From NCBI RefSeq assembly GCF_044704955.1, contig NW_027251778.1, forward strand, positions 124,001-188,000: a stretch of 64,000 nt of DNA. Direction: 5' to 3'. Source of the DNA: Pristiophorus japonicus (Eukaryota). Shown here piece by piece: positions 1-64,000 of the stretch. The notes under the pieces are model-generated. The model searched no databases and was not told where the DNA came from. It worked only from the letters and a program-made list of their open reading frames with translations. The position numbers were made by a program, and so were the translations under genes. Numbering within the stretch: the first letter of the stretch is position 1; the number at the start of each line of letters is the position of its first letter.

Positions 1-2447
1 GTCCTCTCTATCTCTCTCTCCCTTCTGCCCTCTTTGTCTCTCTCTCCCTCCTGTTTTCTCTTTCTCTCTCTGTCCCTCCAGTCCGCTCTATCTCTCTCTT
101 GCTCCTGTCCTCTCTCTCTCTCCCTCCTGTCCTCGCTGTCTCTCTCTCTCTCCTGTCCTCTCTCTCTCTCTCTCTCCTGTTCTCTCTGTCTCTCTCTCTC
201 TCTCCCTCCTGTCCTCTCTATCTCTCTCTCCCTCCTGTCCTCTCTAACTCTCTCTCCCTCCTGTCCTCTCTCTCTCGCTCTCTCCCTCCTGTCCTCTCTA
301 TCTCTCTGTCCCTCCTGCCCCTCTCTCTCTCTCTCTCCCTCCTGTCCTCTCTGTCTCTCTCTCTCCCTCCTGTCCTCTCTGTCTCTCTCTCTCCCTCCTG
401 TCCTCTCTATCTCTCTCTCCCTCCTGTCCTCTCCGTCTTTCTCACTCCCTCCTCTCCTCTCTGTCTCTCTCGCCCTCCTGTCCTCTCCATTTATCTCTCC
501 CTCCTGTCCTCTCCGTCTCTCTCTCCCTCCTATCCTCTCTGTCTCTCTCTCTCTCCTGTTCTCTCTGTCTCTCTCTCCCTTCTGTCCTCTCCATCTCTCT
601 CTCTCCCTCCTGTCCTCTCCGTCTCTCTCTCTCTCTCCCTCCTGTCCTCTCTCTCTCTCTCGCTCCCTCCTGTCATCTCTATCTCTCTCTCCCTCCTGTC
701 CGCTCCGTCTTTCTCACTCCCTCCTCTCCTCTATGTCTCTCTCTCCCTCCTGTCCTCTCTGTCTCTCTCTCCCTCCTGTCGTCTCTGTCTCGCTCTCCCT
801 CCTGTCCTCTCTATCTCTCTCTCTGTCCTGTTCTCGCTGTCTCTCTCTCCCTCCTGTCCTCTATGTCTCTCTTTCCCTCCTGTCCTCTATGTCTCTCTCT
901 CCCTCCTGTCCTCTCTGTCTCTCTCTCTCTCTCCCTCCTCTCCTAACTCTCTCTCTCTCCCTCCTGTCGTCTCTGTCTCGCTCTCCCTCCTGTCCACTCT
1001 ATCTCTCGCTCCCTCCTGTTCTCTCTGTCTCTCTCTTTTTCCCTCCTGTCCACTCCATCTCTCTCTCCCTCATGTCCTCTCTATCTCTCTCTCCCTCCTT
1101 TCCTCTCTATCTCTCACTCCCTCCTGTCCTCTCCGTCTCTCTCTCCCTCCTGTCTTCTCTGTCTCTCTCTCCCTCCTGTCATCTCTGTCTCTCTCTCCCT
1201 CCTGTCCTCTCTGTCTCTCTCTCCCTCCTGCCCTCTCTGTCTCTCCCTCCCTCCTGTTCTCTCTTTCTCTCTCTCTCCCTCCTGTCCTCTCTATCTCTCT
1301 CTCCCTCCTGTCCTCTCTATCTCTCTCTCCCTCCTGCCCTCTTTGTCTCTCTCTCTCCCTCCTGTTCTCTCTTTCTCTCTCTGTCCCTCCAGTCTTCTCT
1401 ATCTCTCTCTCGCTCCTGTCCTCTCTCTCTCTCTCCCTCCTGTCCTCTCTGTCTCTCTCTCTCTCTCCTGTCCTCTCTCTCTCTCTCTCTCCTGTTATCT
1501 CTGTCTCTCTCTCTCCCTCCTGTACTCTCTATCTCTCTCTCCCTCCTGTCCTCTCTATCTCTCTCCCTCCTGTCCTCTCTCTCTCTCATTCTCCCTCCTG
1601 CCCTCTCTGTCTCTCTCTGTCTCTCTCTGCCTCCTGTTCTCTCTTTCTCTCTCTCTCCCTCCTGTCCTCTCTATCTCTCTGTCCCTCCTGTCCCCTCTCT
1701 CTCTCTCTCTCTCCTGTCCGCTCTGTCTCTCTCTCTCCCTCCTGTCCTCTCTGTCTCTCTCTCTCTCCTGTCCTCACTCTCTCTCTCACTCCTGCCCTCT
1801 CTGTCCCTCTCTCCCTCCTGTTCTCTCTTTCTCTCTCTCTCCCTCCTGTCCTCTCTATCTCTCTGTCCCTCCTGTCCCCTCTCTCTCTCTCCCTCCTGTC
1901 CTCTCTGTCTCTCTCTCTCCCTCCTGTCCTCTCTGTCTCTCTCTCTCCCTCCTGTCCTCTATGTCTCTCTCTCTCTCCTGTCCTCTCTCTCTCTCTCCTG
2001 CCCTCTCTGTCTCTCTCTCCCTCCTGTTCTCTCTGTCTCTCTCTCTCCCTCCTGTCCTCTATATCTCTCTCTCCCTCCTGTCCTCTCTCTCTCTCTCTCT
2101 CCCTCCTGCCCTCTCTGTCTCTCTCTCCCTCCTGTTCTCTCTTTCTCTCTCTCTCCCTCTTGTTCTCTCTATCTCTCTGTCCCTCCTGTCCCCTCNNNNN
2201 NNNNNNNNNNNNNNNNNNNNNNNNNNNNNNNNNNNNNNNNNNNNNNNNNNNNNNNNNNNNNNNNNNNNNNNNNNNNNNNNNNNNNNNNNNNNNNNNNNNN
2301 NNNNNNNNNNNNNNNNNNNNNNNNNNNTCTCTCTCCCTCCTGTTATCTCTTTCTCTCTCTCTCCCTCCTGTCCTCTCTATCTCTCTGTCCCTCCTGTCCC
2401 CTCTCTCTCTCTCTCTCTCCCTCCTGTCCTCTCTGTCTCTCTCTCCA
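1..2447. repeat. CT-rich low-complexity tandem repeat (ctctccctcctgtcctctct-type units)
   Basis: Almost purely C/T; contains N gap 2196-2327. Confidence 0.95.
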
Positions 2448-2699
2448 GTCCATCAACCTTTTGGAATCCCACTGAAATTCAGGTTGTCTTTATTTGACCC
2501 TCGAACTCTGGGACTGTTTTGGCATCAGTGGACGCTCTGACCACACCCAACTTTCAGGAGGATTTTGTTGAGGTTGAGGACATTTCAGATTCTCAACAAT
2601 TCAGGAAAATGAAATCCCTCCCTCTGTCTCAGTCAGGCGCAAACAGTTCGAGCTCGAGTCTCCCAAAGCAAGTCTGTGCACGCAGAGCCATCAAACAAT

Positions 2700-2925
2700 C
2701 TCATAGAAAAATAGAAAAAGTAGAAACATAGAAAATAGGTTCAGGAGTAGGCCGTCCGGCCCTTCGAGCCTGCACCACCATTCAATAAGATCATGGCTGA
2801 TCATTCCCTCAGTACCCCTTTCCTGCTTTCTCTCCATACCCCTCGATCCCTTTAGCTGCAAGGGCCATATCTAACTCCCTCTGGAATATATCCAATGAAC
2901 TGGTCCCAACAACTCTCTGCGGTAA
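2700..2925 (-). mobile_element. CR1-clade LINE/SINE 3' tail fragment
   Basis: Reverse of the (tttctatg)n tail and gaagggccgaatggcctactcctg terminal stem-loop; near copy at 4795-5045. Confidence 0.8.
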
Positions 2926-3059
2926 CTGTCTCTGTCAGTCACTGACTTTGCCCGGTCGGTGCTGTCTCTTGTATTCACTGTAACACCACTGGGGCCAACA
3001 CGGGAACATATCATATGCTGCTTCACTAATCTTCTCGCTTCCACAACTCCCCCTCACTC

Positions 3060-3815
3060 TCGCTGATGTCATCTCTCTGTTTATCTCCCTTTCTTTCTGT
3101 CTGTCCCTTTCCACATCTCTCTCACTCTCTCACTCTCTATCTCTGTCTCTCTCCGTGTTTTTGACTCTCTCTCTCTGTCTTTCCCGTTCTCTTTGTCGCT
3201 CTCTCTATATATTTTTTCTCACTCCCTCACTCTCTACTGCGGTCTCATTCTGCCTCTTCGTCTCTCTCTCTCCATTTTCTATTTCTGTCTGTCTTCCTAT
3301 CTCTTTCCAAGATTATCTCTCTCTCTCTCTCTCTGCACCTCTCATTCTGAGTGTCTGACTCTCGTCCTCTTTTTCTATCGTGCTTTCTCGTGCTCTGTAT
3401 ATTTGTCTCTCCCTGACTCTCTGCCTCTTTCACTGTCTCCCTTTCTCTCTGTCTCTATCTCTCCAGGTCTCTTTAACTCTTTCTCTATCTCTGTGCGTAG
3501 CACTCTCTCTCTCTGCCTCTCTCTGTCTGCCTCTCTCACTGTCTCCCTTTCTCACACTGTCTCTATCTCTCCAGGTCTCGCTAACTCTTTCTCTATCTCT
3601 GTGTGTTGCTCTCTATCTCTCTGACTCTCTCTGTCTATCTTCTCACTGTCTCTCTCCTTGTCTCCCTCTGACTCTCTATCTGTCTCGCTCTCCCTCTATC
3701 TCTCTAACTCTCTCTCTCTCTGTCTACCTCTCTGCCTCTCTCACTGTCTCCCTTTCTCACACTGTCTCTATCTCTCCAGGTCTCTCTAACTCTTTCACTA
3801 TCTCTGTGTGTAACA

Positions 3816-3847
<32 letters not shown>

Positions 3848-4141
3848 CTCTCTGTCTGCCTCTCTCACTGTTTCCCTTTCTCACACTGTCTCTATTTCTC
3901 CAGGTCTCGATAACTCTTTCTCTATCTCTGTATGTTGCACTCTATCTCTCTGCCTCTCTCTGTCTATCTATCTCACTGTCTCTCTCCTTGTCTCTCTCTG
4001 ACTCTCTATCGGTCTCGCTCTCCCTCTGTCTCTCTAACTGTCTCTCTCTCTCTCTCTCTCTCTCTGTCTATCTATCTCACTGTCTCTCTCCTTGTCTCTC
4101 TCTGACTCTCTATCTGTCTCGCTCTCCCTCTATCTCTCTAA

Positions 4142-4177
<36 letters not shown>

Positions 4178-4385
4178 ATCTCTCTGCCTCTCTCACTGTC
4201 CCCCTTTCTCACACTGTCTCTATCTCTCCAGGTCTCTCTAACTCTTTCTTTATCTCTGTGTGTAGCACTGTCTCCCTCTCTCTCTCTCTGCCTCTCTCAT
4301 TGTCTCCCTCTCTCACTGTCTCCCTCTCACACTGTCTCTATCTCTCCAGGTCTCTCTAACTCTTTCTCTATCTCTGTGTGTAGCA

Positions 4386-4421
<36 letters not shown>

Positions 4422-4520
4422 CTCTCTGCCTATCTCTCTCCTTGTCTCTCTCTGACTCTATAACGGTCTTGCTCTCCCTCTGTCTCTCTCTCTCTCTCTT
4501 TGTCTATCTTTCCCTCTCAC
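3060..4520. repeat. CT-rich low-complexity tandem array
   Basis: Recurring ctcacactgtctctatctctccaggtctc units among (CT)n. Confidence 0.9.
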
Positions 4521-4794
4521 TGAAAGATGGGGCAAATGTGGGAGAGCTCAGTCACTGAGTACGTTGAAGACAGAGGTGGAAAGTTTTGGGGTACAGAGGG
4601 ACAGGGGGACAGTGCGGGAAGGTGGAGTTCAGGCCGATGATTGACCATGATCCTGCTGAATGGCGGAGCAGGCTCGAGGGGCCGAATGGTCGACTCCTGC
4701 TGCTGTTCCTTATGTCCTTATGAGAAAGTCACAAAGGGAGAAAAGAAATCATATCGGAAGAGGGGACAGGAGGAGACGAAAAGGGGCGAGAGAA

Positions 4795-5045
4795 AAACAT
4801 AGAAACATAGACAATAGGTTCAGGAGTGGGCTATTCGGCCCTTCGAGCCTGCACCACCATTCAATAAGATCATGGCTGATCATTCCCTCAGTACCCCTTT
4901 CCTGCTTTCTCTCCATACCCCTTGATCCCTTTAGCCATAAGGGCCACATCTAACTCCCTCTGGAATATATCCAATGAACTGGCATCAACAACTCTCTGCG
5001 GCCGGGAATTCCACAGGTTAACAACTCTCTGAGTGAAGAAGTTTC
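4795..5045 (-). mobile_element. CR1 LINE 3' end
   Basis: Minus strand encodes FFTQRVVNLWNS..IFQRELD..GIKGYGEKAG followed by the tail. Confidence 0.85.
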
Positions 5046-5049
5046 CCTC

Positions 5050-5430
5050 GCTCACTCCACACACAATCACTCCACACACAATCACTCCACACATGCTCAC
5101 TCCACACACGCTCACCGCACACGCGCTCACTCCGCACACGTTCACTTCCAAGCTCACTCCACACACTCTCACTCCACACAAGCTCACTCCACACTCGTTC
5201 ACTCCATACACACTCACTCCACACACGCTCACTCCACACATGATCATTCCACACATGCTCACTCCCTCGCTCACTCCACATGCGCTCACTCCACACGTGC
5301 TCACTCCTTCACTCACTCCACAGTCGCTCACTCCACACAAGCTCACTCCACACACGCTCACTCCACACACGCTCACTCCACATCACTCACTCCACACAAA
5401 CACTCACTCCACACACGCTCACTCCACATC
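5050..5430. repeat. ~15-bp minisatellite (ctcactccacacacg)
   Basis: Direct tandem periodicity. Confidence 0.9.
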
Positions 5431-5914
5431 TGTGAACAAATGAAGGAAAATCAATAAAAAAAAACTGAAGAATGAATGAATCAAAGAAGGTAATAAAATG
5501 ACTACTGGGGCTTTTTCCCATTACACAGTTGCGTTTGCCCACTGGGACAGCAGAGGGCACTCTCGTGCCAGGGATCACATCCGTGTCTGGAACCTGGTTC
5601 AATCGGAACACAATGAGGTGATTCGGTTCATTGATCCTCTCCCGCTGTTCAATCACACCATGGCTGTTCTGTACCTTACCCCATTAACCCACATTGCTCC
5701 CCTAAAATTTGATGCACTTACCCAGCAAAAACATAAGTGGTGAAATCTCCAATTGACCTCCAGTTTCTACGCCACATTTGGAAGGACGGAGTTGCAGAGT
5801 CTTATTGTCCTTTGTGTCAGTAAATGTTCCCAGATATGGCCCTGGATTGGCCGGGCTTTAATACTGAGCTGATGCCCCCTCATTCTGGACTGCCTCCTCA
5901 CCGGAGGCATTGGT

Positions 5915-6550
5915 TTGTCTCACAGGCAGTCCCTCGGAATCGAGGAAGACTTTCTTCCACTCCCAAAGTGAGTTCTCCGGTGGCTGAACAGTCCGATACG
6001 AGAACCACAGACCCCTGTCACAGGTGGGAGAGACATTCATCGAGGGAAGGGGTGGGTGGGGCTGGTTTGCCGCGCGCTCCTTCCGCTGCCTGCGCTTGGC
6101 CTCTTCAGGCTCTCGGCGTTGAGGCTCGAAGAACTCAACGCCCTCCCAGATGCACTTTCTCCACCTCGGGCGGTCTACAGCCAGGATCTCCCAGGTGTCA
6201 GTGGTGATGGCGCACTTTCCCAGGGTTGCTTTGAGGGTGTCCTTGTAACGCTCCCGTTGCCCACCTTTGGATCGTTTACCATGAAGGAGCTCCGCATAGA
6301 GCATTTGCTTAGGGAGCCTCGTGTCGGGCATGCGAACTATGTGGCCTGCCCAGCGAAGCTGATCGAGTGTGGTCAGTGCTTCAATACTGGGGATGTTAGC
6401 CTGGTCGGGGATACTGATGTTGGAGCGCCTGTCCTCCCAGGGCTGCAGTAACACCCGTCCTCCTGTATGGATCTGAGGCATGGACGATGTACAGAAGGCA
6501 CCTCAAATCGCCGGTGATATATCACCAAAGATGTCTGCGCAAGATCCTGC
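5915..6550 (-). mobile_element. RTE-clade LINE 3' fragment
   Basis: QLRWAGHIVRMPDTRLPKQMLYAEL..GKRSKGGQRERYKDTLK is typical of the RTE ORF C-terminus. Confidence 0.85.
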
Positions 6551-6629
6551 ATGGTTTGTCTATATCTAACCAGCCGAGACCCTTTTTAATGGTAAACATC
6601 TCCGTATGATCACTGTTCAATCTTCTGTA

Positions 6630-8470
6630 CTCATAGAAACATAGACATTTACAGGGCAGAAGGACGCCCTTTCGGACCATCGCGACAAAGCCACACGGCC
6701 CTCGGTCAGCAGCCCTGAAGGTTACATATTAACCTATGAACAATGACGGAAAGGCAAAGAGCACCCAGCCCAACCAGTCCACCGCACACAACTGCGACAC
6801 CCCTTATACTGAAATATTGTGACAGATTATTAAAATGGGAGGGGCGACGAGACCTGGGTGTCATGGTACCTCAGTCATTGAAGGTCGGCATGCAGGTACA
6901 GCAGGCGGTGAAGAAGGCAAATGGCGTACTGGCCTTCATAGCGACGGAATTTGAGTATCGGAGCAGGGAGGTCTTACTGCAGTTGTACCGGGCCTTGGTG
7001 AGACCTCACCTGGAGTATTGTGTGCAGTTTTGGTCTCCTAATCTGAGGAAGGACGTTCTTGCTATTGAGGGAGTGCAGCGAAGGTTCACCAGACTGATTC
7101 CCGGGATGGCGGGACTGACATATGAAGAAAGACTGAATCGGCTCAGCTTATACTCACTGGAGTTTAGAAGAATGAGAGGGGATCTCATAGAAACGTATAC
7201 AATTCTGACGTGACTGGACAGGTTAGATGCAGGAAGAATGTTCCCGAGGTTGGGGAAGTCCAGAACCAGGGGACACAGTCTAAGGATAAGGGGTAAGCCA
7301 TAAAAGACCGAGATGAGGAGAAACTTTTTCACCCAGAGAATTGTGAACCTGTGGAATTCTCTGTCACAGAAAGTTGTTGAGTGAAGTTGGTTGGACATAT
7401 TCAAAATGGAGTTAGATGTGGCCTTACATCTAAAGGGATCAGGGGGTATGGAGAGAAAGCAGGAATGGGGTGCTGAAGTTGAATGATCAGCCATGATCAT
7501 ATTGAATGGTGGTGCAGGCTTGAAGGGCCGAATGGCCTACTCCTGCAACTATTTTCTATGTTTCTACACTCCACCCCAACCGGAGCCATGTGATCTCCTG
7601 GGAGAGGCAAAAAACAGATAAAAACCCAGGCCAATTTAGGGAGAAAAAATCTGGGAAAATTCCTCTCCGACCCATCCAGGCGATGAAAACTAGTCCAGGA
7701 GATCATCCTGGCCGTATTCGATTCCCTGCAGTACTTATCATTATATCTGCTCCGTTCGACAAAAGGTCATCCAGTCTAACCCCAATTACCAGCTCTCGGT
7801 CCGTAACCCTGCTGGTTACTGCACTTTAAGTGCCCATCCAACCATCTCTTAAAAGTGCTGAGGGTTTCTGCATCCACCACTCTTCCAGGCAGCGAGTTCC
7901 AGATCCCCACAACCCTCTGCGTAAAGAATCCTCCCCCCCCCCCAGCCCCGTCAAATCCCCTCTAAACCTTCCACCATCTACCTTAAAACTATAGACCCTC
8001 CACCAATGGAAATAGGCCCTTACTATCCACTATATCCAGGCCTCTCAATATTTGTACACCTCATTGAGGTCTCCTCTCAACCTCCTCTGTTCCAATGCAA
8101 TATAAGCCCAGTCTATGCAACCTGTCCCCATCATTAACCCACTGAGCCCCGAAATAACACTGCAGAATCTGCGCTGTACTGCCTCCAAAACTAAACGTAC
8201 TGTTCCAGGTGGGTTCTGACCAGGAATCGGTACAACTGACATGCAACTTCCCGCCTTCTGTATTCCAGCAGCCTGAGCTAATGGGCCTTTTCTGAGACCT
8301 TTCTGTATCTACCTGCCAGCTTTTAGTGATGTGAGCGGCCTGAACCCTTAATCCCTCTGCAGCCCCACAGTTCCCAGCTTTACCCCATTGAGAACATGTT
8401 CTGACGGATCTTCATTGTGCTCACAGTGGGTGACCTCACCCTTGGCCACATTAAACTCCATCTACCTCTG
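6630..8470. mobile_element. Nested CR1 LINEs: older minus-strand copy interrupted by a younger plus-strand copy at ~6815-7565
   Basis: Plus strand reads RDLGV..KKANG..LVRPHLEYCVQFWSP..EGVQRRFTRLIPGM. Minus strand has a tail at 6630 and LEAVQRRF..RRLRGDL at ~8045-8240. Confidence 0.8.
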
Positions 8471-8660
8471 TTCTGTGCAATTACTGCATCTCTCTGTGAC
8501 CCCATTGCACAATCCATTTCCTCTCTGATCTACTCACAACCAATCAGCTTGGGACTAGCTGCGCAGCCAATCAGAGAGCGAGGGGCGGGGCCCTCACATA
8601 CTCCCCCCCCCCCTCCTGTACTCGCTCTTTTCAGTATTGAGGGAAAACTTCAAGTCAAGG

Positions 8661-9470
8661 ATGTATCAGTTACTGGGTCTGATGGTCTTGATTCAGCGTA
8701 AGGGCGATTATTTCAAGCAATCATTCTTTTTAATTATCTTCACTCTTTCTTTTTTCTATCTTTCATTCTTTCTTTCCCTATTTCCCTCGTTCACTCTTTT
8801 TTGCATCTTTCTTTCTCTCTTTCTTTCTCTCCATCTTTGTTTTCTTCCATATTTCTCGCACTCTCTTTTCTTTCTTTCCATCTTTCTCTCTTCTNNNNNN
8901 NNNNNNNNNNNNNNNNNNNNNNNNNNNNNNNNNNNNNNNNNNNNNNNNNNNNNNNNNNNNNNNNNNNNNNNNNNNNNNNNNNNNNNNNNNNNNNNNNNNN
9001 NNNNNNNNNNNNNNNNNNNNNNNNNNNNNNNNNNNNNNNNNNNNNNNNNNNNNNNNNNNNNNNNNNNNNNNNNNNNNNNNNNNNNNNNNNNNNNNNNNNN
9101 NNNNNNNNNNNNNNNNNNNNTCCCCCAGAATGACCCTGTTTACTGACCGCCTCCTCTCCCCGTCTCTCTCCCAGACGTGAGCTCACAGACTATCCGCCAG
9201 ACTCCGGCCGCAGTCTCCAGATTTCCCGGGGAGGGAGTGGACCTGAAGTGTGATGTGGTGGGCACCAGTGATGATAGCATGTACTGGTACCGACAGGACC
9301 CGGGGAGGGAGCCGCAGTTTATGTTTTACTCTGTGGGTACCAATGCCGTGGATCCAGACGGGCCGGTTGATGGTTTTACCGCCCAGCGACCGAATGGCAA
9401 GGAGTTTAACCTGAAGTCCTCCGGCCTGCGGGCGGATCAGGCGGCCGTGTATTACTGCGCCTGGAGTCTG
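8661..9470 (+). CDS. TRBV: TCR beta V segment V1, family A (TRBV30-like), apparently functional; leader exon 8661-8697, V exon 9175-9470
   Basis: Leader MYQLLGLMVLIQ+c|GTAAGG, acceptor cccAG. The V exon has conserved Cys, WYRQ and YYCAWS, and SQTIxQ, FYSVG and CAWS resemble mammalian TRBV30. A 23-RSS follows. The intron contains an N gap. Confidence 0.9.
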
Positions 9471-9509
9471 CACAGTGACTCAGGGAGATGGAGGGGCTCG
9501 ACACAAACC
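9471..9509 (+). other. 23-RSS of V1
   Basis: CACAGTG + 23 nt (actcagggagatggaggggctcg) + ACACAAACC. Confidence 0.95.
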
Positions 9510-10124
9510 CCACCATGGCAGGAAACACCTGTGGATGGTGAGCCCTGTCGCGTTTATTCTGCAGCGCGAATGTGTTTTTGACAAGCAAAGACGGTTTAGA
9601 GTGAAAGTGAGAGATTAGGTGTAGAGTCACTGGAGAAGGTACAAAGAAAGATTAACAGGGATAACACCAGAATTGAGAGGTTCAAACTATCAGGAAATGC
9701 TCAACAGGCCGGGGCTGTTGTGTCCAGAAAAGAGAAGGCTGAGGGGTGAACCTGTCAGAGGTCTTTACAGATTAACTGTGTGTTTTATAGGGTAGGGCGG
9801 AGAGAAGCAAGATAGAAAGATAGGAAGATAGAAAGATAGGAAGATCAACAGAAAGGAAGATAGAAAGAATAAAAGAAAGAAAGGAAGAAAGAAAGACAGA
9901 GTCAAGAATGAAAGATTGTAAGCAGGAAAAAGAGCTGAAAGAAATATAGAGAAAAGAAAGATAAAAAGGCAGAACGATAGTAAAAAAAATAACGAATTTT
10001 TAGAAGGTGGAATGCAAGAAAGATACATTTTTAAACACTGACAGTGTATTTTCTTTCTTCACACGGATAGCAGAGGGCGTACTAGACCATGAAACAAACG
10101 AGTGCCCAGAACATAGTTCACAAT

Positions 10125-11185
10125 AGGAACAAAGGAACAGGAGGAGGCCCATTCAGCCCCTCGACTCTGCTACACAGGAACAGGAAGAGGCCCATTCAGC
10201 CCCGCGAGCCTGTTACACAGGAACAGGAGGAGGCCCATTCAGCCCCTCGACTCTGCTACACAGGAACAGGAAGATGCCCATTCAGCCCCGCGAGCCTGTT
10301 ACACAGGAACAGGAGGAGGCCCATTCAGCCACTCAATTCTGTTACACAGGAACAGGAGGAGGCCCATTCAGCCCCTCGAGCCTGTTACACAGGAACAGGA
10401 GGAGGCCCATTCAGCCCCTCGAGCCTGTTACACAGGAACAGGAGGAGACACATTCAGCCCCTCGACTCTGTTACACAGGAACAAGAGGAGACCCATTCAG
10501 CCCCGCGAGCCTAATACACAGGCACAGGAGGAGACCCATTCAGCCCCTCGAGTTTGTCACACAGGAACAGGAGGCCATTCAGCCCCTCGGGCCTGTTATA
10601 CAGGAACAGGAGGAGGCCCATTCAGCCCCGCAACTCTGTTACACAGGAACAGGAGGAGGCCAATTCAGCCCATCGAACCTGTTACCCAGGAACAGGAGGA
10701 GGTCATTTAGTCCCTCAAGCCTGTTACACTGGAAGAGGAGGCCCATTCAGCCCCACTAATCTGTCACACAGGAACAGGAGGAGGGTATTCTGCCCCTCGA
10801 AACTGTTTTACAGGAATAGGAGGAGGCCCATTCAGCCCCTCGACTCTTTTACACAGGAACAGCTGGAGGCCTTTCAACCACTCGAGCCTGTTACAGAGGA
10901 ATAGGAGATCAATTCAGCCCATCGAGCATGTTACAGAGCAACGAGAGGAGGCCATTCAACCAGTGTAATCGCTTAAAAGGAGCAGGTGGCCCATTCATAA
11001 CCCTCTCGTCGGTTACACGGGAACAGGAGGAGGTCCATTCAGCCCCTCGAGCCTGTTAAACAGGAACAGGAGGAGTCCCATTCTGCCCCTCGAGACTGTT
11101 GCACAGGAACAGGAGGAGTCCCATTCAGCCCCTCGAGACTGTTGCACAGGAACAGGAGGAGGCCCATTCAGCCTCTCGAACCTGC
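10125..11185. repeat. 43/40-bp minisatellite array (cagcccctcgagcctgttacacaggaacaggaggaggcccatt)
   Basis: Tandem units running into a degraded minus-strand CR1 (to ~11730). Confidence 0.92.
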
Positions 11186-12010
11186 TGGCCCGTTCAATTA
11201 CATCATGTCGATCATTATATTTCTCTTTTGAACCATATGACGCGAAACCCAGACCCAACCAAAACTGTAGCAATCTCTGTCTTGAAGCCTGCAATTGACC
11301 CCCGGCCTCAACATTTGGAGGAGAGAGGTTCATAATTCCATTACTCTTTGTGTGAAGAAGTGGTTTCTGATGCAATGCCTCAACGGCCTGCCTCTAATTT
11401 TAAGTCTCTGTCCATTCCTTCTGGAGTCCCCGACGGAGGAAATTGATTCTCCCTATCTACCACATCCACCCCTTTTAATGCTTTATGAACCTCAATCAGT
11501 TCACCGCCGAATCTCCTATTGTGAATGTAGTACAAACCATGTTGATGTAACCTCTCCTCTTCATTTAATCCCCCTGGCCTGCCTGTCATTCTGTTGAATC
11601 TGTGTTGAAGCCCATTGCAAGTCAAACAGGGAGGTAAGGTGCCCAGAACAGAAGTCAGCTCTCCAGATGAATTCTGACTGAGGCTGTGTGCAATTGAAGC
11701 ATCAAATCTTTCTCTCTGTATTGCAGCCTCCTTCACCCGTAACTATCCACTCATTGGTAGTGATTTGTGGACATGGTCTTCGAAGTCACTTTGTTCCTCC
11801 ACAGTTAACTCCCACTTCCCATCTGCTCCACTCAAAGGCCAATCAGAGAGGGAGGGGCGGGGCTGACAATCAGACGATCCAAACCTGCATCACTTCCGCA
11901 CATTCTTCATATTTTCCTCAATGATTTGAAAAGAGCGAATTTGGCTCCTCACAGACTCCCCGCTCCTGCTCTCGCTCCTTTCATTATTGAGGGAAAACTT
12001 CAAGTCAAAG

Positions 12011-12562
12011 ATGTATCAGTTACTGGGACTGATGATCTTGTTTCAGCGTAAGGGACTTTTACACAATATNNNNNNNNNNNNNNNNNNNNNNNNNNNNNNN
12101 NNNNNNNNNNNNNNNNNNNNNNNNNNNNNNNNNNNNNNNNNNNNNNNNNNNNNNNNNNNNNNNNNNNNNNNNNNNNNNNNNNNNNNNNNNNNNNNNNNNN
12201 NNNNNNNNNNNNNNNNNNNNNNNNNCCCTGTTTACTGACCGCCTCCTCTCCCTGTCTTTTTCCCAGACGTGAGCTCACAGACTATCCACCAGACTCCAGC
12301 CGCTGTCTCCAGATTTCCCGGGGAAGGAGTGGAATTGAAATGCACTATGGAGGGAACAAGCAACCCTTACATGTACTGGTACAGACAGGACCCGGGGAGG
12401 GAGCCGCAGTTTATGTTTTACTCTGTGGGTACCAATGCCGTGGATCCAGACGGGCCGGTGGATTTTTTTACCGCACACCGACCGAATGAGAAGGAGTTTA
12501 ACCTGAAGTCCTCCGGCCTGCGGGCGGATCAGGCGGCCGTGTATTACTGCGCCTGGAGTCTG
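12011..12562 (+). CDS. TRBV: TCR beta V segment V2, family A (TRBV30-like), apparently functional; leader 12011-12047, V exon 12267-12562
   Basis: Leader MYQLLGLMILFQ|GTAAGG. Open V exon SQTIHQTP...CTMEGTSNPYMYWYRQ...FYSVG...YYCAWS. Confidence 0.9.
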
Positions 12563-12601
12563 CACAGTGACTCAGGGAGATGGAGGGACTCGACACAAAC
12601 C
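12563..12601 (+). other. 23-RSS of V2
   Basis: CACAGTG-23-ACACAAACC. Confidence 0.95.
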
Positions 12602-13209
12602 CCACCATGGCAGGAAACACCTGTGGATGGTGAGCCCTGTCGCGTTTATTCTGCACAGCGAATGTGGTTTTGACAAGCAGAGACGGGTTCGAGTTAAAGT
12701 GAGAGATTAGGTGTAGAGGCACTGGAGAAGGTTCAAAGACAGATTAACAGGGATAACACCAGAATTGAGAGTTTCAAACTATCATGAGAGTCTGAACAGG
12801 CTGGGGCTGTTGTGTCCTGAAAAGAGAAGGCTGAGGGGTGAACCTGTCAGAGGTCTTTACAGATTAACAATGTGTTTTATAGGGTAGGGCGTAGAGAAGC
12901 AAGGTAGAAAGATAGGGAGATAGAAAGAATGGAAGATAGGAAGAATAAAAGAAAGAATGGAAGATAGAAAGAAACACAGAAAGAAGGAATGAAAGAATGT
13001 AGCAGCAAAAAGAGTAGGAAAGAACGATATAGAAAATAAAGACAGATAGAAAGGCAGAACGATAGTTTAAATAAAAGAACGAATTTTTAGAAAGTTGGAA
13101 TGCAAGTAAAATACTTTTCTAAACACAGACAGTGTGTTTTCTATCTTCACAGGGACAGTAGAGGCCGCTCGAGACCATGAAATCCATCAGTGCCCAGGAA
13201 ATGGTTCAC

Positions 13210-13980
13210 AATAGGAACATAGGGACAGGAGGAGACCCATTCAGCCCCTCGGACCTGATACACAGGGACAGGAGGAGGCCCATTCAGCTCCTCGAGCCTG
13301 TCACACAGGAACAGGAGGAGGCCCATTCAGCCCCTCGAGCCTGTTACACAGGAACAGGAGGAGGCCCATTCAGCTCCTCGAGCCTGTCACACAGGAACAC
13401 GAGGAGGCCCATTCAGCTCCTCGAGCCTGTTACACAGGAACAGGAGGAGGCCCATTCAGCTCCTCGAGCCTGTTACACAGGAACAGGAGGAGGCCCATTC
13501 AGCTCCTCGAGCCTGTCACACAGGAACAGGAGGAGGCCCATTCAGCTCCTCGAGCCTGTTACACAGGAACAGGAGGAGGCCCATTCAGCCCCTCGAGCCT
13601 GTTACACAGGAACAGGAGGAGACCCATTGAGCCCCTCGAGCCTGTTACACAGGAACAGGAGGAGACCCATTCAGCCCCACGAGCCTGTCACACAGGAACA
13701 GGAGAAGGCCCATTCAGCCCCTCGAGCCTGTTACGCAGGAACATGAGGAGGCCAATTCAGCCCCTCGAGCCTTTTACAGAGGAACAGAAGCCCCATTCAG
13801 CCACTCTAATCTGTTACACAGGAAGCGGACGCTCATTCAGCCCTCTAATCTGTTACACAGGAACAGGAGCAGGGTATTCAGCGTTTCAAGCATGTAACGC
13901 AGGTACAGGAGGAGGCCCAGTCAGCCCTTCGACCCTGTTACATAGGAACAGGAGGAGGCCATTCAGCCCCTCGAACATAC
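13210..13980. repeat. 43-bp minisatellite array
   Basis: Same unit, followed by CR1 remnant. Confidence 0.92.
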
Positions 13981-14508
13981 TGCCCAACCAGTTATATCAT
14001 GGTCGATAATTATTTATCTCTTTTGCCCCATATCACGCCCATACCCAACCAAAACTGTACCAACTTCTGTCGTGAACCCTGACATTGAGCCGAGGCTGAA
14101 CTGCTTTTGGAGGAGAGAATTCCAAGTTCCCACTACTCTTTGTGTGAAGAAATGGTTTCTGATGCAATGCCTGAACGGCCTGACTCTAATTTTAAGTCAC
14201 TTACCATTCCTTCTGGAGTCCCCGACTGGAGTAAATTGATTCTCTCCATCGACCATATCAACATATTTTAATGGTTTACAAACCTCATTCAGTTCACCGC
14301 CGAATCTCCTGTAGTCAATGTAATACACGCCACGTTGATGCAACCTGTCCTCTTCCAATCATGGTCAACCAGGGAGGGAGGGGCTTTGTCTGTCAATCTG
14401 AGAGGGAGGGCTTTTTCTGTCAATCTGAGAGCGAGGGGCGAGGCCCTCACACACTCCCCCCTCCTGTTCTCAATCCTTTCATTATTGAGGGAAAACTTCA
14501 AGTCAATG

Positions 14509-15043
14509 ATGTATCAGTTAATGGTCTTGTTTCAGCGTAAGGGAAGTTTACAAAATATAAGTCTTNNNNNNNNNNNNNNNNNNNNNNNNNNNNNNNNNNN
14601 NNNNNNNNNNNNNNNNNNNNNNNNNNNNNNNNNNNNNNNNNNNNNNNNNNNNNNNNNNNNNNNNNNNNNNNNNNNNNNNNNNNNNNNNNNNNNNNNNNCA
14701 GAATGTCCCTCTTTACTAATCGCCTCCTCTCCCCGTCTCTTTCCCAGACGTGAGCTCACAGACCATCCGCCAGACTGTGGCCGCTGTCTCCAGATTTCCC
14801 GGGGAGTGAGTGGAATTGAAATGCACTATGGAGGGAGCAAGCACCCCTTACATGTACTGGTACAGACAGGACCCGGGGAAGGGGCCGCAGTTTATGTTTA
14901 TCTCCCAAATTGTACAAAGTGTGAATGCAGTGGGGCCGGTGGATGGCTTTACCGCCCAGTGACCGACTGGCAAGGAGTTTAACCTGAAGTCCTCCGGCCT
15001 CTGGGTGGATTATGCGGCCATGTATTACTGCGCCTGGAGTCCG
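14509..15043 (+). pseudogene. TRBV: TCR beta V pseudogene V3, family A; leader 14509-14536, V exon 14748-15043
   Basis: The leader lacks 9 nt relative to V1/V2. In-frame TGA stops at 14807-14809 and 14960-14962; otherwise colinear with V2. Confidence 0.9.
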
Positions 15044-15082
15044 CACAGTGACTCAGGGAGATGGAGGGGACCGACAGAAACC
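15044..15082 (+). other. 23-RSS of V3
   Basis: CACAGTG-23-ACAGAAACC. Confidence 0.9.
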
Positions 15083-15409
15083 CCACCATGGCAGGCAACA
15101 TCTGTGGGAGATAGATGTGACTCATGGTATATCTAAGTCTATTTACCCATTTGTCCATCTAACTGTCTCTTTGTCTGTCCGTCTGTCGCTATGCATCTGT
15201 CCATCTGTCCATCATCCCTCCATCCATCATCCCTCCATCCATCATCCCTCCATCCATCCATTCATCCATTCACTCATTATCTATCTCTGTTTATTTACAT
15301 AATATATGTATGTATATATATATATATATATACACATCTCTGTTTACATCTATCTATCCATCTATATCAATGTCCATCCATCTATCTATCTTTCTATCTG
15401 TCTGTCTGC

Positions 15410-15416
15410 CTGCCTT

Positions 15417-15507
<91 letters not shown>

Positions 15508-15510
15508 GTC
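15410..15510. repeat. (TCTA)n microsatellite
   Basis: Direct. Confidence 0.95.
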
Positions 15511-15574
15511 CCTCTGTCTGCCTGCCTGTATATGCGTCTGTCCATCTGTTCGTCGATCCATCCGTCCATTTATA

Positions 15575-15830
15575 GAAACATAGAAACATAGAAAATAGTT
15601 GCAGGAGTAGGCTATTCGGCCCTTCGAGCCTGCACCGCCATTCAATGAGTTAATAGCTGAACATGCAACGTTAGTATGTCATTCCCGCTTTCTCGCCATA
15701 CCCCTTGATTTCCCCTTGTAGTAAGGACTACATCTAACTCCTTTTTGAATATATTTAGTGAATTGGCCTCAACAACATTCTGTGGTAGAGAATTTCACAG
15801 GTTCACCACTCTCTGGGAGAAGAAGTTTCG
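15575..15830 (-). mobile_element. CR1 LINE 3' fragment
   Basis: Tail (atagaaac)n and reverse of FFSQRVVNL. Confidence 0.8.
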
Positions 15831-17221
15831 TTATCTATCATATATATATATATTCATCTCTCTATACATCTATCTATCCATCTATNNNNNNNNNNNNNNN
15901 NNNNNNNNNNNNNNNNNNNNNNNNNNNNNNNNNNNNNNNNNNNNNNNNNNNNNNNNNNNNNNNNNNNNNNNNNNNNNNNNNNNNNNNNNNNNNNNNNNNN
16001 NNNNNNNNNNNNNNNNNNCTATATCTGCAGTTGGACACACTCGCAGAGTAGATGAACGTAAAACATAATGGTCACCAGGGGGAAGCAGTGATCACATTTA
16101 CGCACATTTGTTGCTCTCGTGTCATTGAGATGAAATGAAAGAATAAACCGTAGCTCGAAATAAAGAAAGTTTCATTGGATGAAAGAGAGACAAAAGTTGA
16201 AGTAACGGAATTAAAAAGGAAAGTAAGCGAATAGGAATGCAAGGAAAGGGTTTAGAATAAAAAGGACCAAGAAAGAAGGAAATAATGTAAGAAAGAGAAA
16301 GAGGAAATGATAGTGAAAGGAAGAAAAAAGGAGCGAAGGAATGAAAGCAACAAAGAAATCCAGAAATAACTTCAACGAGCAGGAGAGGGATAGACAGATA
16401 AATAATGAAAGGTAAAGCAAGGAAGAATTAAGGAATAAATGTCGAGAGTTTGATTCGATGAAAGGAAACAGGATTTACATAAAGAATGACAGAAATACAT
16501 TAATGACAATATGATAGAAAGCACGAAACACAGACAGAAAGATGGAAGAAAAGGGCAGAAAGTAAGACGGTTCGAAAGAACTAAAGAACGAGAGAGAACA
16601 AAAGAAAGATAGAAAGATAGAATGAAACAAAGAAGGAAAGGAAGAAAAGAAATAGGGAAAGAAAGAGAGACGAAAATAAGTATAGAAAGAAACAGAGAAA
16701 GAAAAAGAGAAAGAAAGAAGGAAAGAGAATTTAGAGTGAGAGAAAGCCGGAAGGGTAAAGAAGGAGAGAATGAAATAAAGGAAGTTAGAAAGAAGGATGG
16801 CAAGAGAGAATGAAAGTCAGGAGGAAAGAAAGAAGGATAGAAGGAGAGAATGAAAGCAAGCAGGAAAGAAAGAGAGAATGAAAGAAAGAGCTCTCCTTTA
16901 CTGATTAGATACAGAGTAAAGCATATAATTTACAGGTTGGATACAGAGTAAAGCCTCCGTGTTGTTGTGGGTTTAAGGAACCCCAGACTCTACCATCAAA
17001 GGGAGGAGACTGGGCGCCGATTACCCAGAGTCCCCATTAGCCCCGCCCCGGGAATGAGCAGTCCCGATGAGGGAGCCAATAAACTGGTGAAGAGAGATTG
17101 GCCCCTCCCACTTGCATATTCACCATGAAGAGCAGCGGGTCAGTAAATGCCACAGTGCCCAGGACTGTGAGATATTCTGAGGTTGCACACCGAGAACCCC
17201 CGGATCTCCCTCCCCCCAGAG

Positions 17222-18053
17222 ATGCCTGTGTCCCAGCTCTGGCTTGTGTTGCTGGTGTTAACGGGTCAGGTGGAGCTGGGCTGTGAGATCTCAGCGATCC
17301 TCACTTTAATTTCCCCGTGTGTCCCTTCACACCGCGGGCTGGTCCAGATTCTCTGCCCCTCGGTTTATAGCGTGTTCTCTCTCTCTCTCTTTCTCTCTTT
17401 CTCTCTCTCTGTCTCTCTCTGGCTCTCTCACTTTCTCGTTTCTATTGCTCTCTCCTCATGTGCTCCTTCTCATCCTCCGGCGGTGTGTAGATTGTCGCTC
17501 GGTTTATCTCTCTCTCTTTATCTCATTCTCTCTCTGTCTTTGCCTCTCTTTATCTCTGTCCGCCCCGCTGTCTCAGTCCCTCCCTCACTCTCCCTCTCGC
17601 TCTCTCCGTCGCGTTTTGTCTCTCTGCCTCCCTCGCCCCCTCTCTCCCTCACTCTCTTTACCCTCCTTTACCGCTTCATGGCGGGTGTTTATATGAAATT
17701 TCTCCCTGGGTTTATCGCTATCTCTAACTCTCTCTCTCTTTCTCGGTTTTACAGATGTGGGGGCCGTGCTGATCCAACAGACCCGCGCTTCCATATCCAA
17801 TTCCCTGGACACTCCGGTTAGCATCGAGTGCCTTTACACAGAAGCAACAGCTAGCTCCTATTTCTACTGGTACCGGTGGCATCCTGACCGGGAGCCTCAG
17901 AACCTTTTCATTTCCAGAAACGCCAAAATGGTCACTCCCTCCGGTGAGGTGGACGGATTCACCGCCAGGAGACCCGACAACACCCACTTCTACCTGGAGA
18001 CCTCCGGCCTGCGGGCGGATCAGGCGGCCGTGTATTACTGCACCTGGAGTCTG
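17222..18053 (+). CDS. TRBV: TCR beta V segment V4, family B; leader 17222-17264, V exon 17755-18053
   Basis: Leader MPVSQLWLVLLVLT+g with donor GTCAGG (weaker than the GTAAGG of most paralogs). Open V exon DVGAVLIQQT...SIEC...YFYWYRWHPDREP...YYCTWS. Confidence 0.8.
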
Positions 18054-18092
18054 CACAGTGACTCAGGGAGATGGAGGGGCTAGACACAAACC
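18054..18092 (+). other. 23-RSS of V4
   Basis: CACAGTG-23-ACACAAACC. Confidence 0.95.
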
Positions 18093-18659
18093 CCACCATG
18101 GCAGGAAACACCTGAGGATGGTGAGCCGTGTCGTGTTTATTCTGCAGAACCAATGTGTGTTTGACAAGCAGAGACGGGTTAGAATAAAAATGAGAGAGGT
18201 TGCAAAGAAAGATTATCAGCGATAACACCAGAATTGAGCGGTTGAAACTATCAGGAAATATTGAAGAGGCCGGGGCTGTTGTGTCCAGAAAAGAGAAGGC
18301 TGAGGGGTAAACCTGTCAGAGGTCTTTACAGATTAACAAAGTGTTTAATAAGGTTGGGCGGAGAGAAGCAAGACCGAAAAAAAGGAAGATAGAAAGAATG
18401 GAAGATCGGAAGAATAAAAGAAAGAAAGGAAGAGAGAAAGAAAGACAGAATGAAAGAATGTAACAGGAAAAGATAGAGAAAATAAAGAAAGATAAAAAGG
18501 CAGAAAGAAACTAAATCAAAAAGAACGAATTTTTAGAAAGTTGCAATGCAAGAAAATACTTTTTTAAACACTGACAGTATGATTTCTTTCTCCACAGGGA
18601 CAGTAGAGGGAGCTCTAGACCATGAAACACAACAATGCCCAGAACATGGTTCACAATAG

Positions 18660-18960
18660 GAACACAGGAACAGGAGGACGCCCATTCAATCCCTCGAGCA
18701 TGTTACACAGGAACAGGAGGAGGCCAATTCAGCCGCTCGAGCGTGCTACACATGAACAGGAGGAGGCCCATTCAGCCCCTTAAGCCTGTTACACAGGAAC
18801 AGGAAGGCTATTCAGCCCCGCGACCCTTTTACACAGGAACAGGAGGAGGCCCATTCAGCCCCTCGACCCTCTTACACAGAAACAGGAGGAGGCACATTCA
18901 GCCCCTCTAATCTGTCACACAGGAAGAGGAGGAGGCCCATTCAGCCCCTCGTGGCTGCTG
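18660..18960. repeat. 43-bp minisatellite array (short)
   Basis: Same unit. Confidence 0.88.
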
Positions 18961-19714
18961 CCCCATTCAGTTATCTCATGGTCGATCATTATTTATCTCG
19001 TTTGCCCCATATCACGCGACACCCATCCCCAAACAAACTGTACAATTATCTGTCTTGAACGCTGCCCTTGACCCCCATCCACAACCCCTTTTGGAGGAGA
19101 AAGATCCATATTGCCACTATTCTTTGTGTGAAGAAGTGGTTTCTGATGCAATGCCTTAACGGCCTATCTCTAATTTGAAGCCACTGGCCATTCCTTCTGG
19201 GGTCCCTGACCGGAGGAAATTGATTCACTCTATAGACCATATCAACCCCTTTTAATGCATTACCAACTCAATAAGCTCACCGTCGAATCTCCTATAGTCA
19301 ATCTAATACAAGCCACGTTGATGCAACCTGTCCTCTGCATTTGAAGCAGAGACGGGTTAGCATAAAAGTGAGAGAGGGTGCAAAGAAAGATTATCAGGGA
19401 TAACACCAGAATTGAGCGGTTCAAACTATCAGGAAATATTGAACAGGCCGGAACTGTTGTATCCAGAAAAGAGAAGGCTGAGGGGTGAACCTGTCAGAGG
19501 TCTTTCCAGATTTACGATGTGTTTTATAGGGTAGGGCCGAGAGAAGCAAGATAGAAAGATAGCAAGATAGAAAGAAAGGAAGAAAGGAAGAATAAAAGAA
19601 AGAAAGGAAGAAAGAGCGAAATAAATAAAGGACGACAGGACGAAAGAGGGAAAGAATGGAAGCAGATAAGAAGAGTAGGAATGAATGAAAGATAGAAAGT
19701 GAGAAGGTTACTAA

Positions 19715-20245
19715 CACATAGAACATAAGGAGATGAGAAATAGGAGCAGGAGTCGGCCATACGGCCCCTCGAGCCTGCTCCGCCATTCAATAAGATCATG
19801 GCTGATATGATCGTGGACTCAGCTCCACTTCCCCGCCCACTCCCCATAACCCTTTACTCCCTTATCGCTGAAAAATCTGTCTATCTCCGCCTTAAATATA
19901 TTCAATGACCCAGTCTCCACAGCTCTCTGGAGCGGAGTGTTCCACAGATTCTCAACCCTCATTTTTTTTCCTAAATGGACGGCCCCTTATTCTGAAAGTA
20001 TGCACCCTCGTTCTAGATTCCCCCACGAAGGGAAACATTCTTTCTGCATCTACCCTGACAAGCCCCCTCAGAATGTTATACATTTCAATAAGATCATCAC
20101 TCATTCTTCTAAACTCCAGAGTATCGGCTCAGTCTACACAATCTCTCATCATAAGAGAGCCCTCCCATTCCAGGAATCCATCTTGTGAACCTCCGTGGCA
20201 CCGTCTCCAAGGCATGTATATCCTTCCTTAGTACAGTAGACCAAA
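19715..20245 (-). mobile_element. CR1 LINE 3' fragment
   Basis: Tail aacataaga, terminal stem-loop and degraded RT C-terminus. Confidence 0.8.
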
Positions 20246-21300
20246 CCTCTCTCTCTATCTGCATATTTCTTTCCCTCTCTCTGTTGCAGTTTCTCTATCT
20301 CTCTGATCTCTCCCTCTCTGTATCATTTTCTCTCCCTCCCTTTCTGTATCACCGTCCCTCCTGTTCTGTTCGTGCCCCTCTCTCTCTCATCCTCTCTCTC
20401 TCCCTCTCTCTCCCATGCTCTCTCTCTCATCCTCTCTCACTCTCTCTCTCTCGCATGACCTCTCTCTCTCATCATCTGACTCTCTCTCACTCTCTCTCTT
20501 TCCCATCCTCTCTCTCTCATCCTCTAACACTCTCTCTCCCTCTCTCTCTAATCATCTCTCTCTCATCCTCTCATGCTCTCTGCTCCTCTCTCTCCCTCTC
20601 TTTCTCCCTCTCTCTCCTCCTCTCTCTCACACTCTCTCTCATCCTCCTCTCTCTTTCTCCCATCCTCTCTCCCTCTCATCCTCTCACTCTCTCATCTTTC
20701 TCCCCCTCTCTCTCCAATCCTCTCTCTCCCTTTCGCGCTCTCGCTCTCCCTCTCTCTCCTCCTCTCTCCCTCTCTCCCTCCCATCCTCACTCTGTACTCC
20801 TCTTCCTCCCTATTCTCTTCTCTCTCCCTCTCTCTCTCGCTCCCTCTCTCTCTCTCTCAATCTCTATCTCCTCATCTCTCCCTCTCTCGCCCATCCTCAT
20901 TCTCTACTCCTCTCACTCTCTCTCCTCCTCTCTCTCTTCCTCCCTCTCTCCCTCTCTCTCTCATCCTCTCACGCTCTCTCCTCTCTCTCGCCCTCTCTCT
21001 CTTTCATCCTCTCTCTCCCTCTCAATCTCTCTATCTCCATTTTTCTCTACTCCTCTATCCCCCTCTCTCCCATCCTCCCTCTCTCATACTCTCACTCTCC
21101 CTCTCTCCTCTCTCTCCCTCTCTCTGTCCCATTATCCCACTCATCATCTCTCTCCCTCTCTCTCTGCCATTCTCTCTCTCTCTCTCATCCTCTCACTCTC
21201 CCACCCCCCTCTCACTCCCTTTCTCTTATCCTCTCACTCTCTATCCTCTATCTCTCTCCTCCTCTCTCTCTCTCTCCTCTCTCTCCCTCTGTCTCTCCCA
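20245..21300. repeat. CT-rich low-complexity tract
   Basis: Direct. Confidence 0.92.
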
Positions 21301-21560
21301 CAGTAATCCAAGTGCATCCTACTAATGGAGGAGTACGCCGCGTTTTATATCCAGTCGTCCTATGGATACGCCCAATAGCCTATTTGTGCCAACTATCGCT
21401 TCACGCTGTTGCTGGTGTCGTTCGCTAACGCTCCAGTGAAGCGCGCCGGGACGTTGAAGGTGCTATATAGATGTATTATGGTGCTGTTGTTGTTGATGTA
21501 GATTCATTCTTATCGATCGAGTATTTTAGGTCGAGACCCAAGCGGAATTTCAGTAGGCTT

Positions 21561-21696
21561 TGACATCACATGGACTGACACACATTCTATCGGCCAGTGT
21601 AATCTTACATAATAACATGAATTATGGCGACGTCATTGGGGAAATGACATCACTTCCGGGGACTCTGTTTCGGGTGCACACCTGGATGATGCGTCA
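21561..21696 (+). promoter_or_regulatory. Putative V5 promoter with CRE/ATF-like and ETS motifs
   Basis: TGACATCA at 21561, GACGTCA ~21629, TGACATCACTTCCGG 21645-21659 and TGCGTCA ~21690, all within ~210 nt of the ATG. Mammalian TRBV promoters carry a CRE-like decamer. Confidence 0.65.
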
Positions 21697-21767
21697 GTCA
21701 GGATCGGAGGCACTCGGTGTGAGAAAGCGATTATTCCACCAATCAATCCGGCCACTTCCAGTCAATA

Positions 21768-23298
21768 ATGCAAATAGCGTTCCTTGTATCTACTCTTCCA
21801 CTTTTCCTGTTGGGTAAGTAGCCTGAAATCACATCGGATTATTTTTTTAGAGCGATGTGTTGCATTCGAGAGTAGACTTCACTAAACTAGCAAGGTTCGA
21901 AGTGTGGCTGAGTGGTTCGAAATTCGTCTGTGGCTTTTCGCATTGACAGAGTTAAAGATGAGGCTAAGACCCAGGGAATATAGATAGTCTAAGTGAGTGG
22001 GCAAGAACCTGGCGAATGGAATATCATGTGGTGAAATGTGAAGTTATCCACTTTGGCAGGAAAAATAGAAAAGCCGAGTATTTTTTAAACAATGAGAGAC
22101 TGGGAAATGTTGGTGTTCAGAGGGACCTGGGTGTCCGTGAACACCATTCACTGAAAGGTAACATGCAGCTACAACAAGCGTTTAAGAAAGCAAATGGTAT
22201 GTTGGCCTTTATTACAAGAGGATTTGAGTATATGAGTGAAGTCGGCTTACTGCAATTATATCAGGCTCTGGTGAGACCGCACCTGGAATATTGTGTGCAG
22301 TTTTGCTCTCCTTACCTAAGCAAGGATATGCGTACCATAGAGGGAGTGCAACAAAGGTTCACCAGACTGATTCCTGGGATGGGGGGATTGTCCTATGAGG
22401 TGAGATTGAGCAGACTAGGCCGATATTCTCTGGAGATCAGAAAAATGAGAGGTGATCTCCTTGAAACCTACAAAATTATTACAGGTATTGGCAGGGTAGA
22501 TACAGTTAGGATGTTTCCCCAGGCTGGGGTGTCTAGAACCAGAGGTCGAACAGTCTCAGAATAAGGGGTCGGCCATTTAGGACTGAGATGGTGAGGAAGT
22601 TCTTCACTCAATGGCTGGTGAATCTTTGGGATTCTGTAACCGAGCCAGCTGTGGAGGCTCTGTCTTTGAGTATATTCGAGACAGAGATAGATTTTTGGAT
22701 AGTAAGCGAATCGAGGGATCGGGCGGGAAATTAGAGTTGAGGTAGATGATCAGCCATGATCTCATTGGATGTCGGTGCAACTCGAGGGGCCGAATGGCCG
22801 ACTCCTGCTCCTGATTCTTATGTTCTTATCCTATTTAATGTTGGGTGTGGGGAAAGGACTGGGAAAAGGGCATGGGGAGGGGAGTGGGTCTAACTGGACA
22901 GCCCAACCAACGACCTGGTACAGGCACGATGGGCCGAAGGGCCTCATTCCCTGCAATTGGATTTGATGAATTCACTTCATTTGTTTTGTTTGTAGATTTA
23001 ACACACGGGTTGCGGCCGCTGCAAAGCCCCCTCACACTGGTGGTTGCAGAAAACAAGCTTGCAACAATAAGTTGCTATGAAGATGCCTCAACTCCTCAAT
23101 CGATGCTCTGGTACAGTCAACCCGCCGGCCAGGGTCTGGTGTTAATCGGCTACATTCAGGTCGGAGGAACGATTCATTACGAGGATAAGGATCAAACCCG
23201 CTTTGAAATTACAGGAAACGGCGAAAGAAACTCTGCTCTGAAGCTTCCCAGAGCCGCCCCTGCCGACACGGCCGTGTATTACTGTGCTACGTGTACTG
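21768..23298 (+). CDS. TRBV: TCR beta V segment V5, family C (single copy); leader 21768-21813, V exon 22996-23298
   Basis: Leader MQIAFLVSTLPLFLL+g|GTAAGT, acceptor ttgtAG. V exon DLTHGLRPLQSP...ISC...MLWYSQPAGQGLVLIGY...DTAVYYCATCT. The intron carries a CR1 fragment. Confidence 0.85.
21960..22830 (+). mobile_element. CR1 LINE 3' fragment inside the V5 intron
   Basis: KCEVIHFGRKN..QRDLGV..LVRPHLEYCVQF..MRGDL plus tail. Confidence 0.9.
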
Positions 23299-23337
23299 CA
23301 CAGTGTTACAGACACTGTGAACGTCCGATCAAAAACC
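23299..23337 (+). other. 23-RSS of V5
   Basis: CACAGTG-23-TCAAAAACC. Confidence 0.9.
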
Positions 23338-23414
23338 TCCCGCCAGGCTCAGGGTGAAAAAGTAAAGAAATAACTTGCATTTGTGTCGCGCCTTCTATGA
23401 CCTCTCAAGACGCC

Positions 23415-23715
23415 AGATGTTCCCCCCTGGCTGGGGAGTCTAGAACCAGGGGTCACAGTCTCAGAGTCAGGGGTCGGACATTTCGGACTGAGATGAGGAG
23501 GAATTTCTTCTCTCAGAGGGTGGTGAATCTTTGGAATTCTCTACCCCAGAGGTCTGCGGAGGCTCAGTCGTTGAGTCCATTCAAGGTTGAGACCGATAGA
23601 TTTTTGAATATTAAGGGAATCGAGCAATATGGGGAGAGTGCAGGAAGGTGGAGTTGAGGTAGAAGATCAGCCATCATCTCATTGGATGATGGAACAGGCT
23701 CCAGGGGCCAATATA
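23415..23715 (+). mobile_element. CR1 LINE 3' fragment
   Basis: ESRTRGHSLRVRG..RRNFFSQRVVNLWNSLPQ. Confidence 0.85.
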
Positions 23716-24209
23716 AAGACCATCCCATTGGAACTTTGGATCCCTTTCTGCAGCTGTCTCCTGGGATTTAGGGATTTGTACACCTGATAAAAGCATTACC
23801 TTTGTTCCTTCACATATCCCAGCCTCACACCAGTTAGAAACACTCTGATCTTCCTTCCTCAGGCTCAACCTGGCTCTCCTCACTCTCGGCCACCTTGACA
23901 TCTACCAGTCACTGATTATCTCATTCACCCAATCAGTATTGGGTACTTTTGCAACTTCCTGTTTCCCATCTGCTCTGCTCGCTGCCAATCAGAGAGGGAA
24001 GGGAGGGATATGTCAATCAGAGAGGGAGGAGCTGTCCGTCAGAGAGGGAGGGGCTGGGCTGTCAATCAGAGAGGGGGCGGGGCCTGCTCCACTTCCATTT
24101 GCTCTTCACATTTTGCTCAATGATTTGAAAGGAGCGGGTTGCATCCTCCGAGACTCAACGCTCTTATTTTCGCTGATTTAATTTTCAAAATTGAATCCTA
24201 AAGTGAGAG

Positions 24210-25271
24210 ATGTATCTGTTACTGGGTCTCATGATCTTATTTAAATGTAAGTGATTATTTCACGCAGTAATCGTTTTAAATATCCGTTCCTTACTGTTTC
24301 TTTCCTTCTTTCGTTCATTCTATCTTTCTCTCTTCCTTTCTTTTTCTCATTCTTTACTTCTTTACTACTTTCTTTATCTCTTTATCTCATTATTCACTTC
24401 TTTCTTTCGCCCCTTCTCTCATTCTTTACTTCTTTCTTGCTATCGTTCTTTCTTTAATTCTCTCTTTCTCTCCCTCTCTCTTTGTCTCATTCGTTGTTTC
24501 TCCATATCTTTCTTTCTAACTTTCTTNNNNNNNNNNNNNNNNNNNNNNNNNNNNNNNNNNNNNNNNNNNNNNNNNNNNNNNNNNNNNNNNNNNNNNNNNN
24601 NNNNNNNNNNNNNNNNNNNNNNNNNNNNNNNNNNNNNNNNNNNNNNNNNNNNNNNNNNNNNNNNNNNNNNNNNNNNNNNNNNNNNNNNNNNNNNNNNNNN
24701 NNNNNNNNNNNNNNNNNNNNNNNNNNNNNNNNNNNNNNNNNNNNNNNNNNNNNNNNNNNNNNNNNNNNNNNNNNNNNNNNNNNNNNNNNNNNNNNNNNNN
24801 NNNNNNNNNNNNNNNNNNNNNNNNNNNNNNNNNNNNNNNNNNNNNNNNNNNNNNNNNNNNNNNNNNNNNNNNNNNNNNNNNNNNNNNNNNNNNNNNNNNN
24901 NNNNNNNNNNNNNNNNNNNNNNNNNNNNGAATGTCCCTGTTTATTGATCACCTCCTCCCCCCGTCTCTTTCCCAGACGTGAGCTCACAGACGATCCGCCA
25001 GACTCCGGCCGCTGTCTCCAGATTTTCCGGGGAGGGAGTGGAATTAAAATGCACTGTGGAGGGAGCAAGCACCCCCGACATGTACTGGTACAGACAGGAC
25101 CCGGGGAAGGGGCCGCAGTCCATGTTTTACTCCAGCGGCACCAATCACATCAATCCAGAGGGGATGGTGGATGGTTTTACCGCCGAGCGCCGGAATGACA
25201 AGGAGTTTAACCTGAAGTCCTCCGTCCTGCGGGCGGATCAGTCGGCCGTGTATTACTGCGCCTGGAGTCTG
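24210..25271 (+). CDS. TRBV: TCR beta V segment V6, family A, apparently functional; leader 24210-24246, V exon 24976-25271
   Basis: Leader MYLLLGLMILFK+t|GTAAGT. Open V exon ending YYCAWS. Confidence 0.88.
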
Positions 25272-25310
25272 CACAGTGACTCAGGGAGATGGAGGGGCCC
25301 GACATAAACC
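25272..25310 (+). other. 23-RSS of V6
   Basis: CACAGTG-23-ACATAAACC. Confidence 0.9.
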
Positions 25311-25716
25311 CCTAAGGCAGCAGGAAACACCTGTTGGAGATTGGTCTGTCTCGTTGCCTATGTGTCTGTTTGTGTGTCTGTTTACCCATTTATCTGTCTG
25401 ACTCTGCATTTATCTGTCTTTCTTTCTGTCGATCTGCTGTCCGTCTGTCTACCTGCCTACCTGTATTAAAGGGGACAGGAACCAGTTATGGGAGATAGAT
25501 CTGTCTCGTTGTCTATGTGTTATTTGTCTGACTATTCACCCATGTATCTGTAAGTCTGTCTCTCTGTCTGACTGGCTGTCGATCGACCTCTCTATCCATG
25601 TATCTGTCTGTCTGCCTATCTATCTATCCATGTATCTATCTGTCTGTTGTCCGACTGTCTGAACACTATATATGCAGTTGGATACGCTCGTGGAGGGGAC
25701 GATCTTGGAAGATAAT

Positions 25717-25734
25717 GGCCAGTAGGGGACAGCA
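25717..25734 (+). promoter_or_regulatory. CTCF-consensus-like motif in flank type 2 (paralogs at 16072 and 28628)
   Basis: The three copies give consensus TGGYCASYAGGGGGCAGCA; each copy has one deviation. Confidence 0.45.
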
Positions 25735-25779
25735 GAGACCACATTTTGATCCTCGAGTCGGACAGGTGGACTGAAAGAA

Positions 25780-26760
25780 TAAAACGTAGCTGGAATTAAA
25801 GAAAGTTTTATTGGATGAAAGAAAGATAACACTTGAAGGAGCTGACTGAAAAATGAAAGGAAGCGAACAGGAATGGAAGTGAGGGGAGTTAGATTAAAAA
25901 TGATCAAGAAAGAAGGAAAAAAAGTAAAAACGAGAAAGAGGAAATGTAAGTGCGAGAAATAAAGGAAAATGGAGAGAATTAATGTCAGCGAGAAATAAAG
26001 ACAGAAATAACATCAACCAGCAGGAGAGAGAAATAATGATAAACAATGAGAGAGAGAGAAAGGATGGAAGAAACAGTGAGAGTTGGATTCTATGAAAGGA
26101 TAAAGGATTTGGAGAAAGAATAACAGAAATAAATTAATGAAGGAATTAAAGATAGAGCGAAAAGCATAGAGAGGAGTACAGAAAGAAAGAAAGTCGGAAA
26201 GAGGGAAGGTTAGAAATAAAAAGAGAAAGTAAAAAGAAAAGGGAAAGGGAGAGGTTAGAGAGAAAGAAGGAAAGCAGGAAAGAAAGAGAAAGAAAGCAAG
26301 ATATAAACAAGGATAGAAAGAGATAATGAATGGAAGATAGAAAGGAATAAAGAAGGATAGCAGGAAAGAACGTAAGAAAGAAGGAAAAAATGAAGGATAG
26401 AAAGAGATATTGAAAGAAGGAAAGAAATAAAGAGAGACTGAAAGAAAGAAAAAAGGAAAGAACAAAAGAAAGAAAGATTGAACGAAAGAAGGAAAGAGAG
26501 ACTGAAAGAAGGAAATAAAAAAGGAAGACAGAAAGAAAAATAAAGAAAGAGAGTTGAAAGGAAGAAGGAAATAAAGAAAGAAGATACAAAGTAGAAAAAT
26601 AAAGAGAGAAAGTTGAAATGAAAAAGAGAAAGAAAGAGAGAAAGTGAGAAAGAGAGAGTAAAGCGAAGAAGGAGTGGATGAAAGAAATAAGGAACGCGAA
26701 TGGTACAAAGAAGGAATGATAGCTGGAAGGTTAGAACGAACAAAAACGCAAAGGAAGACC
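25780..26760. repeat. GA-rich purine tract (paralogs at 16130-16890 and 28680-29560)
   Basis: Direct; part of the duplicated flank upstream of family B genes. Confidence 0.85.
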
Positions 26761-27127
26761 TCTCTTTTAATGATTACATTCAGAGTAAAGTCCACGCCTG
26801 ACTTATTATGTGGAGATAAATCTTTCTCTTACTGGTTATATACAGAGTTAAAGCCGCTCATCCCCTGATTAAACCCTGAGAGTGAGTCAGACACACAGTA
26901 TAACTCCCTGTTCACCATCACTGCCCTCTCAGACAAAGGGTTCGCGGACCGCCCTATAACCTCAGTCCCCATTAGCCCCACCCCTGGATGGACCAGACAC
27001 GATGAAGGAGCCAGTAAACTGGCGAGGAGAGATTAGCCCCTCCCACCCGCACATTGAACATTGGAGAACAGCGGGTCAGTAAATGCCACAGTGCCCAGAA
27101 CTGTGAGATATTCAGAGGTTGCACACC

Positions 27128-28178
27128 ATGAACCCCCGGATCTCCATCCCCGCAGAGACGCCGGTGTCCCAGCTCTGGCTTGTGTTGCTGGTGTTAACTG
27201 GTAAGGTGGAGCTGGGCTGTGAGATCTCAGCAATCGTCACTTTAATTTCCCCGTGTGTCCCTTCACACCGCGGGCTGGTCTCGATTCTCTCCCCCTCGGT
27301 TGAGAGTGTGCTCTCTGTCTGTCTACCTCCCCCTCTCTCCCACCCTCACTGCCTCTCTCTCTCTCTGTCTGTCTGTCTCCCTCTCTCTGTCTTCCACACA
27401 GTCTGCCGCTCTCTCTCTCTCCCTGCCACTCTTTGTCTGTTTGTCTTACAGCCTGACTGTCCATTTATATTACCTTTGTCTCTCATTCTCTATCTGTCTC
27501 TCTCTCCCTCTCTTTCTCTTTCTCTCTCTCTCTCTTTCTCTCTCTCTGTCTGTCTCTCTGCCTCTCTCAGTTTCTCGTTTCGAGCATTCTCCTCATCTGC
27601 TCCTTCTCATTCTCCGGTGACGTGTTGATTGTCGTCGGTTTATTTCTCTCTCTGTATCTCATTCTCCCTCTCTCTTTGCCGCTCTCGCTCGGTCCCGGTA
27701 GCTCTTCCCCCCATCACTCTCTCTCACTCTCTCTGTCTCGCTCTGTCTCTCTGCCTCTCTCGCCCCCTCTCTCCTTCACTCTCTCTCCCGTCGTCCGCCC
27801 ATTCATGGCGGGTGTTTATATGCAATTTCTCCCTGGGTGTACCTCCATCTCTAACTCTCTCTCTTTCTCGGTTTTACAGATGTGGGGGCCGTGCTAATCC
27901 AACAGACTCCTGCTTCCATTTCCAAATCCCCGGTCACTGCGGTTAGCATCGAGTGCCTTTACACAGAAGCAACACTCGGCTCCTATTTCTACTGGTACCG
28001 GTGGCATCCTGACCAAGAGCCTCAGAACCTTTTGTATTCCAACGTTCCTGGAACGGTCATTCCGTCCGGTGAGGTGGGTGGATTCACCGCCAGGAGACCC
28101 GACAATACCCACTTCTACCTGGAGACCTCCGGCCTGCGGGCGGATCAGGCGGCCGTGTATTACTGCGCCTGGAGTCTG
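27128..28178 (+). CDS. TRBV: TCR beta V segment V7, family B, apparently functional; leader 27128-27200, V exon 27880-28178
   Basis: Leader MNPRISIPAETPVSQLWLVLLVLT+g|GTAAGG. Open V exon with both Cys and the Trp, ending YYCAWS. Confidence 0.88.
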
Positions 28179-28217
28179 CACAGTGACTCAGGGAGATGGA
28201 GGGGCCCGACACAAACC
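28179..28217 (+). other. 23-RSS of V7
   Basis: CACAGTG-23-ACACAAACC. Confidence 0.95.
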
Positions 28218-29934
28218 CCACCATGGCAACAAACACCTGTTGGAGATTGATCTACCTGTACGTTTGTTTGTGTGCCTCTTTACCCAGTTTTCTCTCTGAC
28301 TCTGTATTTATCAGTGTGTCTATCTGTCTGACCATCTATCCATCTATCTCTCTGTCTGTCCGTCTATCCGTCTGTCTATCTACCCACCTATATCAAAGGG
28401 GGTAGGAACCAATGGTGAGAGATAGATCTGTCTTGTTGTCTATGTGTTTGTTTGTATGTCTATTTACCAATTTACCTGCCTGTCTGTCTGTCTCTCTATC
28501 TGTCTGTCTGTCTGTCTGTCTATCTGTCTATCTACCTCTCCATGTATCTGTCTGTCTGTCTGACTGTCTGTACACTATATCTGCAATTGAACATGCAGTT
28601 GGAGGGGACGAGCATGTAACATAATGGTCAGCAGGGGGGCAGCAAAGATCACATTTGATCCTCTCCAGGCGGAGAGATCGAATGAAAGAATAAACCGTGC
28701 CTCGAAGTAAAGAGAGTTTCATTGGATGAAAGAAAGATAAAAGTTGAAAGAGTGGAATGAAAAATGAAAGAAAGCGAACAGGGGTGTCAGGGAGCGGATT
28801 AAATGTTTTTAAAATATCAAGAAAGAAGGCAAGAAGTTAAAAAAGATGAAGAGGAAATGAAAGTGGGAGAAATAAAGGAAAATGGCGAATTAATGTATGC
28901 GAGAAATAAAGGCAGAAATAACATCAACGGGCAGGAGAGAGAAATGGTTCGATGAAAGGAAAAATGATTCAGAGAAAGAGTTTCAGAAAAAAGTAATGAA
29001 AAAAGTAAAGATAGAACGAAACACAGAGCGGAGGGAAAAATGGACAGAAAGAAATACATTAGGAAAGAGGGAAGGTTAGAAATGAAAAGAGAATGTAAGA
29101 AGGAGAGAGAAAGGGAGAGGTTAGAGAGAAAGAAGGAAAGCAGGAAGAAAAGAGAGAAAGAAAGCAAATGAGAAAGAAGGATAGAAAGAGAAAATGAATG
29201 AATGAAAGAAAGAAGCATAGAAAGCTTGAATTAAAGAAATAAAGGTTAGATTGATGGAGTTACAAACAAGAAAGGAAAGCTAGCAGGATAGAAAGAAGGA
29301 AAGAAAGAAGGAAGGAATGATAAAAAGAGAGAAATAAAAAGAAAGAAAGAGAGCCCGAAAAAAAGAAGGAAATAAAGAAAGAAGGAAAAAAGGAAGTAAG
29401 AAAAGAGAGAAAGTGTAAATGAAAGAAACGGAGAATGAAAGAGAGAAAGTGAGAAAGAGAGAACGAAGGGAAGAAGGAGCAGATTAAATAAATAAGGAAA
29501 GCGAATGATAGAAAGAAGGAAAGAAGGAGAGAAGGTTAGAAAGAACGGAATAGCAAAGGAAGACCTCTCTTTTAATGATTACATTCAGAGTGAATCCCAC
29601 GCCTGATTTGTTATGTGGGGATAAATCTCTCTCTTACTGGTTAGATACAGAGTTAAAGCCTCTCATTCCCTGATTAAACCCGGAGAGTGAGTCAGACAGA
29701 AAGTATAATTCCCTTTTCTCACCATCACTGACCTCTCAGATGAAGGGTCCGTGGACTGCCCTTTACCCGGAGTCCCCATTAGCCCCGCTCCGGGAATGAC
29801 CAATCCTGATGAGGGAGCCAATGAACTGGTGAAGAGAGGTTGGCCCCTCCCACACGCACACTGAACATTGGAGAGCAGGGGGTCAGTAAATGCCACATTG
29901 CCCAGAACTGTGAGATATTCAGAGGTTGCACACC

Positions 29935-30857
29935 ATGAACCCCCGGATCTCCCTCCCCCCAGAGATGCCTGTGTCCCAGCTCTGGCTTGTGTTGCTGGTG
30001 TTAACGGGTCAGGTGGAGCTGGGCTGTGAGATCTCAGCGATCTTCACTTTAATTTCCCCGTGTGTCCCTTCACACCGCGGGCTGGTCTAGAATCTCTCCC
30101 CCACGGTTTNNNNNNNNNNNNNNNNNNNNNNNNNNNNNNNNNNNNNNNNNNNNNNNNNNNNNNNNNNNNNNNNNNNNNNNNNNNNNNNNNNNNNNNNNNN
30201 NNNNNNNNNNNNNNNNNNNNNNNNNNNNNNNNNNNNNNNNNNNNNNNNNNNNNNNNNNNNNNCTCCTCGTGCGCCTTCTCATCCTCCGGTGATGTGTAGA
30301 TTGTTGCTCGGTTTAACTCTCTCTCTCTGTCACATTCTCTCTCTGTCTTTGCCTCGCTCGTTCTGTCCATCCCGCTGTCTCCCTCCCTCCCTCATTCTCT
30401 CTCTCGCTCTCTCTGTCTTGCTCTGTCTCTCTGCCTCTCTCGCCCCCTCTCGTCCTCAGTCTCTCACCCCTCCTCTGCCCCTTCATGGCGGGTGTTTATA
30501 TGCAATTTCTCCTTGGGGTTAATCTCCATCTCTAAATCTCTCTTTCTCGGTTTTACAGATGTGGGGGCCGTGGTGATCCAGCAGACCCCTGCTTCCATAT
30601 CCCATTCCCTGGGCACTCCGGTTAGCATCGAGCGCCTTTACATAGAAGCAGCAGCTAGCTCCTATTTCTACTGGTACTGGTGGCATCCTGACAGGGAGCC
30701 TCAGAACCTTTTCATTTCCCCATCCCTCACACTGGTCGAACCCTCCAATGAAGTGGACGGATTCACCGCCAGGAGACCCGACAAAACCCACGTCTACCTG
30801 GAGACCTCCGGCCTGCGGGTGGATCAGGCGGCCGTGTATTACTGCGCCTGGAGTCTG
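29935..30857 (+). pseudogene. TRBV: TCR beta V segment V8, family B, open frame but defective; leader 29935-30007, V exon 30559-30857
   Basis: The first conserved Cys is replaced by Arg (SIERL vs SIECL). The heptamer is mutated to TACAGTG (30858-30864), with nonamer at 30888-30896. Donor is GTCAGG. Confidence 0.85.
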
Positions 30858-31451
30858 TACAGTGACTCAGGGAGATGGAGGGGCTCGACACAAACCCCAC
30901 CATGGCAGGAAACACCTGTGGATGGTGAACCCTCTCACGTTTATTCTGCAGCGTGAATGTGCTTTTGTTAAGCAGAGACGGGTTAGAGTGAAAGTGAGAG
31001 ATTAGATATAGAGGCACTGCGGAAGGGTGCAAAGAAAGAATAACAGGGATAACACCAGAATTGGGTGGTTCAAGGCTGAACAGGTTGGGGCTATTGTGTC
31101 CAGAAAAGAGAAGGCTGAGGGGTAACCATGTCAGCGGTCTTTACAGATTACCAATGTGTTTTATAGGTTCGGGCGTAGAGAAGGAAAATAGAAAGATGGG
31201 AAGATAGAAAGAAAGGAAGATAGGAGGAAAGGAAAATAGAATAATAAAATAAAGAATGGAAGAGAGAAAAGAAGGCAGAATGAAAGAATGCAAGAATGTA
31301 AGCAGGAAAGCGTTGGGAAGAAAAATATAGAAAATCAAGAAAGATAGAAAGGCAGAACGACAGTAGGAAAAATAACGAATTTTTAGAAAGTTACGAATGC
31401 AAGTAAAATACTTTGTTAAATACTGAAAATGTGTTTTCTTTATCCACAGGG

Positions 31452-31467
31452 ACAGTAGAGGGCGCTC
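31452..31467 (+). promoter_or_regulatory. CTCF-consensus-like motif ACAGTAGAGGGCGCTC (identical at 56922 and 63308; variants at 5547, 10067, 13155, 18600, 39845)
   Basis: Matches the CCASYAGRKGGCRS core by eye and recurs ~0.55 kb after V RSSs. Confidence 0.55.
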
Positions 31468-31514
31468 TAGACCATGAAACACACCAGTGCCCAGTAACAT
31501 GGTTCACAATAGGT

Positions 31515-32515
31515 ACACTTGAACAGGAGGAGGCCCATTCTGCCCCTAGAGCCTGTTACACAAAAACAGGAGGAATCCAATTCAACCCCTCGAGCCTGTT
31601 ACACAGGAACAGAAGGCCCATTTAGCCTCTCAAATCTGTTAGCCACGAACAGGAGGAGGTCATTCGGCCCAGTGATCATGTTGCACAGGAATAGGAGCAG
31701 GACCATGCAGCCCCTCGAGCCTGTTGCACAGGAGCAGGAGGTGGCCCATTGAGCCCCTCGAGCCTGTAACACAGGAGCAGGAGGTGGTCCATTCAGCTCC
31801 TCGAACGTGTTATACAGGAACAGGAGGAGGCCCATTCAGCCTTTCACGACTGTAACACAGCAACAGGAGGAGGCCCATTCAGCCCCTCGAATCTTTTACA
31901 CAGGAACAGGAGGAGGATACTCAGCCAATCGATCCTGTTTCACAGGAACAGGCGGAGGGTATTCAACCGCTCGAGCCTGTTACACAGGAACAGGAGGCCC
32001 ATTCAGCCCCTCGAGCCTGTTACACAGGAACAGGAGGAGGTTATTCAGCCCCTTGAGCCTGTTACACAGGAACAGGAGGCCCATTCAGCCCCTCGAGCCT
32101 GTTACACGGCAACAAGTGAAGGCCATTGAGCCGCTCTAATCTATTAGATAGAAAGAGGAGGCGCATTCAGCCTCTCGAGCAAGTTACATATGAACAGGAT
32201 GAGGCCCATTCAGCCCCTCTAATGTGTTACATAGGATCAGGTGGAGGTATTCACCCCCTCGAGCTTTTTAAACAGAAACTAGAGATGGCCGTCTCAGCCC
32301 CTCGAGCCTGTTACACAGAAACAGGCGGCCACTCAGCACCTCGAGCCTGTTACATAGGAACAGGAGGAGGGCTATTCAGTCCCTCAAGCCTGTTGCAAAG
32401 GAGAAGGATGAGGCACATTCAGCCCCTCTAATCTGTTACATAGGAACAAGAGGTCCATTCAGCCCCTCGAGCCTGTTACACGCGAAGTGGAGAATGCCCA
32501 TTCGGCCCTTCATAG
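31515..32515. repeat. 43-bp minisatellite array
   Basis: Same unit, more degenerate; ends at a plus-strand CR1 3' fragment (32515-32975). Confidence 0.9.
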
Positions 32516-33261
32516 AGGGTATCTCACAGAAACGTTTAAAATTCTGACGGGTTTAGACAGGTTAGTTGCTGGAAGAATGTTCCCAATATTGGGGAAGTCC
32601 AGAACCAGGTGTCACAGTCTAAGGATAAAGGGTAAGCCATTTAGGACCGAGATGAGGAGAAACATCTTCACCCAGAGAGTGGTGAACCTGTGGAATTCTC
32701 TACCACAGAAAGTTGTTGAGGCCAATTCACTAAATATATTCAAAAATGAGTAAGATGTAGTCCCACAGAAAGTTGTTGAGGCCAATTCACTAAATATATT
32801 CAAAAATGAGTAAGATGTAGTCCTTACTGCTAGGGTGATCAAGGGGTATGGGGAAAAAGCAGGAATGGGGTACTGAAGTTGCCTGTTCAGCCATGAACTC
32901 ATTGAATGGCGGTGCAGGTTCGAAGGGCCGAATGGCCTACTCCTGCACCTATTTTCAATGTTTCTATGTTTCTATACTCCATAGAACTTCAGATAGAAAT
33001 AAAAAAGTCAGAAATAAAGAAGGACAAATGAAAGAATGAATAAAATAAAGCTAAAAGGAAAGAATGAATGAAAGAAAAAATGACGGAAAGAAGGAATGAA
33101 GGAAAGGAATAACAAACTAATGAAAGAAAGAATGAAAGATTGAAAGTAAGGTGGAAAAAAACAAAGAAAGAAAGAAAGAAAATACGTAAGTGGGAAGCAT
33201 ACAAAGAAAGGATAGTTGAAATAAAGAAACACAAAATTAAAGGAGGAGAGAGAGAAACAAC

Positions 33262-33290
33262 AAGATGTAACTTCCGCTTATGACGTTATA
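33262..33290 (+). promoter_or_regulatory. Putative V9 promoter (ETS core ACTTCCG, CRE-like TGACGTTA)
   Basis: Motifs lie 80-100 nt upstream of the leader ATG; the analogous V14 site is TGACGCAACTTCCT. Confidence 0.5.
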
Positions 33291-33365
33291 TTTTCCTGCT
33301 CTCAACCGGCGCCTCTCCCTTAAAGCCACAATAACCAGGGCAATGTGTGTTAGATCCCCGCAAAG

Positions 33366-34105
33366 ATGCACTTCACGCACATCCACTGTGGTCTTCTCTT
33401 TCTGGCGTTAAGTATGTTCAAAGGCATTCCTAATCACGGTTCTAGGCTTGTCCATCTACAAAGGATAATTAATTAATGATCTAAACTGTGCAATTCGTTA
33501 ATGTCACCGCGACATCCAAGCACTCAATTTTTTAATATAATACAGTGGACTGCTTAATCTGTTAATTTTTGAAGCCGAAGGGTTATGGATATTATTTTAA
33601 CCCTTCAGTAGTTGCAGACAGAAAAATGTTTGTAGATTTCAGAATTTCATTTTGAAATTGCATTGCCCTTAGAGCCTATAGGAAATTAAGACCAAGATTT
33701 TGAATTTCCTCCCTTAATTCGGACCAACTCCGCATTTATTGCCCGGCGGTGTAACATAGACTGCCCTAATTTTCTGCCTTGAATTGCTGTTTCTAGGTGG
33801 TTCCCGCGGCGAAGTGCTGTATCAGTGGCCCCGCTTGCTCAGCGTCAACCGGCGAGAATCCGCTCAGCTGAACTGTTTCCAGAATGCGACGTTTCACAGC
33901 TACATGCAGTGGTATCGTCAGTCCGCCGGCGGAGGATTGGCGTTAATCGGGTCCAGTTATTTAGGAGATGAAGCTCAGTATGAAGAGGGTTTTGGGAGCG
34001 GGTTCACCATCAGCAGGACTGTGGAAAATAAGAAATCCACACTGTCGGTCCGGAACATTAAAACCACAGACCAGGCGGTGTATTTCTGTGCCGCTGATGA
34101 TGGGG
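33366..34105 (+). CDS. TRBV: TCR beta V segment V9, family D (TRBV20/29-like); leader 33366-33411, V exon 33797-34105
   Basis: Leader MHFTHIHCGLLFLAL+a|GTATGT. V exon ...LYQWP...LNCFQN...MQWYRQ...EAQYEEGF...STLSV...YFCAADDG. EAxYExGF and STLxV recall TRBV20/29. Confidence 0.85.
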
Positions 34106-34144
34106 CACTGTGGTTCAGAGTCATTCGGCGCCTTGACAAAAACC
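34106..34144 (+). other. 23-RSS of V9
   Basis: CACTGTG-23-ACAAAAACC (consensus nonamer, variant heptamer). Confidence 0.88.
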
Positions 34145-34226
34145 TCACACCTGCTGGCCTCAACCTGGGGAAACTTTAGCGAGCAGTGAGAGAACAGCGC
34201 CCCGTGCAGCTCGCCATAAACTTGGG

Positions 34227-34525
34227 TTAGACCACCCCGGAGTCCTGTGCACAGTTCCGGTCTCCATTTACCTGGGTTAGACCACAGTTAATGCACCCTG
34301 CACAGTTTTGGTGTACATATAGCTCGGCTAGACCACACTGGAGCATTGTGCAGTGTTCTGGTCTCCGTATACCTGGGTTAGCCCACACTTGGAGCAATGT
34401 GCACAGTTCTGGTCTCCCTATACCTGGGTTATACCACACCTGGAGCACTATGCACAGTTCTGGGCTCACCATAGCTTGATTTAGATGACCCCTGAATATT
34501 GTGCACAGTTCTGGTCTCCATATAA
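34227..34525 (+). repeat. About 6 x ~51-bp tandem repeat derived from the CR1 RPHLEYCVQFWSP-coding segment
   Basis: Units resemble ttagaccacacctggagcactgtgcacagttctggtctccatatacctggg. Confidence 0.75.
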
Positions 34526-34529
34526 CAAC

Positions 34530-34965
34530 TTCCCAACTCTTGGTCCATAGCCCTGTAGGTTGCAGCACTTCAAGTGCTCATCCAAGTACTTTTAAAATGT
34601 GCTCAGGGTTTCTGCCTCCAGCACCATTTCAGGCAGTGAATTTCAGACCCCCACCACACTCTGGGTGAAGAGATTTCCTCTCATATTTCCTCTAAACCTC
34701 CCCCCATTTACTTTAAATCTTTACTTGATACTTTACAACAATCCCTGGTTACTGCCATCTCTGCCAAGGGAAACAGGTCCTTCCTATCCACTCTATCCAG
34801 GCCCCTCATCATTTGAGACACCTCAATCAGGTCTCCCCTCAGCCTCCGCTCTTCCAAAGGAAACAGCCTCTCCAATCTTTCCTCCTGGACAAAATTCTGC
34901 AATCCTAGCAACATTCTTGTAAATCTCCTCTGCACCCTTTCCAATGCAATCACATCTTTCCTGTT
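34530..34965 (-). mobile_element. CR1 LINE fragment
   Basis: RKDVIALERVQRRFTRML..RRLRGDLIEV. Confidence 0.85.
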
Positions 34966-35094
34966 CTCCTCAGACCAGGGAAGATTCAGTGGGCGATTGA
35001 CCAGAATGGTACAATGGATAAGGGACATTCGTTAGATGGAGAGACTGCTGATGGTGGGAGGGGGGTGGGGGAGGGGGCGGAGTTGGGTGTCAGC

Positions 35095-35420
35095 TGCTGT
35101 CAATCAGACTGCAAGGGACGGGGTCAGGATCTGTCATTCAGACTGTAAGGGGGCGGTGTGTGGAGCTGTCAATCAGACTGTAAGGGGGCGCGGTCTGGAG
35201 CTGTCAATCAGCAGTAAGGGGCGAGAATTGGAGCTGTCAATCAGAGCTTACGGTGGCTGCGTCCGGAGCTGTCAATCAGAACGTAAGGGGGCGCGGTCTG
35301 GAGCTGTCAATCAGACTGTAAGGGGCGGGACCTGGATCTGTCAATCCGTATGTCAGAGGCGGGGTCTAGAGATTTCAATCTGACTGTAAGAGGCGGGGTC
35401 TGGAGCTGTCAATCACACTG
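35095..35420 (+). repeat. About 10 x ~35-bp tandem repeat (gctgtcaatcagactgtaaggggcgggtctgga) directly upstream of the V10 leader
   Basis: Periodic CAATCAG + GC-box units ending ~80 nt before ATG 35501. Confidence 0.8.
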
Positions 35421-35500
35421 AACTGCAGAGACAGAGAGTGGACGCCACCAGCGTAGATTCTGGCAAATTCCTCTCTCCTTTTCTCTTTTACAAACTCTCA

Positions 35501-35936
35501 ATGAAAATACATTTAACGCGGTGCGTTTTGTTTGCCCTGCTGTTGCACAGTAAGTCTCCCTCTGCAATTGCTTGGGCGCGGTGTGTCTCCCAATATCACC
35601 GGCCCTGTGTTATAACCCACTTACTCTGCTCATATTCAGAGGTGTATCTAGCGGCAAATTTCAGCAAATTCTGCTGTAATCTCCACTTCCCTGCACTCCC
35701 CACTGCTCGTCCTCTGTTCTGCGGAGGGTTCCTTCAGCTTAGGATTTTTTCTGGTCCCGCCAGCTCCCAGACAGAGAGCTCTCACTGCTTTTCTTCTCTT
35801 GCAACGCCGACAGACTCGAGCCGGCGGTAGAGGTGAATGGATTCACCGCCTCCAGAGCTGACCAGTCCACCTTCCATCTGCAGGCAGCCATTTACATGCG
35901 GAGCACTCGGGGGTGTATTATTGCAGCTGGAGTCTT
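35501..35936 (+). pseudogene. TRBV: TCR beta V pseudogene V10, family E (CxWS type); leader 35501-35549, V exon about 35640-35936
   Basis: Leader MKIHLTRCVLFALLLH+a|GTAAGT, intron about 90 nt. Reconstructed across about three frameshifts: FQQ..AVISTSLHSPLLVLC..FWSRQLPDRELSLLF..VNGFTASRADQSTFHLQ..GVYYCSWS. Confidence 0.85.
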
Positions 35937-35975
35937 CACAGTGACACTGGGGGCCGGGGCGGTGCAACACAAACC
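35937..35975 (+). other. 23-RSS of V10
   Basis: CACAGTG-23-ACACAAACC. Confidence 0.92.
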
Positions 35976-36054
35976 CGGGGCAGCAGAGAACGGGGCTCAG
36001 GGCCGGACCAAGTGCTGAATTGCTGGGGGTGGAGTCAACACAGAGGGTGCATGA

Positions 36055-37860
36055 GCAGGGTCAGCAGGAGTTAGATACAGGGACATCTGGGTTAAATACA
36101 GGGTCAGCATGGGTTAGATAGAGGGTCAGCATGTGTTTGATACAGGGTCAGCAGGGAATAGATACAGGGTCAGCACGGGTTAGATACAGGAACAGTACGG
36201 GTTCCATACAGGAACTTAACGGTTAAATACAGGTACAGCACGGCTTAGATACAGGGACATCCGGGTTAGCTACGGGCTCAGCACGGGTTAGACACAGGGT
36301 CAGTACAGGTTAGATACAGGAATAGTACGGATTGGATACAGGGGCAGTACGGGTTAGATACATGAATATTACGGGTTAGATACAGGGTCAGTACGGGTTA
36401 GATACAGGGACAGTACGGGTTAGATACAGGAAGAGTACGGGTTAGATATAGGCTTAGTATGGGTTAGATACAGGAACAGTACGTTAGATACAGGAACAGT
36501 ACGGGTTAGATACAGGAACAGTACGGGTTAGATATAGGCACAGTATGGGTTAGATACAGGAACAGTACAGGTTAGATACAGGAACAATACGGGTTAGATA
36601 CAGGCACAGTACGGGTTAGATATAGGCACAGTATGGGTTAGATACAGGAACAGTACGGGTTAGATACTGGAACAGTACGGGTTAGATATAGGCACAGTAT
36701 GGGTTAGATACAGGAACAGTACGGGTTAGATACAGGAACAGTACGGGTTAGATACAGGAACAGTACGGGTTAGATACAGGAACAGTACGGGTTAGATACA
36801 GGAACAATACGGGTTAGATACAGGAACAGTACGGGTTAGATACAGGGACAGTAAGGGTTAGATACAGGAACAATACGGGTTAGATACAGGCACAGTACGG
36901 GTTAGATACAGGGACAGTAAAGGTTAGATACAGGAACAGTACGGGTTAGATACAGGAACAATACGGGTTAGATACAGGCACAGTACGGGTTAGATACAGG
37001 AACAATACGGGTTAGATACAGGCACAGTACGGGTTAGATACAGGAACAGTATGGGTTAGACACAGAAACAGTACGGGTTAGATATTGGGACAGTACGGGT
37101 TAGATACAGGAACAGTACGTTAGATACAGGAACAGTACGGGTTAGATACAGAAACAGTACGGGTTAGATACAGGAACAGTACGGGTTAGATACAGGAACA
37201 GTACGTTAAATACAGGACCAGTACGGGTTAGATACAGAAGCAGTACGGGTTAGATATGGGGACAGTACGGGTTAGATACAGGAACAGTACGGGTCAGATA
37301 CAGGAACAGTACGGGTTAGATACAGGAACAGTACGGGTCAGATACAGGAACAGTACGGATTTAGATACAGGAATAGTACGGATTAGATATAGGCTCAATA
37401 TGGGTTAGATACAGGAACAGTACGGGTTAGATACAGGAACAGTACGGGTTAGATACAGGAACAGTACGGGTTAGATACAGGAACAGTACGGCTTAGATAC
37501 AGGAACAGTACGGGTTAGATACAGGAACAGTACGGGTTAGATACAGGAACAGTACGGGTTAGATACAGGAACAGTACGGCTTAGATACAGGAACAGTACG
37601 GCTTAGATACAGGAACAGTACGGGTTAGATACAGGAACAGTACGGGTTAGATACAGGAACAGTACGGGTTAGATACAGGAAAAGTACGGGTTAGATACAG
37701 GAACAGTACGGGTTGGATACAGAAACAGTACGGGTTAGATACAGGAACAGTACGGGTTAGATACAGGAAAAGTACGGGTTGGATACAGAAACAGTACGGG
37801 TTAGATACAGAAACAGTAGGCGTTAGATACAGAAACAGTACGGGTTAGATATTGGGACAG
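36055..37860. repeat. 22-bp minisatellite (tacgggttagatacaggaacag), ~1.8 kb
   Basis: Direct tandem periodicity, homogeneous in the middle and 3' part. Confidence 0.95.
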
Positions 37861-38165
37861 CCATTTATTCTCTCACTTGTTAGATACAGAAATAGACAGG
37901 CAGAGAGTTTAACTCGCCTTTTCTCTCTCCCTTCCGTTATTAACGGCTTATGGAAACCTAGACAATGTCAGAAAGGGAGGAAACGGATCACCGATTATCC
38001 GGAGTCCCCATTAGCCCCGCCCCTGGAATGACCAGTCGCGATGTGGGAGCCAATGAACTGGTGAAGAGAGATTGGCCCTCCCACCCGCACATTGAACATT
38101 GGAGAGCAGGGGGTCAGTAAATGCCACAGTGCCCAGAACTGTGAGATGCTCAGAGGTTGCACACC

Positions 38166-38568
38166 ATGAACCCCCGGATCTCCCTCCCCCCAGAGATGCC
38201 TGTGTCCCAGCTCTGGCTTGTGTTGCTGGTGTTAACGGGTAAGGTGGAGCTGGGCTGTGAGATCTCAGCGATCCTCACTTTAATTTCCCCGTGTGTCCCT
38301 TCACACCGCGGGCTGGTCCAGAATCTCTCCCCCACGGTTTATAGGGTTCCTCTGTCAGTCAGTCTATCTGTCTCTCTCTCTGTCCTATTGCCTGACTGTC
38401 CATATATCGTTCCCTTTTCTCTCACTTTCTCTTTGTATCTCTCTCTTACTCTCTCTCCCTCTCAATGTCTCTCTCTAGCTCTGTCTGTCTGTCTGTCTCT
38501 CTCTCTCTTTATCTCTCACTCTCTCTATCTATCTCTCCCGTTCTCTCTCTCTCTCACTCTCTCTCTCC

Positions 38569-38619
<51 letters not shown>

Positions 38620-39241
38620 ACTTTTCCGTCTCTGTCCCTCTCTCCTCATGTGCTCCTTCTCATCCTCCGGTGATGTGTAGATTGTCGCTCGGTTTATCTC
38701 TCTCTCTCACTGCATCTCATTCGCTAACTGTCTTTGCCTCTCTCTCCCTGTCAGTCCCGCTGTCTCACTCCCTCCCTCACTCTCTCTCTCTCTCTCTCGC
38801 TCTCTCCGTCTCGCTCTGGCTCTGTACCTCTCTCGCGCCCCCTCTCCCTCACACACTCTCCCCTCCTCTGGTGGGTGTCTATAAGCAATTTCTCCGTAGG
38901 TTTATCTCTATCTCTAACTCTCTCTCTTTCTCGGTTTTACAGATGTGGGGGCCGTGCTGATCCAACAGACCCCCGCTGCCATATCCAATTCCCCAGGCAC
39001 TCCGGTTAGCATCGAGTGCCTTTACACAGAAGCAGCAGCTGGCTCCTATTTCTTCTGGTACCGGTGGCATCCTGACCGGGAGCCTCAGAATCTTTTCTCT
39101 TCCAACTACGCTGAAATGGTCACTCCCTCCGGTGAGGTGGATGGATTCACCGCCAGGAGACCCGACAAAACCCACTTCTACCTGGAGACCTCCGGCCTGC
39201 GGGCGGATCAGGCGGCCGTGTATTACTGCGCCTGGAGTCTG
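38166..39241 (+). CDS. TRBV: TCR beta V segment V11, family B, apparently functional; leader 38166-38238, V exon 38943-39241
   Basis: Leader MNPRISLPPEMPVSQLWLVLLVLT|GTAAGG. Open V exon ending YYCAWS. Confidence 0.9.
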
Positions 39242-39280
39242 CACAGTGACTCAGGGAGATGGAGGGGCTCGACACAAACC
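39242..39280 (+). other. 23-RSS of V11
   Basis: CACAGTG-23-ACACAAACC. Confidence 0.95.
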
Positions 39281-39899
39281 CCACCATGGCAGCAAACACC
39301 TGTGGCTGGTGAACCCTGTCATGTTTATTCTGCAGAGCCAATGTGTTTTTGACAAGCAGAGACGGTTTAGAGTTAAAGTGAGAGAATAGATGTAGAGTCA
39401 CTGGAGAACGTGCAAAGAAAGATTAACAGGGATAACACCAGAATTGAGAGGTTCAAACTATCAGGAAATGCTGAACAGGTCGGGGCTGTTGTGTCCAGAA
39501 AAGATAAAGCTGAGCAGTGAACCTGTCAGAGGTCTTTAGGGATTAACAATGTGTTTTATAGGGTTGGGCGTAGAGATGCAAGATAGAAAGATGGGAAGAT
39601 AAAACGAAAGGAGAAAGAAAGAACGGAAGATAGGTACAATAAAAAAAAGAAAGGAAGCGAGAAGAAAGACAGGATAGAATGAAAGAATGGAAGTTGAAAA
39701 AGAGTCGGAAAGAAAGATAGAGAAATAAAGAAATAATAGATACGCAGAACGATTGTTTCAAAAAAAGAACGAATTTTCAGAAATTTGGCACGCAAGCAAA
39801 ATACTTTTTAAAACGCTGACAGAATGTTTTCTTTCTCTTCAGGGACAGTAGAGGGCGGTCTAGGCCATGAAACACACCAGTGCCCAGAACATGGTTCAC

Positions 39900-40535
39900 G
39901 ATAGGAACACAGGAACAGGAGGAGGTCCATTCAGCCCCTCGAGCCTGTTACGCCGGAACAGGAGGAGGCCCATTCAATCCTTCGAGCCTGTTACACAGAA
40001 ACAGGAGGAGGCCAATTCAGTCTTTCGAGCCTGTTACACAGGAACAGGAGGAGGCCCATTCAGCCCCTCGAGGCTGTTACACAGGAACAGGAGGAGGCCC
40101 ATTCAACCCCTCGAGCATGTTACACAGGAACAGGAGGAGGCCCATTCAGCCCCACGAGCCAGTTACACAGGAACAGGAGAAGGCGCTTTCAGCCCCTCTT
40201 GCCTGTTACACAGGAACAGGAGGACGCCCATTCAGCCCCTCGACTCTGTTACACAGGTACAGCTGGAGGCCTTTCAACCACTCGAGCCTGTTGCAGAGGT
40301 ACAGGAGGTCAATTCAGCCCATCGAGCGTGCTACAGAGCAACTGAACGAGGCCATTCAACTAGTGTAATCTGTTACAGCGAAACAGGAGGCCCATTCAAA
40401 CCCTTTTGCCAGTTACACAGGAAGAGGAGGCACATTCAGCCCCTCGAGCCTGTTACACAGCAACAGGAGGCCCATGCAATCCCTCGAGCCTGTTACTGAG
40501 GAACAGGAGGAGTCCCAATCAGCCCCTCGAACCTG
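39900..40535. repeat. 43-bp minisatellite array
   Basis: Same unit. Confidence 0.9.
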
Positions 40536-41484
40536 CTGGCGCATTACATTATATCATGTCGATCATTATTTTTCTCCTTTGAACCATATCATGCGACATC
40601 CAGACCCAAACAAAACTGTACCAATCTCTGTCTTCAACCATGCATTTCACCCCAAGCCTCAACAGCTTTTGGAGGAGAGAGTTCCATATTCCCAGTACTC
40701 TTTGTGTGAAGCAGTGGTTTCTGATGCTATGCCTGAAAGGCCTGGCTCTAATTTTAAGTCTCTGGCCCTTCCTTCTGGAGTCCCTGGCTGGAGTAAATTG
40801 ATTCTCTCTATCTACCATATCAACCCCTTTTAATGCATTAGCAACCTCAATCAGCTCACCGCCGAGTCTCCTATAGTCAATGTAGTACAAGCCACGTTGC
40901 TGCAACCTGTCCTCTTCATTTAACCCCGCACCCTGCTGTCATTCTGCTGAATCTGTTTTGAAGCCCATGCAACTCTAACCCAGAGGTGCAGTGCCCAGAA
41001 CGGAAGGCAGTTTTCCAGATGGATTCTGACTGAGGGTCTGTGCAACTGAAGCATCAAATCTTTCTCTCGGTATTCCAACCCCCTTCACCCATAACTATCC
41101 CCTCTTTGGTCGTGATTTGTGGACATGGTCTTCGAAATCCCTTTGCTCCTCCACAGTTAACTCCCACTTCCCATCTGTTCCAATCATGGTCAATCAGAGA
41201 GTGAGGGGAGGGTTTGACAATCAGAAAGGGAGGGGCTTTGTCTGTTAATCAGAGGGAGGGGCTTTGTCTGTCGATCAGAGAGGGAGAGTCTTTGTCTTTC
41301 AAAGAGAGAGAGAGGGGCTTTGTCCACCAATCAGAGGGAGGGGATGGAAGGTTTAAACCTGCACCACTTCCTCACATTCTTCAAATTTTCCTCAATGATT
41401 TGATAAACGCGAATTTAGCTCCTGACAGACTTTCCACTCCTGCTCTCGCTCCTTTCTTTACTGAGGGAAAACTTCAAGTCAAAG

Positions 41485-42087
41485 ATGTATCAGTTACTGC
41501 GTCTGATGCTCTTGTTTCCGCGTAAGGGACTTTTACACAATGTAAGTNNNNNNNNNNNNNNNNNNNNNNNNNNNNNNNNNNNNNNNNNNNNNNNNNNNNN
41601 NNNNNNNNNNNNNNNNNNNNNNNNNNNNNNNNNNNNNNNNNNNNNNNNNNNNNNNNNNNNNNNNNNNNNNNNNNNNNNNNNNNNNNNNNNNNNNNNNNNN
41701 NNNNNNNNNNNNNNNNNNNNNNNNNNNNNNNNNNNNNNNNNNNNNNNNNNNNCTATTTATTGACCGTCTCCTCTCCCCGTCTCTTTCCCAGACGTGAGCT
41801 CACAGACCATCTGCCAGACTCCGGCTGCAGTCTCCAGATTTCCCGGGGAGGGAGTGGAATTGAAATGCACTGTGGAGGGAGCAAGCAACCCTTACATGTA
41901 CTGGTACAGACAGGACCCGGGGAAGGGGACGCAGTTTATGTTTATCTCCCCACCTGTACAATGTGTGAATCCAGAGGTGCCGGTGGACAGGTTTACCGCC
42001 AAGCGACCGAATGACAAGGAGTTTAACCTGGAGACCTCCGGCCTGCGGGCGGATCAGTCGGCCGTGTATTACTGCACCTGGTGTCTG
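41485..42087 (+). CDS. TRBV: TCR beta V segment V12, family A, open frame with three extra Cys; leader 41485-41521, V exon 41792-42087
   Basis: Leader MYQLLRLMLLFP|GTAAGG. V exon SQTICQ...VQCVNP...YYCTWCL. The RSS is variant. Confidence 0.75.
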
Positions 42088-42126
42088 CACAATGATTCAG
42101 GGAGATGGAGGGGCTCGACACAAAAC
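42088..42126 (+). other. Variant 23-RSS of V12
   Basis: CACAATG-23-ACACAAAAC. Confidence 0.8.
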
Positions 42127-42866
42127 TCACCATCGCAGGAAACACGTGTGGCAGATAGATGTGTCTCATAATATATCAGAGTTTGTTTGTACGTCTATTT
42201 ACCCAGTTGTCTATCTATCTGTCTCTTTGTCTGTCTGTCTGTCTGTATATGCGTCTCCATCTGTTCATCCGCCCGTCCNNNNNNNNNNNNNNNNNNNNNN
42301 NNNNNNNNNNNNNNNNNNNNNNNNNNNNNNNNNNNNNNNNNNNNNNNNNNNNNNNNNNNNNNNNNNNNNNNNNNNNNNNNNNNNNNNNNNNNNNNNNNNN
42401 NNNNNNNNNNNNNNNNNNNNNNNNNNNNNNNNNNNNNNNNNNNNNNNNNNNNNNNNNNNNNNNNNNNNNNNNNNNNNNNNNNNNNNNNNGGGGCCGTGGG
42501 CGGGACAAGGGGCGTGGCATTGGGCGGGACAAGGGGCGGGACAGAGGGCGGGACAGTGGGCGGGATTTGGGATCCAGGATAAATCCCAAAGTCCGCCTGT
42601 TGGAAACATGGGGTGTGCTTTAGGCCCCGCAACAAGGTGGGATAGGTTCCCACAGCGTATCCCCCTTCTTCAGCTCAGCTCAGCTCATGCTCATGTCATG
42701 TCATGTCTTTTGATAATCAAAGATTTTACATATATATAAATATATATAAAGTCTTTTTCAATGCTGCTGGAGCTGCTGCTGTTGGTGCCGGTTTAGCTGG
42801 CACTGCTTGAGGCGGGCCCCTGTGGAATGCAGCCAGCCAGCCAGCTATTCCACAGGGCTCCCCTCT

Positions 42867-42899
<33 letters not shown>

Positions 42900-43279
42900 C
42901 GGGGTGCTGCAGGCTTACCTTGTGGCAGGCAGCAGGAGCCACGCAGTGGGACCCTACCATAGTGCACCCTGGAAAAACACAACAGTACGCATCTTGGCAA
43001 CAAGGCCACTTGACCCGAGTGTTTTATTTAGGCACCCAAACAAGGTGGGATGGGTTCCGGCAGTATATCCCCCTTCTTTAGCTCAGCTCAGCTTCTGCTC
43101 ATGTCATTTTATGTCATGTCTTTTGATAATCAAAGATTTCATCGATATATAAATATATATAAAATCATTTTCAATGCTGGGGCTGCTGCTGGTGGTGCTG
43201 TTGGGGAAGCTGCCAATGTTTGAGGCGGGCCTCTGGAGAATGCAGCCAGCCAGCCAGCTGATCCACAGGGCTCCCGTCT

Positions 43280-44170
43280 GGCGGGGCAGTGGGCGGGTCA
43301 TGGGGCGGTACATGGCGTGTGGCGGTGGGCGGTTAAAGGGGTGGGACAAGGGGCGTGGAAGTAGGCGTGGCTGTGGGCGGGACAAGGAGCGTGGCAGTGG
43401 GCGGGACAAGGGGAGTGTCAGTGGGCGGGACAAGGGGCGTGGCAGTGAGCGGGACATTGGGCGTGGCAGTGGGCGGACAGTGGGCGGTACAAAGGGCGTG
43501 GTAGTGGGCGGGGCAAGGGGCGTGGCAGTGGGGGGACACGGGGCGTGGCAGTGGGCTATGACAATGGGCGGGGAAAAGGGCGTGGCAGTGGGCGGGGCAA
43601 AGGGGTGTGGCAGTGGGCTGGACAAGGGGTGGGACAGTGGGCGTGGCATTGGCGGCACAAGGGACGTGGCCGTGGACTGAAAAAGGGGCGCGGCAGTGGG
43701 CGGGACAAGGGGCGTGTCAGTTGGCGGGACAAGGGTCGGGGCAAGGGGCGTGGCAGTAGGCGGGAAAAGGGGCGGGACAAAGGCGTGGCAGTGGGCGGGA
43801 CAAGCGTGTCACTGGGCGGCACAAGGGGCGGGGCAGTGGGCGGGACAAGAGGCGTGGCAGTGGGCGGGACAATGGGCGTGGCAGTGGGCGCTGCAAGGGG
43901 CGTGGCAGTGGGCGGGACAACGGGCGTGGCAGTGGGCGGGGCAAGGGGTGTGGCAGTGGGCGGGACAAGGGGAATGGTAGTTTGCGGGAGAAGGGGCGGG
44001 AACTGGGAGGTAGCAGTGGGCGGGACAAGGATCGGGACGAGAGGCTTGGCAGTTGGCGGGGCAAGGTGCGTGGCAATGGGTGGGACAAGGGGCGTGTCAG
44101 TTGGCGGGCCCAGGGGCGGAACAGTGGGCTTGGCAGTGAGCGGGACAAAGGGCGTGGCCGTGGGCGAGAC
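43280..44170 (+). repeat. 24-bp G-rich minisatellite (ggcagtgggcgggacaaggggcgt); also at 42490-42570
   Basis: Direct; strong G skew. Confidence 0.92.
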
Positions 44171-44179
44171 ACAGGCTCG

Positions 44180-45790
44180 AAGGCTCGAAGCCTCCTTTTA
44201 CACAGGAGCAGGGTGCCATTCAACTCATCGAGCCTGTTATACAGGAAGAGAAGAAGGCCCAATCAGCAGCTCGAATCTGTTACACAGTAACAGGTGGAGG
44301 CACATTCAACCCCTCGAACACGTTACAAATGAACAGGAGGAGGCCCATTTATCCCCTGGAACCTGTTGCAGAGAAACAGCAGGACATTCAGCTTCTCGAG
44401 CCTGATACTCTTGAACTGGAGTCCCATTCACCCCCTCGAGCCTGTTGCACAGGAACAGGAGGAGTCCCATTCAGCCCCTCGAGCCTCTTACACAGGAACT
44501 GGAAGAAACCCATTCAGTCCCTCGAGCCTGTTACACAGGAAACGGAGGAGGCCCAATCAGCTCCTCGAGCCATTTACAGAGGAACAGGAGGTCCATTCAG
44601 CCCCTCGAGCCTTTTACACAGGAACAGGAGGAGGCCCATTCAACCCCTCGAGCCTGTTACACAGGAACAGGAGGAGGCCCATTCAGGCCCTCGAGCCTTT
44701 TACCAGATGACCAAGAGGAGGCCCATTCAGCCCTTCGAGCTTGTTACACAAGAACAGGAGGAGGCCCATTCAGCACCTCGAGCCTGTTACACAGGAAACG
44801 GAGGAGGCCCAATCATCCCCTCGAGCCTTTTACAGATGAACAGGAGGCCCATTCAGCCCCTCAAGCCTGTTACACAGGAACAGGAGGAGGCCCATTTAGC
44901 CCCTCGAGCCTTTTACACAGGAACAGGAGGAGGCACATTCAACCCCTCGAGCCTGTTACACAGGAACAGGAGGAAGCCCATTCAGCCCCTCGAACCTGTT
45001 ACCAGATGACCAGGAGAGGCCCATTTAGCCCCTCGAGCCTGTTACACAGGAACAGGAGGAGGCCCATTCAATCCCTCGAGCCTGTTACACAGGAACAGGA
45101 GGAGGCCCATTCAGCCCCTCGAGCCTGTTACACAGGAACAGGAGGAGGCCCATTCAGCCCCTCGAGCCTGTTACACAGGAACAGGAGGAAGCCCATTCAG
45201 CCCCTCGAGCTTGTTAATAGGAACAGGAGGAGGCCCATTCAGCCCCTCAAAGCTGTTACAGAGCAACAGGATGCGTTTTCATCCTTTCGAGGCTGTTACA
45301 CAGCAATAGGTGGAGTCTCATTCAGACCCTCAGACCTGCTACATAGGAACAGGAGGCGGATTCAGCCCCTCTAATCAGTTACACAGGAACAGAAGGAGGG
45401 TATTCAGCAATCAGGCCGTCGAGCATGTTACACAGGAACAGGAGGCACATTCCATCACTCGAACATGTTACACATGAACAGGAGGAGGCCCATTCAGCCC
45501 CTCGCACCTGTTACACAGGAACAGGAGGAGGCACATTCAAACCCTCGAGCCTGTTTACAAGAACAGGAGGAGGCCCATTCAGCCGGTCAAAGCTGTTACA
45601 GAGCGACAGGAGGCTCTTTCAGCCTTTCGAGGCAGTTACACTTCAATAGGAGGAGGCGCATTCAGCCCCTCGATCCTGTTACACAGGAATACTAGGCAAT
45701 TAAACCCCTGGAAACTGTTACATAGGAACAGGAGGAGTCCCATTCAACCCCTCAGGCCTGTAACATAGGAACAGGAGGCGCATTCATCAT
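44180..45790. repeat. 43-bp minisatellite array
   Basis: Same unit. Confidence 0.9.
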
Positions 45791-46655
45791 GCAGTGACGT
45801 GGATACGTTAGGTGAATGGGCAAATGCATGGCAGATGAAGTATAATGTGGATAAATGTGAGGTTATCCACTTTGGTGGTAAAAACAGAGAGACAGACAAT
45901 TATCTGAATGGTGACAGATTAGGAAAAGGGGAGGTGCAACGAGACCTGGGTGTCATGGTACATCAGTCACTGAAGGTTGGCATGCAGGTAAAGCAGGCGG
46001 TTAAGAAAGCAAATGGCATGTTGGCCTTCATAGCGAGGGGATTTGAGTACAGGGGCAGGGAGCTGTCACTACAGTTGTACAGGGCCTTGGTGAGGCCACA
46101 CCTGGAGTATTGTGTACAGTTTTGGTCTCCTAACCTGAGGAAGGACATTCTTGCGATTGAGGGAGTGCAGCAAAGGTTCACCAGACTGATTCCCGGGATG
46201 TCGCAACTGACAAATCAAGAAAGAGTGGATCAACTGGACTTGTATTCACTGGAGTTCAGAAGAATGAGAGGGGATCTCATAGACAAGTTTAAAATTCTGA
46301 CGGGTTTGGACAGGTTACATGCAGGAAGAATGTTCCAAATGTTGGGGAAGTCCAGAACCAGGGTTCACAGTCGAAGGATAAGGGGTAAGCCATTTAGGAC
46401 CGACATGAGGAGAAACTTGTTCACCCAGAGAGTGGTGAACCTGTGGAATTCTCTTCCACAGAAAGTTGTTGAGGCCAATTGTCTAAATATATTCAAAAGG
46501 GAGTTAGATGTAGTCCTTACTACTAGGGGGATCAAGGGGTATGACGAGAAAGCAGGAATGGGGTACTGAAGTTGCATGTTCAGCCATGAACTCATTTAAT
46601 GGCGGTGCAGGCTCGAAGGGCCGAATGGCCTACACCTGCACCTATTTTCTATGTC
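45790..46655 (+). mobile_element. CR1 LINE 3' fragment, open frame 45799-46569
   Basis: WQMKYNVDKCEVIHFGGKN..LVRPHLEYCVQFWSP..GIKGY, then 3' stem-loop. Confidence 0.92.
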
Positions 46656-46881
46656 TGTGTCGATGTTTATATCACTGACCTCTCAGATGAAGGGTCAGTG
46701 GACCGCTCTTTAACCGGAGTCCCCATTAGCCCCGCCCCGAGAATAACCAGTCACGATGAGGGAGCCAATGAACTGGTGAAGAGAGATTGGCCCCTCCCAC
46801 CCGCACATTGAACATTGGAGAGCAGGGGGTCAGTAAATGCCACAGTGCCCAGAACTGTGAGATATTCAGAGGTTGCACACC

Positions 46882-47819
46882 ATGAACCCCCGGATCTCCC
46901 TCCCCCCAGAGATCACTGTGTCCCAGCTCTGGCTTGTGTTGCTGGTGTTAACGGGTAAGGTGGATCTGGGCTGTGAGATCTCAGCGATCCTCACTTTAAT
47001 TTCCCCGTCTGTCCCTTCACAGCGCGAGCAGGTCTAGATTCTCTCCCCCTCGGTTTATAGAGTGTCCTCTGTCTATGTGTCTGCCTCTCTCCCTCTGTCT
47101 CCCTCCCTCTGTGCCGCTATCTCTCTACCTGCTACTCGATCTGTTTGTCTTACTGCGTTACTGTCCAGCTATGTTTCCCTTCTCTCTCTCTCTCTCTCTT
47201 TCTCTTACTATCTTGTTTCTATCCCTCACTCCTCGTGCACCTTCTCATCCTCCAATGATGTGTAGATTGTTGATTGGTTGAACTATCTTTCTGTATCACA
47301 TTCTCTCTGTCTTTGCCTCGCTCGTTCTGTCCGTCGCGCTGTCTCACTCCCTCCCTAATTCTATCTCTCACTCTCTCAGTCGCGCTTTGTCTCTCTGTCT
47401 CTCTCGCCCAGTCTCTGCCTCACTCTCTCTACCCTCCCCTGCCCCATCATGGCGGATGTTTATATGCAATATCTCCCTGGTTTTATCGCTATCTCTAACT
47501 CTCTCTCTTTCTCGGTTTTACAGATGTGGGGGCTGTGCTGATCCAACAGTCTCCCGCTTCCATTTCCAATTCCCCGCGCACCCCGGTTAGCATCGAGTGC
47601 CTTTACACAGAAGCAGGTGCTGTCTCCCGTTTCTACTGGTACCGGTGGCATCCTGACCGGGAACCTCAGAACCTTTTCTCTTCCTACTCTGGAACGGACA
47701 CTCCCAGCGGGGAGATGGACGGGTTCACCGCCAGGAGACTCGACAACACTCACTTCTACCTGGAGACCTCCAGCCTGCGGGCGGATCAGGCGGATGTGTA
47801 TTACTGCGCCTGGAGTCTG
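46882..47819 (+). CDS. TRBV: TCR beta V segment V13, family B; leader 46882-46954, V exon 47524-47819
   Basis: Leader MNPRISLPPEITVSQLWLVLLVLT|GTAAGG. Open V exon ending YYCAWS, with CDR2 one codon shorter than its paralogs. Confidence 0.87.
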
Positions 47820-47858
47820 CACAGTGACTCAGGGAGATGGAGGGGCTCGACACAAACC
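47820..47858 (+). other. 23-RSS of V13
   Basis: CACAGTG-23-ACACAAACC. Confidence 0.95.
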
Positions 47859-49129
47859 CCACCATGGCAGGAAACACCTGTGGGAGACAGATATCTCTAG
47901 TCTGTTTATCTGAGTCTGTTTGTGTGTCTCTTTACCCATTTATCTCTATGTCTCTTTATATATCTATCTGTCTTTCTNNNNNNNNNNNNNNNNNNNNNNN
48001 NNNNNNNNNNNNNNNNNNNNNNNNNNNNNNNNNNNNNNNNNNNNNNNNNNNNNNNNNNNNNNNNNNNNNNNNNNNNNNNNNNNNNNNNNNNNNNNNNNNN
48101 NNNNNNNNNNNNNNNNNNNNNNNNNNNNNNNNNNNNNNNNNNNNNNNNNNNNNNNNNNNNNNNNNNNNNNNNNTACTGTTTAATTCATACCGATAAAAAA
48201 TGATATATTTTGCATTTCATTTATATTTACATTGTTGCATCTTCTTATTCTCTTTTAATTGAGATTACTTCAACAGATTATGCATTGTTAAAAATCCCCG
48301 ATCAATGTTTCGGATGTGCTATTCATAACGAAATAATCTATGTGTCAACAACGGATTATGAGCTGGGGTAAATGGGAGAATGCTCGTGTTGAAAGAATGA
48401 ATACAGGAATATGGGAAGGAGTTACGCCTAGCTCCCGATTATACCAGTGAATAGTTCCCAGGCACATACTGTCAGAGGAGGTGTTTATTCCTCCTGTTAC
48501 TTGCCCTATCGCAATAGCAACGAGAAGAGCTGATTATTATAGAATCCCAGAAGGATACATTACAGAATAAGGCGATTCGCTCCATCGTGTCTGTGCTATC
48601 CAATTAGTCCCAGTCCCCTGACCCGTTCCCCACAGCACTGAAAATGTACCCTTCATACAGTTAGCCCACCCCAGTTTAAAGTTACTGTTGAATCTGATTC
48701 CAGCACCCTTTCAGGCAACGCGTTCCAGATCACAATAATTCACTGAGGTGAAAGCTTTTACTCACCTCCGGCTCCGGTTCTCCAGCAAATATCCTTAAAT
48801 CTGTCTCCTTTCTTTATCCACCCTCCTGCCACTGGGTCCAGTTTCTCCTTAGATACTCTATCAAAACACTGAAATTAATGTAAGTACCTTTTTTAAACCT
48901 GCTCTTCACATTCACCGCTGTAAGAGAAACAACCCCAGACAGACAGGAGACAGTTAATCTGAGAACCCTGAGCCGTGTGACGGTTGTTTCTCGCTGTGCA
49001 GACGCGAGATGGCGCTGCAGATCCGTTTCTCACTGGGACACCTGCCCCCGGACAGGTGCTCGAGTCTCTGCTGCAAACCGTTAACCCACTTGTCTGTCAG
49101 ACTCTGGGTGCCTTCTAACAACATCACAA

Positions 49130-50070
49130 CATCAGAAATAGGAGCAGGTGTCGGCCATACGGCCCCTTGTGCCTGCTGCGCCGCTCAGTAAAACCATGGC
49201 TGATCTGATCCGCTCCCCATAATCCTTTTCTCCCTTATCGCTCAAAAATCTGCCTATCTCTGCCTTAAATATATTCAATGTCCCAGTCCCCAGAGATCTC
49301 TGGAGCGGAGAATTCCATAGATTTACAACCCTCTGAGAGAAGAAAGTCCTCCTCAGCTCAGGTTTAAATGGGCGGCCACTTATCTGAAGTTATGTCCCAC
49401 AGTTTTTGCTTCCCCATGAGTGGAAATGTCCTCTCTGCATCCACCTTGTCGAGCACGCTCATAAACTTTTAAGTTTCAATAAGATTACCTCACATTCTTC
49501 TGAACTACAATGAGTAGAGGCCCAACCTACTCAACCTATCCTCATAAGTCAACCCCCTCATCTCCGGAATCAAACCAAGTGAACCTTCTGTGTACAGCCT
49601 CCAATGCAAGTATATCCTTCCTTAAATACGGATATGAAAACTGTACGCAGTACTCCAGGTGTGGCCTCACCAATACCCTACACAGTGGTAGCAGAATTGA
49701 TCTTCTTTTACACTCTATCCCTCTTGCAATAAAAGTCAACGTTCCATTGGCCTTCCTGATTATTGCTGTACCTGCATACTAACTTTTTTGTTTCATGCAC
49801 AAGGTCCACAAAGTCCCTCTGTACTGCAACACTTTTCATTTTGTGTACTTTTAAATTATAATTTGCTTTTCTATTATTTCTGCTAATGTGGATAACGTCA
49901 CATTTTCCCACATTTTGCGCCATGTGACAAATGTTTGCCCACTCAATTAGCCTGTCTATATCCCTTTGCAGATTTATGTTTCCTCACAAGTTGCTTTCCA
50001 CCTTTCTTTGCATCATCAGCAAACTTGGCTACATTGAACTCGGTCCCTTCATCCAAGTCATTAATATAGT
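49130..50070 (-). mobile_element. CR1 LINE fragment
   Basis: LVRPHLEYCVQF..RKDILALEAV; reverse FADD motif near 50015. Confidence 0.85.
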
Positions 50071-50829
50071 CTGAAGTGTTTGTATAAGGATCTTGGAGTG
50101 CAGCCCCGCCAAGTATTCAACCCTTTAGTTCTCGATTACCACATGGGATCTGAAATCCGCAGTGCCTGAAACCGGAGGGATCTTTCACCCAAGAAAATGT
50201 TCTGTGATTTATAGTATTACATAATCGTACAGCACAGAAGGAGAGCATTCGGCCCATCAAGCCTGTTCTGGGTGTTAGAAGGAGATTTCCAATTCGTCCC
50301 ATGTTATAATCCTTCCACCCTTTACATCTCACTCCATAGGTATATCCCGCTATTCCTGTCTCGCTCATTCCGTATCTATCTTCCCCAAAAGTACATCTAT
50401 GCTATTCAATTCAGCACTCCTTGTGGAAAAAAATTTAACATTCTCATCACACTTTGGGTGAGTAGGAGCTCCTGAATTCCCTTGTGGATATGTTAGTGAC
50501 TATGCTATATTAGTGACCACTAATTGTGGTCTCCCCTATAAAATTAGTCCCACCCCCTACCATTATACAATAGTCTGCAATATATTATCCTTTTCAAGTT
50601 TGTTCCCAAATGCCATTGGAAACTAACTATTGAATTTGCTTCCATCGCACTTTCAGGCAGTGAATTCAATATCACGGTAACTCGCCGAGTTAAAAGTATT
50701 CTCCTGAAAGAATAACGGAAGGAAGAAAGAAAGCAAAGGAAGTAAGGTTGACAGACTCAAAGAAAGTATAGTACGAAAGAGAGAAACAAGGAAGAAAGAT
50801 GAAAACCAGAAAAGATGGTCAGCTTACAG

Positions 50830-51725
50830 AAAATATGTGATTGCACTGGAGAGGGTACAGAATGATCTTATTGAAACTGATAAGGTAATGAGCGGGCTCG
50901 ACAAGGTGGATGCAGGGAGGATATTTCCACTCAGGGAAACTAAAACTATGGGACATAGTCTCAGAATAAGGGGCCGCCTATTTGAAACTGAGACAAGGAG
51001 AAATTTCTTCTCCCAGAGTCTTGTAAATCTGTGGAATTCTCTGCCTCAGAGAGCTGTGGAGGCTGGGAAATTGACTATATTTAAGGCTGAGATAGATAGA
51101 TTTTTGAGCGATAGGGGAGTAAAGGATTATGGGGAACGGGCAGGGAAGTGGAGTTGAGCCCATGATCAGATCAACTATGATCGAGTTGAATGGTGGAGCA
51201 TGCTCGAGGGGTCGAAAGGCCCCTATTTCTTGTATTATTATGTTATAGGAGATTTACATGGATGTTGCCTGGACTGCAGAATTTTAACTATGAGGAAAGA
51301 TTGGATAGGCTGGGTTTGTTTACTTTACAGCAGAGGAAGCTGAGGGGCGACCTGATTGAGATGTGTAGAATTACGAGGGGCTTGGATAGAGTGGATAGGA
51401 AGCACCTGTTTCCATCGGCAGAGGGGTCAATAACCAGCGGGAATTGATTTAAAGTAATTGTGGTGACGTTTAGAGGGGATTTGAGGGGAAATGTCTTCAC
51501 CCAGAGGGTGGTGTGAGACTTGGACCAACTGCCTGAAAGGGTGGTAGAGACAGAAACCCTCACCACATTTAAAAAGTACTTGGATGTGCACCTTGAAGTG
51601 CCGTTACCTACAGGGCTACGGACCAAGAGCTGGAAAGTGGGATTCGGCTGGGTAATCTTGGTCAGCTGATGCGGACACGTCGGACCGAAATGGCCCCTTT
51701 CCGTGTTGTAAATTCCTATGATTCT
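50830..51725 (+). mobile_element. Two adjacent CR1 LINE 3' fragments
   Basis: RRNFFSQSLVNLWNSLPQ..; LDRLGLF..KLRGDLIE. Confidence 0.8.
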
Positions 51726-51765
51726 TTGAATCGATCATTGAAGGTAGTGGCGGATATTGTTGCGG

Positions 51766-51779
51766 TGACGCAACTTCCT
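51766..51779 (+). promoter_or_regulatory. Putative V14 promoter CRE/ETS composite
   Basis: TGACGCAACTTCCT about 100 nt upstream of the ATG. Confidence 0.5.
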
Positions 51780-51869
51780 CTTGTGGCGTTGTATTTTGCA
51801 CTCGCTCAGTTGGCGTCCTCTCTTAAAGCCAGAACAAGCAGCGGAACATGTCCTGGAACCCCGGCAAAG

Positions 51870-52599
51870 ATGCGATTCCATTTCCTCCTCACTGCTGGGT
51901 TCTTTCTGACGCTGAGTATGTTAAGATCCACCTTTCGATCACAGTGCTATAATTGCTCAACCGAGAGGGTTATTCAGTGATCAAAATAATGTCCTGTGGT
52001 GGTGAAATACTGCGGTCTAATGGATAAGCAATCAATTAATTAACGTCAGACAACTCAATAATCTGCTATATTTTTAACCTGAAATGCTATGAATATAACT
52101 TCCATTGTTTATAATTGATTGAACTTTGCAAAGTCCTCTGTTTTATTTTACAGTTGCATTGTTTCTGCTGCTTGTTGGGAATTCGGGAAAGGCTAAATAT
52201 CTATCGATAAATCGGCCCAACGCCAACATGTATCACTGAGAGTTTCACTTTAACGATGCTAATTCTGTTGCCCCGAATTTCTGTTTCCAGGTGGTTCCCG
52301 CGGCGAGTTGCTGTATCAGTGGCCCCGCTCGCTCAGCGTACGCCAGCGAGAATCCGCCGAGCTGAACTGTTTTCAGAACGGGACGGCTCGCAGTAACATG
52401 CTGTGGTATCGTCATTACGCCGGCGGAGGATTGGCGTTAATCGGGTCTATTTACCGAAGCAGCGATGCTCAGTATGAAAAGGGTTTTGAGAGCGGGTTCA
52501 CCATCACCAGGACCGTGGAAAATAAGAAATCCACACTGAAGATCGAGACAGTCGAAACCAGTGACCTGGCGCTGTATTTCTGTGCCACTGCTGATGGGA
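51870..52599 (+). CDS. TRBV: TCR beta V segment V14, family D; leader 51870-51915, V exon 52291-52599
   Basis: Leader MRFHFLLTAGFFLTL+a|GTATGT. V exon paralogous to V9, ending YFCATADG. Confidence 0.87.
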
Positions 52600-52638
52600 C
52601 ACAGCGGCTCAGAGTCAGTCGGCAGCTTGACAAAAACC
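52600..52638 (+). other. 23-RSS of V14
   Basis: CACAGCG-23-ACAAAAACC. Confidence 0.9.
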
Positions 52639-52704
52639 CTCAGACTGGTGTAATTTTACAGCGGATTGAGCGAACAGTGACCAGAGTTCAGTCTCTTCTC
52701 CATG

Positions 52705-53305
52705 AAGGCAAATGCAATGTTGGCCTTTATTGCAAGGGGGATAGAGTATAAAAGAGGGGAAGTCCTGCTACAACTGTACAGGGTCTTGCTGAGGCCACAC
52801 CTGCAGTCCTGCATACAGTTTTGATCTCCGTATTTAATGAAGGATACTCTTACGTTGGAGGCTGTTCAGAGAAGTTTCACGAGGTTGATTCCCGAATGAG
52901 GGTGTTCAATTATGAAGATATGTTGAGCAGGTTGGGCCGATACACTTCGGAATTCAGAAGAATAAGAGGTGATCTTTCCACTCATAGGGGAAACTAAAAC
53001 TAGGGCACATAGCCTCAGTATAAGGGACCGCCCTGTAAATCTGACGAGGGGGAATTTCTTGCCCCAGAGGCTGGTGAATCTGTGGATTTCTCTGCCCCAG
53101 AGAGCTGTGGAGGCTGGGCCATTGAATATATTTAAGGGGGAGATAGACAGATTTTTGAGCGATAAAGAAGTGAAGGGTTGCGGGGAGTGGGCAGGGAAGT
53201 GGAGCTGTGTCCATGATTGGATCAGCCTTGATCTTATTGAATGGAAGAGTCGGCTCGAGGGGCCAAATGGCCGACTGTTGCTCCTATTTCTTACGTTCCT
53301 ATGTT
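52705..53305 (+). mobile_element. CR1 LINE 3' fragment
   Basis: Degraded RT C-terminus and tail. Confidence 0.8.
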
Positions 53306-53339
53306 GCCTTCGCTAGAGCACAATTTGACCACCAGGGCT

Positions 53340-53715
53340 ACATGGCGTGCGATAGCATAGTGGTTAGTTTGCTGTTCAGCCAGAGGCAGGAGATCGAATG
53401 CCTGCATGGAAGCTGGGGAACTTAAACTCAAATGATTAAACACATCTGGAATACACAGTTAGTATCACAACCGGTGACAATTGCGAGATGTTGTAAAAGC
53501 CCATCTGGTTCACTAATGCCCTTCAGTGAAGGAAATCTGCCGTCCTTACTCAGGCTGGCCTATATGTGACTCCAGACCCACTGCCATGTGAGTCCAGACC
53601 CACTTCAATGGCCTAGCAAGCCACTTAATTGTAAATGAGACTGCAGCTCACCACCACCTCCTCGGGAGTAATTAGGAATTGGCAATAAATGCTGGCCTGT
53701 CAGCCGCTGATTGAA
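53340..53715 (+). mobile_element. Probable SINE-like interspersed repeat
   Basis: tRNA-like start (gcatagtggttag) and a body (ggttcactaatg..gaaggaaatctgcc..ggcaataaatgctggcc) I recall from shark SINEs; family not determined. Confidence 0.5.
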
Positions 53716-54524
53716 TCAAAATGCACTGTTCTGGTCTCCATATACCGTTGTTAGACAACAATTAGAGCATTTTATGATTATCAAAGGTTAGACTTACAGA
53801 GGAACCTTTGACTTGAGGGGGAATACCAGAACCAGAGGCCACAAATATAAGATAGTCACTAATAAGACCAATAGGGAGTTGAGGAGTACCCTCTTCACTC
53901 AGAGAGTGGCGAGGATGGGGAACTTGCTACCACAAGGATTGCTTGAGGCAAATACGGCGGAAGTTGGGTAAAGACAGGAGGGAGAAAGGAATAGCAGGTT
54001 CTGCTGATAGAGTGAGATGGAGAGGGGTGGACGAAGAACCTAAGAGCATAAAAAGCAGCCTGGACCAGTTGTGGCGAAGGGCCCGATTCCGTGGAGTAAA
54101 TTAGATGTAATTCAACATAAAAACGGCAACATCTGAGGGAGGGCAGAACATAATTGGAAGGCGCGTCAATTTCATGCCTGACTTGAAAACACCTCCCAAA
54201 TAATGTAATGGGGTGTTAATAAAACCTGGGTTATTGCCACTAGCTGGCACTGTAGCTTCACTGTAGCCTGGGCCATGGTCTACCTTTGACACAGAATGAG
54301 AAAGGCCGCGGCAGATGTACGAGTCCCCTTAGTGCTCAACTCTGCTGGTTCTGTAACCCTTTAAGTTCCCGACCATTTGGCACAAAAACGCAGTTAGACT
54401 TCCTCATGTCTGCCGCTTTCTCGTGATGCGTTATGACCCGCGACAGCTTAACAATACATCATCCACGTTATTTATTTTACTGTTTGTTTTGATTTGCAAA
54501 TGGTTCTTATTGATGTAATTGAGT

Positions 54525-54800
54525 TACCGCTCCGGCACTGTTACCTCTGGTGTCCCCCAAAGGATCTGTCCTCGCCCCCCGCCGCCTCCTAATTCGCGTC
54601 TACAAGTTTCCCTTTGGCGACATTATCTGAATATGCAATATGAGGTTCTACACTGGCGCTGATGACACCCAGCTCTACCTCATCACCAGACTCGTCCATT
54701 CTCCTGTCTCTGATGAATTACACTGTTTGTCCCACATCCAATGCTGGATGAACAGACAGTCGCTCAAACTCAATAGTCAGAAGACCGAAGCCATTGTCAA
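54525..54800 (+). mobile_element. L2/CR1-type reverse transcriptase remnant
   Basis: SGVPQ/GSVL and ADDTQLYL..IQCWM..LKLN..KTE motifs with frameshifts. Confidence 0.75.
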
Positions 54801-55295
54801 ACGCTGCAGTTCCAGTAGCAACCTCAAGTGGTTGGATACATGGGGCGCCTGCTTGATACACGGCAGAGCATGGGATTACCTACAGAGTAAATTCCATCTC
54901 TCACTGGTAACATACAGAGTAAAGTCCATAATTCACTGGTTAGATGCAGAGTAAAGCCCCTCACTCCCCGATTAGATACAAATGAAATGAACAGTAAGAG
55001 GCAGAGAGACAATATAACTCCCTTTCCTCATCCCCTCACTGCCCTCTCCAATGAAGCCTCGGTGGTGTCTTGGGTTTAAGGAAGCCCCAACTCCACCATC
55101 AAAGGAAGGAGACAGGGCGCCGATTACCCGGAGTCCCAATTCGCCCCGCCCCTGGAATGACCAGTCCCGATGTGGGAGCCAATGAACTGGTGAAGAAAGA
55201 TTGGCCCCTCCCACGCGCACATTGAACATTGGAGAGCAGGAGATCAGTAAATGCCACAGTGCCCAGGACTGTGAGATATTCAGAGGTTGCAAACC

Positions 55296-55648
55296 ATGAA
55301 CCCCCGGATCTCCCTCCCCCCAGAGATACCTGTGTCCCAGCTTTGGCTTGTGTTGCTGGTGTTAACGGGTAAGGTGGAGCTGGGCTGTGAGATCTCAGCC
55401 ATCCTCACTTTAATTTCCCCGTGTGTCCCTTCACACCGCGGGCTGGTCTAGATTCTCTCCCCCTGGGTTTATAGTGTGTTCTCTGTCTGTCTGCCTCCCT
55501 CCCGCTCTCTGTCTCTCTGTCTCCATCTATTTCTCTTCCACTCTCCCTGCCACTCTCCCGCGCTCCATATCTGTCTGTCTGCCTTATTTCCTGCCTGTCC
55601 ATTTATATTTCCCTTGTCTCTCAATCTCTCTCTTTTTGTGCAACTATC

Positions 55649-55714
<66 letters not shown>

Positions 55715-56330
55715 ACTTTCTAATTTCTATCTCTCACTCCTCATGTGCTCCTTCTCATCCTCCAGTGATGTATAGATTGTCGGTCTGTTTATCTCTCACT
55801 CGATCTCATTCTCTCTCTGTCTTTCCCGCTTTCTCTCTGTCTGTCCCGCTGTCTCACTCCCTCCCTCACTCTCTCTCTCGCTCTCTGCGTCGCGCTCTGT
55901 CTCTCTGCCTCTCTCGCCCCCTCTCGCTCACTCTCTCTTCCCTCCTCCGACCCTTCAAGGCGGGTGTTCATATGCAATTTCTCCCTGGGTTTATCTCGAT
56001 CTCTAACTCTCTCTCTTTCTCGGTTTTACAGATGTGGGGGCCGTGCTGATCCAACAGACCCCCGCTTCCATATCCAATTCCCCGGGCACTCCGGTTAGCA
56101 TCGAGTGCGTTTACACAGAAGCAACAGCTAGCTCCTATTTCTACTGGTACCGGTGGCATCCTGACCGGGAACCTCAGAACCTTTTCTATTCCATCGTCCC
56201 TGGATCGGTCACTCCCTCTGGTGAGGTGGACGGATTCACCGCCAAGAGACCCGACAACACCCACTTCTACCTGGAGACTTCCAGCCTGCGGGCGGATCAG
56301 GCGGCCGTGTATTACTGTGCCTGGAGTCTG
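55296..56330 (+). CDS. TRBV: TCR beta V segment V15, family B, apparently functional; leader 55296-55368, V exon 56032-56330
   Basis: Leader MNPRISLPPEIPVSQLWLVLLVLT|GTAAGG. Open V exon ending YYCAWS. Confidence 0.9.
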
Positions 56331-56369
56331 CACAGTGACTCAGGGAGATGGAGGGGCTCGACACAAACC
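56331..56369 (+). other. 23-RSS of V15
   Basis: CACAGTG-23-ACACAAACC. Confidence 0.95.
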
Positions 56370-56984
56370 CCACATGGCAGCAAACACCTGTGGATGGTGA
56401 GCCCTGTCGCGTTTATTCTGCAGAGCGAACATGATATTGACAAGCAGAGACGGGTTAGAGTTAAAGTGAGAGATTAGGAGTAGAGGCACTGGAGAAGGTG
56501 CAAAGGAAGATTAACTGGGATAACTCCAGAATTGAGAGGTTCAAACTATCAGGAAAAGCTGAACAGGCCGGGGCTGTTGTGTCGTGAAAAGGGAAGGCTG
56601 AGGGGTGAACATGTCAGAGGTCTTTACAGATTAACAATGTGTTTTATAAGGTAGGGCGTAGAGAAGTGAGATAGAAAGATTGGAAGATGGAAAGAAAGGA
56701 AGATCGGAAGAATAAAAGAAAGAAAGGAAGAGAGAAAAGAAGACAGAAGGAAAGATAGAAAGAATGTAAGCAGGAAAAACAGTTGGGAAGAAAGATAGGG
56801 AAATTAAACAAAGATAGAAAGGCAGAATGATCGTAGAAATAACAACGAATTTTTAGAAAGTTACGAATGCAAACAAAATACTTTCTTAAACACTGAAAAT
56901 GTGTTTTCTTTATCCACACGGACAGTAGAGGGCGCTCTAGACCATGAAACACACATGTGCCGAGAAAACGGTTCACAATCGGTA

Positions 56985-59900
56985 AACTGGAACAGGAGGA
57001 GGCCCTTTCTGCCCCTCGAATCTGTTAGACAGGAGCAGGAGGAGGCACATTCGATCCCTCGACCCTATTACACAGGAACAGGTGGAGGCCCATTCAGACG
57101 ACTGAGATGTTACACAGCAACAAGAGGAGACCAGTCATCCCTTCGAGACTTTTACACAGGAACAGCAGGCCATTCAGCCGCTCGAGTATCTTAAACCATA
57201 ACAGGAGGCACATTCAGCCTCTCAAGCCTGTTACACAGCACAAAATGGAGGCCATGCAGCCACTCTAATCTATTAGATAGAAACAGGAAGCCCATTCAGC
57301 CCCTCGAGCACTTTAAATAGGAACAGAAGGGCCATTCAGCCCCTCGAGCCTGTTACACAGGAACAGGTGGAGGGCATTCAGCCCCTCGAGTCTGTTACAC
57401 AGGAACAGGAGGAGGCACGTTCAGCCACTGTGAGCTGCGAGGAGGATGCAATAAGGCTGCAGAGTGACTTGGATAGGTTAGGTGAGTGGGCAAATGAATG
57501 GCAGATGAAGTATAATGTGGATAAATGTGAGGTTGTCCACTTTGGTGGTAAAAACAGAGAGACAGACTATTATCTGAATGGTGACAGATTAGGAAAAGGA
57601 GAGGGGCAACGAGACCTGGGTGTCATGGTACATCAGTCATTGAAGGTTGGCATGCAGGTACAGCTGGTGGTTAAGAAAGCAAATGGCATGTTGGCCTTCA
57701 TAGCGAGGGGATTTTGAGTACAGGGGCAGGGAGGTATTGCTACAGTTGTACAGGGCCTTGGTGAGGCCACACCTGGAGTATTGTGTACAGTTTTGGTCTC
57801 CTAACTTGAGGAAGGACATTCTTGCTATTGAGGGAGTGCAGCGAAGGTTCACCAGACTGATTCCCGGGATGGTGGGACTGACCTATCAACAAATACTGGA
57901 GCAACTGGGCTTGTATTCACTGGAGTTCAGAAGATTGAGAGGGGATCTCATAGAAACATTTAAAATTCTGACGGGGTTAGACACGTTAGATGCAGGAGGA
58001 ATGTTTCAAATGTTGGGGAAGTCCAGAACCATGGTTCACAGTCTAAGGATAAGGGGTAAGCCATTTAGGTCCGAGATGAGGAGACACTTCTTCACCCAGA
58101 GAGTGGTGAACCTGTGGAATTCTCTACCACAGAAAGTAGTTGAGGCCAATTCACTAAATATATTCAAAAGGGAGTTAGATGAAGTCCTTACTACTCGGGG
58201 GATCAAGGGGTATGGCGAGAAAGCAGGAAGCGGGTACTGAAGTTTCATGTTCAGCCATGAACTCATTGAATGGCGGTGCAGGCTAGAAGGGCTGAATGGC
58301 CTGCTCCTGCACCTATTTTCTATGTTTCTATGTTTCTATGGCACATTCAACTCATCAAACATTTTACACAGGAACGGGAGCACATCCGACCCTTGCGCCT
58401 GATACACAGGAACAGAAGGAGGCCCATTCAGCACCTCGAGCCTGTTGCACAGGAAGAAGTGAAGGCCCATTCAGCCCCTCGAGCCTGTTACACAGGAACT
58501 GCAGGCCTATTCAGCCCATGGAGCCTGTTACACAGGAACAGGAGGAGGCCCATTCAACCCCTAGAGACTGTTACATAGGAACAGGAGGAGGCCATTTAGC
58601 ACCATGAGCCTATTACACTGGAAGAGGAGGCCCATTCAGCCCCACTAATCAGTCACACAGGAACAGGAGGAGGCCCATTCAGCCCCTCAAACCTGTTAAA
58701 GAGCAACTGGAGGAGTCCATTCAATCAGTGTAATCTGTGACATAGGAAAAGGAGGCCCATTCTAATATTCTAACTGGTTACACAGGAACAGGAGGCCCAC
58801 GCAAATCATTGCGCCTGTTAAACAGGAACAGGAGTAGTACCGTTCAGTCGTCGAGCCTGTTACACAAGAACAGGAGGAGGCCCATTCACCCCCTCTAATC
58901 TGTTACACAGAAACAGGAGGAAGCCCATTCAGCCCCTCGAGCATGTTACACAGGAACAGGAGGAGTCCCATTCAGCCCCTCGAGCCTGTTACACAGGAAC
59001 AGCAGGAGGCCCATTCAGCCCCTCGAGTCTGCTACACAGGAACAGGAGGAGTCCCATTCAGCCCCTCGAGCCTGTTACACAGGAACAGGAGGCCTATTCA
59101 GCCCCTCGAGCCTGTTACACAGGAACAGGAGGAGTCCCACTCAGCCCCTCGAGTCTGTTATATATGAACAAGAGGCACATTCTGCCCGTCTAATCTGTTA
59201 CCCAGGAACAGGAGGAGGCCCATTCAGCCACTGGAGCCAGTTACACAGGGACAGGAGGAACCCTTTTCAGCCCCTCGAGCCTGTTATATATGAACAGGAG
59301 GCTCATTCTGCCTCTCTAATCTGTTCCCCAGGAAAAGGAGGAGGCCCATTCACCCCCAGGACTGTGTTATACAGGAACAGGAGGCGACCCATTCAGCCTT
59401 TCAAGGCTGCTGCACACCTACAGGAGGAGGCCCATTCAACCCCTTGAGTCTGTTACACAGGAATACGAGGCCATTCAAGCCCTCGAGCCTGTTACACAGC
59501 AACAGGAGGAGGCCCATTAGCACCACAAGCCTGTTACACAGGAACAGGCGGCCTCTCGGCTCCTCGAGCCAGTTACACAGGCGCAGGAGGAGGGCCATTC
59601 AGCCCCTCGAGCCTGTTACACAGGAACAGGAAGAGGCCCATTCAGCCCCTCGAGCCTGTTGCAAGGAGAAGGATGGGGCACATTCAGCCCCTCAAGCCTA
59701 TTACACGGGGAAGGGAGAAGGCCCATTCAGCCCCTCGAGCGTGTTACACAGGAACCGGCGGCCACTCACTCCTGGAGCCAGTTACCGAGGATCAGGAGAT
59801 CCATTCCGCCCGGCGAGGCTGTTGCAACGGAACAGGAGGCCCATTCAGCCGCTCGAAATTTTTACACAGGAATTGGAGGCCTATCAGACACTTGCGCCGG

Positions 59901-60025
59901 TTACACAAGAACAGGAGGATGCCCAATCAGCCCCTGCACCTTGTTACACAGGAACAGGAGGACATTCAGCCGCTCGAGCCGATGACAAAGGAACAGCAGG
60001 AGGCCACTCAGCCCCTCTAATCTGC
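56985..60025. repeat. 43-bp minisatellite array interrupted by a CR1 (57430-58340)
   Basis: Same unit on both sides of the LINE. Confidence 0.9.
57430..58340 (+). mobile_element. CR1 LINE 3' fragment
   Basis: LQSDLDRLGEWANEWQMKYNVDKC..; one frameshift ~57715; tail tttctatgtttctatg. Confidence 0.92.
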
Positions 60026-61007
60026 TGCACCAATCAGTTATATCATGTTCGATCATTATTTATGTCCTTTGCCCCATATCACGGGACACCAATACCCAAC
60101 CAAAACTGAACCAATCTCTGTTTTGAAGCCTGCAATTGACCCCCAGCCCCAACAGCATTTGGAGGAGAGAGTTCCACATTCCCACTACTCTTTGTGTGAA
60201 GAAGTGGTTTCTGATGCAATGTCTGAACGGGCTGGCTCTAACTTTAATCTCTTACCGATCCTTCTGGAGTTCCTGACTTGAGGAAATTGATTCACTCTAT
60301 CTACCATATCAACCCCTTTTAGCGCTTTACGAAATTTCAATGAGCACACCACCGAATCTCCTGTAGTCAGTGTAATACAAGCCACGTTGATGCAACCCCC
60401 CAGCCCTGCTGTCATTCTGTTGAATCCGTGTTGAACCCCTAACAGGGGTGTGCGGTGCCCAGAACTGAAGGCAGTTCTCCAGAGCAATTGAAACTGAGGC
60501 TGTGTGCAACTGATGCATCCAATCTTTCTCTCTGTATTCCAGCTCCCTTCACCCCTTACTATCTATTCATTGGTCGTGATTTGTGGACATAGTCTTCGAA
60601 ATACCTATGTTCCTCCACAGTTAGCTCCTGCATCCCATCTGCTCCAATCATGGCCAGTCAGAGAGGGAGGGGCGGGGCTGGCAATCAGGAAGGGAGGAGC
60701 TTTGTCTGTCAACCAGGGGGAGGGGCATAATCTGTCAATCAGAGAGAGAGAGGGGCTTTTTCTGTCAATCAGAGAGGGAGGGGCATTGTCTGTCAATCAG
60801 AGAGGGAGGGGCTATTTCTGCAAAATCAGCGAGGTAGGTGCATTGACTGCCAATCAGAGGCAGGGGACGGACGATCCAAAGCTGCATCACTTCCTCACAT
60901 TCTTCATATTTTGCTCAATGATTTGAAAAGAGCGAATTTGGCTCCTCACAGACTCCCCGCCCCTGCTCTCGCTCCTTTCATTATTGAGGGAAACCTATAA
61001 GCCAAAC

Positions 61008-61781
61008 ATGTGTCATTTACTGGGACTGATGATCTTGTTTCAGCGTAAGGGACTTTTTCAAAATATGAGTATTCNNNNNNNNNNNNNNNNNNNNNNNNNN
61101 NNNNNNNNNNNNNNNNNNNNNNNNNNNNNNNNNNNNNNNNNNNNNNNNNNNNNNNNNNNNNNNNNNNNNNNNNNNNNNNNNNNNNNNNNNNNNNNNNNNN
61201 NNNNNNNNNNNNNNNNNNNNNNNNNNNNNNNNNNNNNNNNNNNNNNNNNNNNNNNNNNNNNNNNNNNNNNNNNNNNNNNNNNNNNNNNNNNNNNNNNNNN
61301 NNNNNNNNNNNNNNNNNNNNNNNNNNNNNNNNNNNNNNNNNNNNNNNNNNNNNNNNNNNNNNNNNNNNNNNNNNNNNNNNNNNNNNNNNNNNNNNNNNNN
61401 NNNNNNNNNNNNNNNNNNNNNNNNNNNNNNNNNNNNNNNNNNNNNNNNNNNNNNNNNNNNNNNNNNNNNNNNNNTGTCCTTGTTTACTGACCGCCTCCTC
61501 TCCCTGTCTCTTTCCCAGATGAGAACTCACAGACTATATGCCAGACTTCAGCCGCTGTCTCCAGATTTCCTGGGGAGGGAATGGAATTGAAATGCACTGT
61601 TGAGGGAACAAGCAACCCCGACATGTACTGGTACAGACAGGACCCCGGGAAGGAGCCGCTGTCAATGTTCATCTCCACAACTGTACAAAGTGTAAATCCA
61701 TTTTACTGGCGAGAGACCGAAAGGCAACGATTTTAACCTGTACTGTTCCGGCCTGTGGGCGGATCAGACGTCCGTGTATTA
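61008..61781 (+). pseudogene. TRBV: TCR beta V pseudogene V16, family A, truncated, no RSS; leader 61008-61044, V exon from 61519
   Basis: Leader MCHLLGLMILFQ|GTAAGG. A frameshifting deletion follows ...VQSVNP (~61700). Homology stops at gtgtatta before the second Cys, and a CR1 element follows. Confidence 0.88.
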
Positions 61782-61789
61782 GAAGATAA

Positions 61790-63110
61790 AAACATAAGAA
61801 CATAAGAATTAGGAACAGGAGTAGGCCATCTAGCCCCTCGAGCCTGCTCCGCCATTCAACAAGATCATGGCTGATCTGGCCGTGGACTCAGCTCCACTTA
61901 CCCACCCGCTCCCCGTAACCCTTAATTCCCTTATTGGTTAAAAATCTATCTATCTGTGATTTGAATACATTCAATGAGCTCGGCCTCAACTGCTTCCCAG
62001 GGCAGAGAATTCCACAGATTCACAACCCTCTGGGAGAAGAAATTCCTTCTCAACTCGGTTTTAAATTGGCTCCCCCGTATTTTGAAGCTGTGCCCCCTAG
62101 TTCTAGTCTCCCCGACCAGTGGAAACAACCTCTCTGCCTCTATCTTGTATAGCCCTATGATTATTTTAAATGTTTCTATCAGATCACCCCTCATCCTTTT
62201 GAACTCCAACGAGTAAAGACCCAGTCTACTCAATCTATCATCATAAGGTAACCCCCCTTATCTCTGGAATCAGCCTAGTGAATCGTCTCTGTACCCCCTC
62301 CAAAGCTAGTATATCCTTCCTTAAGAAAGGTGAACAAAACTGCACGCAGTATTCCAGGTGCGGCCTCACCAATACCCTGTACAGTTGCAGCAGGACCTCC
62401 CTGCCTTTGTACTCCATCCCTCTCGCAATGAAGGCCACCATTCCATTCGCCTTCCTGATTACCTGCTGCACCTGCAAACTAACTTTTTGGGAAGCGGTCG
62501 AGGGGGTCGTTCAGCCAGACTGCCTGCCCCTTTTCTGCGCATACATCCGCTCCATGGTGTCCTTGGAGATGGAGCACGCGGTGTCCACCGGTACGCTCGT
62601 GGCCTTCCGCGAGAGGTGGGCACCGGAGGGACTGGAGTGCATCATCACGCCCGGCAACCAAATTTTAATATGATTTTATGTTTTTAAGTTAATTTGTTTT
62701 AATTGCCGGTGCTTTTAGTGTTCCCCTCCCCTTTTATAGGGGGCACTTAGAGAAAAAATATGTTTTTATGGCTAAAAACCCTCCCCCCCAGAAAATACCA
62801 CAAAAAAATAAAAGGGCCTGTAAATGTTTGGTGTTTCCCTCAGATCGGGGGGGCACAGTTTAATGTTTTTTGTTTACTCCCAAAAAGAGTTTCATGCACA
62901 AAAAAAAACTAAAAAGCGTTTCATGCACAAGGACTCCCAGGTCCCTCTGCACCGCAGCATGTTGTAATTTCTCCCCATTCAAATAATATTCCCTTTTACT
63001 ACTTTTTTCCCAAGTGGATGACCTCACACTTTCGGACATTGTATTCCATCTGCCAAACCTTAGCCCATTTGCATAACCTATCTAAATCTCTTTGTAGCCT
63101 TTCTGTGTCC
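61790..63110 (-). mobile_element. CR1 LINE 3' fragment containing a nested insertion
   Basis: Tail aacataagaacataag; RLGLYSLEF..RRNFFSQRVVNLWNS; KANGM..LVRPHLEYC. Confidence 0.9.
62491..62889 (+). mobile_element. Probable Tx1/L1-clade LINE 3' fragment nested in CR1
   Basis: LPLFCAYIRSMVSLEMEHAVSTGTLVAFRERWAP resembles Tx1 ORF2 C-termini and is followed by an AT-rich UTR. CR1 colinearity resumes at gtttcatgcacaa. Confidence 0.6.
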
Positions 63111-63369
63111 TCCTCCTGCAGGGAGAATGAAAGACAGAAGGAAAGAATGAAAAAATATCAGCAGGAAAAAGAGTAGGATGTAAAGATAGAGAAAATAAAG
63201 AAAGATAGCAAGGCAGAACGATAGTAAATACGAACAAATTTTTAGAAATTTGGAATGCAAGTAAATACTTTCTAAACAGTGACAGTGTGTTTTCTGTTCC
63301 CACAGGGACAGTAGAGGGCGCTCTAGACCATGAAACACACCAGTGCCCAGAACATGGTTCACAATCGGA

Positions 63370-64000
63370 ACACAGGAATAGGAGGAAGCCCATTCAGCCA
63401 CTCGACCCTGTTACACAGGATAAGGAGGAGGCCCATTCAGGCCCTCGAACCTGTGAGACAGGAAAAGAAGGAGGTCATTCATGCAACTGATCCTGCTGCA
63501 CAGGAATATGAGGAGGACCAGCCAGCCCTTCAAGCGTGTTACACAGCAACAGGAGGAGGCCCATTCAGCGCTTCGAGCCAGTTACGCAGCAACACGAGGC
63601 CCATTCAGCCCCTCTAATCTATTACGCACGAATTGTGGAGGGTATTCAGCCCCTCGAGCCTATTATACAGGAACAGGAGGAGGCCCATTCAGCCCATCGA
63701 GACTGTTACAGATTAACAGGATGCACATTCAGACCCTCGGGCCTGTTACACAGAAACAGGAGGAGGCCCATTCAGCCCCTCAGGCCTATTACACAGGACG
63801 GAACGGGAGTAGGCCCATTCAGCCCCTCGAGCCTGTTACACAGGAACTGGTGGCCAACTCACTCCTGGAGCCAGTTACCGAGGATCAGGAATGCCATTCC
63901 ACCCGTCGAGCCTGTTACAATGGAACAAGAAGCCCATTCAGCCGCTCGAACTTTTTACACAGGAATCGGAGGCCTATCAGACAATTGCGCCGTTTACACA
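63370..64000. repeat. 43-bp minisatellite array running off the window
   Basis: Same unit, degenerate. Confidence 0.88.

What the first reader, a model, noticed from the sequence alone, without database searches (positions are those of the whole stretch)
5547..63323. Array of co-oriented CTCF-like motifs behind the V segments
Seen: + strand matches to the CTCF core (CCASYAGRKGGCRS) at 5547 (acagcagagggcactc), 10067, 13155, 18600, 31452, 39845, 56922 and 63308 (acagtagagggcgctc type, ~0.5-0.57 kb after the nonamer where an RSS precedes). A non-homologous set lies at 16072, 25719 and 28628 (tggycasyagggggcagca consensus, ~0.41 kb after V6/V7), and one more at 49002 (acgcgagatggcgctg). The 5547 copy keeps the motif although its surroundings have diverged. 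Established: co-oriented V-associated CTCF elements shape loop extrusion and RAG access in mouse Igh and Tcrb. Inference: this architecture may already exist in a cartilaginous-fish TRB locus, with motif decay tuning V usage.
Basis: partly seen in the sequence, partly recalled or inferred. Interest (0 to 1): 0.72.

Follow-up and report, generated by a model that had tools for sequence, protein, structure and literature searches.

The report
Same-facing CTCF motifs in shark TCR-beta
In an apparent shark T-cell-receptor beta gene array, many variable gene pieces are separated by a same-facing DNA motif predicted to bind the chromosome-looping protein CTCF; most copies descend from two ancestral sites and likely help fold the locus as in mice, but binding is untested.

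Summary
The motifs are real. All 12 listed sequences are where stated; 10 of 12 pass p<1e-4 and 8 pass p<1e-5. Two listed sites (10067, 28628) are broken. The window is a cartilaginous-fish TCR-beta V array with 16 V segments.

The array is not 12 independent observations: 11 sites are copies of two ancestral spacer sites (A, 8 copies; B, 3). Once collapsed, the strand bias is 3-4 versus 0 (p 0.06-0.13). Still, both unrelated spacers carry a strong forward site 0.4-0.56 kb past the RSS (0 of 2000 permuted matrices do this). The old paralog at 5544 keeps the motif with only tolerated changes.

Against: recent copies are no better conserved than their flanks, and broken V genes keep strong motifs while three intact ones have weak motifs. 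Tuning of V usage is therefore unsupported. Spacer type follows the downstream gene, not the V in front.

Best reading: interspersed, co-oriented CTCF elements like mouse Tcrb (0.6), not RSS-fixed Igh-type sites. The scan noted RSS-adjacent versions in other shark windows before.

The parts
5544..5562 (+). Family A CTCF-like motif, old diverged paralog, no V in front within the window; upstream of X-family V1
   Evidence: 17.0 bits, p 1e-6; 17 of 19 identical to A majority, both changes tolerated
10064..10082 (+). Family A copy behind V1, decayed
   Evidence: 5.0 bits, p 3.5e-4; 557 bases after nonamer
13152..13170 (+). Family A copy behind V2, weakened
   Evidence: 10.4 bits, p 3.7e-5
16069..16087 (+). 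Family B motif behind pseudogene V3
   Evidence: 17.6 bits; 989 bases after nonamer, a CR1 piece lies between
18597..18615 (+). Family A copy behind V4
   Evidence: 14.1 bits
25716..25734 (+). Family B motif behind V6, strongest site in the window
   Evidence: 20.1 bits, p 1e-7; 408 bases after nonamer
28625..28644 (+). Family B copy behind V7, broken by one extra G (real or assembly slip not tested)
   Evidence: best score 3.7 bits; alignment
31449..31467 (+). Family A copy behind pseudogene V8; equals the family majority
   Evidence: 17.0 bits
39842..39860 (+). Family A copy behind V11
   Evidence: 16.3 bits
48999..49017 (+). Single-copy, moderate CTCF-like site 1.14 kb behind V13; could also be read as a YY1-type site (motif recalled, not scored)
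   Evidence: 12.0 bits, p 1.7e-5; no second copy in the window
54234..54252 (+).
   Evidence: 15.5 bits, p 2.5e-6; one-mismatch consensus match
56919..56937 (+). Family A copy behind V15
   Evidence: 18.9 bits; covered by short-read contigs
63305..63323 (+). Family A copy behind broken V16, whose RSS and proximal flank are replaced by LINE pieces
   Evidence: 17.0 bits
9174..9509 (+). V1, family X (ends YYCAWSL), open frame, 23-RSS at 9471
12266..12601 (+). V2, family X, open frame, 23-RSS at 12563
14747..15082 (+). V3, family X pseudogene (two stops), 23-RSS at 15044
17754..18092 (+). V4, family Y, open frame, 23-RSS at 18054
23010..23337 (+). V5, family Z, 23-RSS at 23299; no strong motif behind it
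24975..25310 (+). V6, family X, open frame, 23-RSS at 25272
27879..28217 (+). V7, family Y, open frame, 23-RSS at 28179
30558..30896 (+). V8, family Y, likely pseudogene (first Cys lost, heptamer begins TAC)
33811..34144 (+). V9, family W, 23-RSS at 34106; no strong + motif behind it
35658..35975 (+). V10, decayed remnant with 23-RSS at 35937; no motif behind it
38942..39280 (+). V11, family Y, open frame, 23-RSS at 39242
41791..42126 (+). V12, family X, weak RSS at 42088; B-type proximal flank but no B motif found
47523..47858 (+). V13, family Y, open frame, 23-RSS at 47820; B-type proximal flank, no B motif found
52305..52638 (+). V14, family W, 23-RSS at 52600
56031..56369 (+). V15, family Y, open frame, 23-RSS at 56331
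61518..61784 (+). V16, family X pseudogene (frameshift, cut by a LINE, no RSS)

Best explanation
These are predicted CTCF-binding elements interspersed in a cartilaginous-fish TCR-beta V array, likely descended from one forward-facing site in each of two ancestral intergenic spacers and likely acting as one-way cohesin barriers facing D-J-C, as in mouse Tcrb. Shown: the motifs, their strand, their two-family origin and their position. Inferred: the ancestral unit was an X-gene / spacer B / Y-gene / spacer A doublet. Crossovers in the roughly 130-bp block shared by both V families (exon end, RSS and the next bases) moved each spacer together with the promoter of the following gene, so most X and Y segments inherited a site 0.4-0.56 kb past the RSS. 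Inferred and untested: CTCF occupies the strong copies in thymocytes, they loop to convergent sites near D-J-C, and the array acts collectively and redundantly, which lets single copies decay.
For: (1) Nine of nine p<1e-5 hits are on +; seven of seven one-mismatch consensus matches are on +. (2) Two non-homologous spacers each carry a forward site above 13 bits within 620 bases of the nonamer: 0 of 2000 column-permuted matrices do this on one strand of both (A alone 8, B alone 14). Scanning the real, duplicated flanks, 1 of 1500 permuted matrices reaches the observed 5 (620 bases) or 6 (1200 bases) of 15 flanks at p<1e-5. (3) The old paralog 5544 keeps 17 of 19 motif bases against 75 of 137 flank bases (p 0.005; against the downstream flank alone p 0.20), and its two changes are tolerated ones (p 0.045). 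(4) The 15 distinct substitution types seen in window copies plus short-read contigs are milder than random (p 0.03). (5) Family A is low-copy: 19 contigs laid per whole-genome run. (6) Context: all bound CTCF sites in mouse Tcrb and Igh V regions point to D-J-C (PMC5859386; PMC10772921), and a skate shows the CTCF orientation bias at domain borders (PMC10115646).
Against: (1) Among seven recent A copies the core deviates at 7 of 105 cells against 96 of 1086 in the flanks (p 0.59), and a neutral simulation reaches the observed mean score in 15% of runs. The window's own nine substitution types are not significantly mild (p 0.2); the contig set is biased toward copies that align. (2) Collapsed to lineages, the strand count is 3:0 (p<1e-5), 4:0 (p<2e-5) and 7:5 (p<1e-4); none is significant. 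(3) Each of the three B copies carries its own core defect, and B conservation is not significant (47 of 57 against 218 of 298 pairwise). (4) Family A has A where most CTCF sites have the first core C, and no site matches the consensus exactly. (5) There is no consistent CpG enrichment around the sites. (6) No binding, Hi-C or D-J-C sequence was available.
Confidence: 0.6

Rival explanations
1. Passengers: one or both ancestral spacers held a CTCF-like sequence (by chance, or once functional), tandem duplication copied it, and today's copies drift neutrally.
For: The core is not better conserved than the flanks in recent copies. Damaging changes occur in 10064, 13152 and 28625. Broken V3, V8 and V16 keep strong motifs, as expected if duplication was simply recent. 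Two of 200 permuted matrices gave 9 or more one-strand hits in this repetitive window.
Against: Two unrelated spacers both carry strong forward sites at similar distance (0 of 2000). The 5544 copy is an island of conservation. Substitutions lean toward tolerated positions.
Confidence: 0.24
2. Bound sites with a local job: they insulate each V promoter from the neighbouring gene, LINE pieces and minisatellites, or mark the promoter side of the next gene, rather than anchoring loops to D-J-C.
For: Spacer type follows the downstream gene (A before X 5 of 5, B before Y 3 of 3; p 0.018) and not the upstream one (p 1.0). A sites sit about 40-60 bases before a LINE-tail-derived 43-bp minisatellite. 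Mouse Igh has an upstream class for which neighbour insulation was suggested (PMC6746451), and several mouse Tcrb sites lie at or near promoters (PMC5859386).
Against: Distance to the next leader varies (1.1-4.1 kb) more than distance to the RSS. Co-inheritance with the downstream gene follows from where crossovers fall and needs no function.
Confidence: 0.1
3. RSS-activating sites of the mouse proximal VH kind, whose strength sets the use of the V in front.
For: Distance to the nonamer is tight in A (507-564) and in two B copies (408, 410). Part of the interval is an old CR1 piece and simple repeats, so the sites may once have been closer.
Against: Mouse RSS-associated sites lie 17-19 bp from the nonamer and are typically absent from nonfunctional genes (PMC6746451). 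Here nothing within 100 bases of any of 15 nonamers scores above 5.8 bits, 240-400 non-repeat bases remain between RSS and site, and broken genes keep the strong motifs.
Confidence: 0.04
4. The motif is part of a dispersed transposon, or the conserved A block is a splice acceptor of an unnoticed exon.
For: The A motif sits between a CR1 remnant and a CR1-tail minisatellite and follows a pyrimidine-rich tract ending in CAG in five copies.
Against: A has only 8 hits in the window, none inside other LINE copies, and about 19 contigs genome-wide. The AG is missing in 3 of 8 copies.
Confidence: 0.02

Closest known systems
Interspersed V-region CTCF-binding elements of mouse Tcrb (PMC5859386 Table 2 and orientation passages; PMC10772921 passages)
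   Same: TCR-beta V array; all strong sites face one way, predicted toward D-J-C; not every V has one; not at a fixed short distance from the RSS.
   Different: Mouse sites are shown to be bound (18 among 33 V genes) and to converge on three D-J-side sites; several lie at promoters. Here there are motifs only, they come from two duplicated ancestors, they are denser (9 strong sites in 64 kb) and they lie 0.4-0.56 kb past the RSS.
RSS-associated CTCF sites of mouse and human IGH clan II/III VH genes (PMC6746451; PMC4914699)
   Same: Downstream of a V RSS, one orientation, inherited with gene families.
   Different: Those lie 17-19 bp (human 19 or 48 bp) from the nonamer, are more conserved than the spacer and are typically missing from nonfunctional genes. 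None of the three holds for the recent copies here.
Upstream/intergenic CTCF sites of the distal mouse VH region (PMC6746451)
   Same: Co-oriented, away from the RSS, within 8 kb upstream of the next leader, multiplied by duplication.
   Different: Mouse RSS-unassociated sites lie at least 800 bp from an RSS; here most lie 0.4-0.56 kb away. Different locus and lineage.

Membership tests
TCR-beta V array | V-set exons with 23-bp-spacer RSS in one orientation | tested here: met
   14 canonical 23-RSS on +, none on -, plus V8's variant RSS
TCR-beta V array | V families join TCR-beta J-C | tested here: met
   Shark homologs P0007 and P0008 (family X) and P0010 (family W) are gene models with a J and a C-TM region; P0007's best solved match and most of the 60 listed are TCR beta chains. 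Indirect: D-J-C is not in the window.
CTCF-binding element | Core motif above usual thresholds | tested here: met
   10 of 12 listed sites pass p<1e-4 and 8 pass p<1e-5 with a recalled matrix; one-mismatch consensus matches
CTCF-binding element | Occupied by CTCF in vivo or bound in vitro | not testable with these tools
   None of the 8 runs listed has a library label marking it as ChIP or ATAC
CTCF-binding element | Motif conserved above its flanks | tested here: inconclusive
   Yes for the old paralog 5544 (p 0.005, or 0.20 against the downstream flank only); no for 7 recent A copies (p 0.59) and 3 B copies (p 0.18)
Tcrb-type interspersed V CBEs | All strong V-region sites share one orientation | tested here: met
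   9 + versus 0 - at p<1e-5, but only 3-4 independent lineages
Tcrb-type interspersed V CBEs | Convergent with sites flanking D-J-C | not testable with these tools
   No genome is held; D-J-C lies outside the window
Tcrb-type interspersed V CBEs | Anchor loops and affect recombination | not testable with these tools
   Needs Hi-C and repertoire data
Igh RSS-associated CBEs (clan II/III) | Core 17-19 bp (human 19 or 48 bp) from the nonamer | tested here: not met
   Distances 408-1598; best score within 100 bases of 15 nonamers is 5.8 bits
Igh RSS-associated CBEs (clan II/III) | Present at functional genes, typically absent at nonfunctional ones | tested here: not met
   Broken V3, V8, V16: 17.6, 17.0, 17.0 bits; intact V1, V2, V7: 5.0, 10.4, 3.7 bits

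The most novel reading that the evidence does not exclude
The one-way CTCF design of V arrays was already working in the TCR-beta locus of the last common ancestor of sharks and mammals, and sharks maintain it by a built-in mechanism. Crossovers in the shared exon-end/RSS block hand nearly every new X or Y segment a forward CTCF site regardless of its family, and gain or decay of individual copies then weights which V segments reach D-J.
Probability: 0.18. Interest if true: 0.7.

Novelty: new member of a known kind. Interest (0 to 1): 0.42.

Why it matters
If the sites are bound, loop-extrusion-guided V(D)J assembly at TCR-beta would extend to cartilaginous fishes, the earliest-branching living jawed vertebrates. 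Sharks offer a natural contrast, because their TCR loci are long arrays while their antibody genes are small clusters (recalled knowledge). The window supplies matched strong and decayed paralogs (56919 versus 10064; 25716 versus 28625) for a direct binding and usage test. The layout itself is known from mouse and co-orientation is partly guaranteed by duplication, so a specialist would find it plausible rather than surprising.

Tried and rejected
Genome-wide search: no genome is held, so D-J-C, convergent sites and background rates could not be examined.

Look-alike windows in other genomes: none found.

Sequencing runs: 8 listed, no RNA holder listed, no library labels. Four holders are one sample and may be the source, so they are not independent support. 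A run under a second organism label has one 98-base contig over the 56919 site, with 1 tolerated change in the motif and 4 listed changes outside it; it is too close and too shallow (depth 2.4) to show selection. Contig depth peaks over the motif, but contig depth and alignment seeding make this unreliable, and the window's own damaged copies did not appear; it was not used as evidence.

Whether the extra G at 28625-28644 is real was not tested, because both read-laying runs went to family A.

RSS-adjacent site: a degenerate forward match 17-18 bases after the nonamer of four A-type flanks (V1, V2, V8, V15; 1.9-2.5 bits, p about 1e-3) is too weak to call; it overlaps an E-box.

Upstream zinc-finger 9-11 extension: none seen by eye at the expected spacing (motif recalled, not scored).

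CpG enrichment around the sites: none consistent. TCR-beta promoter CRE decamer (recalled): no convincing match. Transposon and splice-acceptor readings: rejected.

Supplements were not opened; those of PMC6746451 (chicken, dog, chimpanzee scans; other loci) and PMC5859386 may bear on how widely the layout is already described.
Full report
What the window is. It holds 16 V segments on the + strand: 14 with a canonical 23-bp-spacer RSS, V8 with a TAC heptamer, and V16 without an RSS. They fall into families X and Y (both ending YYCAWSL; 12 segments), W (2), Z (1) and one remnant. Closest proteins come from catshark, bamboo sharks, a sevengill shark and a manta ray at 52-67% identity. Three shark gene models carry these V types in front of a J and a constant region, and the one I searched matches TCR beta chains best. 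The locus is therefore a cartilaginous-fish TCR-beta V array, with D-J-C most likely downstream. That is an inference, since no genome is held.

The observation. All 12 sequences are present. Eight listed sites pass p<1e-5, two more pass p<1e-4 (13155, 49002), and two fail: 10067 has lost the most invariant C and 28628 has an extra G. Window-wide there are 9 + and 0 - hits at p<1e-5 (the ninth, 54234, was not listed) and 14 + and 5 - at p<1e-4. Local dinucleotide shuffles give about one per strand at p<1e-5. The published consensus, which does not depend on my matrix, gives no exact match, 7 one-mismatch matches all on + (chance 0.86), and 12 + versus 8 - at two mismatches.

Pseudo-replication. 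Eight sites are paralogs (family A; 79-89% flank identity among the seven recent copies), three are paralogs of a second site (family B), and 48999 and 54234 are single. Collapsed, the strand counts are 3:0, 4:0 and 7:5 at rising p thresholds (p 0.125, 0.06, 0.39). The fairer test runs column-permuted matrices over the real duplicated sequence. Five of 15 flanks have a + hit at p<1e-5 within 620 bases and 6 of 15 within 1200, none on -, and 1 of 1500 permutations reaches either count (6 of 1500 at p<1e-4). Both spacers, each represented by its best copy, are hit on the same strand in 0 of 2000 permutations. Over the whole window, 2 of 200 permuted matrices gave 9 or more one-strand hits, a reminder that repeats inflate counts. 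The real signal is two unrelated spacers that each hold a strong forward site about half a kilobase past the RSS.

How the array was built. A flanks are equally alike whether their V genes belong to the same family (exon 5' part 71-91% identical) or to different families (51-60%). X and Y share the last 60 bases of the exon and the RSS almost letter for letter (85 of 90 bases for V1 versus V15). Spacer type follows the next gene: where an X or Y gene follows, A leads into an X promoter 5 of 5 times and B into a Y promoter 3 of 3 times (p 0.018), with no relation to the gene in front (p 1.0). Left out of that count are two A spacers followed by Z or W genes, one that leaves the window, and two B-type flanks (V12, V13) in which no B motif was found. 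The simplest history is an X-B-Y-A doublet amplified by crossovers in the shared block. This also explains 5544: it is an older A spacer in front of X-family V1. In the A spacer an old CR1 piece lies about 105-295 bases past the nonamer (translated match in 5 of 6 copies), followed by GA-rich repeats, the motif and a 43-bp minisatellite derived from a LINE tail.

Selection. The evidence is mixed. For: 5544 keeps 17 of 19 motif bases while 75 of 137 flank bases match (p 0.005; p 0.20 against the downstream flank alone), and both changes are at degenerate positions (p 0.045). The 15 substitution types from window copies plus short-read contigs are milder than random (p 0.03), but the window's own nine are not (p 0.2), and the contig set favours copies that align. 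Against: in seven recent A copies the core deviates at 6.7% of cells and the flanks at 8.8% (p 0.59); 36 of 156 flank windows are as conserved; a neutral simulation matches the mean score in 15% of runs. Each B copy has its own core defect, although their majority scores 19.9 bits. Motif strength does not follow gene integrity: broken V3, V8 and V16 score 17-18 bits, and intact V1, V2 and V7 score 5.0, 10.4 and 3.7 (p 0.26).

Mechanism. Forward-reverse pairs of the CTCF motif dominate loop anchors (PMC5291250, passages), so + strand sites would face downstream. In mouse Tcrb, 18 bound sites among the V genes all face D-J-C; several are at promoters and two near RSSs (PMC5859386, passages and Table 2). 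Scrambling the Trbv1 site impairs loops and recombination (PMC10772921, passages). A skate shows the orientation bias at domain borders (PMC10115646, passages). I therefore read the strong copies as likely bound, one-way barriers acting collectively, with redundancy allowing single copies to decay (0.6). Passenger copies of ancestral sites (0.24) and local insulation (0.1) are the main rivals. The Igh RSS-associated class is not met: those sites lie 17-19 bp from the nonamer and are typically absent from nonfunctional genes (PMC6746451, passages; PMC4914699, passages), whereas nothing within 100 bases of these 15 nonamers exceeds 5.8 bits.

Novelty. Searches of the held library for CTCF with shark, T cell receptor and V segments and with antigen receptor, shark and V gene gave 0 papers. 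Searches gave 3, 5 and 5 listings, none on shark antigen-receptor CTCF sites by title or abstract start; one search listed 15 of 61. Most subscription papers are not held and supplements were not opened, so absence from print is not established. The scan itself has noted RSS-adjacent CTCF-like motifs (20-37 bases from the nonamer in those that give a distance) in six windows of other genomes and one other piece of this genome. These are unchecked notes and not independent support. This window differs in having only RSS-distal sites.

Verdict. The motifs are real and exceed chance in a modest but defensible way. They are probably CTCF elements of the mouse Tcrb type, and the usage-tuning claim has no support here. 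New member of a known kind; interest 0.42.

Noticed in passing
window, V1 9410-9530 versus V15 56270-56390 and the other X/Y genes: Two V families only 51-60% alike in their 5' exon share an almost identical exon end, RSS spacer and nonamer (85 of 90 bases), pointing to homogenisation by crossover or gene conversion at the RSS; the spacers are swapped at this block.
   Followed up: partly
15-17 bases after the nonamer of V1-V4, V6-V8, V11-V13, V15: An E-box (CANNTG) is kept in 11 of 11 X/Y genes with an RSS; the two variants differ only in the free middle positions. It may be an E-protein site or a passenger of the homogenised block; in four A-type flanks it overlaps a very weak forward CTCF-like match.
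   Followed up: partly
window 10129-11184, 13217-13974, 18662-18951, 31514-32508, 39907-40535, 44216-45778, 56989-57416, 58390-60017, 63370-63972: A 43-bp minisatellite derived from a CR1-type LINE tail follows the A motif and varies from about 7 to 39 copies.
   Followed up: partly
window 8540-8570, 11839, 41175-41343, 60643-60860: X-family promoters carry CCAAT-type boxes and a 27-28-bp tandem unit; no convincing CRE decamer of the mammalian V-beta promoter type (recalled motif) was found.
   Followed up: no
   Followed up: partly
window 36070-37851 and 43281-44166: A 22-bp tandem array (81 copies) behind remnant V10 and a GC-rich 12/24-bp array behind V12, both at places where the usual spacer is missing.
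   Followed up: no
window 34038: One weak 12-spacer RSS-like match inside the V9 exon (three mismatches), probably chance.
   Followed up: no

What the first reader, a model, noticed from the sequence alone, without database searches (positions are those of the whole stretch)
9410..56400. Two divergent V families share an almost identical FR3-end/RSS/3' block
Seen: families A and B differ in promoter, leader, intron and most of the V exon. From cctccggcctgcgggcggatcaggcggccgtgtattactgcgcctggagtctg onward, through the heptamer, the whole 23-nt spacer (actcagggagatggaggggctcg), the nonamer and ccaccatggcaggaaacacctgt, 11 copies are near-identical, including synonymous and spacer positions. V12 (family A) carries the family B variant LETSG instead of LKSSG, so its switch point lies a few codons further 5'. 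Inference: recurrent gene conversion or unequal crossover is focused on the V end/RSS, standardising the RSS across families. Germline RAG activity is established in cartilaginous fish (germline-joined Ig genes), so RSS-initiated germline exchange is a testable but unproven cause.
Basis: partly seen in the sequence, partly recalled or inferred. Interest (0 to 1): 0.8.

Follow-up and report, generated by a model that had tools for sequence, protein, structure and literature searches.

The report
Shared RSS module joins V cassettes
In a shark T-cell-receptor-like V gene array, two otherwise unrelated V gene families end in the same ~120-base stretch (end of the V exon plus its recombination signal), which sits at every junction between two kinds of repeat unit; this shows germline recombination between the families, but a role for the RAG enzyme is not shown.

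Summary
Eleven V segments of two families (A, B) share a module from 29 nt before the YYC codons to about 26 nt past the nonamer. A-B identity jumps from about 50% to about 95% at that point. Synonymous difference falls from 0.69-0.95 to 0.045. Only 8 copies are near-identical. A3, A4 and A5 differ from the consensus at 8-11%.

New here: homology does not stop behind the RSS. The 3' flanks come in two types, X and Y, and both occur behind both families. X always runs directly into an A gene (4 of 4) and Y into a B gene (4 of 4). The array is therefore built from two cassette types that meet only in the module.

X flanks behind A and B genes differ about as much (8-30% per 25-nt window) as X flanks behind different B genes, so exchange between the families is certain.

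Continuing short-tract gene conversion is favoured by four results:
- The deficit of changes is uniform over all site classes.
- The pseudogene B3 keeps a near-consensus module.
- A same-age family D pair shows no such conservation.
- Synonymous changes in the module number 2 against 8.3 expected.

Purifying selection also contributes, because two other organisms hold the module at about 89%. The gap-rich assembly could have smoothed copy differences. RAG initiation is untested. This is a new variant of known V-gene concerted evolution.

The parts
9175..9509 (+). A1: family A V exon and 23-RSS; shared module 9418-9535; X-type 3' flank
   Evidence: (V-set, E 2e-11). The module has 0/118 private differences.
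12267..12601 (+). A2: family A V exon and 23-RSS; module 12510-12627; X flank
   Evidence: Module 1/118.
14748..15082 (+). A3: family A pseudogene with two in-frame stops; module 14991-15108 diverged; Y flank
   Evidence: Module 13/118.
17755..18092 (+). B1: family B V exon and 23-RSS; module 18001-18118; X flank
   Evidence: Module 3/118.
24976..25310 (+). A4: family A V exon and 23-RSS; module 25219-25337 diverged; Y flank. The leader is not visible because of the N run 24527-24928.
   Evidence: Module 10/117.
27880..28217 (+). B2: family B V exon and 23-RSS; module 28126-28243; Y flank. It shares the spacer variant C at +51 and T at +86 with its upstream neighbour A4.
30559..30896 (+). B3: family B pseudogene (Cys23 changed to Arg, heptamer TACAGTG) with a near-consensus module 30805-30922; X flank
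   Evidence: (2/118 in the module against 0.095 outside, p 7e-4).
38943..39280 (+). B4: family B V exon and 23-RSS; module 39189-39306; X flank. Reference copy for the laid reads.
41792..42126 (+). A5: family A 5' part with B-type GAG ACC (LETSG); heptamer CACAATG; module 42035-42152 diverged; Y flank
   Evidence: Module 10/118.
47524..47858 (+). B5: family B V exon (3-nt deletion in CDR2) and 23-RSS; module 47767-47884; Y flank
56032..56369 (+). B6: family B V exon and 23-RSS; module 56278-56394; X flank
61505..61783 (+). A6: family A V exon cut after GTGTATTA by an inserted repeat; X-flank remnant at 63120-63365. Lies outside the finding.
9534..11184 (+). Example of an X flank: about 593 nt of unique sequence, then a 43-bp satellite that runs into the A2 upstream region. 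Also found behind A2, B1, B3, B4 and B6.
28242..29854 (+). Example of a Y flank: rich in microsatellites and running into the B3 promoter. Also found behind A3, A4, A5 and B5.
38006..38324 (+). B4 promoter, leader exon and first ~105 nt of the intron: a second island of low divergence among B copies (pairwise difference 0.03-0.11)
35643..35975 (+). Family C V pseudogene. It has YYCSWSL, heptamer CACAGTG, its own 23-nt spacer (13/23 identical to the A/B spacer by my own count) and nonamer ACACAAACC.
33811..34143 (+). D1: V of a further family with its own 23-RSS. Used as a control.
52305..52637 (+). D2: paralogue of D1 of the same age as the A/B expansion (pS 0.19). Its V end and RSS are not homogenised.
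23022..23345 (+). E: V of another family with its own 23-RSS

Best explanation
The window is part of a same-strand array of at least 16 V gene segments with 23-RSSs, TCR-beta-like, in a cartilaginous fish. The array is built from two kinds of roughly 2.5-3 kb repeat unit:
- U_A = X flank, 43-bp satellite, A promoter, A leader, intron, A 5' exon.
- U_B = Y flank, B promoter, B leader, intron, B 5' exon.

The two unit types share no homology except a module of about 118 nt. The module holds the last 10 FR3 codons, YYCAWSL, the heptamer, the 23-nt spacer, the nonamer and about 26 further nt. It sits at every unit junction.

Shown: the 3' half of the genes (module plus flank) has a far more recent common ancestor than the 5' halves, so A and B have recombined in the germline.

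Inferred, in three steps:
1. A conversion patch or crossover first gave both families the same module.
2. The module then served as the homology for unequal crossovers that duplicated and shuffled U_A and U_B in a burst. This gave all four combinations (AX, AY, BX, BY) and star-like trees.
3. Since then, short-tract non-crossover gene conversion together with purifying selection on the FR3 end and RSS has kept the module about 4-5 times less diverged than its surroundings in 8 copies. Three copies (A3, A4, A5) dropped out and drift at the neutral rate.

What starts the exchange is unknown. Ordinary homology-dependent meiotic or mitotic recombination is enough to explain it.
For: Switch in identity and synonymous divergence:
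- A-B identity is 0.34-0.65 before about -40 and 0.93-0.97 in the module.
- pS is 0.69-0.95 before the module and 0.045 inside it.
- Fisher p is 1e-26 to 6e-30.

Shared flank:
- A1 and A2 align with B1, B3, B4 and B6 from -38 to +980..+1687 at 80-84%, like A1-A2 at 87%.
- In most 25-nt windows of the X flank, A-B difference is no greater than B-B difference.
- The X-flank tree is star-like and A is not separated from B. End branches are 0.07-0.12 and inner branches about 0.

Unit structure:
- X copies lie behind A1, A2, B1, B3, B4 and B6. Y copies lie behind A3, A4, A5, B2 and B5.
- Direct neighbours: X runs into A in 4 of 4 cases and Y into B in 4 of 4. My own count gives 1 in 70 by chance.
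- AX vs BY pairs share only -38..+87, at 95-96%.

Homogenisation:
- The ratio of private differences inside vs outside the module is 0-0.5 in 8 copies (p 5e-5 to 0.09). It is 0.7-0.9 in A3, A4 and A5.
- By my own tally, changes in the 8 copies are spread evenly: nonsynonymous 6, synonymous 2, heptamer 1, spacer 3, nonamer 0, post-nonamer 6.
- Synonymous changes in the module number 2 against about 8.3 expected from the 5' exon rate. Poisson p is about 0.01 (my own calculation).
- The pseudogene B3 still has a near-consensus module.

Control: D1 and D2 are the same age (pS 0.19-0.21). They differ at 2/7 heptamer and 4/23 spacer positions, their FR3-end pS is 0.15, and they cannot be aligned behind the nonamer.

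Unassembled data: seven contigs of the source organism join an A-type FR3 to the module at 39180. Summed contig depth rises about tenfold over the module.
Against: - Selection is not excluded. Two other organisms hold only the module region (39172-39283) at about 89%, while the B-type 5' exon and X flank do not map at 85% or more. This suggests the module also evolves slowly between species.
- Within family B, framework regions are already 90-97% identical. A second conserved island covers the B promoter, leader and intron start. Low divergence is therefore not unique to the module.
- The AU test cannot reject an A clade in the module (p 0.35), because there are too few informative sites.
- The counts per site class are small.
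- The window looks like a short-read scaffold: 11 N runs, all in low complexity. Links across the 118-nt module could be wrong, which would remove the AX and BY combinations. Graph simplification could also have erased copy-specific variants in the more similar copies, which would mimic the 8-versus-3 split.
- The public contigs break at the module, so no read-level bridge was seen.
Confidence: 0.6

Rival explanations
1. One old chimera followed by purifying selection only. A single ancient crossover or conversion gave A and B the same V end, RSS and flank. The units were then duplicated. The module has stayed alike because the FR3 end, heptamer, spacer, nonamer and a protein-binding site just behind the nonamer (it contains CACCTG) are all functionally constrained. 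A3, A4 and A5 diverged because they are dead or unused.
For: - The module is the only part that two other organisms hold at 85% or more.
- A3 is a pseudogene with a diverged module.
- The promoter/leader island shows that functional non-coding DNA in these units can stay at 93-97% identity.
- Differences inside the module become denser away from YYC and the heptamer (my own tally).
- The spacers of families C and D still match the A/B spacer at 12-13 of 23 positions (my own count).
Against: - The deficit of changes is the same at nonsynonymous, synonymous, spacer and post-nonamer sites.
- The pseudogene B3 keeps the module.
- The intact, same-age D1/D2 pair shows neutral-level divergence in FR3 end, heptamer and spacer.
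- Both BY copies and the AX copies need more than one exchange inside the module.
- No CTCF-type motif lies in the post-nonamer part at 2 mismatches or fewer.
Confidence: 0.25
2. Assembly artefact. The module is truly shared by both families. The near-identity of 8 copies and the mixed AX and BY linkages were produced by graph collapse, polishing or mis-scaffolding in a short-read assembly.
For: There are 11 N runs in 64 kb, all in low complexity. Every A-family intron is broken at the same place. The public contigs of the same sample break at the module borders.
Against: - Each of the 8 copies keeps 0-5 private variants.
- Variants near the right edge (+51 C, +86 T) go together with the Y-flank subtype in A4 and B2.
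- The distance from the A/B-diagnostic bases at -33/-30 to the X/Y split just past +86 is about 120 nt. That is within one 150-nt read (my inference).
- The X-to-A and Y-to-B adjacency lies inside contigs and does not depend on links across the module.
Confidence: 0.1
3. RAG-initiated germline conversion. RAG expressed in germ cells nicks the 23-RSS at the heptamer border, and the nick is repaired from a paralogous V. This gives short tracts centred on the cut site.
For: - The shared tract (-29..+88) spans 53 nt to the left and 65 nt to the right of the cut site between +23 and +24.
- Differences are rarest near the heptamer (my own tally).
- RAG activity in shark germ cells is documented for Ig genes (PMC2193156).
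- RAG nickases and a nick-only RSS supported homologous recombination of a chromosomal reporter in CHO cells (Lee et al. 2004, as reviewed in PMC6101574).
Against: - There is no footprint of RAG action: all RSSs are intact, and there is no joined segment and no signal joint.
- A3 and A4 have intact heptamers and nonamers but are not homogenised.
- Both borders are single historical events shared by the copies, so the symmetry rests on one case.
- Homology limits and selection explain the same pattern.
Confidence: 0.05

Closest known systems
Germline gene conversion and concerted evolution among V gene segments, for example the mouse T15 VH family (PMC2187977) and documented TRBV conversion within an overall birth-and-death pattern (PMC2685407)
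   Same: Paralogous V segments exchange short stretches. The tree of the exchanged tract conflicts with the tree of its flanks.
   Different: Here the exchange crosses two families whose promoters, leaders, visible intron ends and 5' exons are unrelated at the DNA level. It is confined to the last 53 coding nt plus the RSS plus about 26 nt behind it. The known cases concern members of one family and mostly the coding region.
Expansion of TRB V arrays by tandem duplication of blocks through unequal crossover (bovine and human TRB; PMC2685407)
   Same: Homology units holding genes of more than one subgroup are duplicated in tandem. Both families expanded together.
   Different: [quoted passage not shown] Here all eight direct unit junctions fall inside the V-end/RSS module itself, so each V gene is a hybrid of two units.
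Germline-joined Ig genes of sharks, attributed to RAG activity in germ cells (PMC2193156)
   Same: Same group of animals. Both involve an antigen-receptor gene and its RSS changing in the germline.
   Different: Those genes have lost their RSSs through V(D)J-type joining. Here all RSSs are intact and the products are those of homologous recombination. No RAG footprint was found.
RSS-linked CTCF elements behind V segments
   Same: A conserved stretch lies directly behind the nonamer.
   Different: The post-nonamer 26 nt has no CTCF-type match at 2 mismatches or fewer. The only CTCF-like motif lies about 615 nt downstream in the X flank.

Membership tests
Rearranging antigen-receptor V gene segment | V-set immunoglobulin domain with Cys23, Trp41 and the YxC motif | tested here: met
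   Pfam V-set E 2e-11 for A1 and 2e-9 for B4. The translations show C, WYR and YYC. Only V exons were searched; leader and V exon were never joined.
Rearranging antigen-receptor V gene segment | Heptamer, 23-nt spacer and nonamer directly behind the V exon | tested here: met
   10 exact CACAGTG-N23-ACANAAACC sites, none with a 12-nt spacer, against 0 expected.
Rearranging antigen-receptor V gene segment | Split leader with a short intron | tested here: inconclusive
   Family B has a clear leader, GT donor and AG acceptor. In family A the leader and donor are seen in A2, A3, A5 and A6, but the intron is mostly N.
TCR beta V (TRBV) | Closest similarity to TCR beta V domains | tested here: inconclusive
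   The best single-V-domain chains in the PDB search are TCR beta chains at 68 bits (5xov_J, 3hg1_E), but antibody light-chain V domains score alike. The nearest database protein is an unnamed turtle Ig-like domain at 44% identity.
TCR beta V (TRBV) | Linkage to TRB D, J and C segments | not testable with these tools
   The window holds no D, J or C segment and no 12-RSS.
Concerted evolution by gene conversion | A tract whose tree conflicts with both flanks, bounded on both sides by unrelated sequence | tested here: met
   A1 or A2 vs B2 or B5 share only -38..+87 at 95-96%. The 5' tree splits A from B with 100/100 support, while the block tree interleaves them.
Concerted evolution by gene conversion | Divergence lowered equally at constrained and unconstrained sites, and also in pseudogenes | tested here: met
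   The deficit is even over site classes. The B3 pseudogene has 2/118 in the module against 0.095 outside. The D1/D2 control shows no lowering. Counts are small.
Concerted evolution by gene conversion | Paralogues within a species are more alike than orthologues between species | tested here: inconclusive
   At 39206 all contigs of the source organism have G and all contigs of organisms C and D have A. Independent expansion in each species would give the same result, and orthology cannot be assigned.
Unequal crossover (NAHR) hybrid genes | A hybrid gene with one switch point whose 3' side continues into the other parent's flank | tested here: met
   A1 and A2 continue from -38 into more than 1 kb of the flank also found behind B1, B3, B4 and B6.
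Unequal crossover (NAHR) hybrid genes | Repeat units whose junctions fall in the shared homology | tested here: met
   X runs directly into A in 4 of 4 cases and Y into B in 4 of 4, with all junctions in the module. This depends on assembly links across the module.
Unequal crossover (NAHR) hybrid genes | Copy-number variation of the units between individuals | not testable with these tools
   Only contigs of one sample of the source organism were laid.
RAG-mediated germline rearrangement | Coding or signal joints, loss of the RSS, or P/N nucleotides | tested here: not met
   All module copies keep the heptamer, 23-nt spacer and nonamer in place. There is no joined segment.
RAG-mediated germline rearrangement | RAG expression or RSS nicks in germ cells of this species | not testable with these tools
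   No RNA run was among the holders.
RSS-linked CTCF element | CTCF core motif within about 25 nt behind the nonamer | tested here: not met
   No match to CCASYAGRKGGCRSY at 2 mismatches or fewer in any module. Matches lie at about +570 to +627 of the X flanks. Window-wide there are 11 matches against 7 expected.

The most novel reading that the evidence does not exclude
RAG expressed in shark germ cells nicks V-segment RSSs, and repair of the nick from paralogous V segments spreads one V-end/RSS module through unrelated V families. The recombinase would then shape the germline array as well as the somatic repertoire, and the module would act as the crossover point for array expansion.
Probability: 0.06. 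Interest if true: 0.9.

Novelty: new variant of a known kind. Interest (0 to 1): 0.5.

Why it matters
V gene arrays are usually described as evolving by birth and death, with duplication borders in anonymous DNA. Here the border of every directly adjoining repeat unit is the V-end/RSS module itself, and two unrelated V families use one and the same recombination signal.

If this holds up with long reads and in other species, it gives a concrete mechanism by which an array can expand quickly while keeping equal-quality recombination signals on different V families. It would also give a tractable place to ask whether conversion, selection or the recombinase itself keeps RSSs uniform.

Tried and rejected
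- Protein word search with the A1 V exon gave only 3 distant hits (turtle and two teleosts). No shark V proteins were found, so there was no cross-species protein route.
- The PDB sequence search could not separate TCR beta from light-chain V.
- The protein atlas does not hold the V exon. A search with the turtle homologue returned only generic 'Ig-like domain' clusters.
- The AU test on the 118-nt module has too few informative sites (p 0.35).
- A GENECONV-type run test was not run. It conditions on polymorphic sites, of which the module has almost none, so it would only restate the A-B contrast.
- GC content and CpG observed/expected of the module (0.62; 0.56) are not outliers against the 5' exon (0.56; 0.61). 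There is no clear sign of GC-biased conversion.
- The Vbeta-promoter-type decamer (AGTGAYRTCA, TGACGTCA) is absent upstream of the V genes.
- CTCF motif in the post-nonamer part: none.
- Y is not an insertion into X. X sequence does not resume behind Y flanks.
- The public contigs break at the module, so they cannot confirm which 5' part goes with which flank.
- Two literature searches found no description of a V-end/RSS module shared across families, and no shark TRB locus paper in the held library.

Full report
**What is there**

The motif GTGTATTACTGCGCCTGGAGT occurs 12 times and the 23-nt spacer 11 times, all on the + strand. Shuffled sequence gives none. I use the G of GTG-TAT-TAC-TGC as position 0 of each copy.

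Translation backwards from position 0 gives three groups:
- Family A: A1 9447, A2 12539, A3 15020, A4 25248, A5 42064.
- Family B: B1 18030, B2 28155, B3 30834, B4 39218, B5 47796, B6 56307.
- A third, frameshifted family C at 35913.

Further features of the array:
- A sixth A copy at about 61.5 kb is cut after GTGTATTA by an inserted repeat.
- tblastn found three more V exons of other families, each with its own 23-RSS: E at 23022-23288, D1 at 33811-34092 and D2 at 52305-52586.
- A1 and B4 V exons match Pfam V-set.
- Ten sites fit CACAGTG-N23-ACANAAACC exactly, and none has a 12-nt spacer.

I searched V exons only. Leader and V exon were never joined into a spliced model.

The best single-domain PDB matches are TCR beta chains, but light-chain V domains score alike. 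'TCR-beta-like' is therefore probable, not proven. Another agent's note calls this genome a shark; I did not test that.

**Gaps**

None of the 11 N runs touches a V exon, the shared module or the first 180 nt or more of 3' flank. Within the finding, five gaps lie in leader introns and one lies in the flank behind A3. All gaps are bordered by CT- or ATCT-type low complexity.

Every A-family intron is broken at the same relative place, so the A intron is largely unread. I did not fill or look up any N. The gap pattern looks like a short-read scaffold, which matters for the caveats below.

**Check of the observation**

In a MAFFT alignment of the 11 copies, A-B identity in 30-nt windows is 0.34-0.65 up to about -40. 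It rises to 0.93-0.97 between -23 and +65.

| Measure | 5' exon | Module |
|---|---|---|
| A1 vs B4 differences | 141/244 | 2/118 (Fisher p 6e-30) |
| A-B synonymous difference | 0.69-0.95 | 0.045 |
| Tree | A and B split, 100/100, branch about 1.06 changes per site | A and B interleaved |

The AU test cannot reject an A clade in the module (p 0.35), because few sites vary.

The last family-diagnostic bases are AAG TCC (A) against GAG ACC (B) at -33 and -30. A5 has the B form, so its switch point lies between -39 and -33. It rests on two bases.

Correction: only A1, A2 and B1-B6 are near-identical, with 0-5 differences from the consensus in 118 nt. A3, A4 and A5 have 10-13.

**The homology does not stop behind the RSS**

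Just past +86 the copies split into two flank types:
- X: about 593 nt of unique sequence followed by a 43-bp satellite. Found behind A1, A2, B1, B3, B4 and B6, with a remnant behind A6.
- Y: rich in microsatellites. Found behind A3, A4, A5, B2 and B5.

Both types occur behind both families. A1 aligns with B1, B4 and B3 from -38 to +980, +1316 and +1687 at 80-84%, much like A1-A2 at 87%. In most 25-nt windows of the X flank, A-B difference is no larger than B-B difference. The X-flank tree is a star, with end branches of 0.07-0.12 and inner branches of about 0, and A is not separated from B. The tree of the B-family intron plus 5' exon is also a star.

The 3' half of A and B genes is therefore about as young as the expansion within each family, while the 5' halves are saturated. 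That requires recombination between the families, whatever one thinks about selection.

**Unit structure**

The flank type predicts the next gene.
- X runs directly into an A gene in all four direct cases: A1 to A2, A2 to A3, B4 to A5, B6 to A6.
- Y runs directly into a B gene in all four: A3 to B1, A4 to B2, B2 to B3, A5 to B5.
- By my own count this is 1 in 70 by chance.
- The three longer intervals hold the extra V segments E, D1 plus C, and D2.

The X unique part, the satellite and the A upstream region fill the whole interval, and the same holds for Y and the B upstream region.

The array is thus made of two cassette types. U_A is X up to the A 5' exon, and U_B is Y up to the B 5' exon. 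They share only the module, which lies at every junction.

Pairs such as A1 vs B2 or B5 share only -38..+87 at 95-96%, with unrelated DNA on both sides. That looks like a conversion patch. B2 shares the spacer variant at +51 and the base at +86 with its neighbour A4. B5 has a different Y subtype. Taken together with AX genes existing beside BX genes, this implies more than one exchange inside the module.

**Is the near-identity conversion or selection?**

Neutral divergence can be read in three places that agree:
- the X flank, with end branches of 0.07-0.12;
- the B intron, with pairwise difference of 0.13-0.2;
- within-family synonymous sites of FR1 and FR3a, at 0.17-0.19.

In the module, synonymous difference is 0.03-0.06.

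Private differences per copy are 0-0.5 times the rate outside the module in the 8 similar copies (p 5e-5 to 0.09). In A3, A4 and A5 they are 0.7-0.9 times.

In the 8 copies the changes are spread evenly over site classes. My own tally gives 6 nonsynonymous, 2 synonymous, 1 heptamer, 3 spacer, 0 nonamer and 6 post-nonamer. Synonymous changes number 2 against about 8.3 expected from the 5' exon rate (Poisson p about 0.01; my own calculation).

B3 is a pseudogene. It has lost Cys23, carries many framework changes and has the heptamer TACAGTG. Yet its module has only 2/118 differences, against a rate of 0.095 outside.

Internal control: D1 and D2 have intact reading frames and are the same age (pS 0.19-0.21). 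Their FR3-end pS is 0.15. They differ at 2 of 7 heptamer and 4 of 23 spacer positions, and the DNA behind the nonamer cannot be aligned. A V end and RSS in this locus are therefore not generally held at 97%.

Together these results favour a younger coalescence of the module, that is, gene conversion.

**Evidence on the other side**

- Public contigs of two other organisms hold only 39172-39283 (about -46..+65) at about 89%, plus a high-copy repeat piece. They do not hold the B-type 5' exon or the X flank at 85% or more.
- One contig of organism C joins an A-like FR3 to the module. By my own count the FR3 matches at about 76% over 25 nt, while the module matches at 89%.

The module therefore also evolves slowly between species. 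Neutral concerted evolution would not predict that, so purifying selection contributes.

- Position 39206 is G in all contigs of the source organism and A in all contigs of organisms C and D. Either concerted evolution or separate expansions could explain this.
- Position 39212 is T in 63% of the source organism's depth (29 contigs) and in all contigs of C and D. T is therefore probably ancestral. In the window only A4 and A5 keep it.
- Among B copies, the promoter, leader and first ~105 nt of the intron form a second island of low divergence, with pairwise difference of 0.03-0.11. The module is not the only such place.
- GC content and CpG ratio of the module are not outliers.

**Assembly caveat**

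Seven contigs built from the raw data of the source organism join an A-type FR3 to the module at 39180, and summed contig depth rises about tenfold over the module. The sharing of the module by both families is therefore not a scaffolding artefact.

However, the contigs break at the module, so the pairing of 5' parts with flanks (AX, BY) rests on the assembly. Graph simplification could also have erased variants in the more similar copies.

**RAG**

All RSSs are intact and there are no joints. The shared tract reaches 53 nt to the left and 65 nt to the right of the cut site, and differences are rarest near the heptamer. But both borders are single shared events, and selection on YYC and the heptamer gives the same gradient. 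A3 and A4 have intact RSSs and are not homogenised.

Germline RAG activity in sharks is documented (PMC2193156). So is homologous recombination started by RAG nicks (Lee et al. 2004, reviewed in PMC6101574). The idea is therefore possible, but nothing here supports it specifically.

**Comparison with what is known**

Germline conversion among V segments and block duplication in TRB loci are both documented (PMC2187977; PMC2685407). What is unusual here:
- The exchanged tract crosses two families that are otherwise unrelated at the DNA level.
- It is limited to the V end, the RSS and about 26 nt behind it.
- It coincides with every direct unit junction.

I found no paper describing this in the held library. 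Other notes of this scan report CTCF-like motifs 24-25 nt behind V RSSs elsewhere in this genome. I tested that here and found none in the module. A CTCF-like motif lies about 615 nt downstream in the X flanks.

**Verdict**

My confidence in each part of the explanation:

| Claim | Confidence |
|---|---|
| Exchange between the families | certain |
| Recurrent crossover within the module | about 0.7, subject to long-read confirmation |
| Continuing conversion rather than selection alone | about 0.55-0.6 |
| RAG initiation | about 0.05 |

This is a new variant of a known kind, of moderate interest.

Noticed in passing
window 23022-23345, 33811-34143, 52305-52637: Three more + strand V exons of two further families (E; D1 and D2) with intact reading frames and their own 23-RSSs. 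None of them carries the A/B module.
   Followed up: partly
window 61505-61783 and 63120-63365: The sixth family A copy is cut after GTGTATTA by an inserted repeat. A remnant of the X flank and its satellite follows about 1.3 kb later.
   Followed up: partly
window 8895-9120, 12070-12225, 14566-14698, 24527-24928, 41548-41752, 61075-61474: Every family A leader intron carries an N run that ends 311-326 nt before the YYC codons. All 11 N runs of the window sit in low-complexity sequence, which suggests a short-read scaffold.
   Followed up: partly
window 38006-38324 and the same region of B1, B2, B3, B5, B6: The B-family promoter, leader exon and first ~105 nt of the intron are 93-97% identical among copies, while the rest of the intron is 63-87%. 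The leader has two in-frame ATGs: B1 lacks the first, and B2, B5 and B6 lack the second.
   Followed up: partly
window 13155, 18600, 31452, 39845, 56922, 63308 (+ strand): A CTCF-like motif, ACAGTAGAGGGCGCT or a close variant, lies about 570-627 nt behind X-type V genes, just before the 43-bp satellite.
   Followed up: no
window 10129-11184, 13217-13974, 18662-18951, 31514-32508, 39907-40535, 44216-45778, 58390-60017, 63370-63972: Arrays of a 43-bp satellite (ACACAGGAACAGGAGGAGGCCCATTCAGCCCCTCGAGCCTGTT) of very different lengths. It resembles part of the repeat inserted into A6.
   Followed up: no
window 38902-38943 and 39399-39489: Summed contig depth spikes here in the source organism and in organism D, which points to high-copy interspersed repeat pieces inside the B4 intron and the X flank.
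   Followed up: no
window 30559-30896: B3 has lost the canonical Cys23 (changed to Arg) and has the heptamer TACAGTG, so it is probably a dead gene despite an open reading frame.
   Followed up: yes
window 35096-35420, 36070-37851, 43281-44142: Minisatellites lie around family C and behind A5: a 35-bp unit upstream of C, a 22-bp unit repeated 81 times behind C, and a GC-rich 24/48-bp unit behind A5.
   Followed up: no

Follow-up and report, generated by a model that had tools for sequence, protein, structure and literature searches.

An FR3/RSS tract shared by two V gene families, and the probable reshuffling of a shark T-cell receptor array by unequal crossover

Two diverged V families in a shark T-cell receptor array are nearly identical over ~125 bp spanning the end of FR3 and the RSS, and we propose, at a probability of roughly two in three, that unequal crossover and germline gene conversion inside this block joined the head of one family to the 3′ flank of the other. 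The window, by which we mean the whole 64-kb stretch of Pristiophorus japonicus DNA analysed, contains V segments only: 16 were found by RSS scan and tblastn, and they are numbered as in an earlier note on this DNA. They have the layout of TCR V genes (leader, intron, two-Cys V exon, RSS with a 23-bp spacer), with the exceptions that V8 lacks the first Cys, V3 carries stops and V16 is truncated. A catshark gene model (P0047, a predicted model with no cDNA) links an A-like V (head identity 0.53) to a J-C part, and TCR beta chains make up most of the 60 PDB matches listed for it, although the top five scores belong to Ig chains; V relatives are thereby linked to a beta J and constant region, and the locus is most likely beta judging by such matches. 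PDB searches with single V domains as query named no chain type. Over the V head, families A and B are 38% identical in amino acids. The V segments are as follows.

V1 9471, V2 12563, V3 15044, V6 25272, V12 42088 (+): family A, heptamer starts
V16 (+): family A, broken off at 61781, RSS absent
V4 18054, V7 28179, V8 30858, V11 39242, V13 47820, V15 56331 (+): family B, heptamer starts
V5 23299, V9 34106, V14 52600: other families, outside A/B
V10, heptamer 35937, 3′ end 35898..35976 (+): diverged B-like pseudogene, used as control

The end of V10 is 76% alike to the shared block, and its spacer 55% alike to the A/B spacers. Eleven N runs fall in the window, one of them in the leader intron of each of the six A genes, so that the promoter-to-exon links of A genes are not sequence-continuous.

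The block common to A and B runs from −62 to +63 around the RSS heptamer start, and its edges are sharp. The earlier note had expected the diagonals of a window self-comparison to end in this block: with repeats masked, alignments of type 1 with type 2 flanks (defined below) do so in 30 of 30 pairs, stopping at +60 to +64, while several module ends lie at LINEs instead. The +63 edge is drawn from the window alone, no A gene with a type 2 flank having read evidence, and the 21 contig loose ends listed, out of 251, include no type 2 end. On the left, 17 of the 30 A/B pairs begin at −62 and 13 reach −104 to −117 at lower identity. The interior is too uniform to place crossovers: family markers cease at −53 to −62 and flank markers begin at +62 to +64. 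Third-position GC is higher in the block (0.82–0.84 vs 0.65–0.66), an uncontrolled comparison on which we base no case for GC-biased conversion. Searches of the open-licence literature listed no account of the block in this shark.

Painting with reference segments bore out the earlier assignment of two flank types, each following genes of both families: type 1 comes after V1, V2, V4, V8, V11 and V15, and type 2 after V3, V6, V7, V12 and V13. Beyond the broken V16, too, there is a remnant of type 1 (63143–64000). The parts are listed below.

9409..9534 (+): V1 block, A then type 1
9535..11842 (+): V1 type 1 flank in full, with CR1 remnant, purine tract, CTCF-like motif, array and inverted CR1; ahead of the V2 A promoter
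10129–11184 (+): 43-bp array inside the V1 type 1 flank
11873..12069 (+): V2 promoter and leader, long-form family A
12501..12626 (+): V2 block, A, type 1
12627..14355 (+): V2 type 1 flank, distal inverted-CR1 part missing; ahead of the V3 A promoter (short form)
14982..15107 (+): V3 block, A, type 2; two stop codons; 14/125 bases off majority
15108..17020 (+): V3 type 2 flank containing a LINE insertion and an N run; ahead of the V4 B promoter
17992..18117 (+): V4 block, B, type 1
18118..19543 (+): V4 type 1 flank, then LINE; A promoter not reached
19344–19543 (+): local duplicate of the V4 flank's own start, closing that flank
25210..25334 (+): V6 block, A, type 2; post-nonamer form also in bamboo shark read-through
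25335..26960 (+): V6 type 2 flank, complete and free of N runs; ahead of the V7 B promoter
28117..28240 (+): V7 block, B, type 2
28241..29765 (+): complete type 2 flank, nearest to the V6 flank, leading to the B promoter of V8
30796..30921 (+): V8 block, B, type 1; first Cys lost, heptamer TACAGTG
30922..32511 (+): V8 type 1 flank, ended by LINE (32514–32975); then V9 of another family
39180..39305 (+): V11 block, B, type 1
39306..41186 (+): V11 type 1 flank, complete; ahead of the V12 A promoter
42026..42151 (+): V12 block, A, altered RSS; type 2 start up to 42278
44194..46654 (+): 43-bp array and LINE joined to the V13 B promoter; junction outside the block
47758..47883 (+): V13 block, B; type 2 start up to 47977, then N run and unrelated DNA
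56269..56393 (+): V15 block, B, type 1
56394..60650 (+): V15 type 1 flank, LINE (57439–58339) within the array; ahead of the V16 A promoter
61736..61781 (+): V16 left block part, A; inverted LINE cuts the block; type 1 resumes at 63143

All four combinations of head and flank occur, reciprocal products included: A-type1 (V1, V2), A-type2 (V3, V6, V12), B-type1 (V4, V8, V11, V15) and B-type2 (V7, V13). Flank type shows no association with the family of the current gene (p = 0.57, 11 genes); the earlier note had held that it predicts the next promoter, and where uninterrupted, type 1 leads to an A promoter in 4/4 cases and type 2 to a B promoter in 3/3, collinearly. The Fisher test of this relation gives p = 0.029 on copies that are not independent, and the real evidence for the offset rule is the collinear homology rather than this value. 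In the V12–V13 interval a type 1 array and a LINE go directly into the B promoter of V13. Each flank type carries a CTCF-like motif (candidate sites), and among window matches with at most two mismatches none lies immediately 3′ of the nonamer.

As an assembly artefact, heads and flanks could have been mis-joined through the near-identical 125-bp repeat: blocks reach up to 99% identity, the window has its N runs, and none of the contigs listed spans a whole junction. Ordinary read pairs, however, exceed 125 bp, and kilobase arrays were resolved. Head and tail trees of V3 and V12 agree across the block, V6 and V7 have block and tail variants in common, and six flank-to-promoter links (V1>V2, V2>V3, V6>V7, V7>V8, V11>V12, V15>V16) are free of N runs, which makes an artefact highly improbable.

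We favour crossover and conversion inside the block, starting from an ancestral tandem pair A-type2-B-type1 in which type 2 would have separated A from the following B, and type 1 B from the following A. A misaligned crossover between the families could resolve only where the families are alike, and cross-family swaps would fall in the block because it is the sole strong A/B homology. The products would be runs of A-type1-A or B-type2-B with the unit offset by one gene, and an offset of this kind is what unequal crossover among adjacent paralogues would produce. The seed homology was likely retained by selection acting on the end of FR3 and on the RSS, and then polished by repeated exchange. 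At least two cross-family events appear to be required, further ones resting on few informative sites; the crossover is read from one assembly, with no event observed. The evidence for this polarity is a set of small, weakly supported trees and a single contig: A-type2 or B-type1 fits 7/12 genes, V1 falls with V11 by distal type 1 sequence (9:3:3 sites) and V7 with V6 by type 2 sequence (10:1:0 sites), and in another shark (X7) one contig has the type 1 CR1 remnant joined to a B exon with its RSS.

The same mechanism might have run with reverse polarity, interleaving through the block ancestral A arrays with type 1 spacers and B arrays with type 2 spacers. That would be the simplest account of each spacer leading to one family, and A-type1 (V1, V2, V16) and B-type2 (V7, V13) genes do exist. 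Yet A-type1 tails lie near B-type1 tails (V1–V11 8.9%, V2–V15 8.1%), which differ by 12–18% among themselves; A-type2 tails are deeply split (V3–V6 32%) with V7 nested beside V6; and the X7 contig pairs B with type 1. We give this polarity little credence.

The block also looks homogenised between the families. At shared residues A and B use the same codon in 431/443 cases (97%) in the block vs 331/852 (39%) in the head, over 30 non-independent pairs, and A/B spacer identity is 654/690, against 36–55% for V5, V9, V10 and V14. Spacers differ from the majority at 7/253 positions, type 1 segments at 6.6–10.2%, and the 24 bp after the nonamer at 16/262, near the flank level. Heads of window B and horn shark B are 0.73 identical and those of window A and B 0.38, while for block residues the values are 0.64–0.67 and 0.83; over 20 residues of the tract, paralogues thus exceed orthologues (0.83 vs 0.62–0.67 for B in two other sharks, four sequences in all). 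In organism A, contigs with A-type FR3 stop at 39180 (equal to −62), five of them in run X1 and four in run X3, all in one sample. Organism C supports the comparison, with three block changes at nearly full depth, and for two of these the depth in X1 and X3 is zero. Homogenisation is uneven: V3, V6 and V12 have blocks that depart from the majority at 14, 11 and 9 bases, roughly as much as neutral flank does, and selection explains part of the likeness.

Continued exchange would be unnecessary if one or two old events had given both families the same 3′ end, with selection on FR3, RSS and spacer since. The FR3 end and RSS read-through are alike in horn shark, bamboo sharks, catshark and rays, the damaged blocks of V3 and V12 have decayed to about flank level, and in both genes head and flank stayed together. 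Against such an origin, four-fold sites are off the all-gene majority at 2/115 in the block, below the 28/360 off the own-family majority in heads (p = 0.025), and an event predating the expansions would need silent-site selection to account for so low a difference. In V8 the heptamer is dead and the flank start has diverged furthest of all (28/258), but its block is only 2/125 off. A derived post-nonamer form is found in both families and with either flank type, V6 having kept the bamboo-shark form. We consider an old origin without ongoing exchange unlikely.

A further candidate is the recombinase of the T cell itself: RAG could nick the RSS in germ cells and start heptamer-centred homologous recombination or conversion, so that the enzyme would also reshuffle and homogenise the inherited V array. 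The heptamer border lies at the centre of the block (−62/+63), germline RAG activity has been proposed for shark Ig genes (PMC2193156), and in CHO cells RAG nicks supported the homologous recombination of a reporter (PMC6101574). The symmetry can be read plainly, however, the left edge being the conserved FR3 end and the right edge the start of repeat-derived DNA. Nor does the pattern follow RSS quality: V3 has an intact heptamer and an unconverted block, V8 the reverse. RAG end-joining would switch at the heptamer border with changed junctions; here sharing reaches 62 bp into the coding side, and all 11 A/B genes having an RSS show exact coding ends without trimmed or joined junctions, the ancestry switch falling inside the shared homologous tract with no bases lost or added. 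Exchanges outside the block need no RAG. Germline RAG nicking is unsupported and has, in our estimate, a small chance of being right; ordinary crossover suffices on present evidence.

The earlier note had further inferred modules running from one RSS to the next FR3 and joined in any order. What stands is that A/B joins pass through the block and that each spacer type belongs with the promoter ahead of it; what does not is the intactness of the units, and thus the cassette system. A complete module precedes 7/12 A/B genes and is absent before V1, V6, V11, V13 and V15. Segment trees within modules are mutually incongruent. Distances between type 1 segments do not track those between the next A exons (rho −0.7, −0.6 and 0.2, six pairs each), and comparison with the next A exon or promoter gave no positive signal for intact modules; distances between flanks and current B exons are likewise weakly related (rho 0.26). 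With the next-gene test null and the current-gene test weak, neither definition of the unit holds cleanly. V3 and V12 look to have had head and flank copied together, judging from their trees. V1 and V3 share a promoter deletion of ~70 bp, while the V1 exon groups with V2 (18:1:2 informative sites) and not with V3; the deletion crosses the exon clades, which argues for exchange outside the block as well, a conflict that would vanish if two N-run-bounded pieces were swapped. Within-family exchange and LINE-linked deletions would have fallen elsewhere than the block, so that modules are better seen as mosaics than as fixed cassettes. Site-specific cassettes would stay intact between joining sites, and the tree conflict, the five of 12 heads without a full module and the V13 junction leave intact RSS-to-FR3 cassettes joined in any order not supported.

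V families too diverged for full-length recombination can, on this account, expand, contract and trade RSSs and downstream DNA through a short conserved tract, and a flank swap could alter the frequency of V usage, each flank bearing a CTCF-like motif. With a fixed 125-bp target and markers on both sides, the old question of ordinary crossover vs RAG-driven germline reshuffling at RSSs becomes testable.

The process itself has parallels. In mammalian VH genes, RSS history reportedly differs from V coding history, with one old RSS swap between families and unequal crossover or germline RAG as candidate causes (work attributed to Hassanin et al. 2000); the shark array is similar in this discord and in both candidate causes, but it shares a 125-bp block including the FR3 end and shows four combinations in 55 kb. 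Lepore and anti-Lepore globins and opsin hybrids arise by unequal crossover within paralogues, producing units that each extend from one position in a gene to the corresponding position in its neighbour; those paralogues are alike over their full length, whereas in the shark strong homology is limited to 125 bp, and this determines where the cross-family break falls. Integron-type cassette arrays have modules in varied order joined at a shared site, as here, although the shark modules have neither a single crossover base nor integrity, and no recombinase gene is among the window features. Closer in locus are the TRBV5-TRBV6 units of goat, sheep and cattle, in which two V families alternate in a TRB array and single- and two-gene duplications are mixed; unlike for the shark, the part of that report available gives no within-gene breakpoints or shared RSS block (PMC7488459). 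The human IGH VH3/VH4 units are recognised by a conserved spacer between V genes of different families, and the accessible text describes one spacer type, a fixed VH3-to-VH4 order and a 5′-truncated VH4 (PMC2212390), in contrast to the shuffling of two spacers in the shark. The shark array is thus likely a new case of a known process, the reshuffling of gene arrays by misaligned crossover.

All 16 V segments in the window, located by RSS scan and tblastn and numbered as in the earlier note, lie on the + strand, and a 23-bp-spacer RSS is kept in 15 of them; V16 is broken off before its RSS. The window V homologues are proteins of sharks and rays. The locus is likely TRB, judged by similarity, because a catshark gene model carries an A-like V together with a J and a constant region, and TCR beta chains make up most of the 60 PDB matches listed for it (the top five are Ig chains). 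Besides families A (V1, V2, V3, V6, V12, V16) and B (V4, V7, V8, V11, V13, V15), V9 (33766-34144) and V14 (52259-52638) make up a family pair of their own with 83% similarity; their heptamers, CACTGTG and CACAGCG, are non-canonical, and their flanks are unshared.

Painting the window with reference segments bore out every flank assignment made in the earlier note: type 1 (CR1 remnant, purine tract, 43-bp array, inverted CR1) lies behind V1, V2, V4, V8, V11, and V15, and type 2 (tcta/tctg microsatellite, long GA tract) behind V3, V6, V7, V12, and V13, so that all four head/flank combinations occur. The distal part of type 1 was also found behind the broken V16. The proposed offset likewise stood, as uninterrupted type 1 leads into an A promoter in 4/4 cases and type 2 into a B promoter in 3/3 (p = 0.029; copies not independent), and flank type is no guide to the current family (p = 0.57).

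Both families share a block of ~125 bp (-62 to +63 from the heptamer start) with definite edges. As the idea of joining through this block implied, all 30 type 1/type 2 pairs stop at +60 to +64 in masked self-comparison; upstream, 17/30 A/B pairs start at -62 and 13/30 extend, at lower identity, to -104 to -117. Cross-family identity in sliding windows is 0.3-0.7 upstream of the block and 0.83-0.99 within it, and cross-type identity downstream is ~0.2-0.3. Contigs of organism A with A-type sequence break off exactly at -62 in two sequencing runs (five in X1, four in X3), which represent one sample, possibly the window's own source.

The block looks homogenised, beyond mere conservation. Over the final 20 codons, A and B use the identical codon at 431/443 of the residues they have in common, versus 331/852 in the head (the V exon upstream of the block), and their spacers agree at 654/690 positions versus 36-55% for V5, V9, V10, and V14, all codon and spacer counts being pairwise and not independent. 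Four-fold sites are off the majority at 2/115 in the block (all-gene majority) versus 28/360 in the heads (own-family majorities; p = 0.025). When 10 window genes (V3 and V16 excluded) were compared with 16 V domains from other species, window B heads scored 0.73 to horn shark B and 0.38 to window A; their block residues scored 0.64-0.67 and 0.83, respectively. In organism C, nearly the whole depth shows three block changes, two of which are absent in X1 and X3. Homogenisation is not uniform: the block departs from the majority at 14 bases in V3, 11 in V6, and 9 in V12, and the post-nonamer part is off the majority at 16/262. In other sharks and rays the FR3 end and the RSS read-through are similar, and the seed homology would therefore be supplied by selection.

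The suggestion that modules running from RSS to the next FR3 move as intact cassettes was not borne out, since a complete module precedes only 7/12 A/B genes and heads, flanks, and promoters conflict. In the painting, V1, V6, V11, V13, and V15 have no complete module in front, and type 1 of V4 and of V8 stops at LINEs. The B promoter of V13 is directly preceded by a type 1 43-bp array and a LINE that is 93% like the one within the V15 array, in the same phase of the 43-bp unit. Across the four type 1-to-A modules, flank and next-exon distances do not track (rho -0.7, -0.6, 0.2). V3 pairs with V12 as its sister by head (10.1%) as well as by flank (13.1%), so the two appear to have been copied across the block. 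A promoter deletion of ~70 bp is common to V1 and V3, yet exon sites pair V1 with V2 (18:1:2). The V3 intron start before its N run is V2-like. All six A genes have such a run in the leader intron, and should these be scaffold gaps, the arrangement of the sequence around them would be unproven. Simple repeats contain or adjoin every one of the window's 11 N runs.

Repeat, gap, and motif features in the window
8895, 12070, 14566, 24527, 41548, 61075: N runs, leader introns of six A genes
32514-32975, 45793-46654, 57439-58339: LINEs of one young subfamily, 92-93% alike
10067, 13155, 18600, 31452, 39845, 56922, 63308 (+): CTCF-like motif, conserved non-repeat part of type 1 flanks
16072, 25719, 28626 (+): CTCF-like motif, conserved non-repeat part of type 2 flanks

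We observe the block, its edges, the four head/flank combinations, and the tree conflicts, and infer a history of an ancestral pair, crossover, and repeated conversion. The simplest ancestor would be a tandem pair A-type2-B-type1, with which 7/12 genes are consistent. A misaligned A/B crossover could resolve only inside the block, and would yield A-type1-A (V1, V2) or B-type2-B (V7), shifting the unit along by one gene. At least two cross-family events would be needed. Small site counts suggest more: V1 sides with V11 in its distal type 1 (9:3:3) but with V2 in its head, and in type 2 V7 falls with V6 (10:1:0). One contig of organism C, in which a B exon and RSS are joined to a type 1 CR1 remnant, fits an old B-type1 arrangement.

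RAG end-joining can be ruled out, since 62 coding bases are in common and the coding ends are unchanged. It is possible, though unlikely, that RAG nicks initiate germline exchange at the RSS: the block is centred, germline RAG activity has been proposed for sharks (PMC2193156), and recombination started by nicks has been described in a reporter (PMC6101574), but V3 has an intact heptamer with an unconverted block, and V8 a dead heptamer with a clean one.

In both flank types a CTCF-like motif lies ~450-1030 bp past the RSS, farther away than the mouse CTCF sites, which are ~18 bp from it (PMC6746451). Under an assumed consensus, the window holds 7 matches at 1 mismatch versus 0.86 expected, these being copies of about two sites; another similar motif lies at 5547. 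The 43-bp unit of the arrays (10129-11184 and others) is similar to the CR1 LINE 3' end in reverse complement and continues into the inverted CR1, which gives the array the look of a LINE terminus that was amplified. The three young LINEs each start directly behind a 43-bp array, in similar phase and with differing 5' ends, reflecting either a common insertion plus deletions or a favoured target. The one behind V8 contains a perfect 60-bp tandem duplication (32703-32823), either a recent event or a local assembly error. At the end of the V4 type 1 flank, 19344-19543 is a local duplicate of that flank's start and groups with V4. V10 has a 35-bp array in its promoter (35096-35420), resembling the 28-bp repeats of A promoters, and a 22-bp array of 1.8 kb downstream (36070-37851). 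Between V12 and an orphan 43-bp array, a G-rich 12/24-bp minisatellite (42496-44170) holds two copies of a unique stretch (42795-42867 and 43208-43280).

The nearest precedent for the block is an RSS swap between mammalian VH families, reportedly described by Hassanin in 2000. Within open-licence literature, no description of the shark block was found. One-gene and two-gene units are mixed in goat TRBV5/TRBV6 (PMC7488459), and human IGH has VH3/VH4 units defined by spacer (PMC2212390). The shark block pattern is real and unusually clear, and is a variant of known V-array reshuffling.
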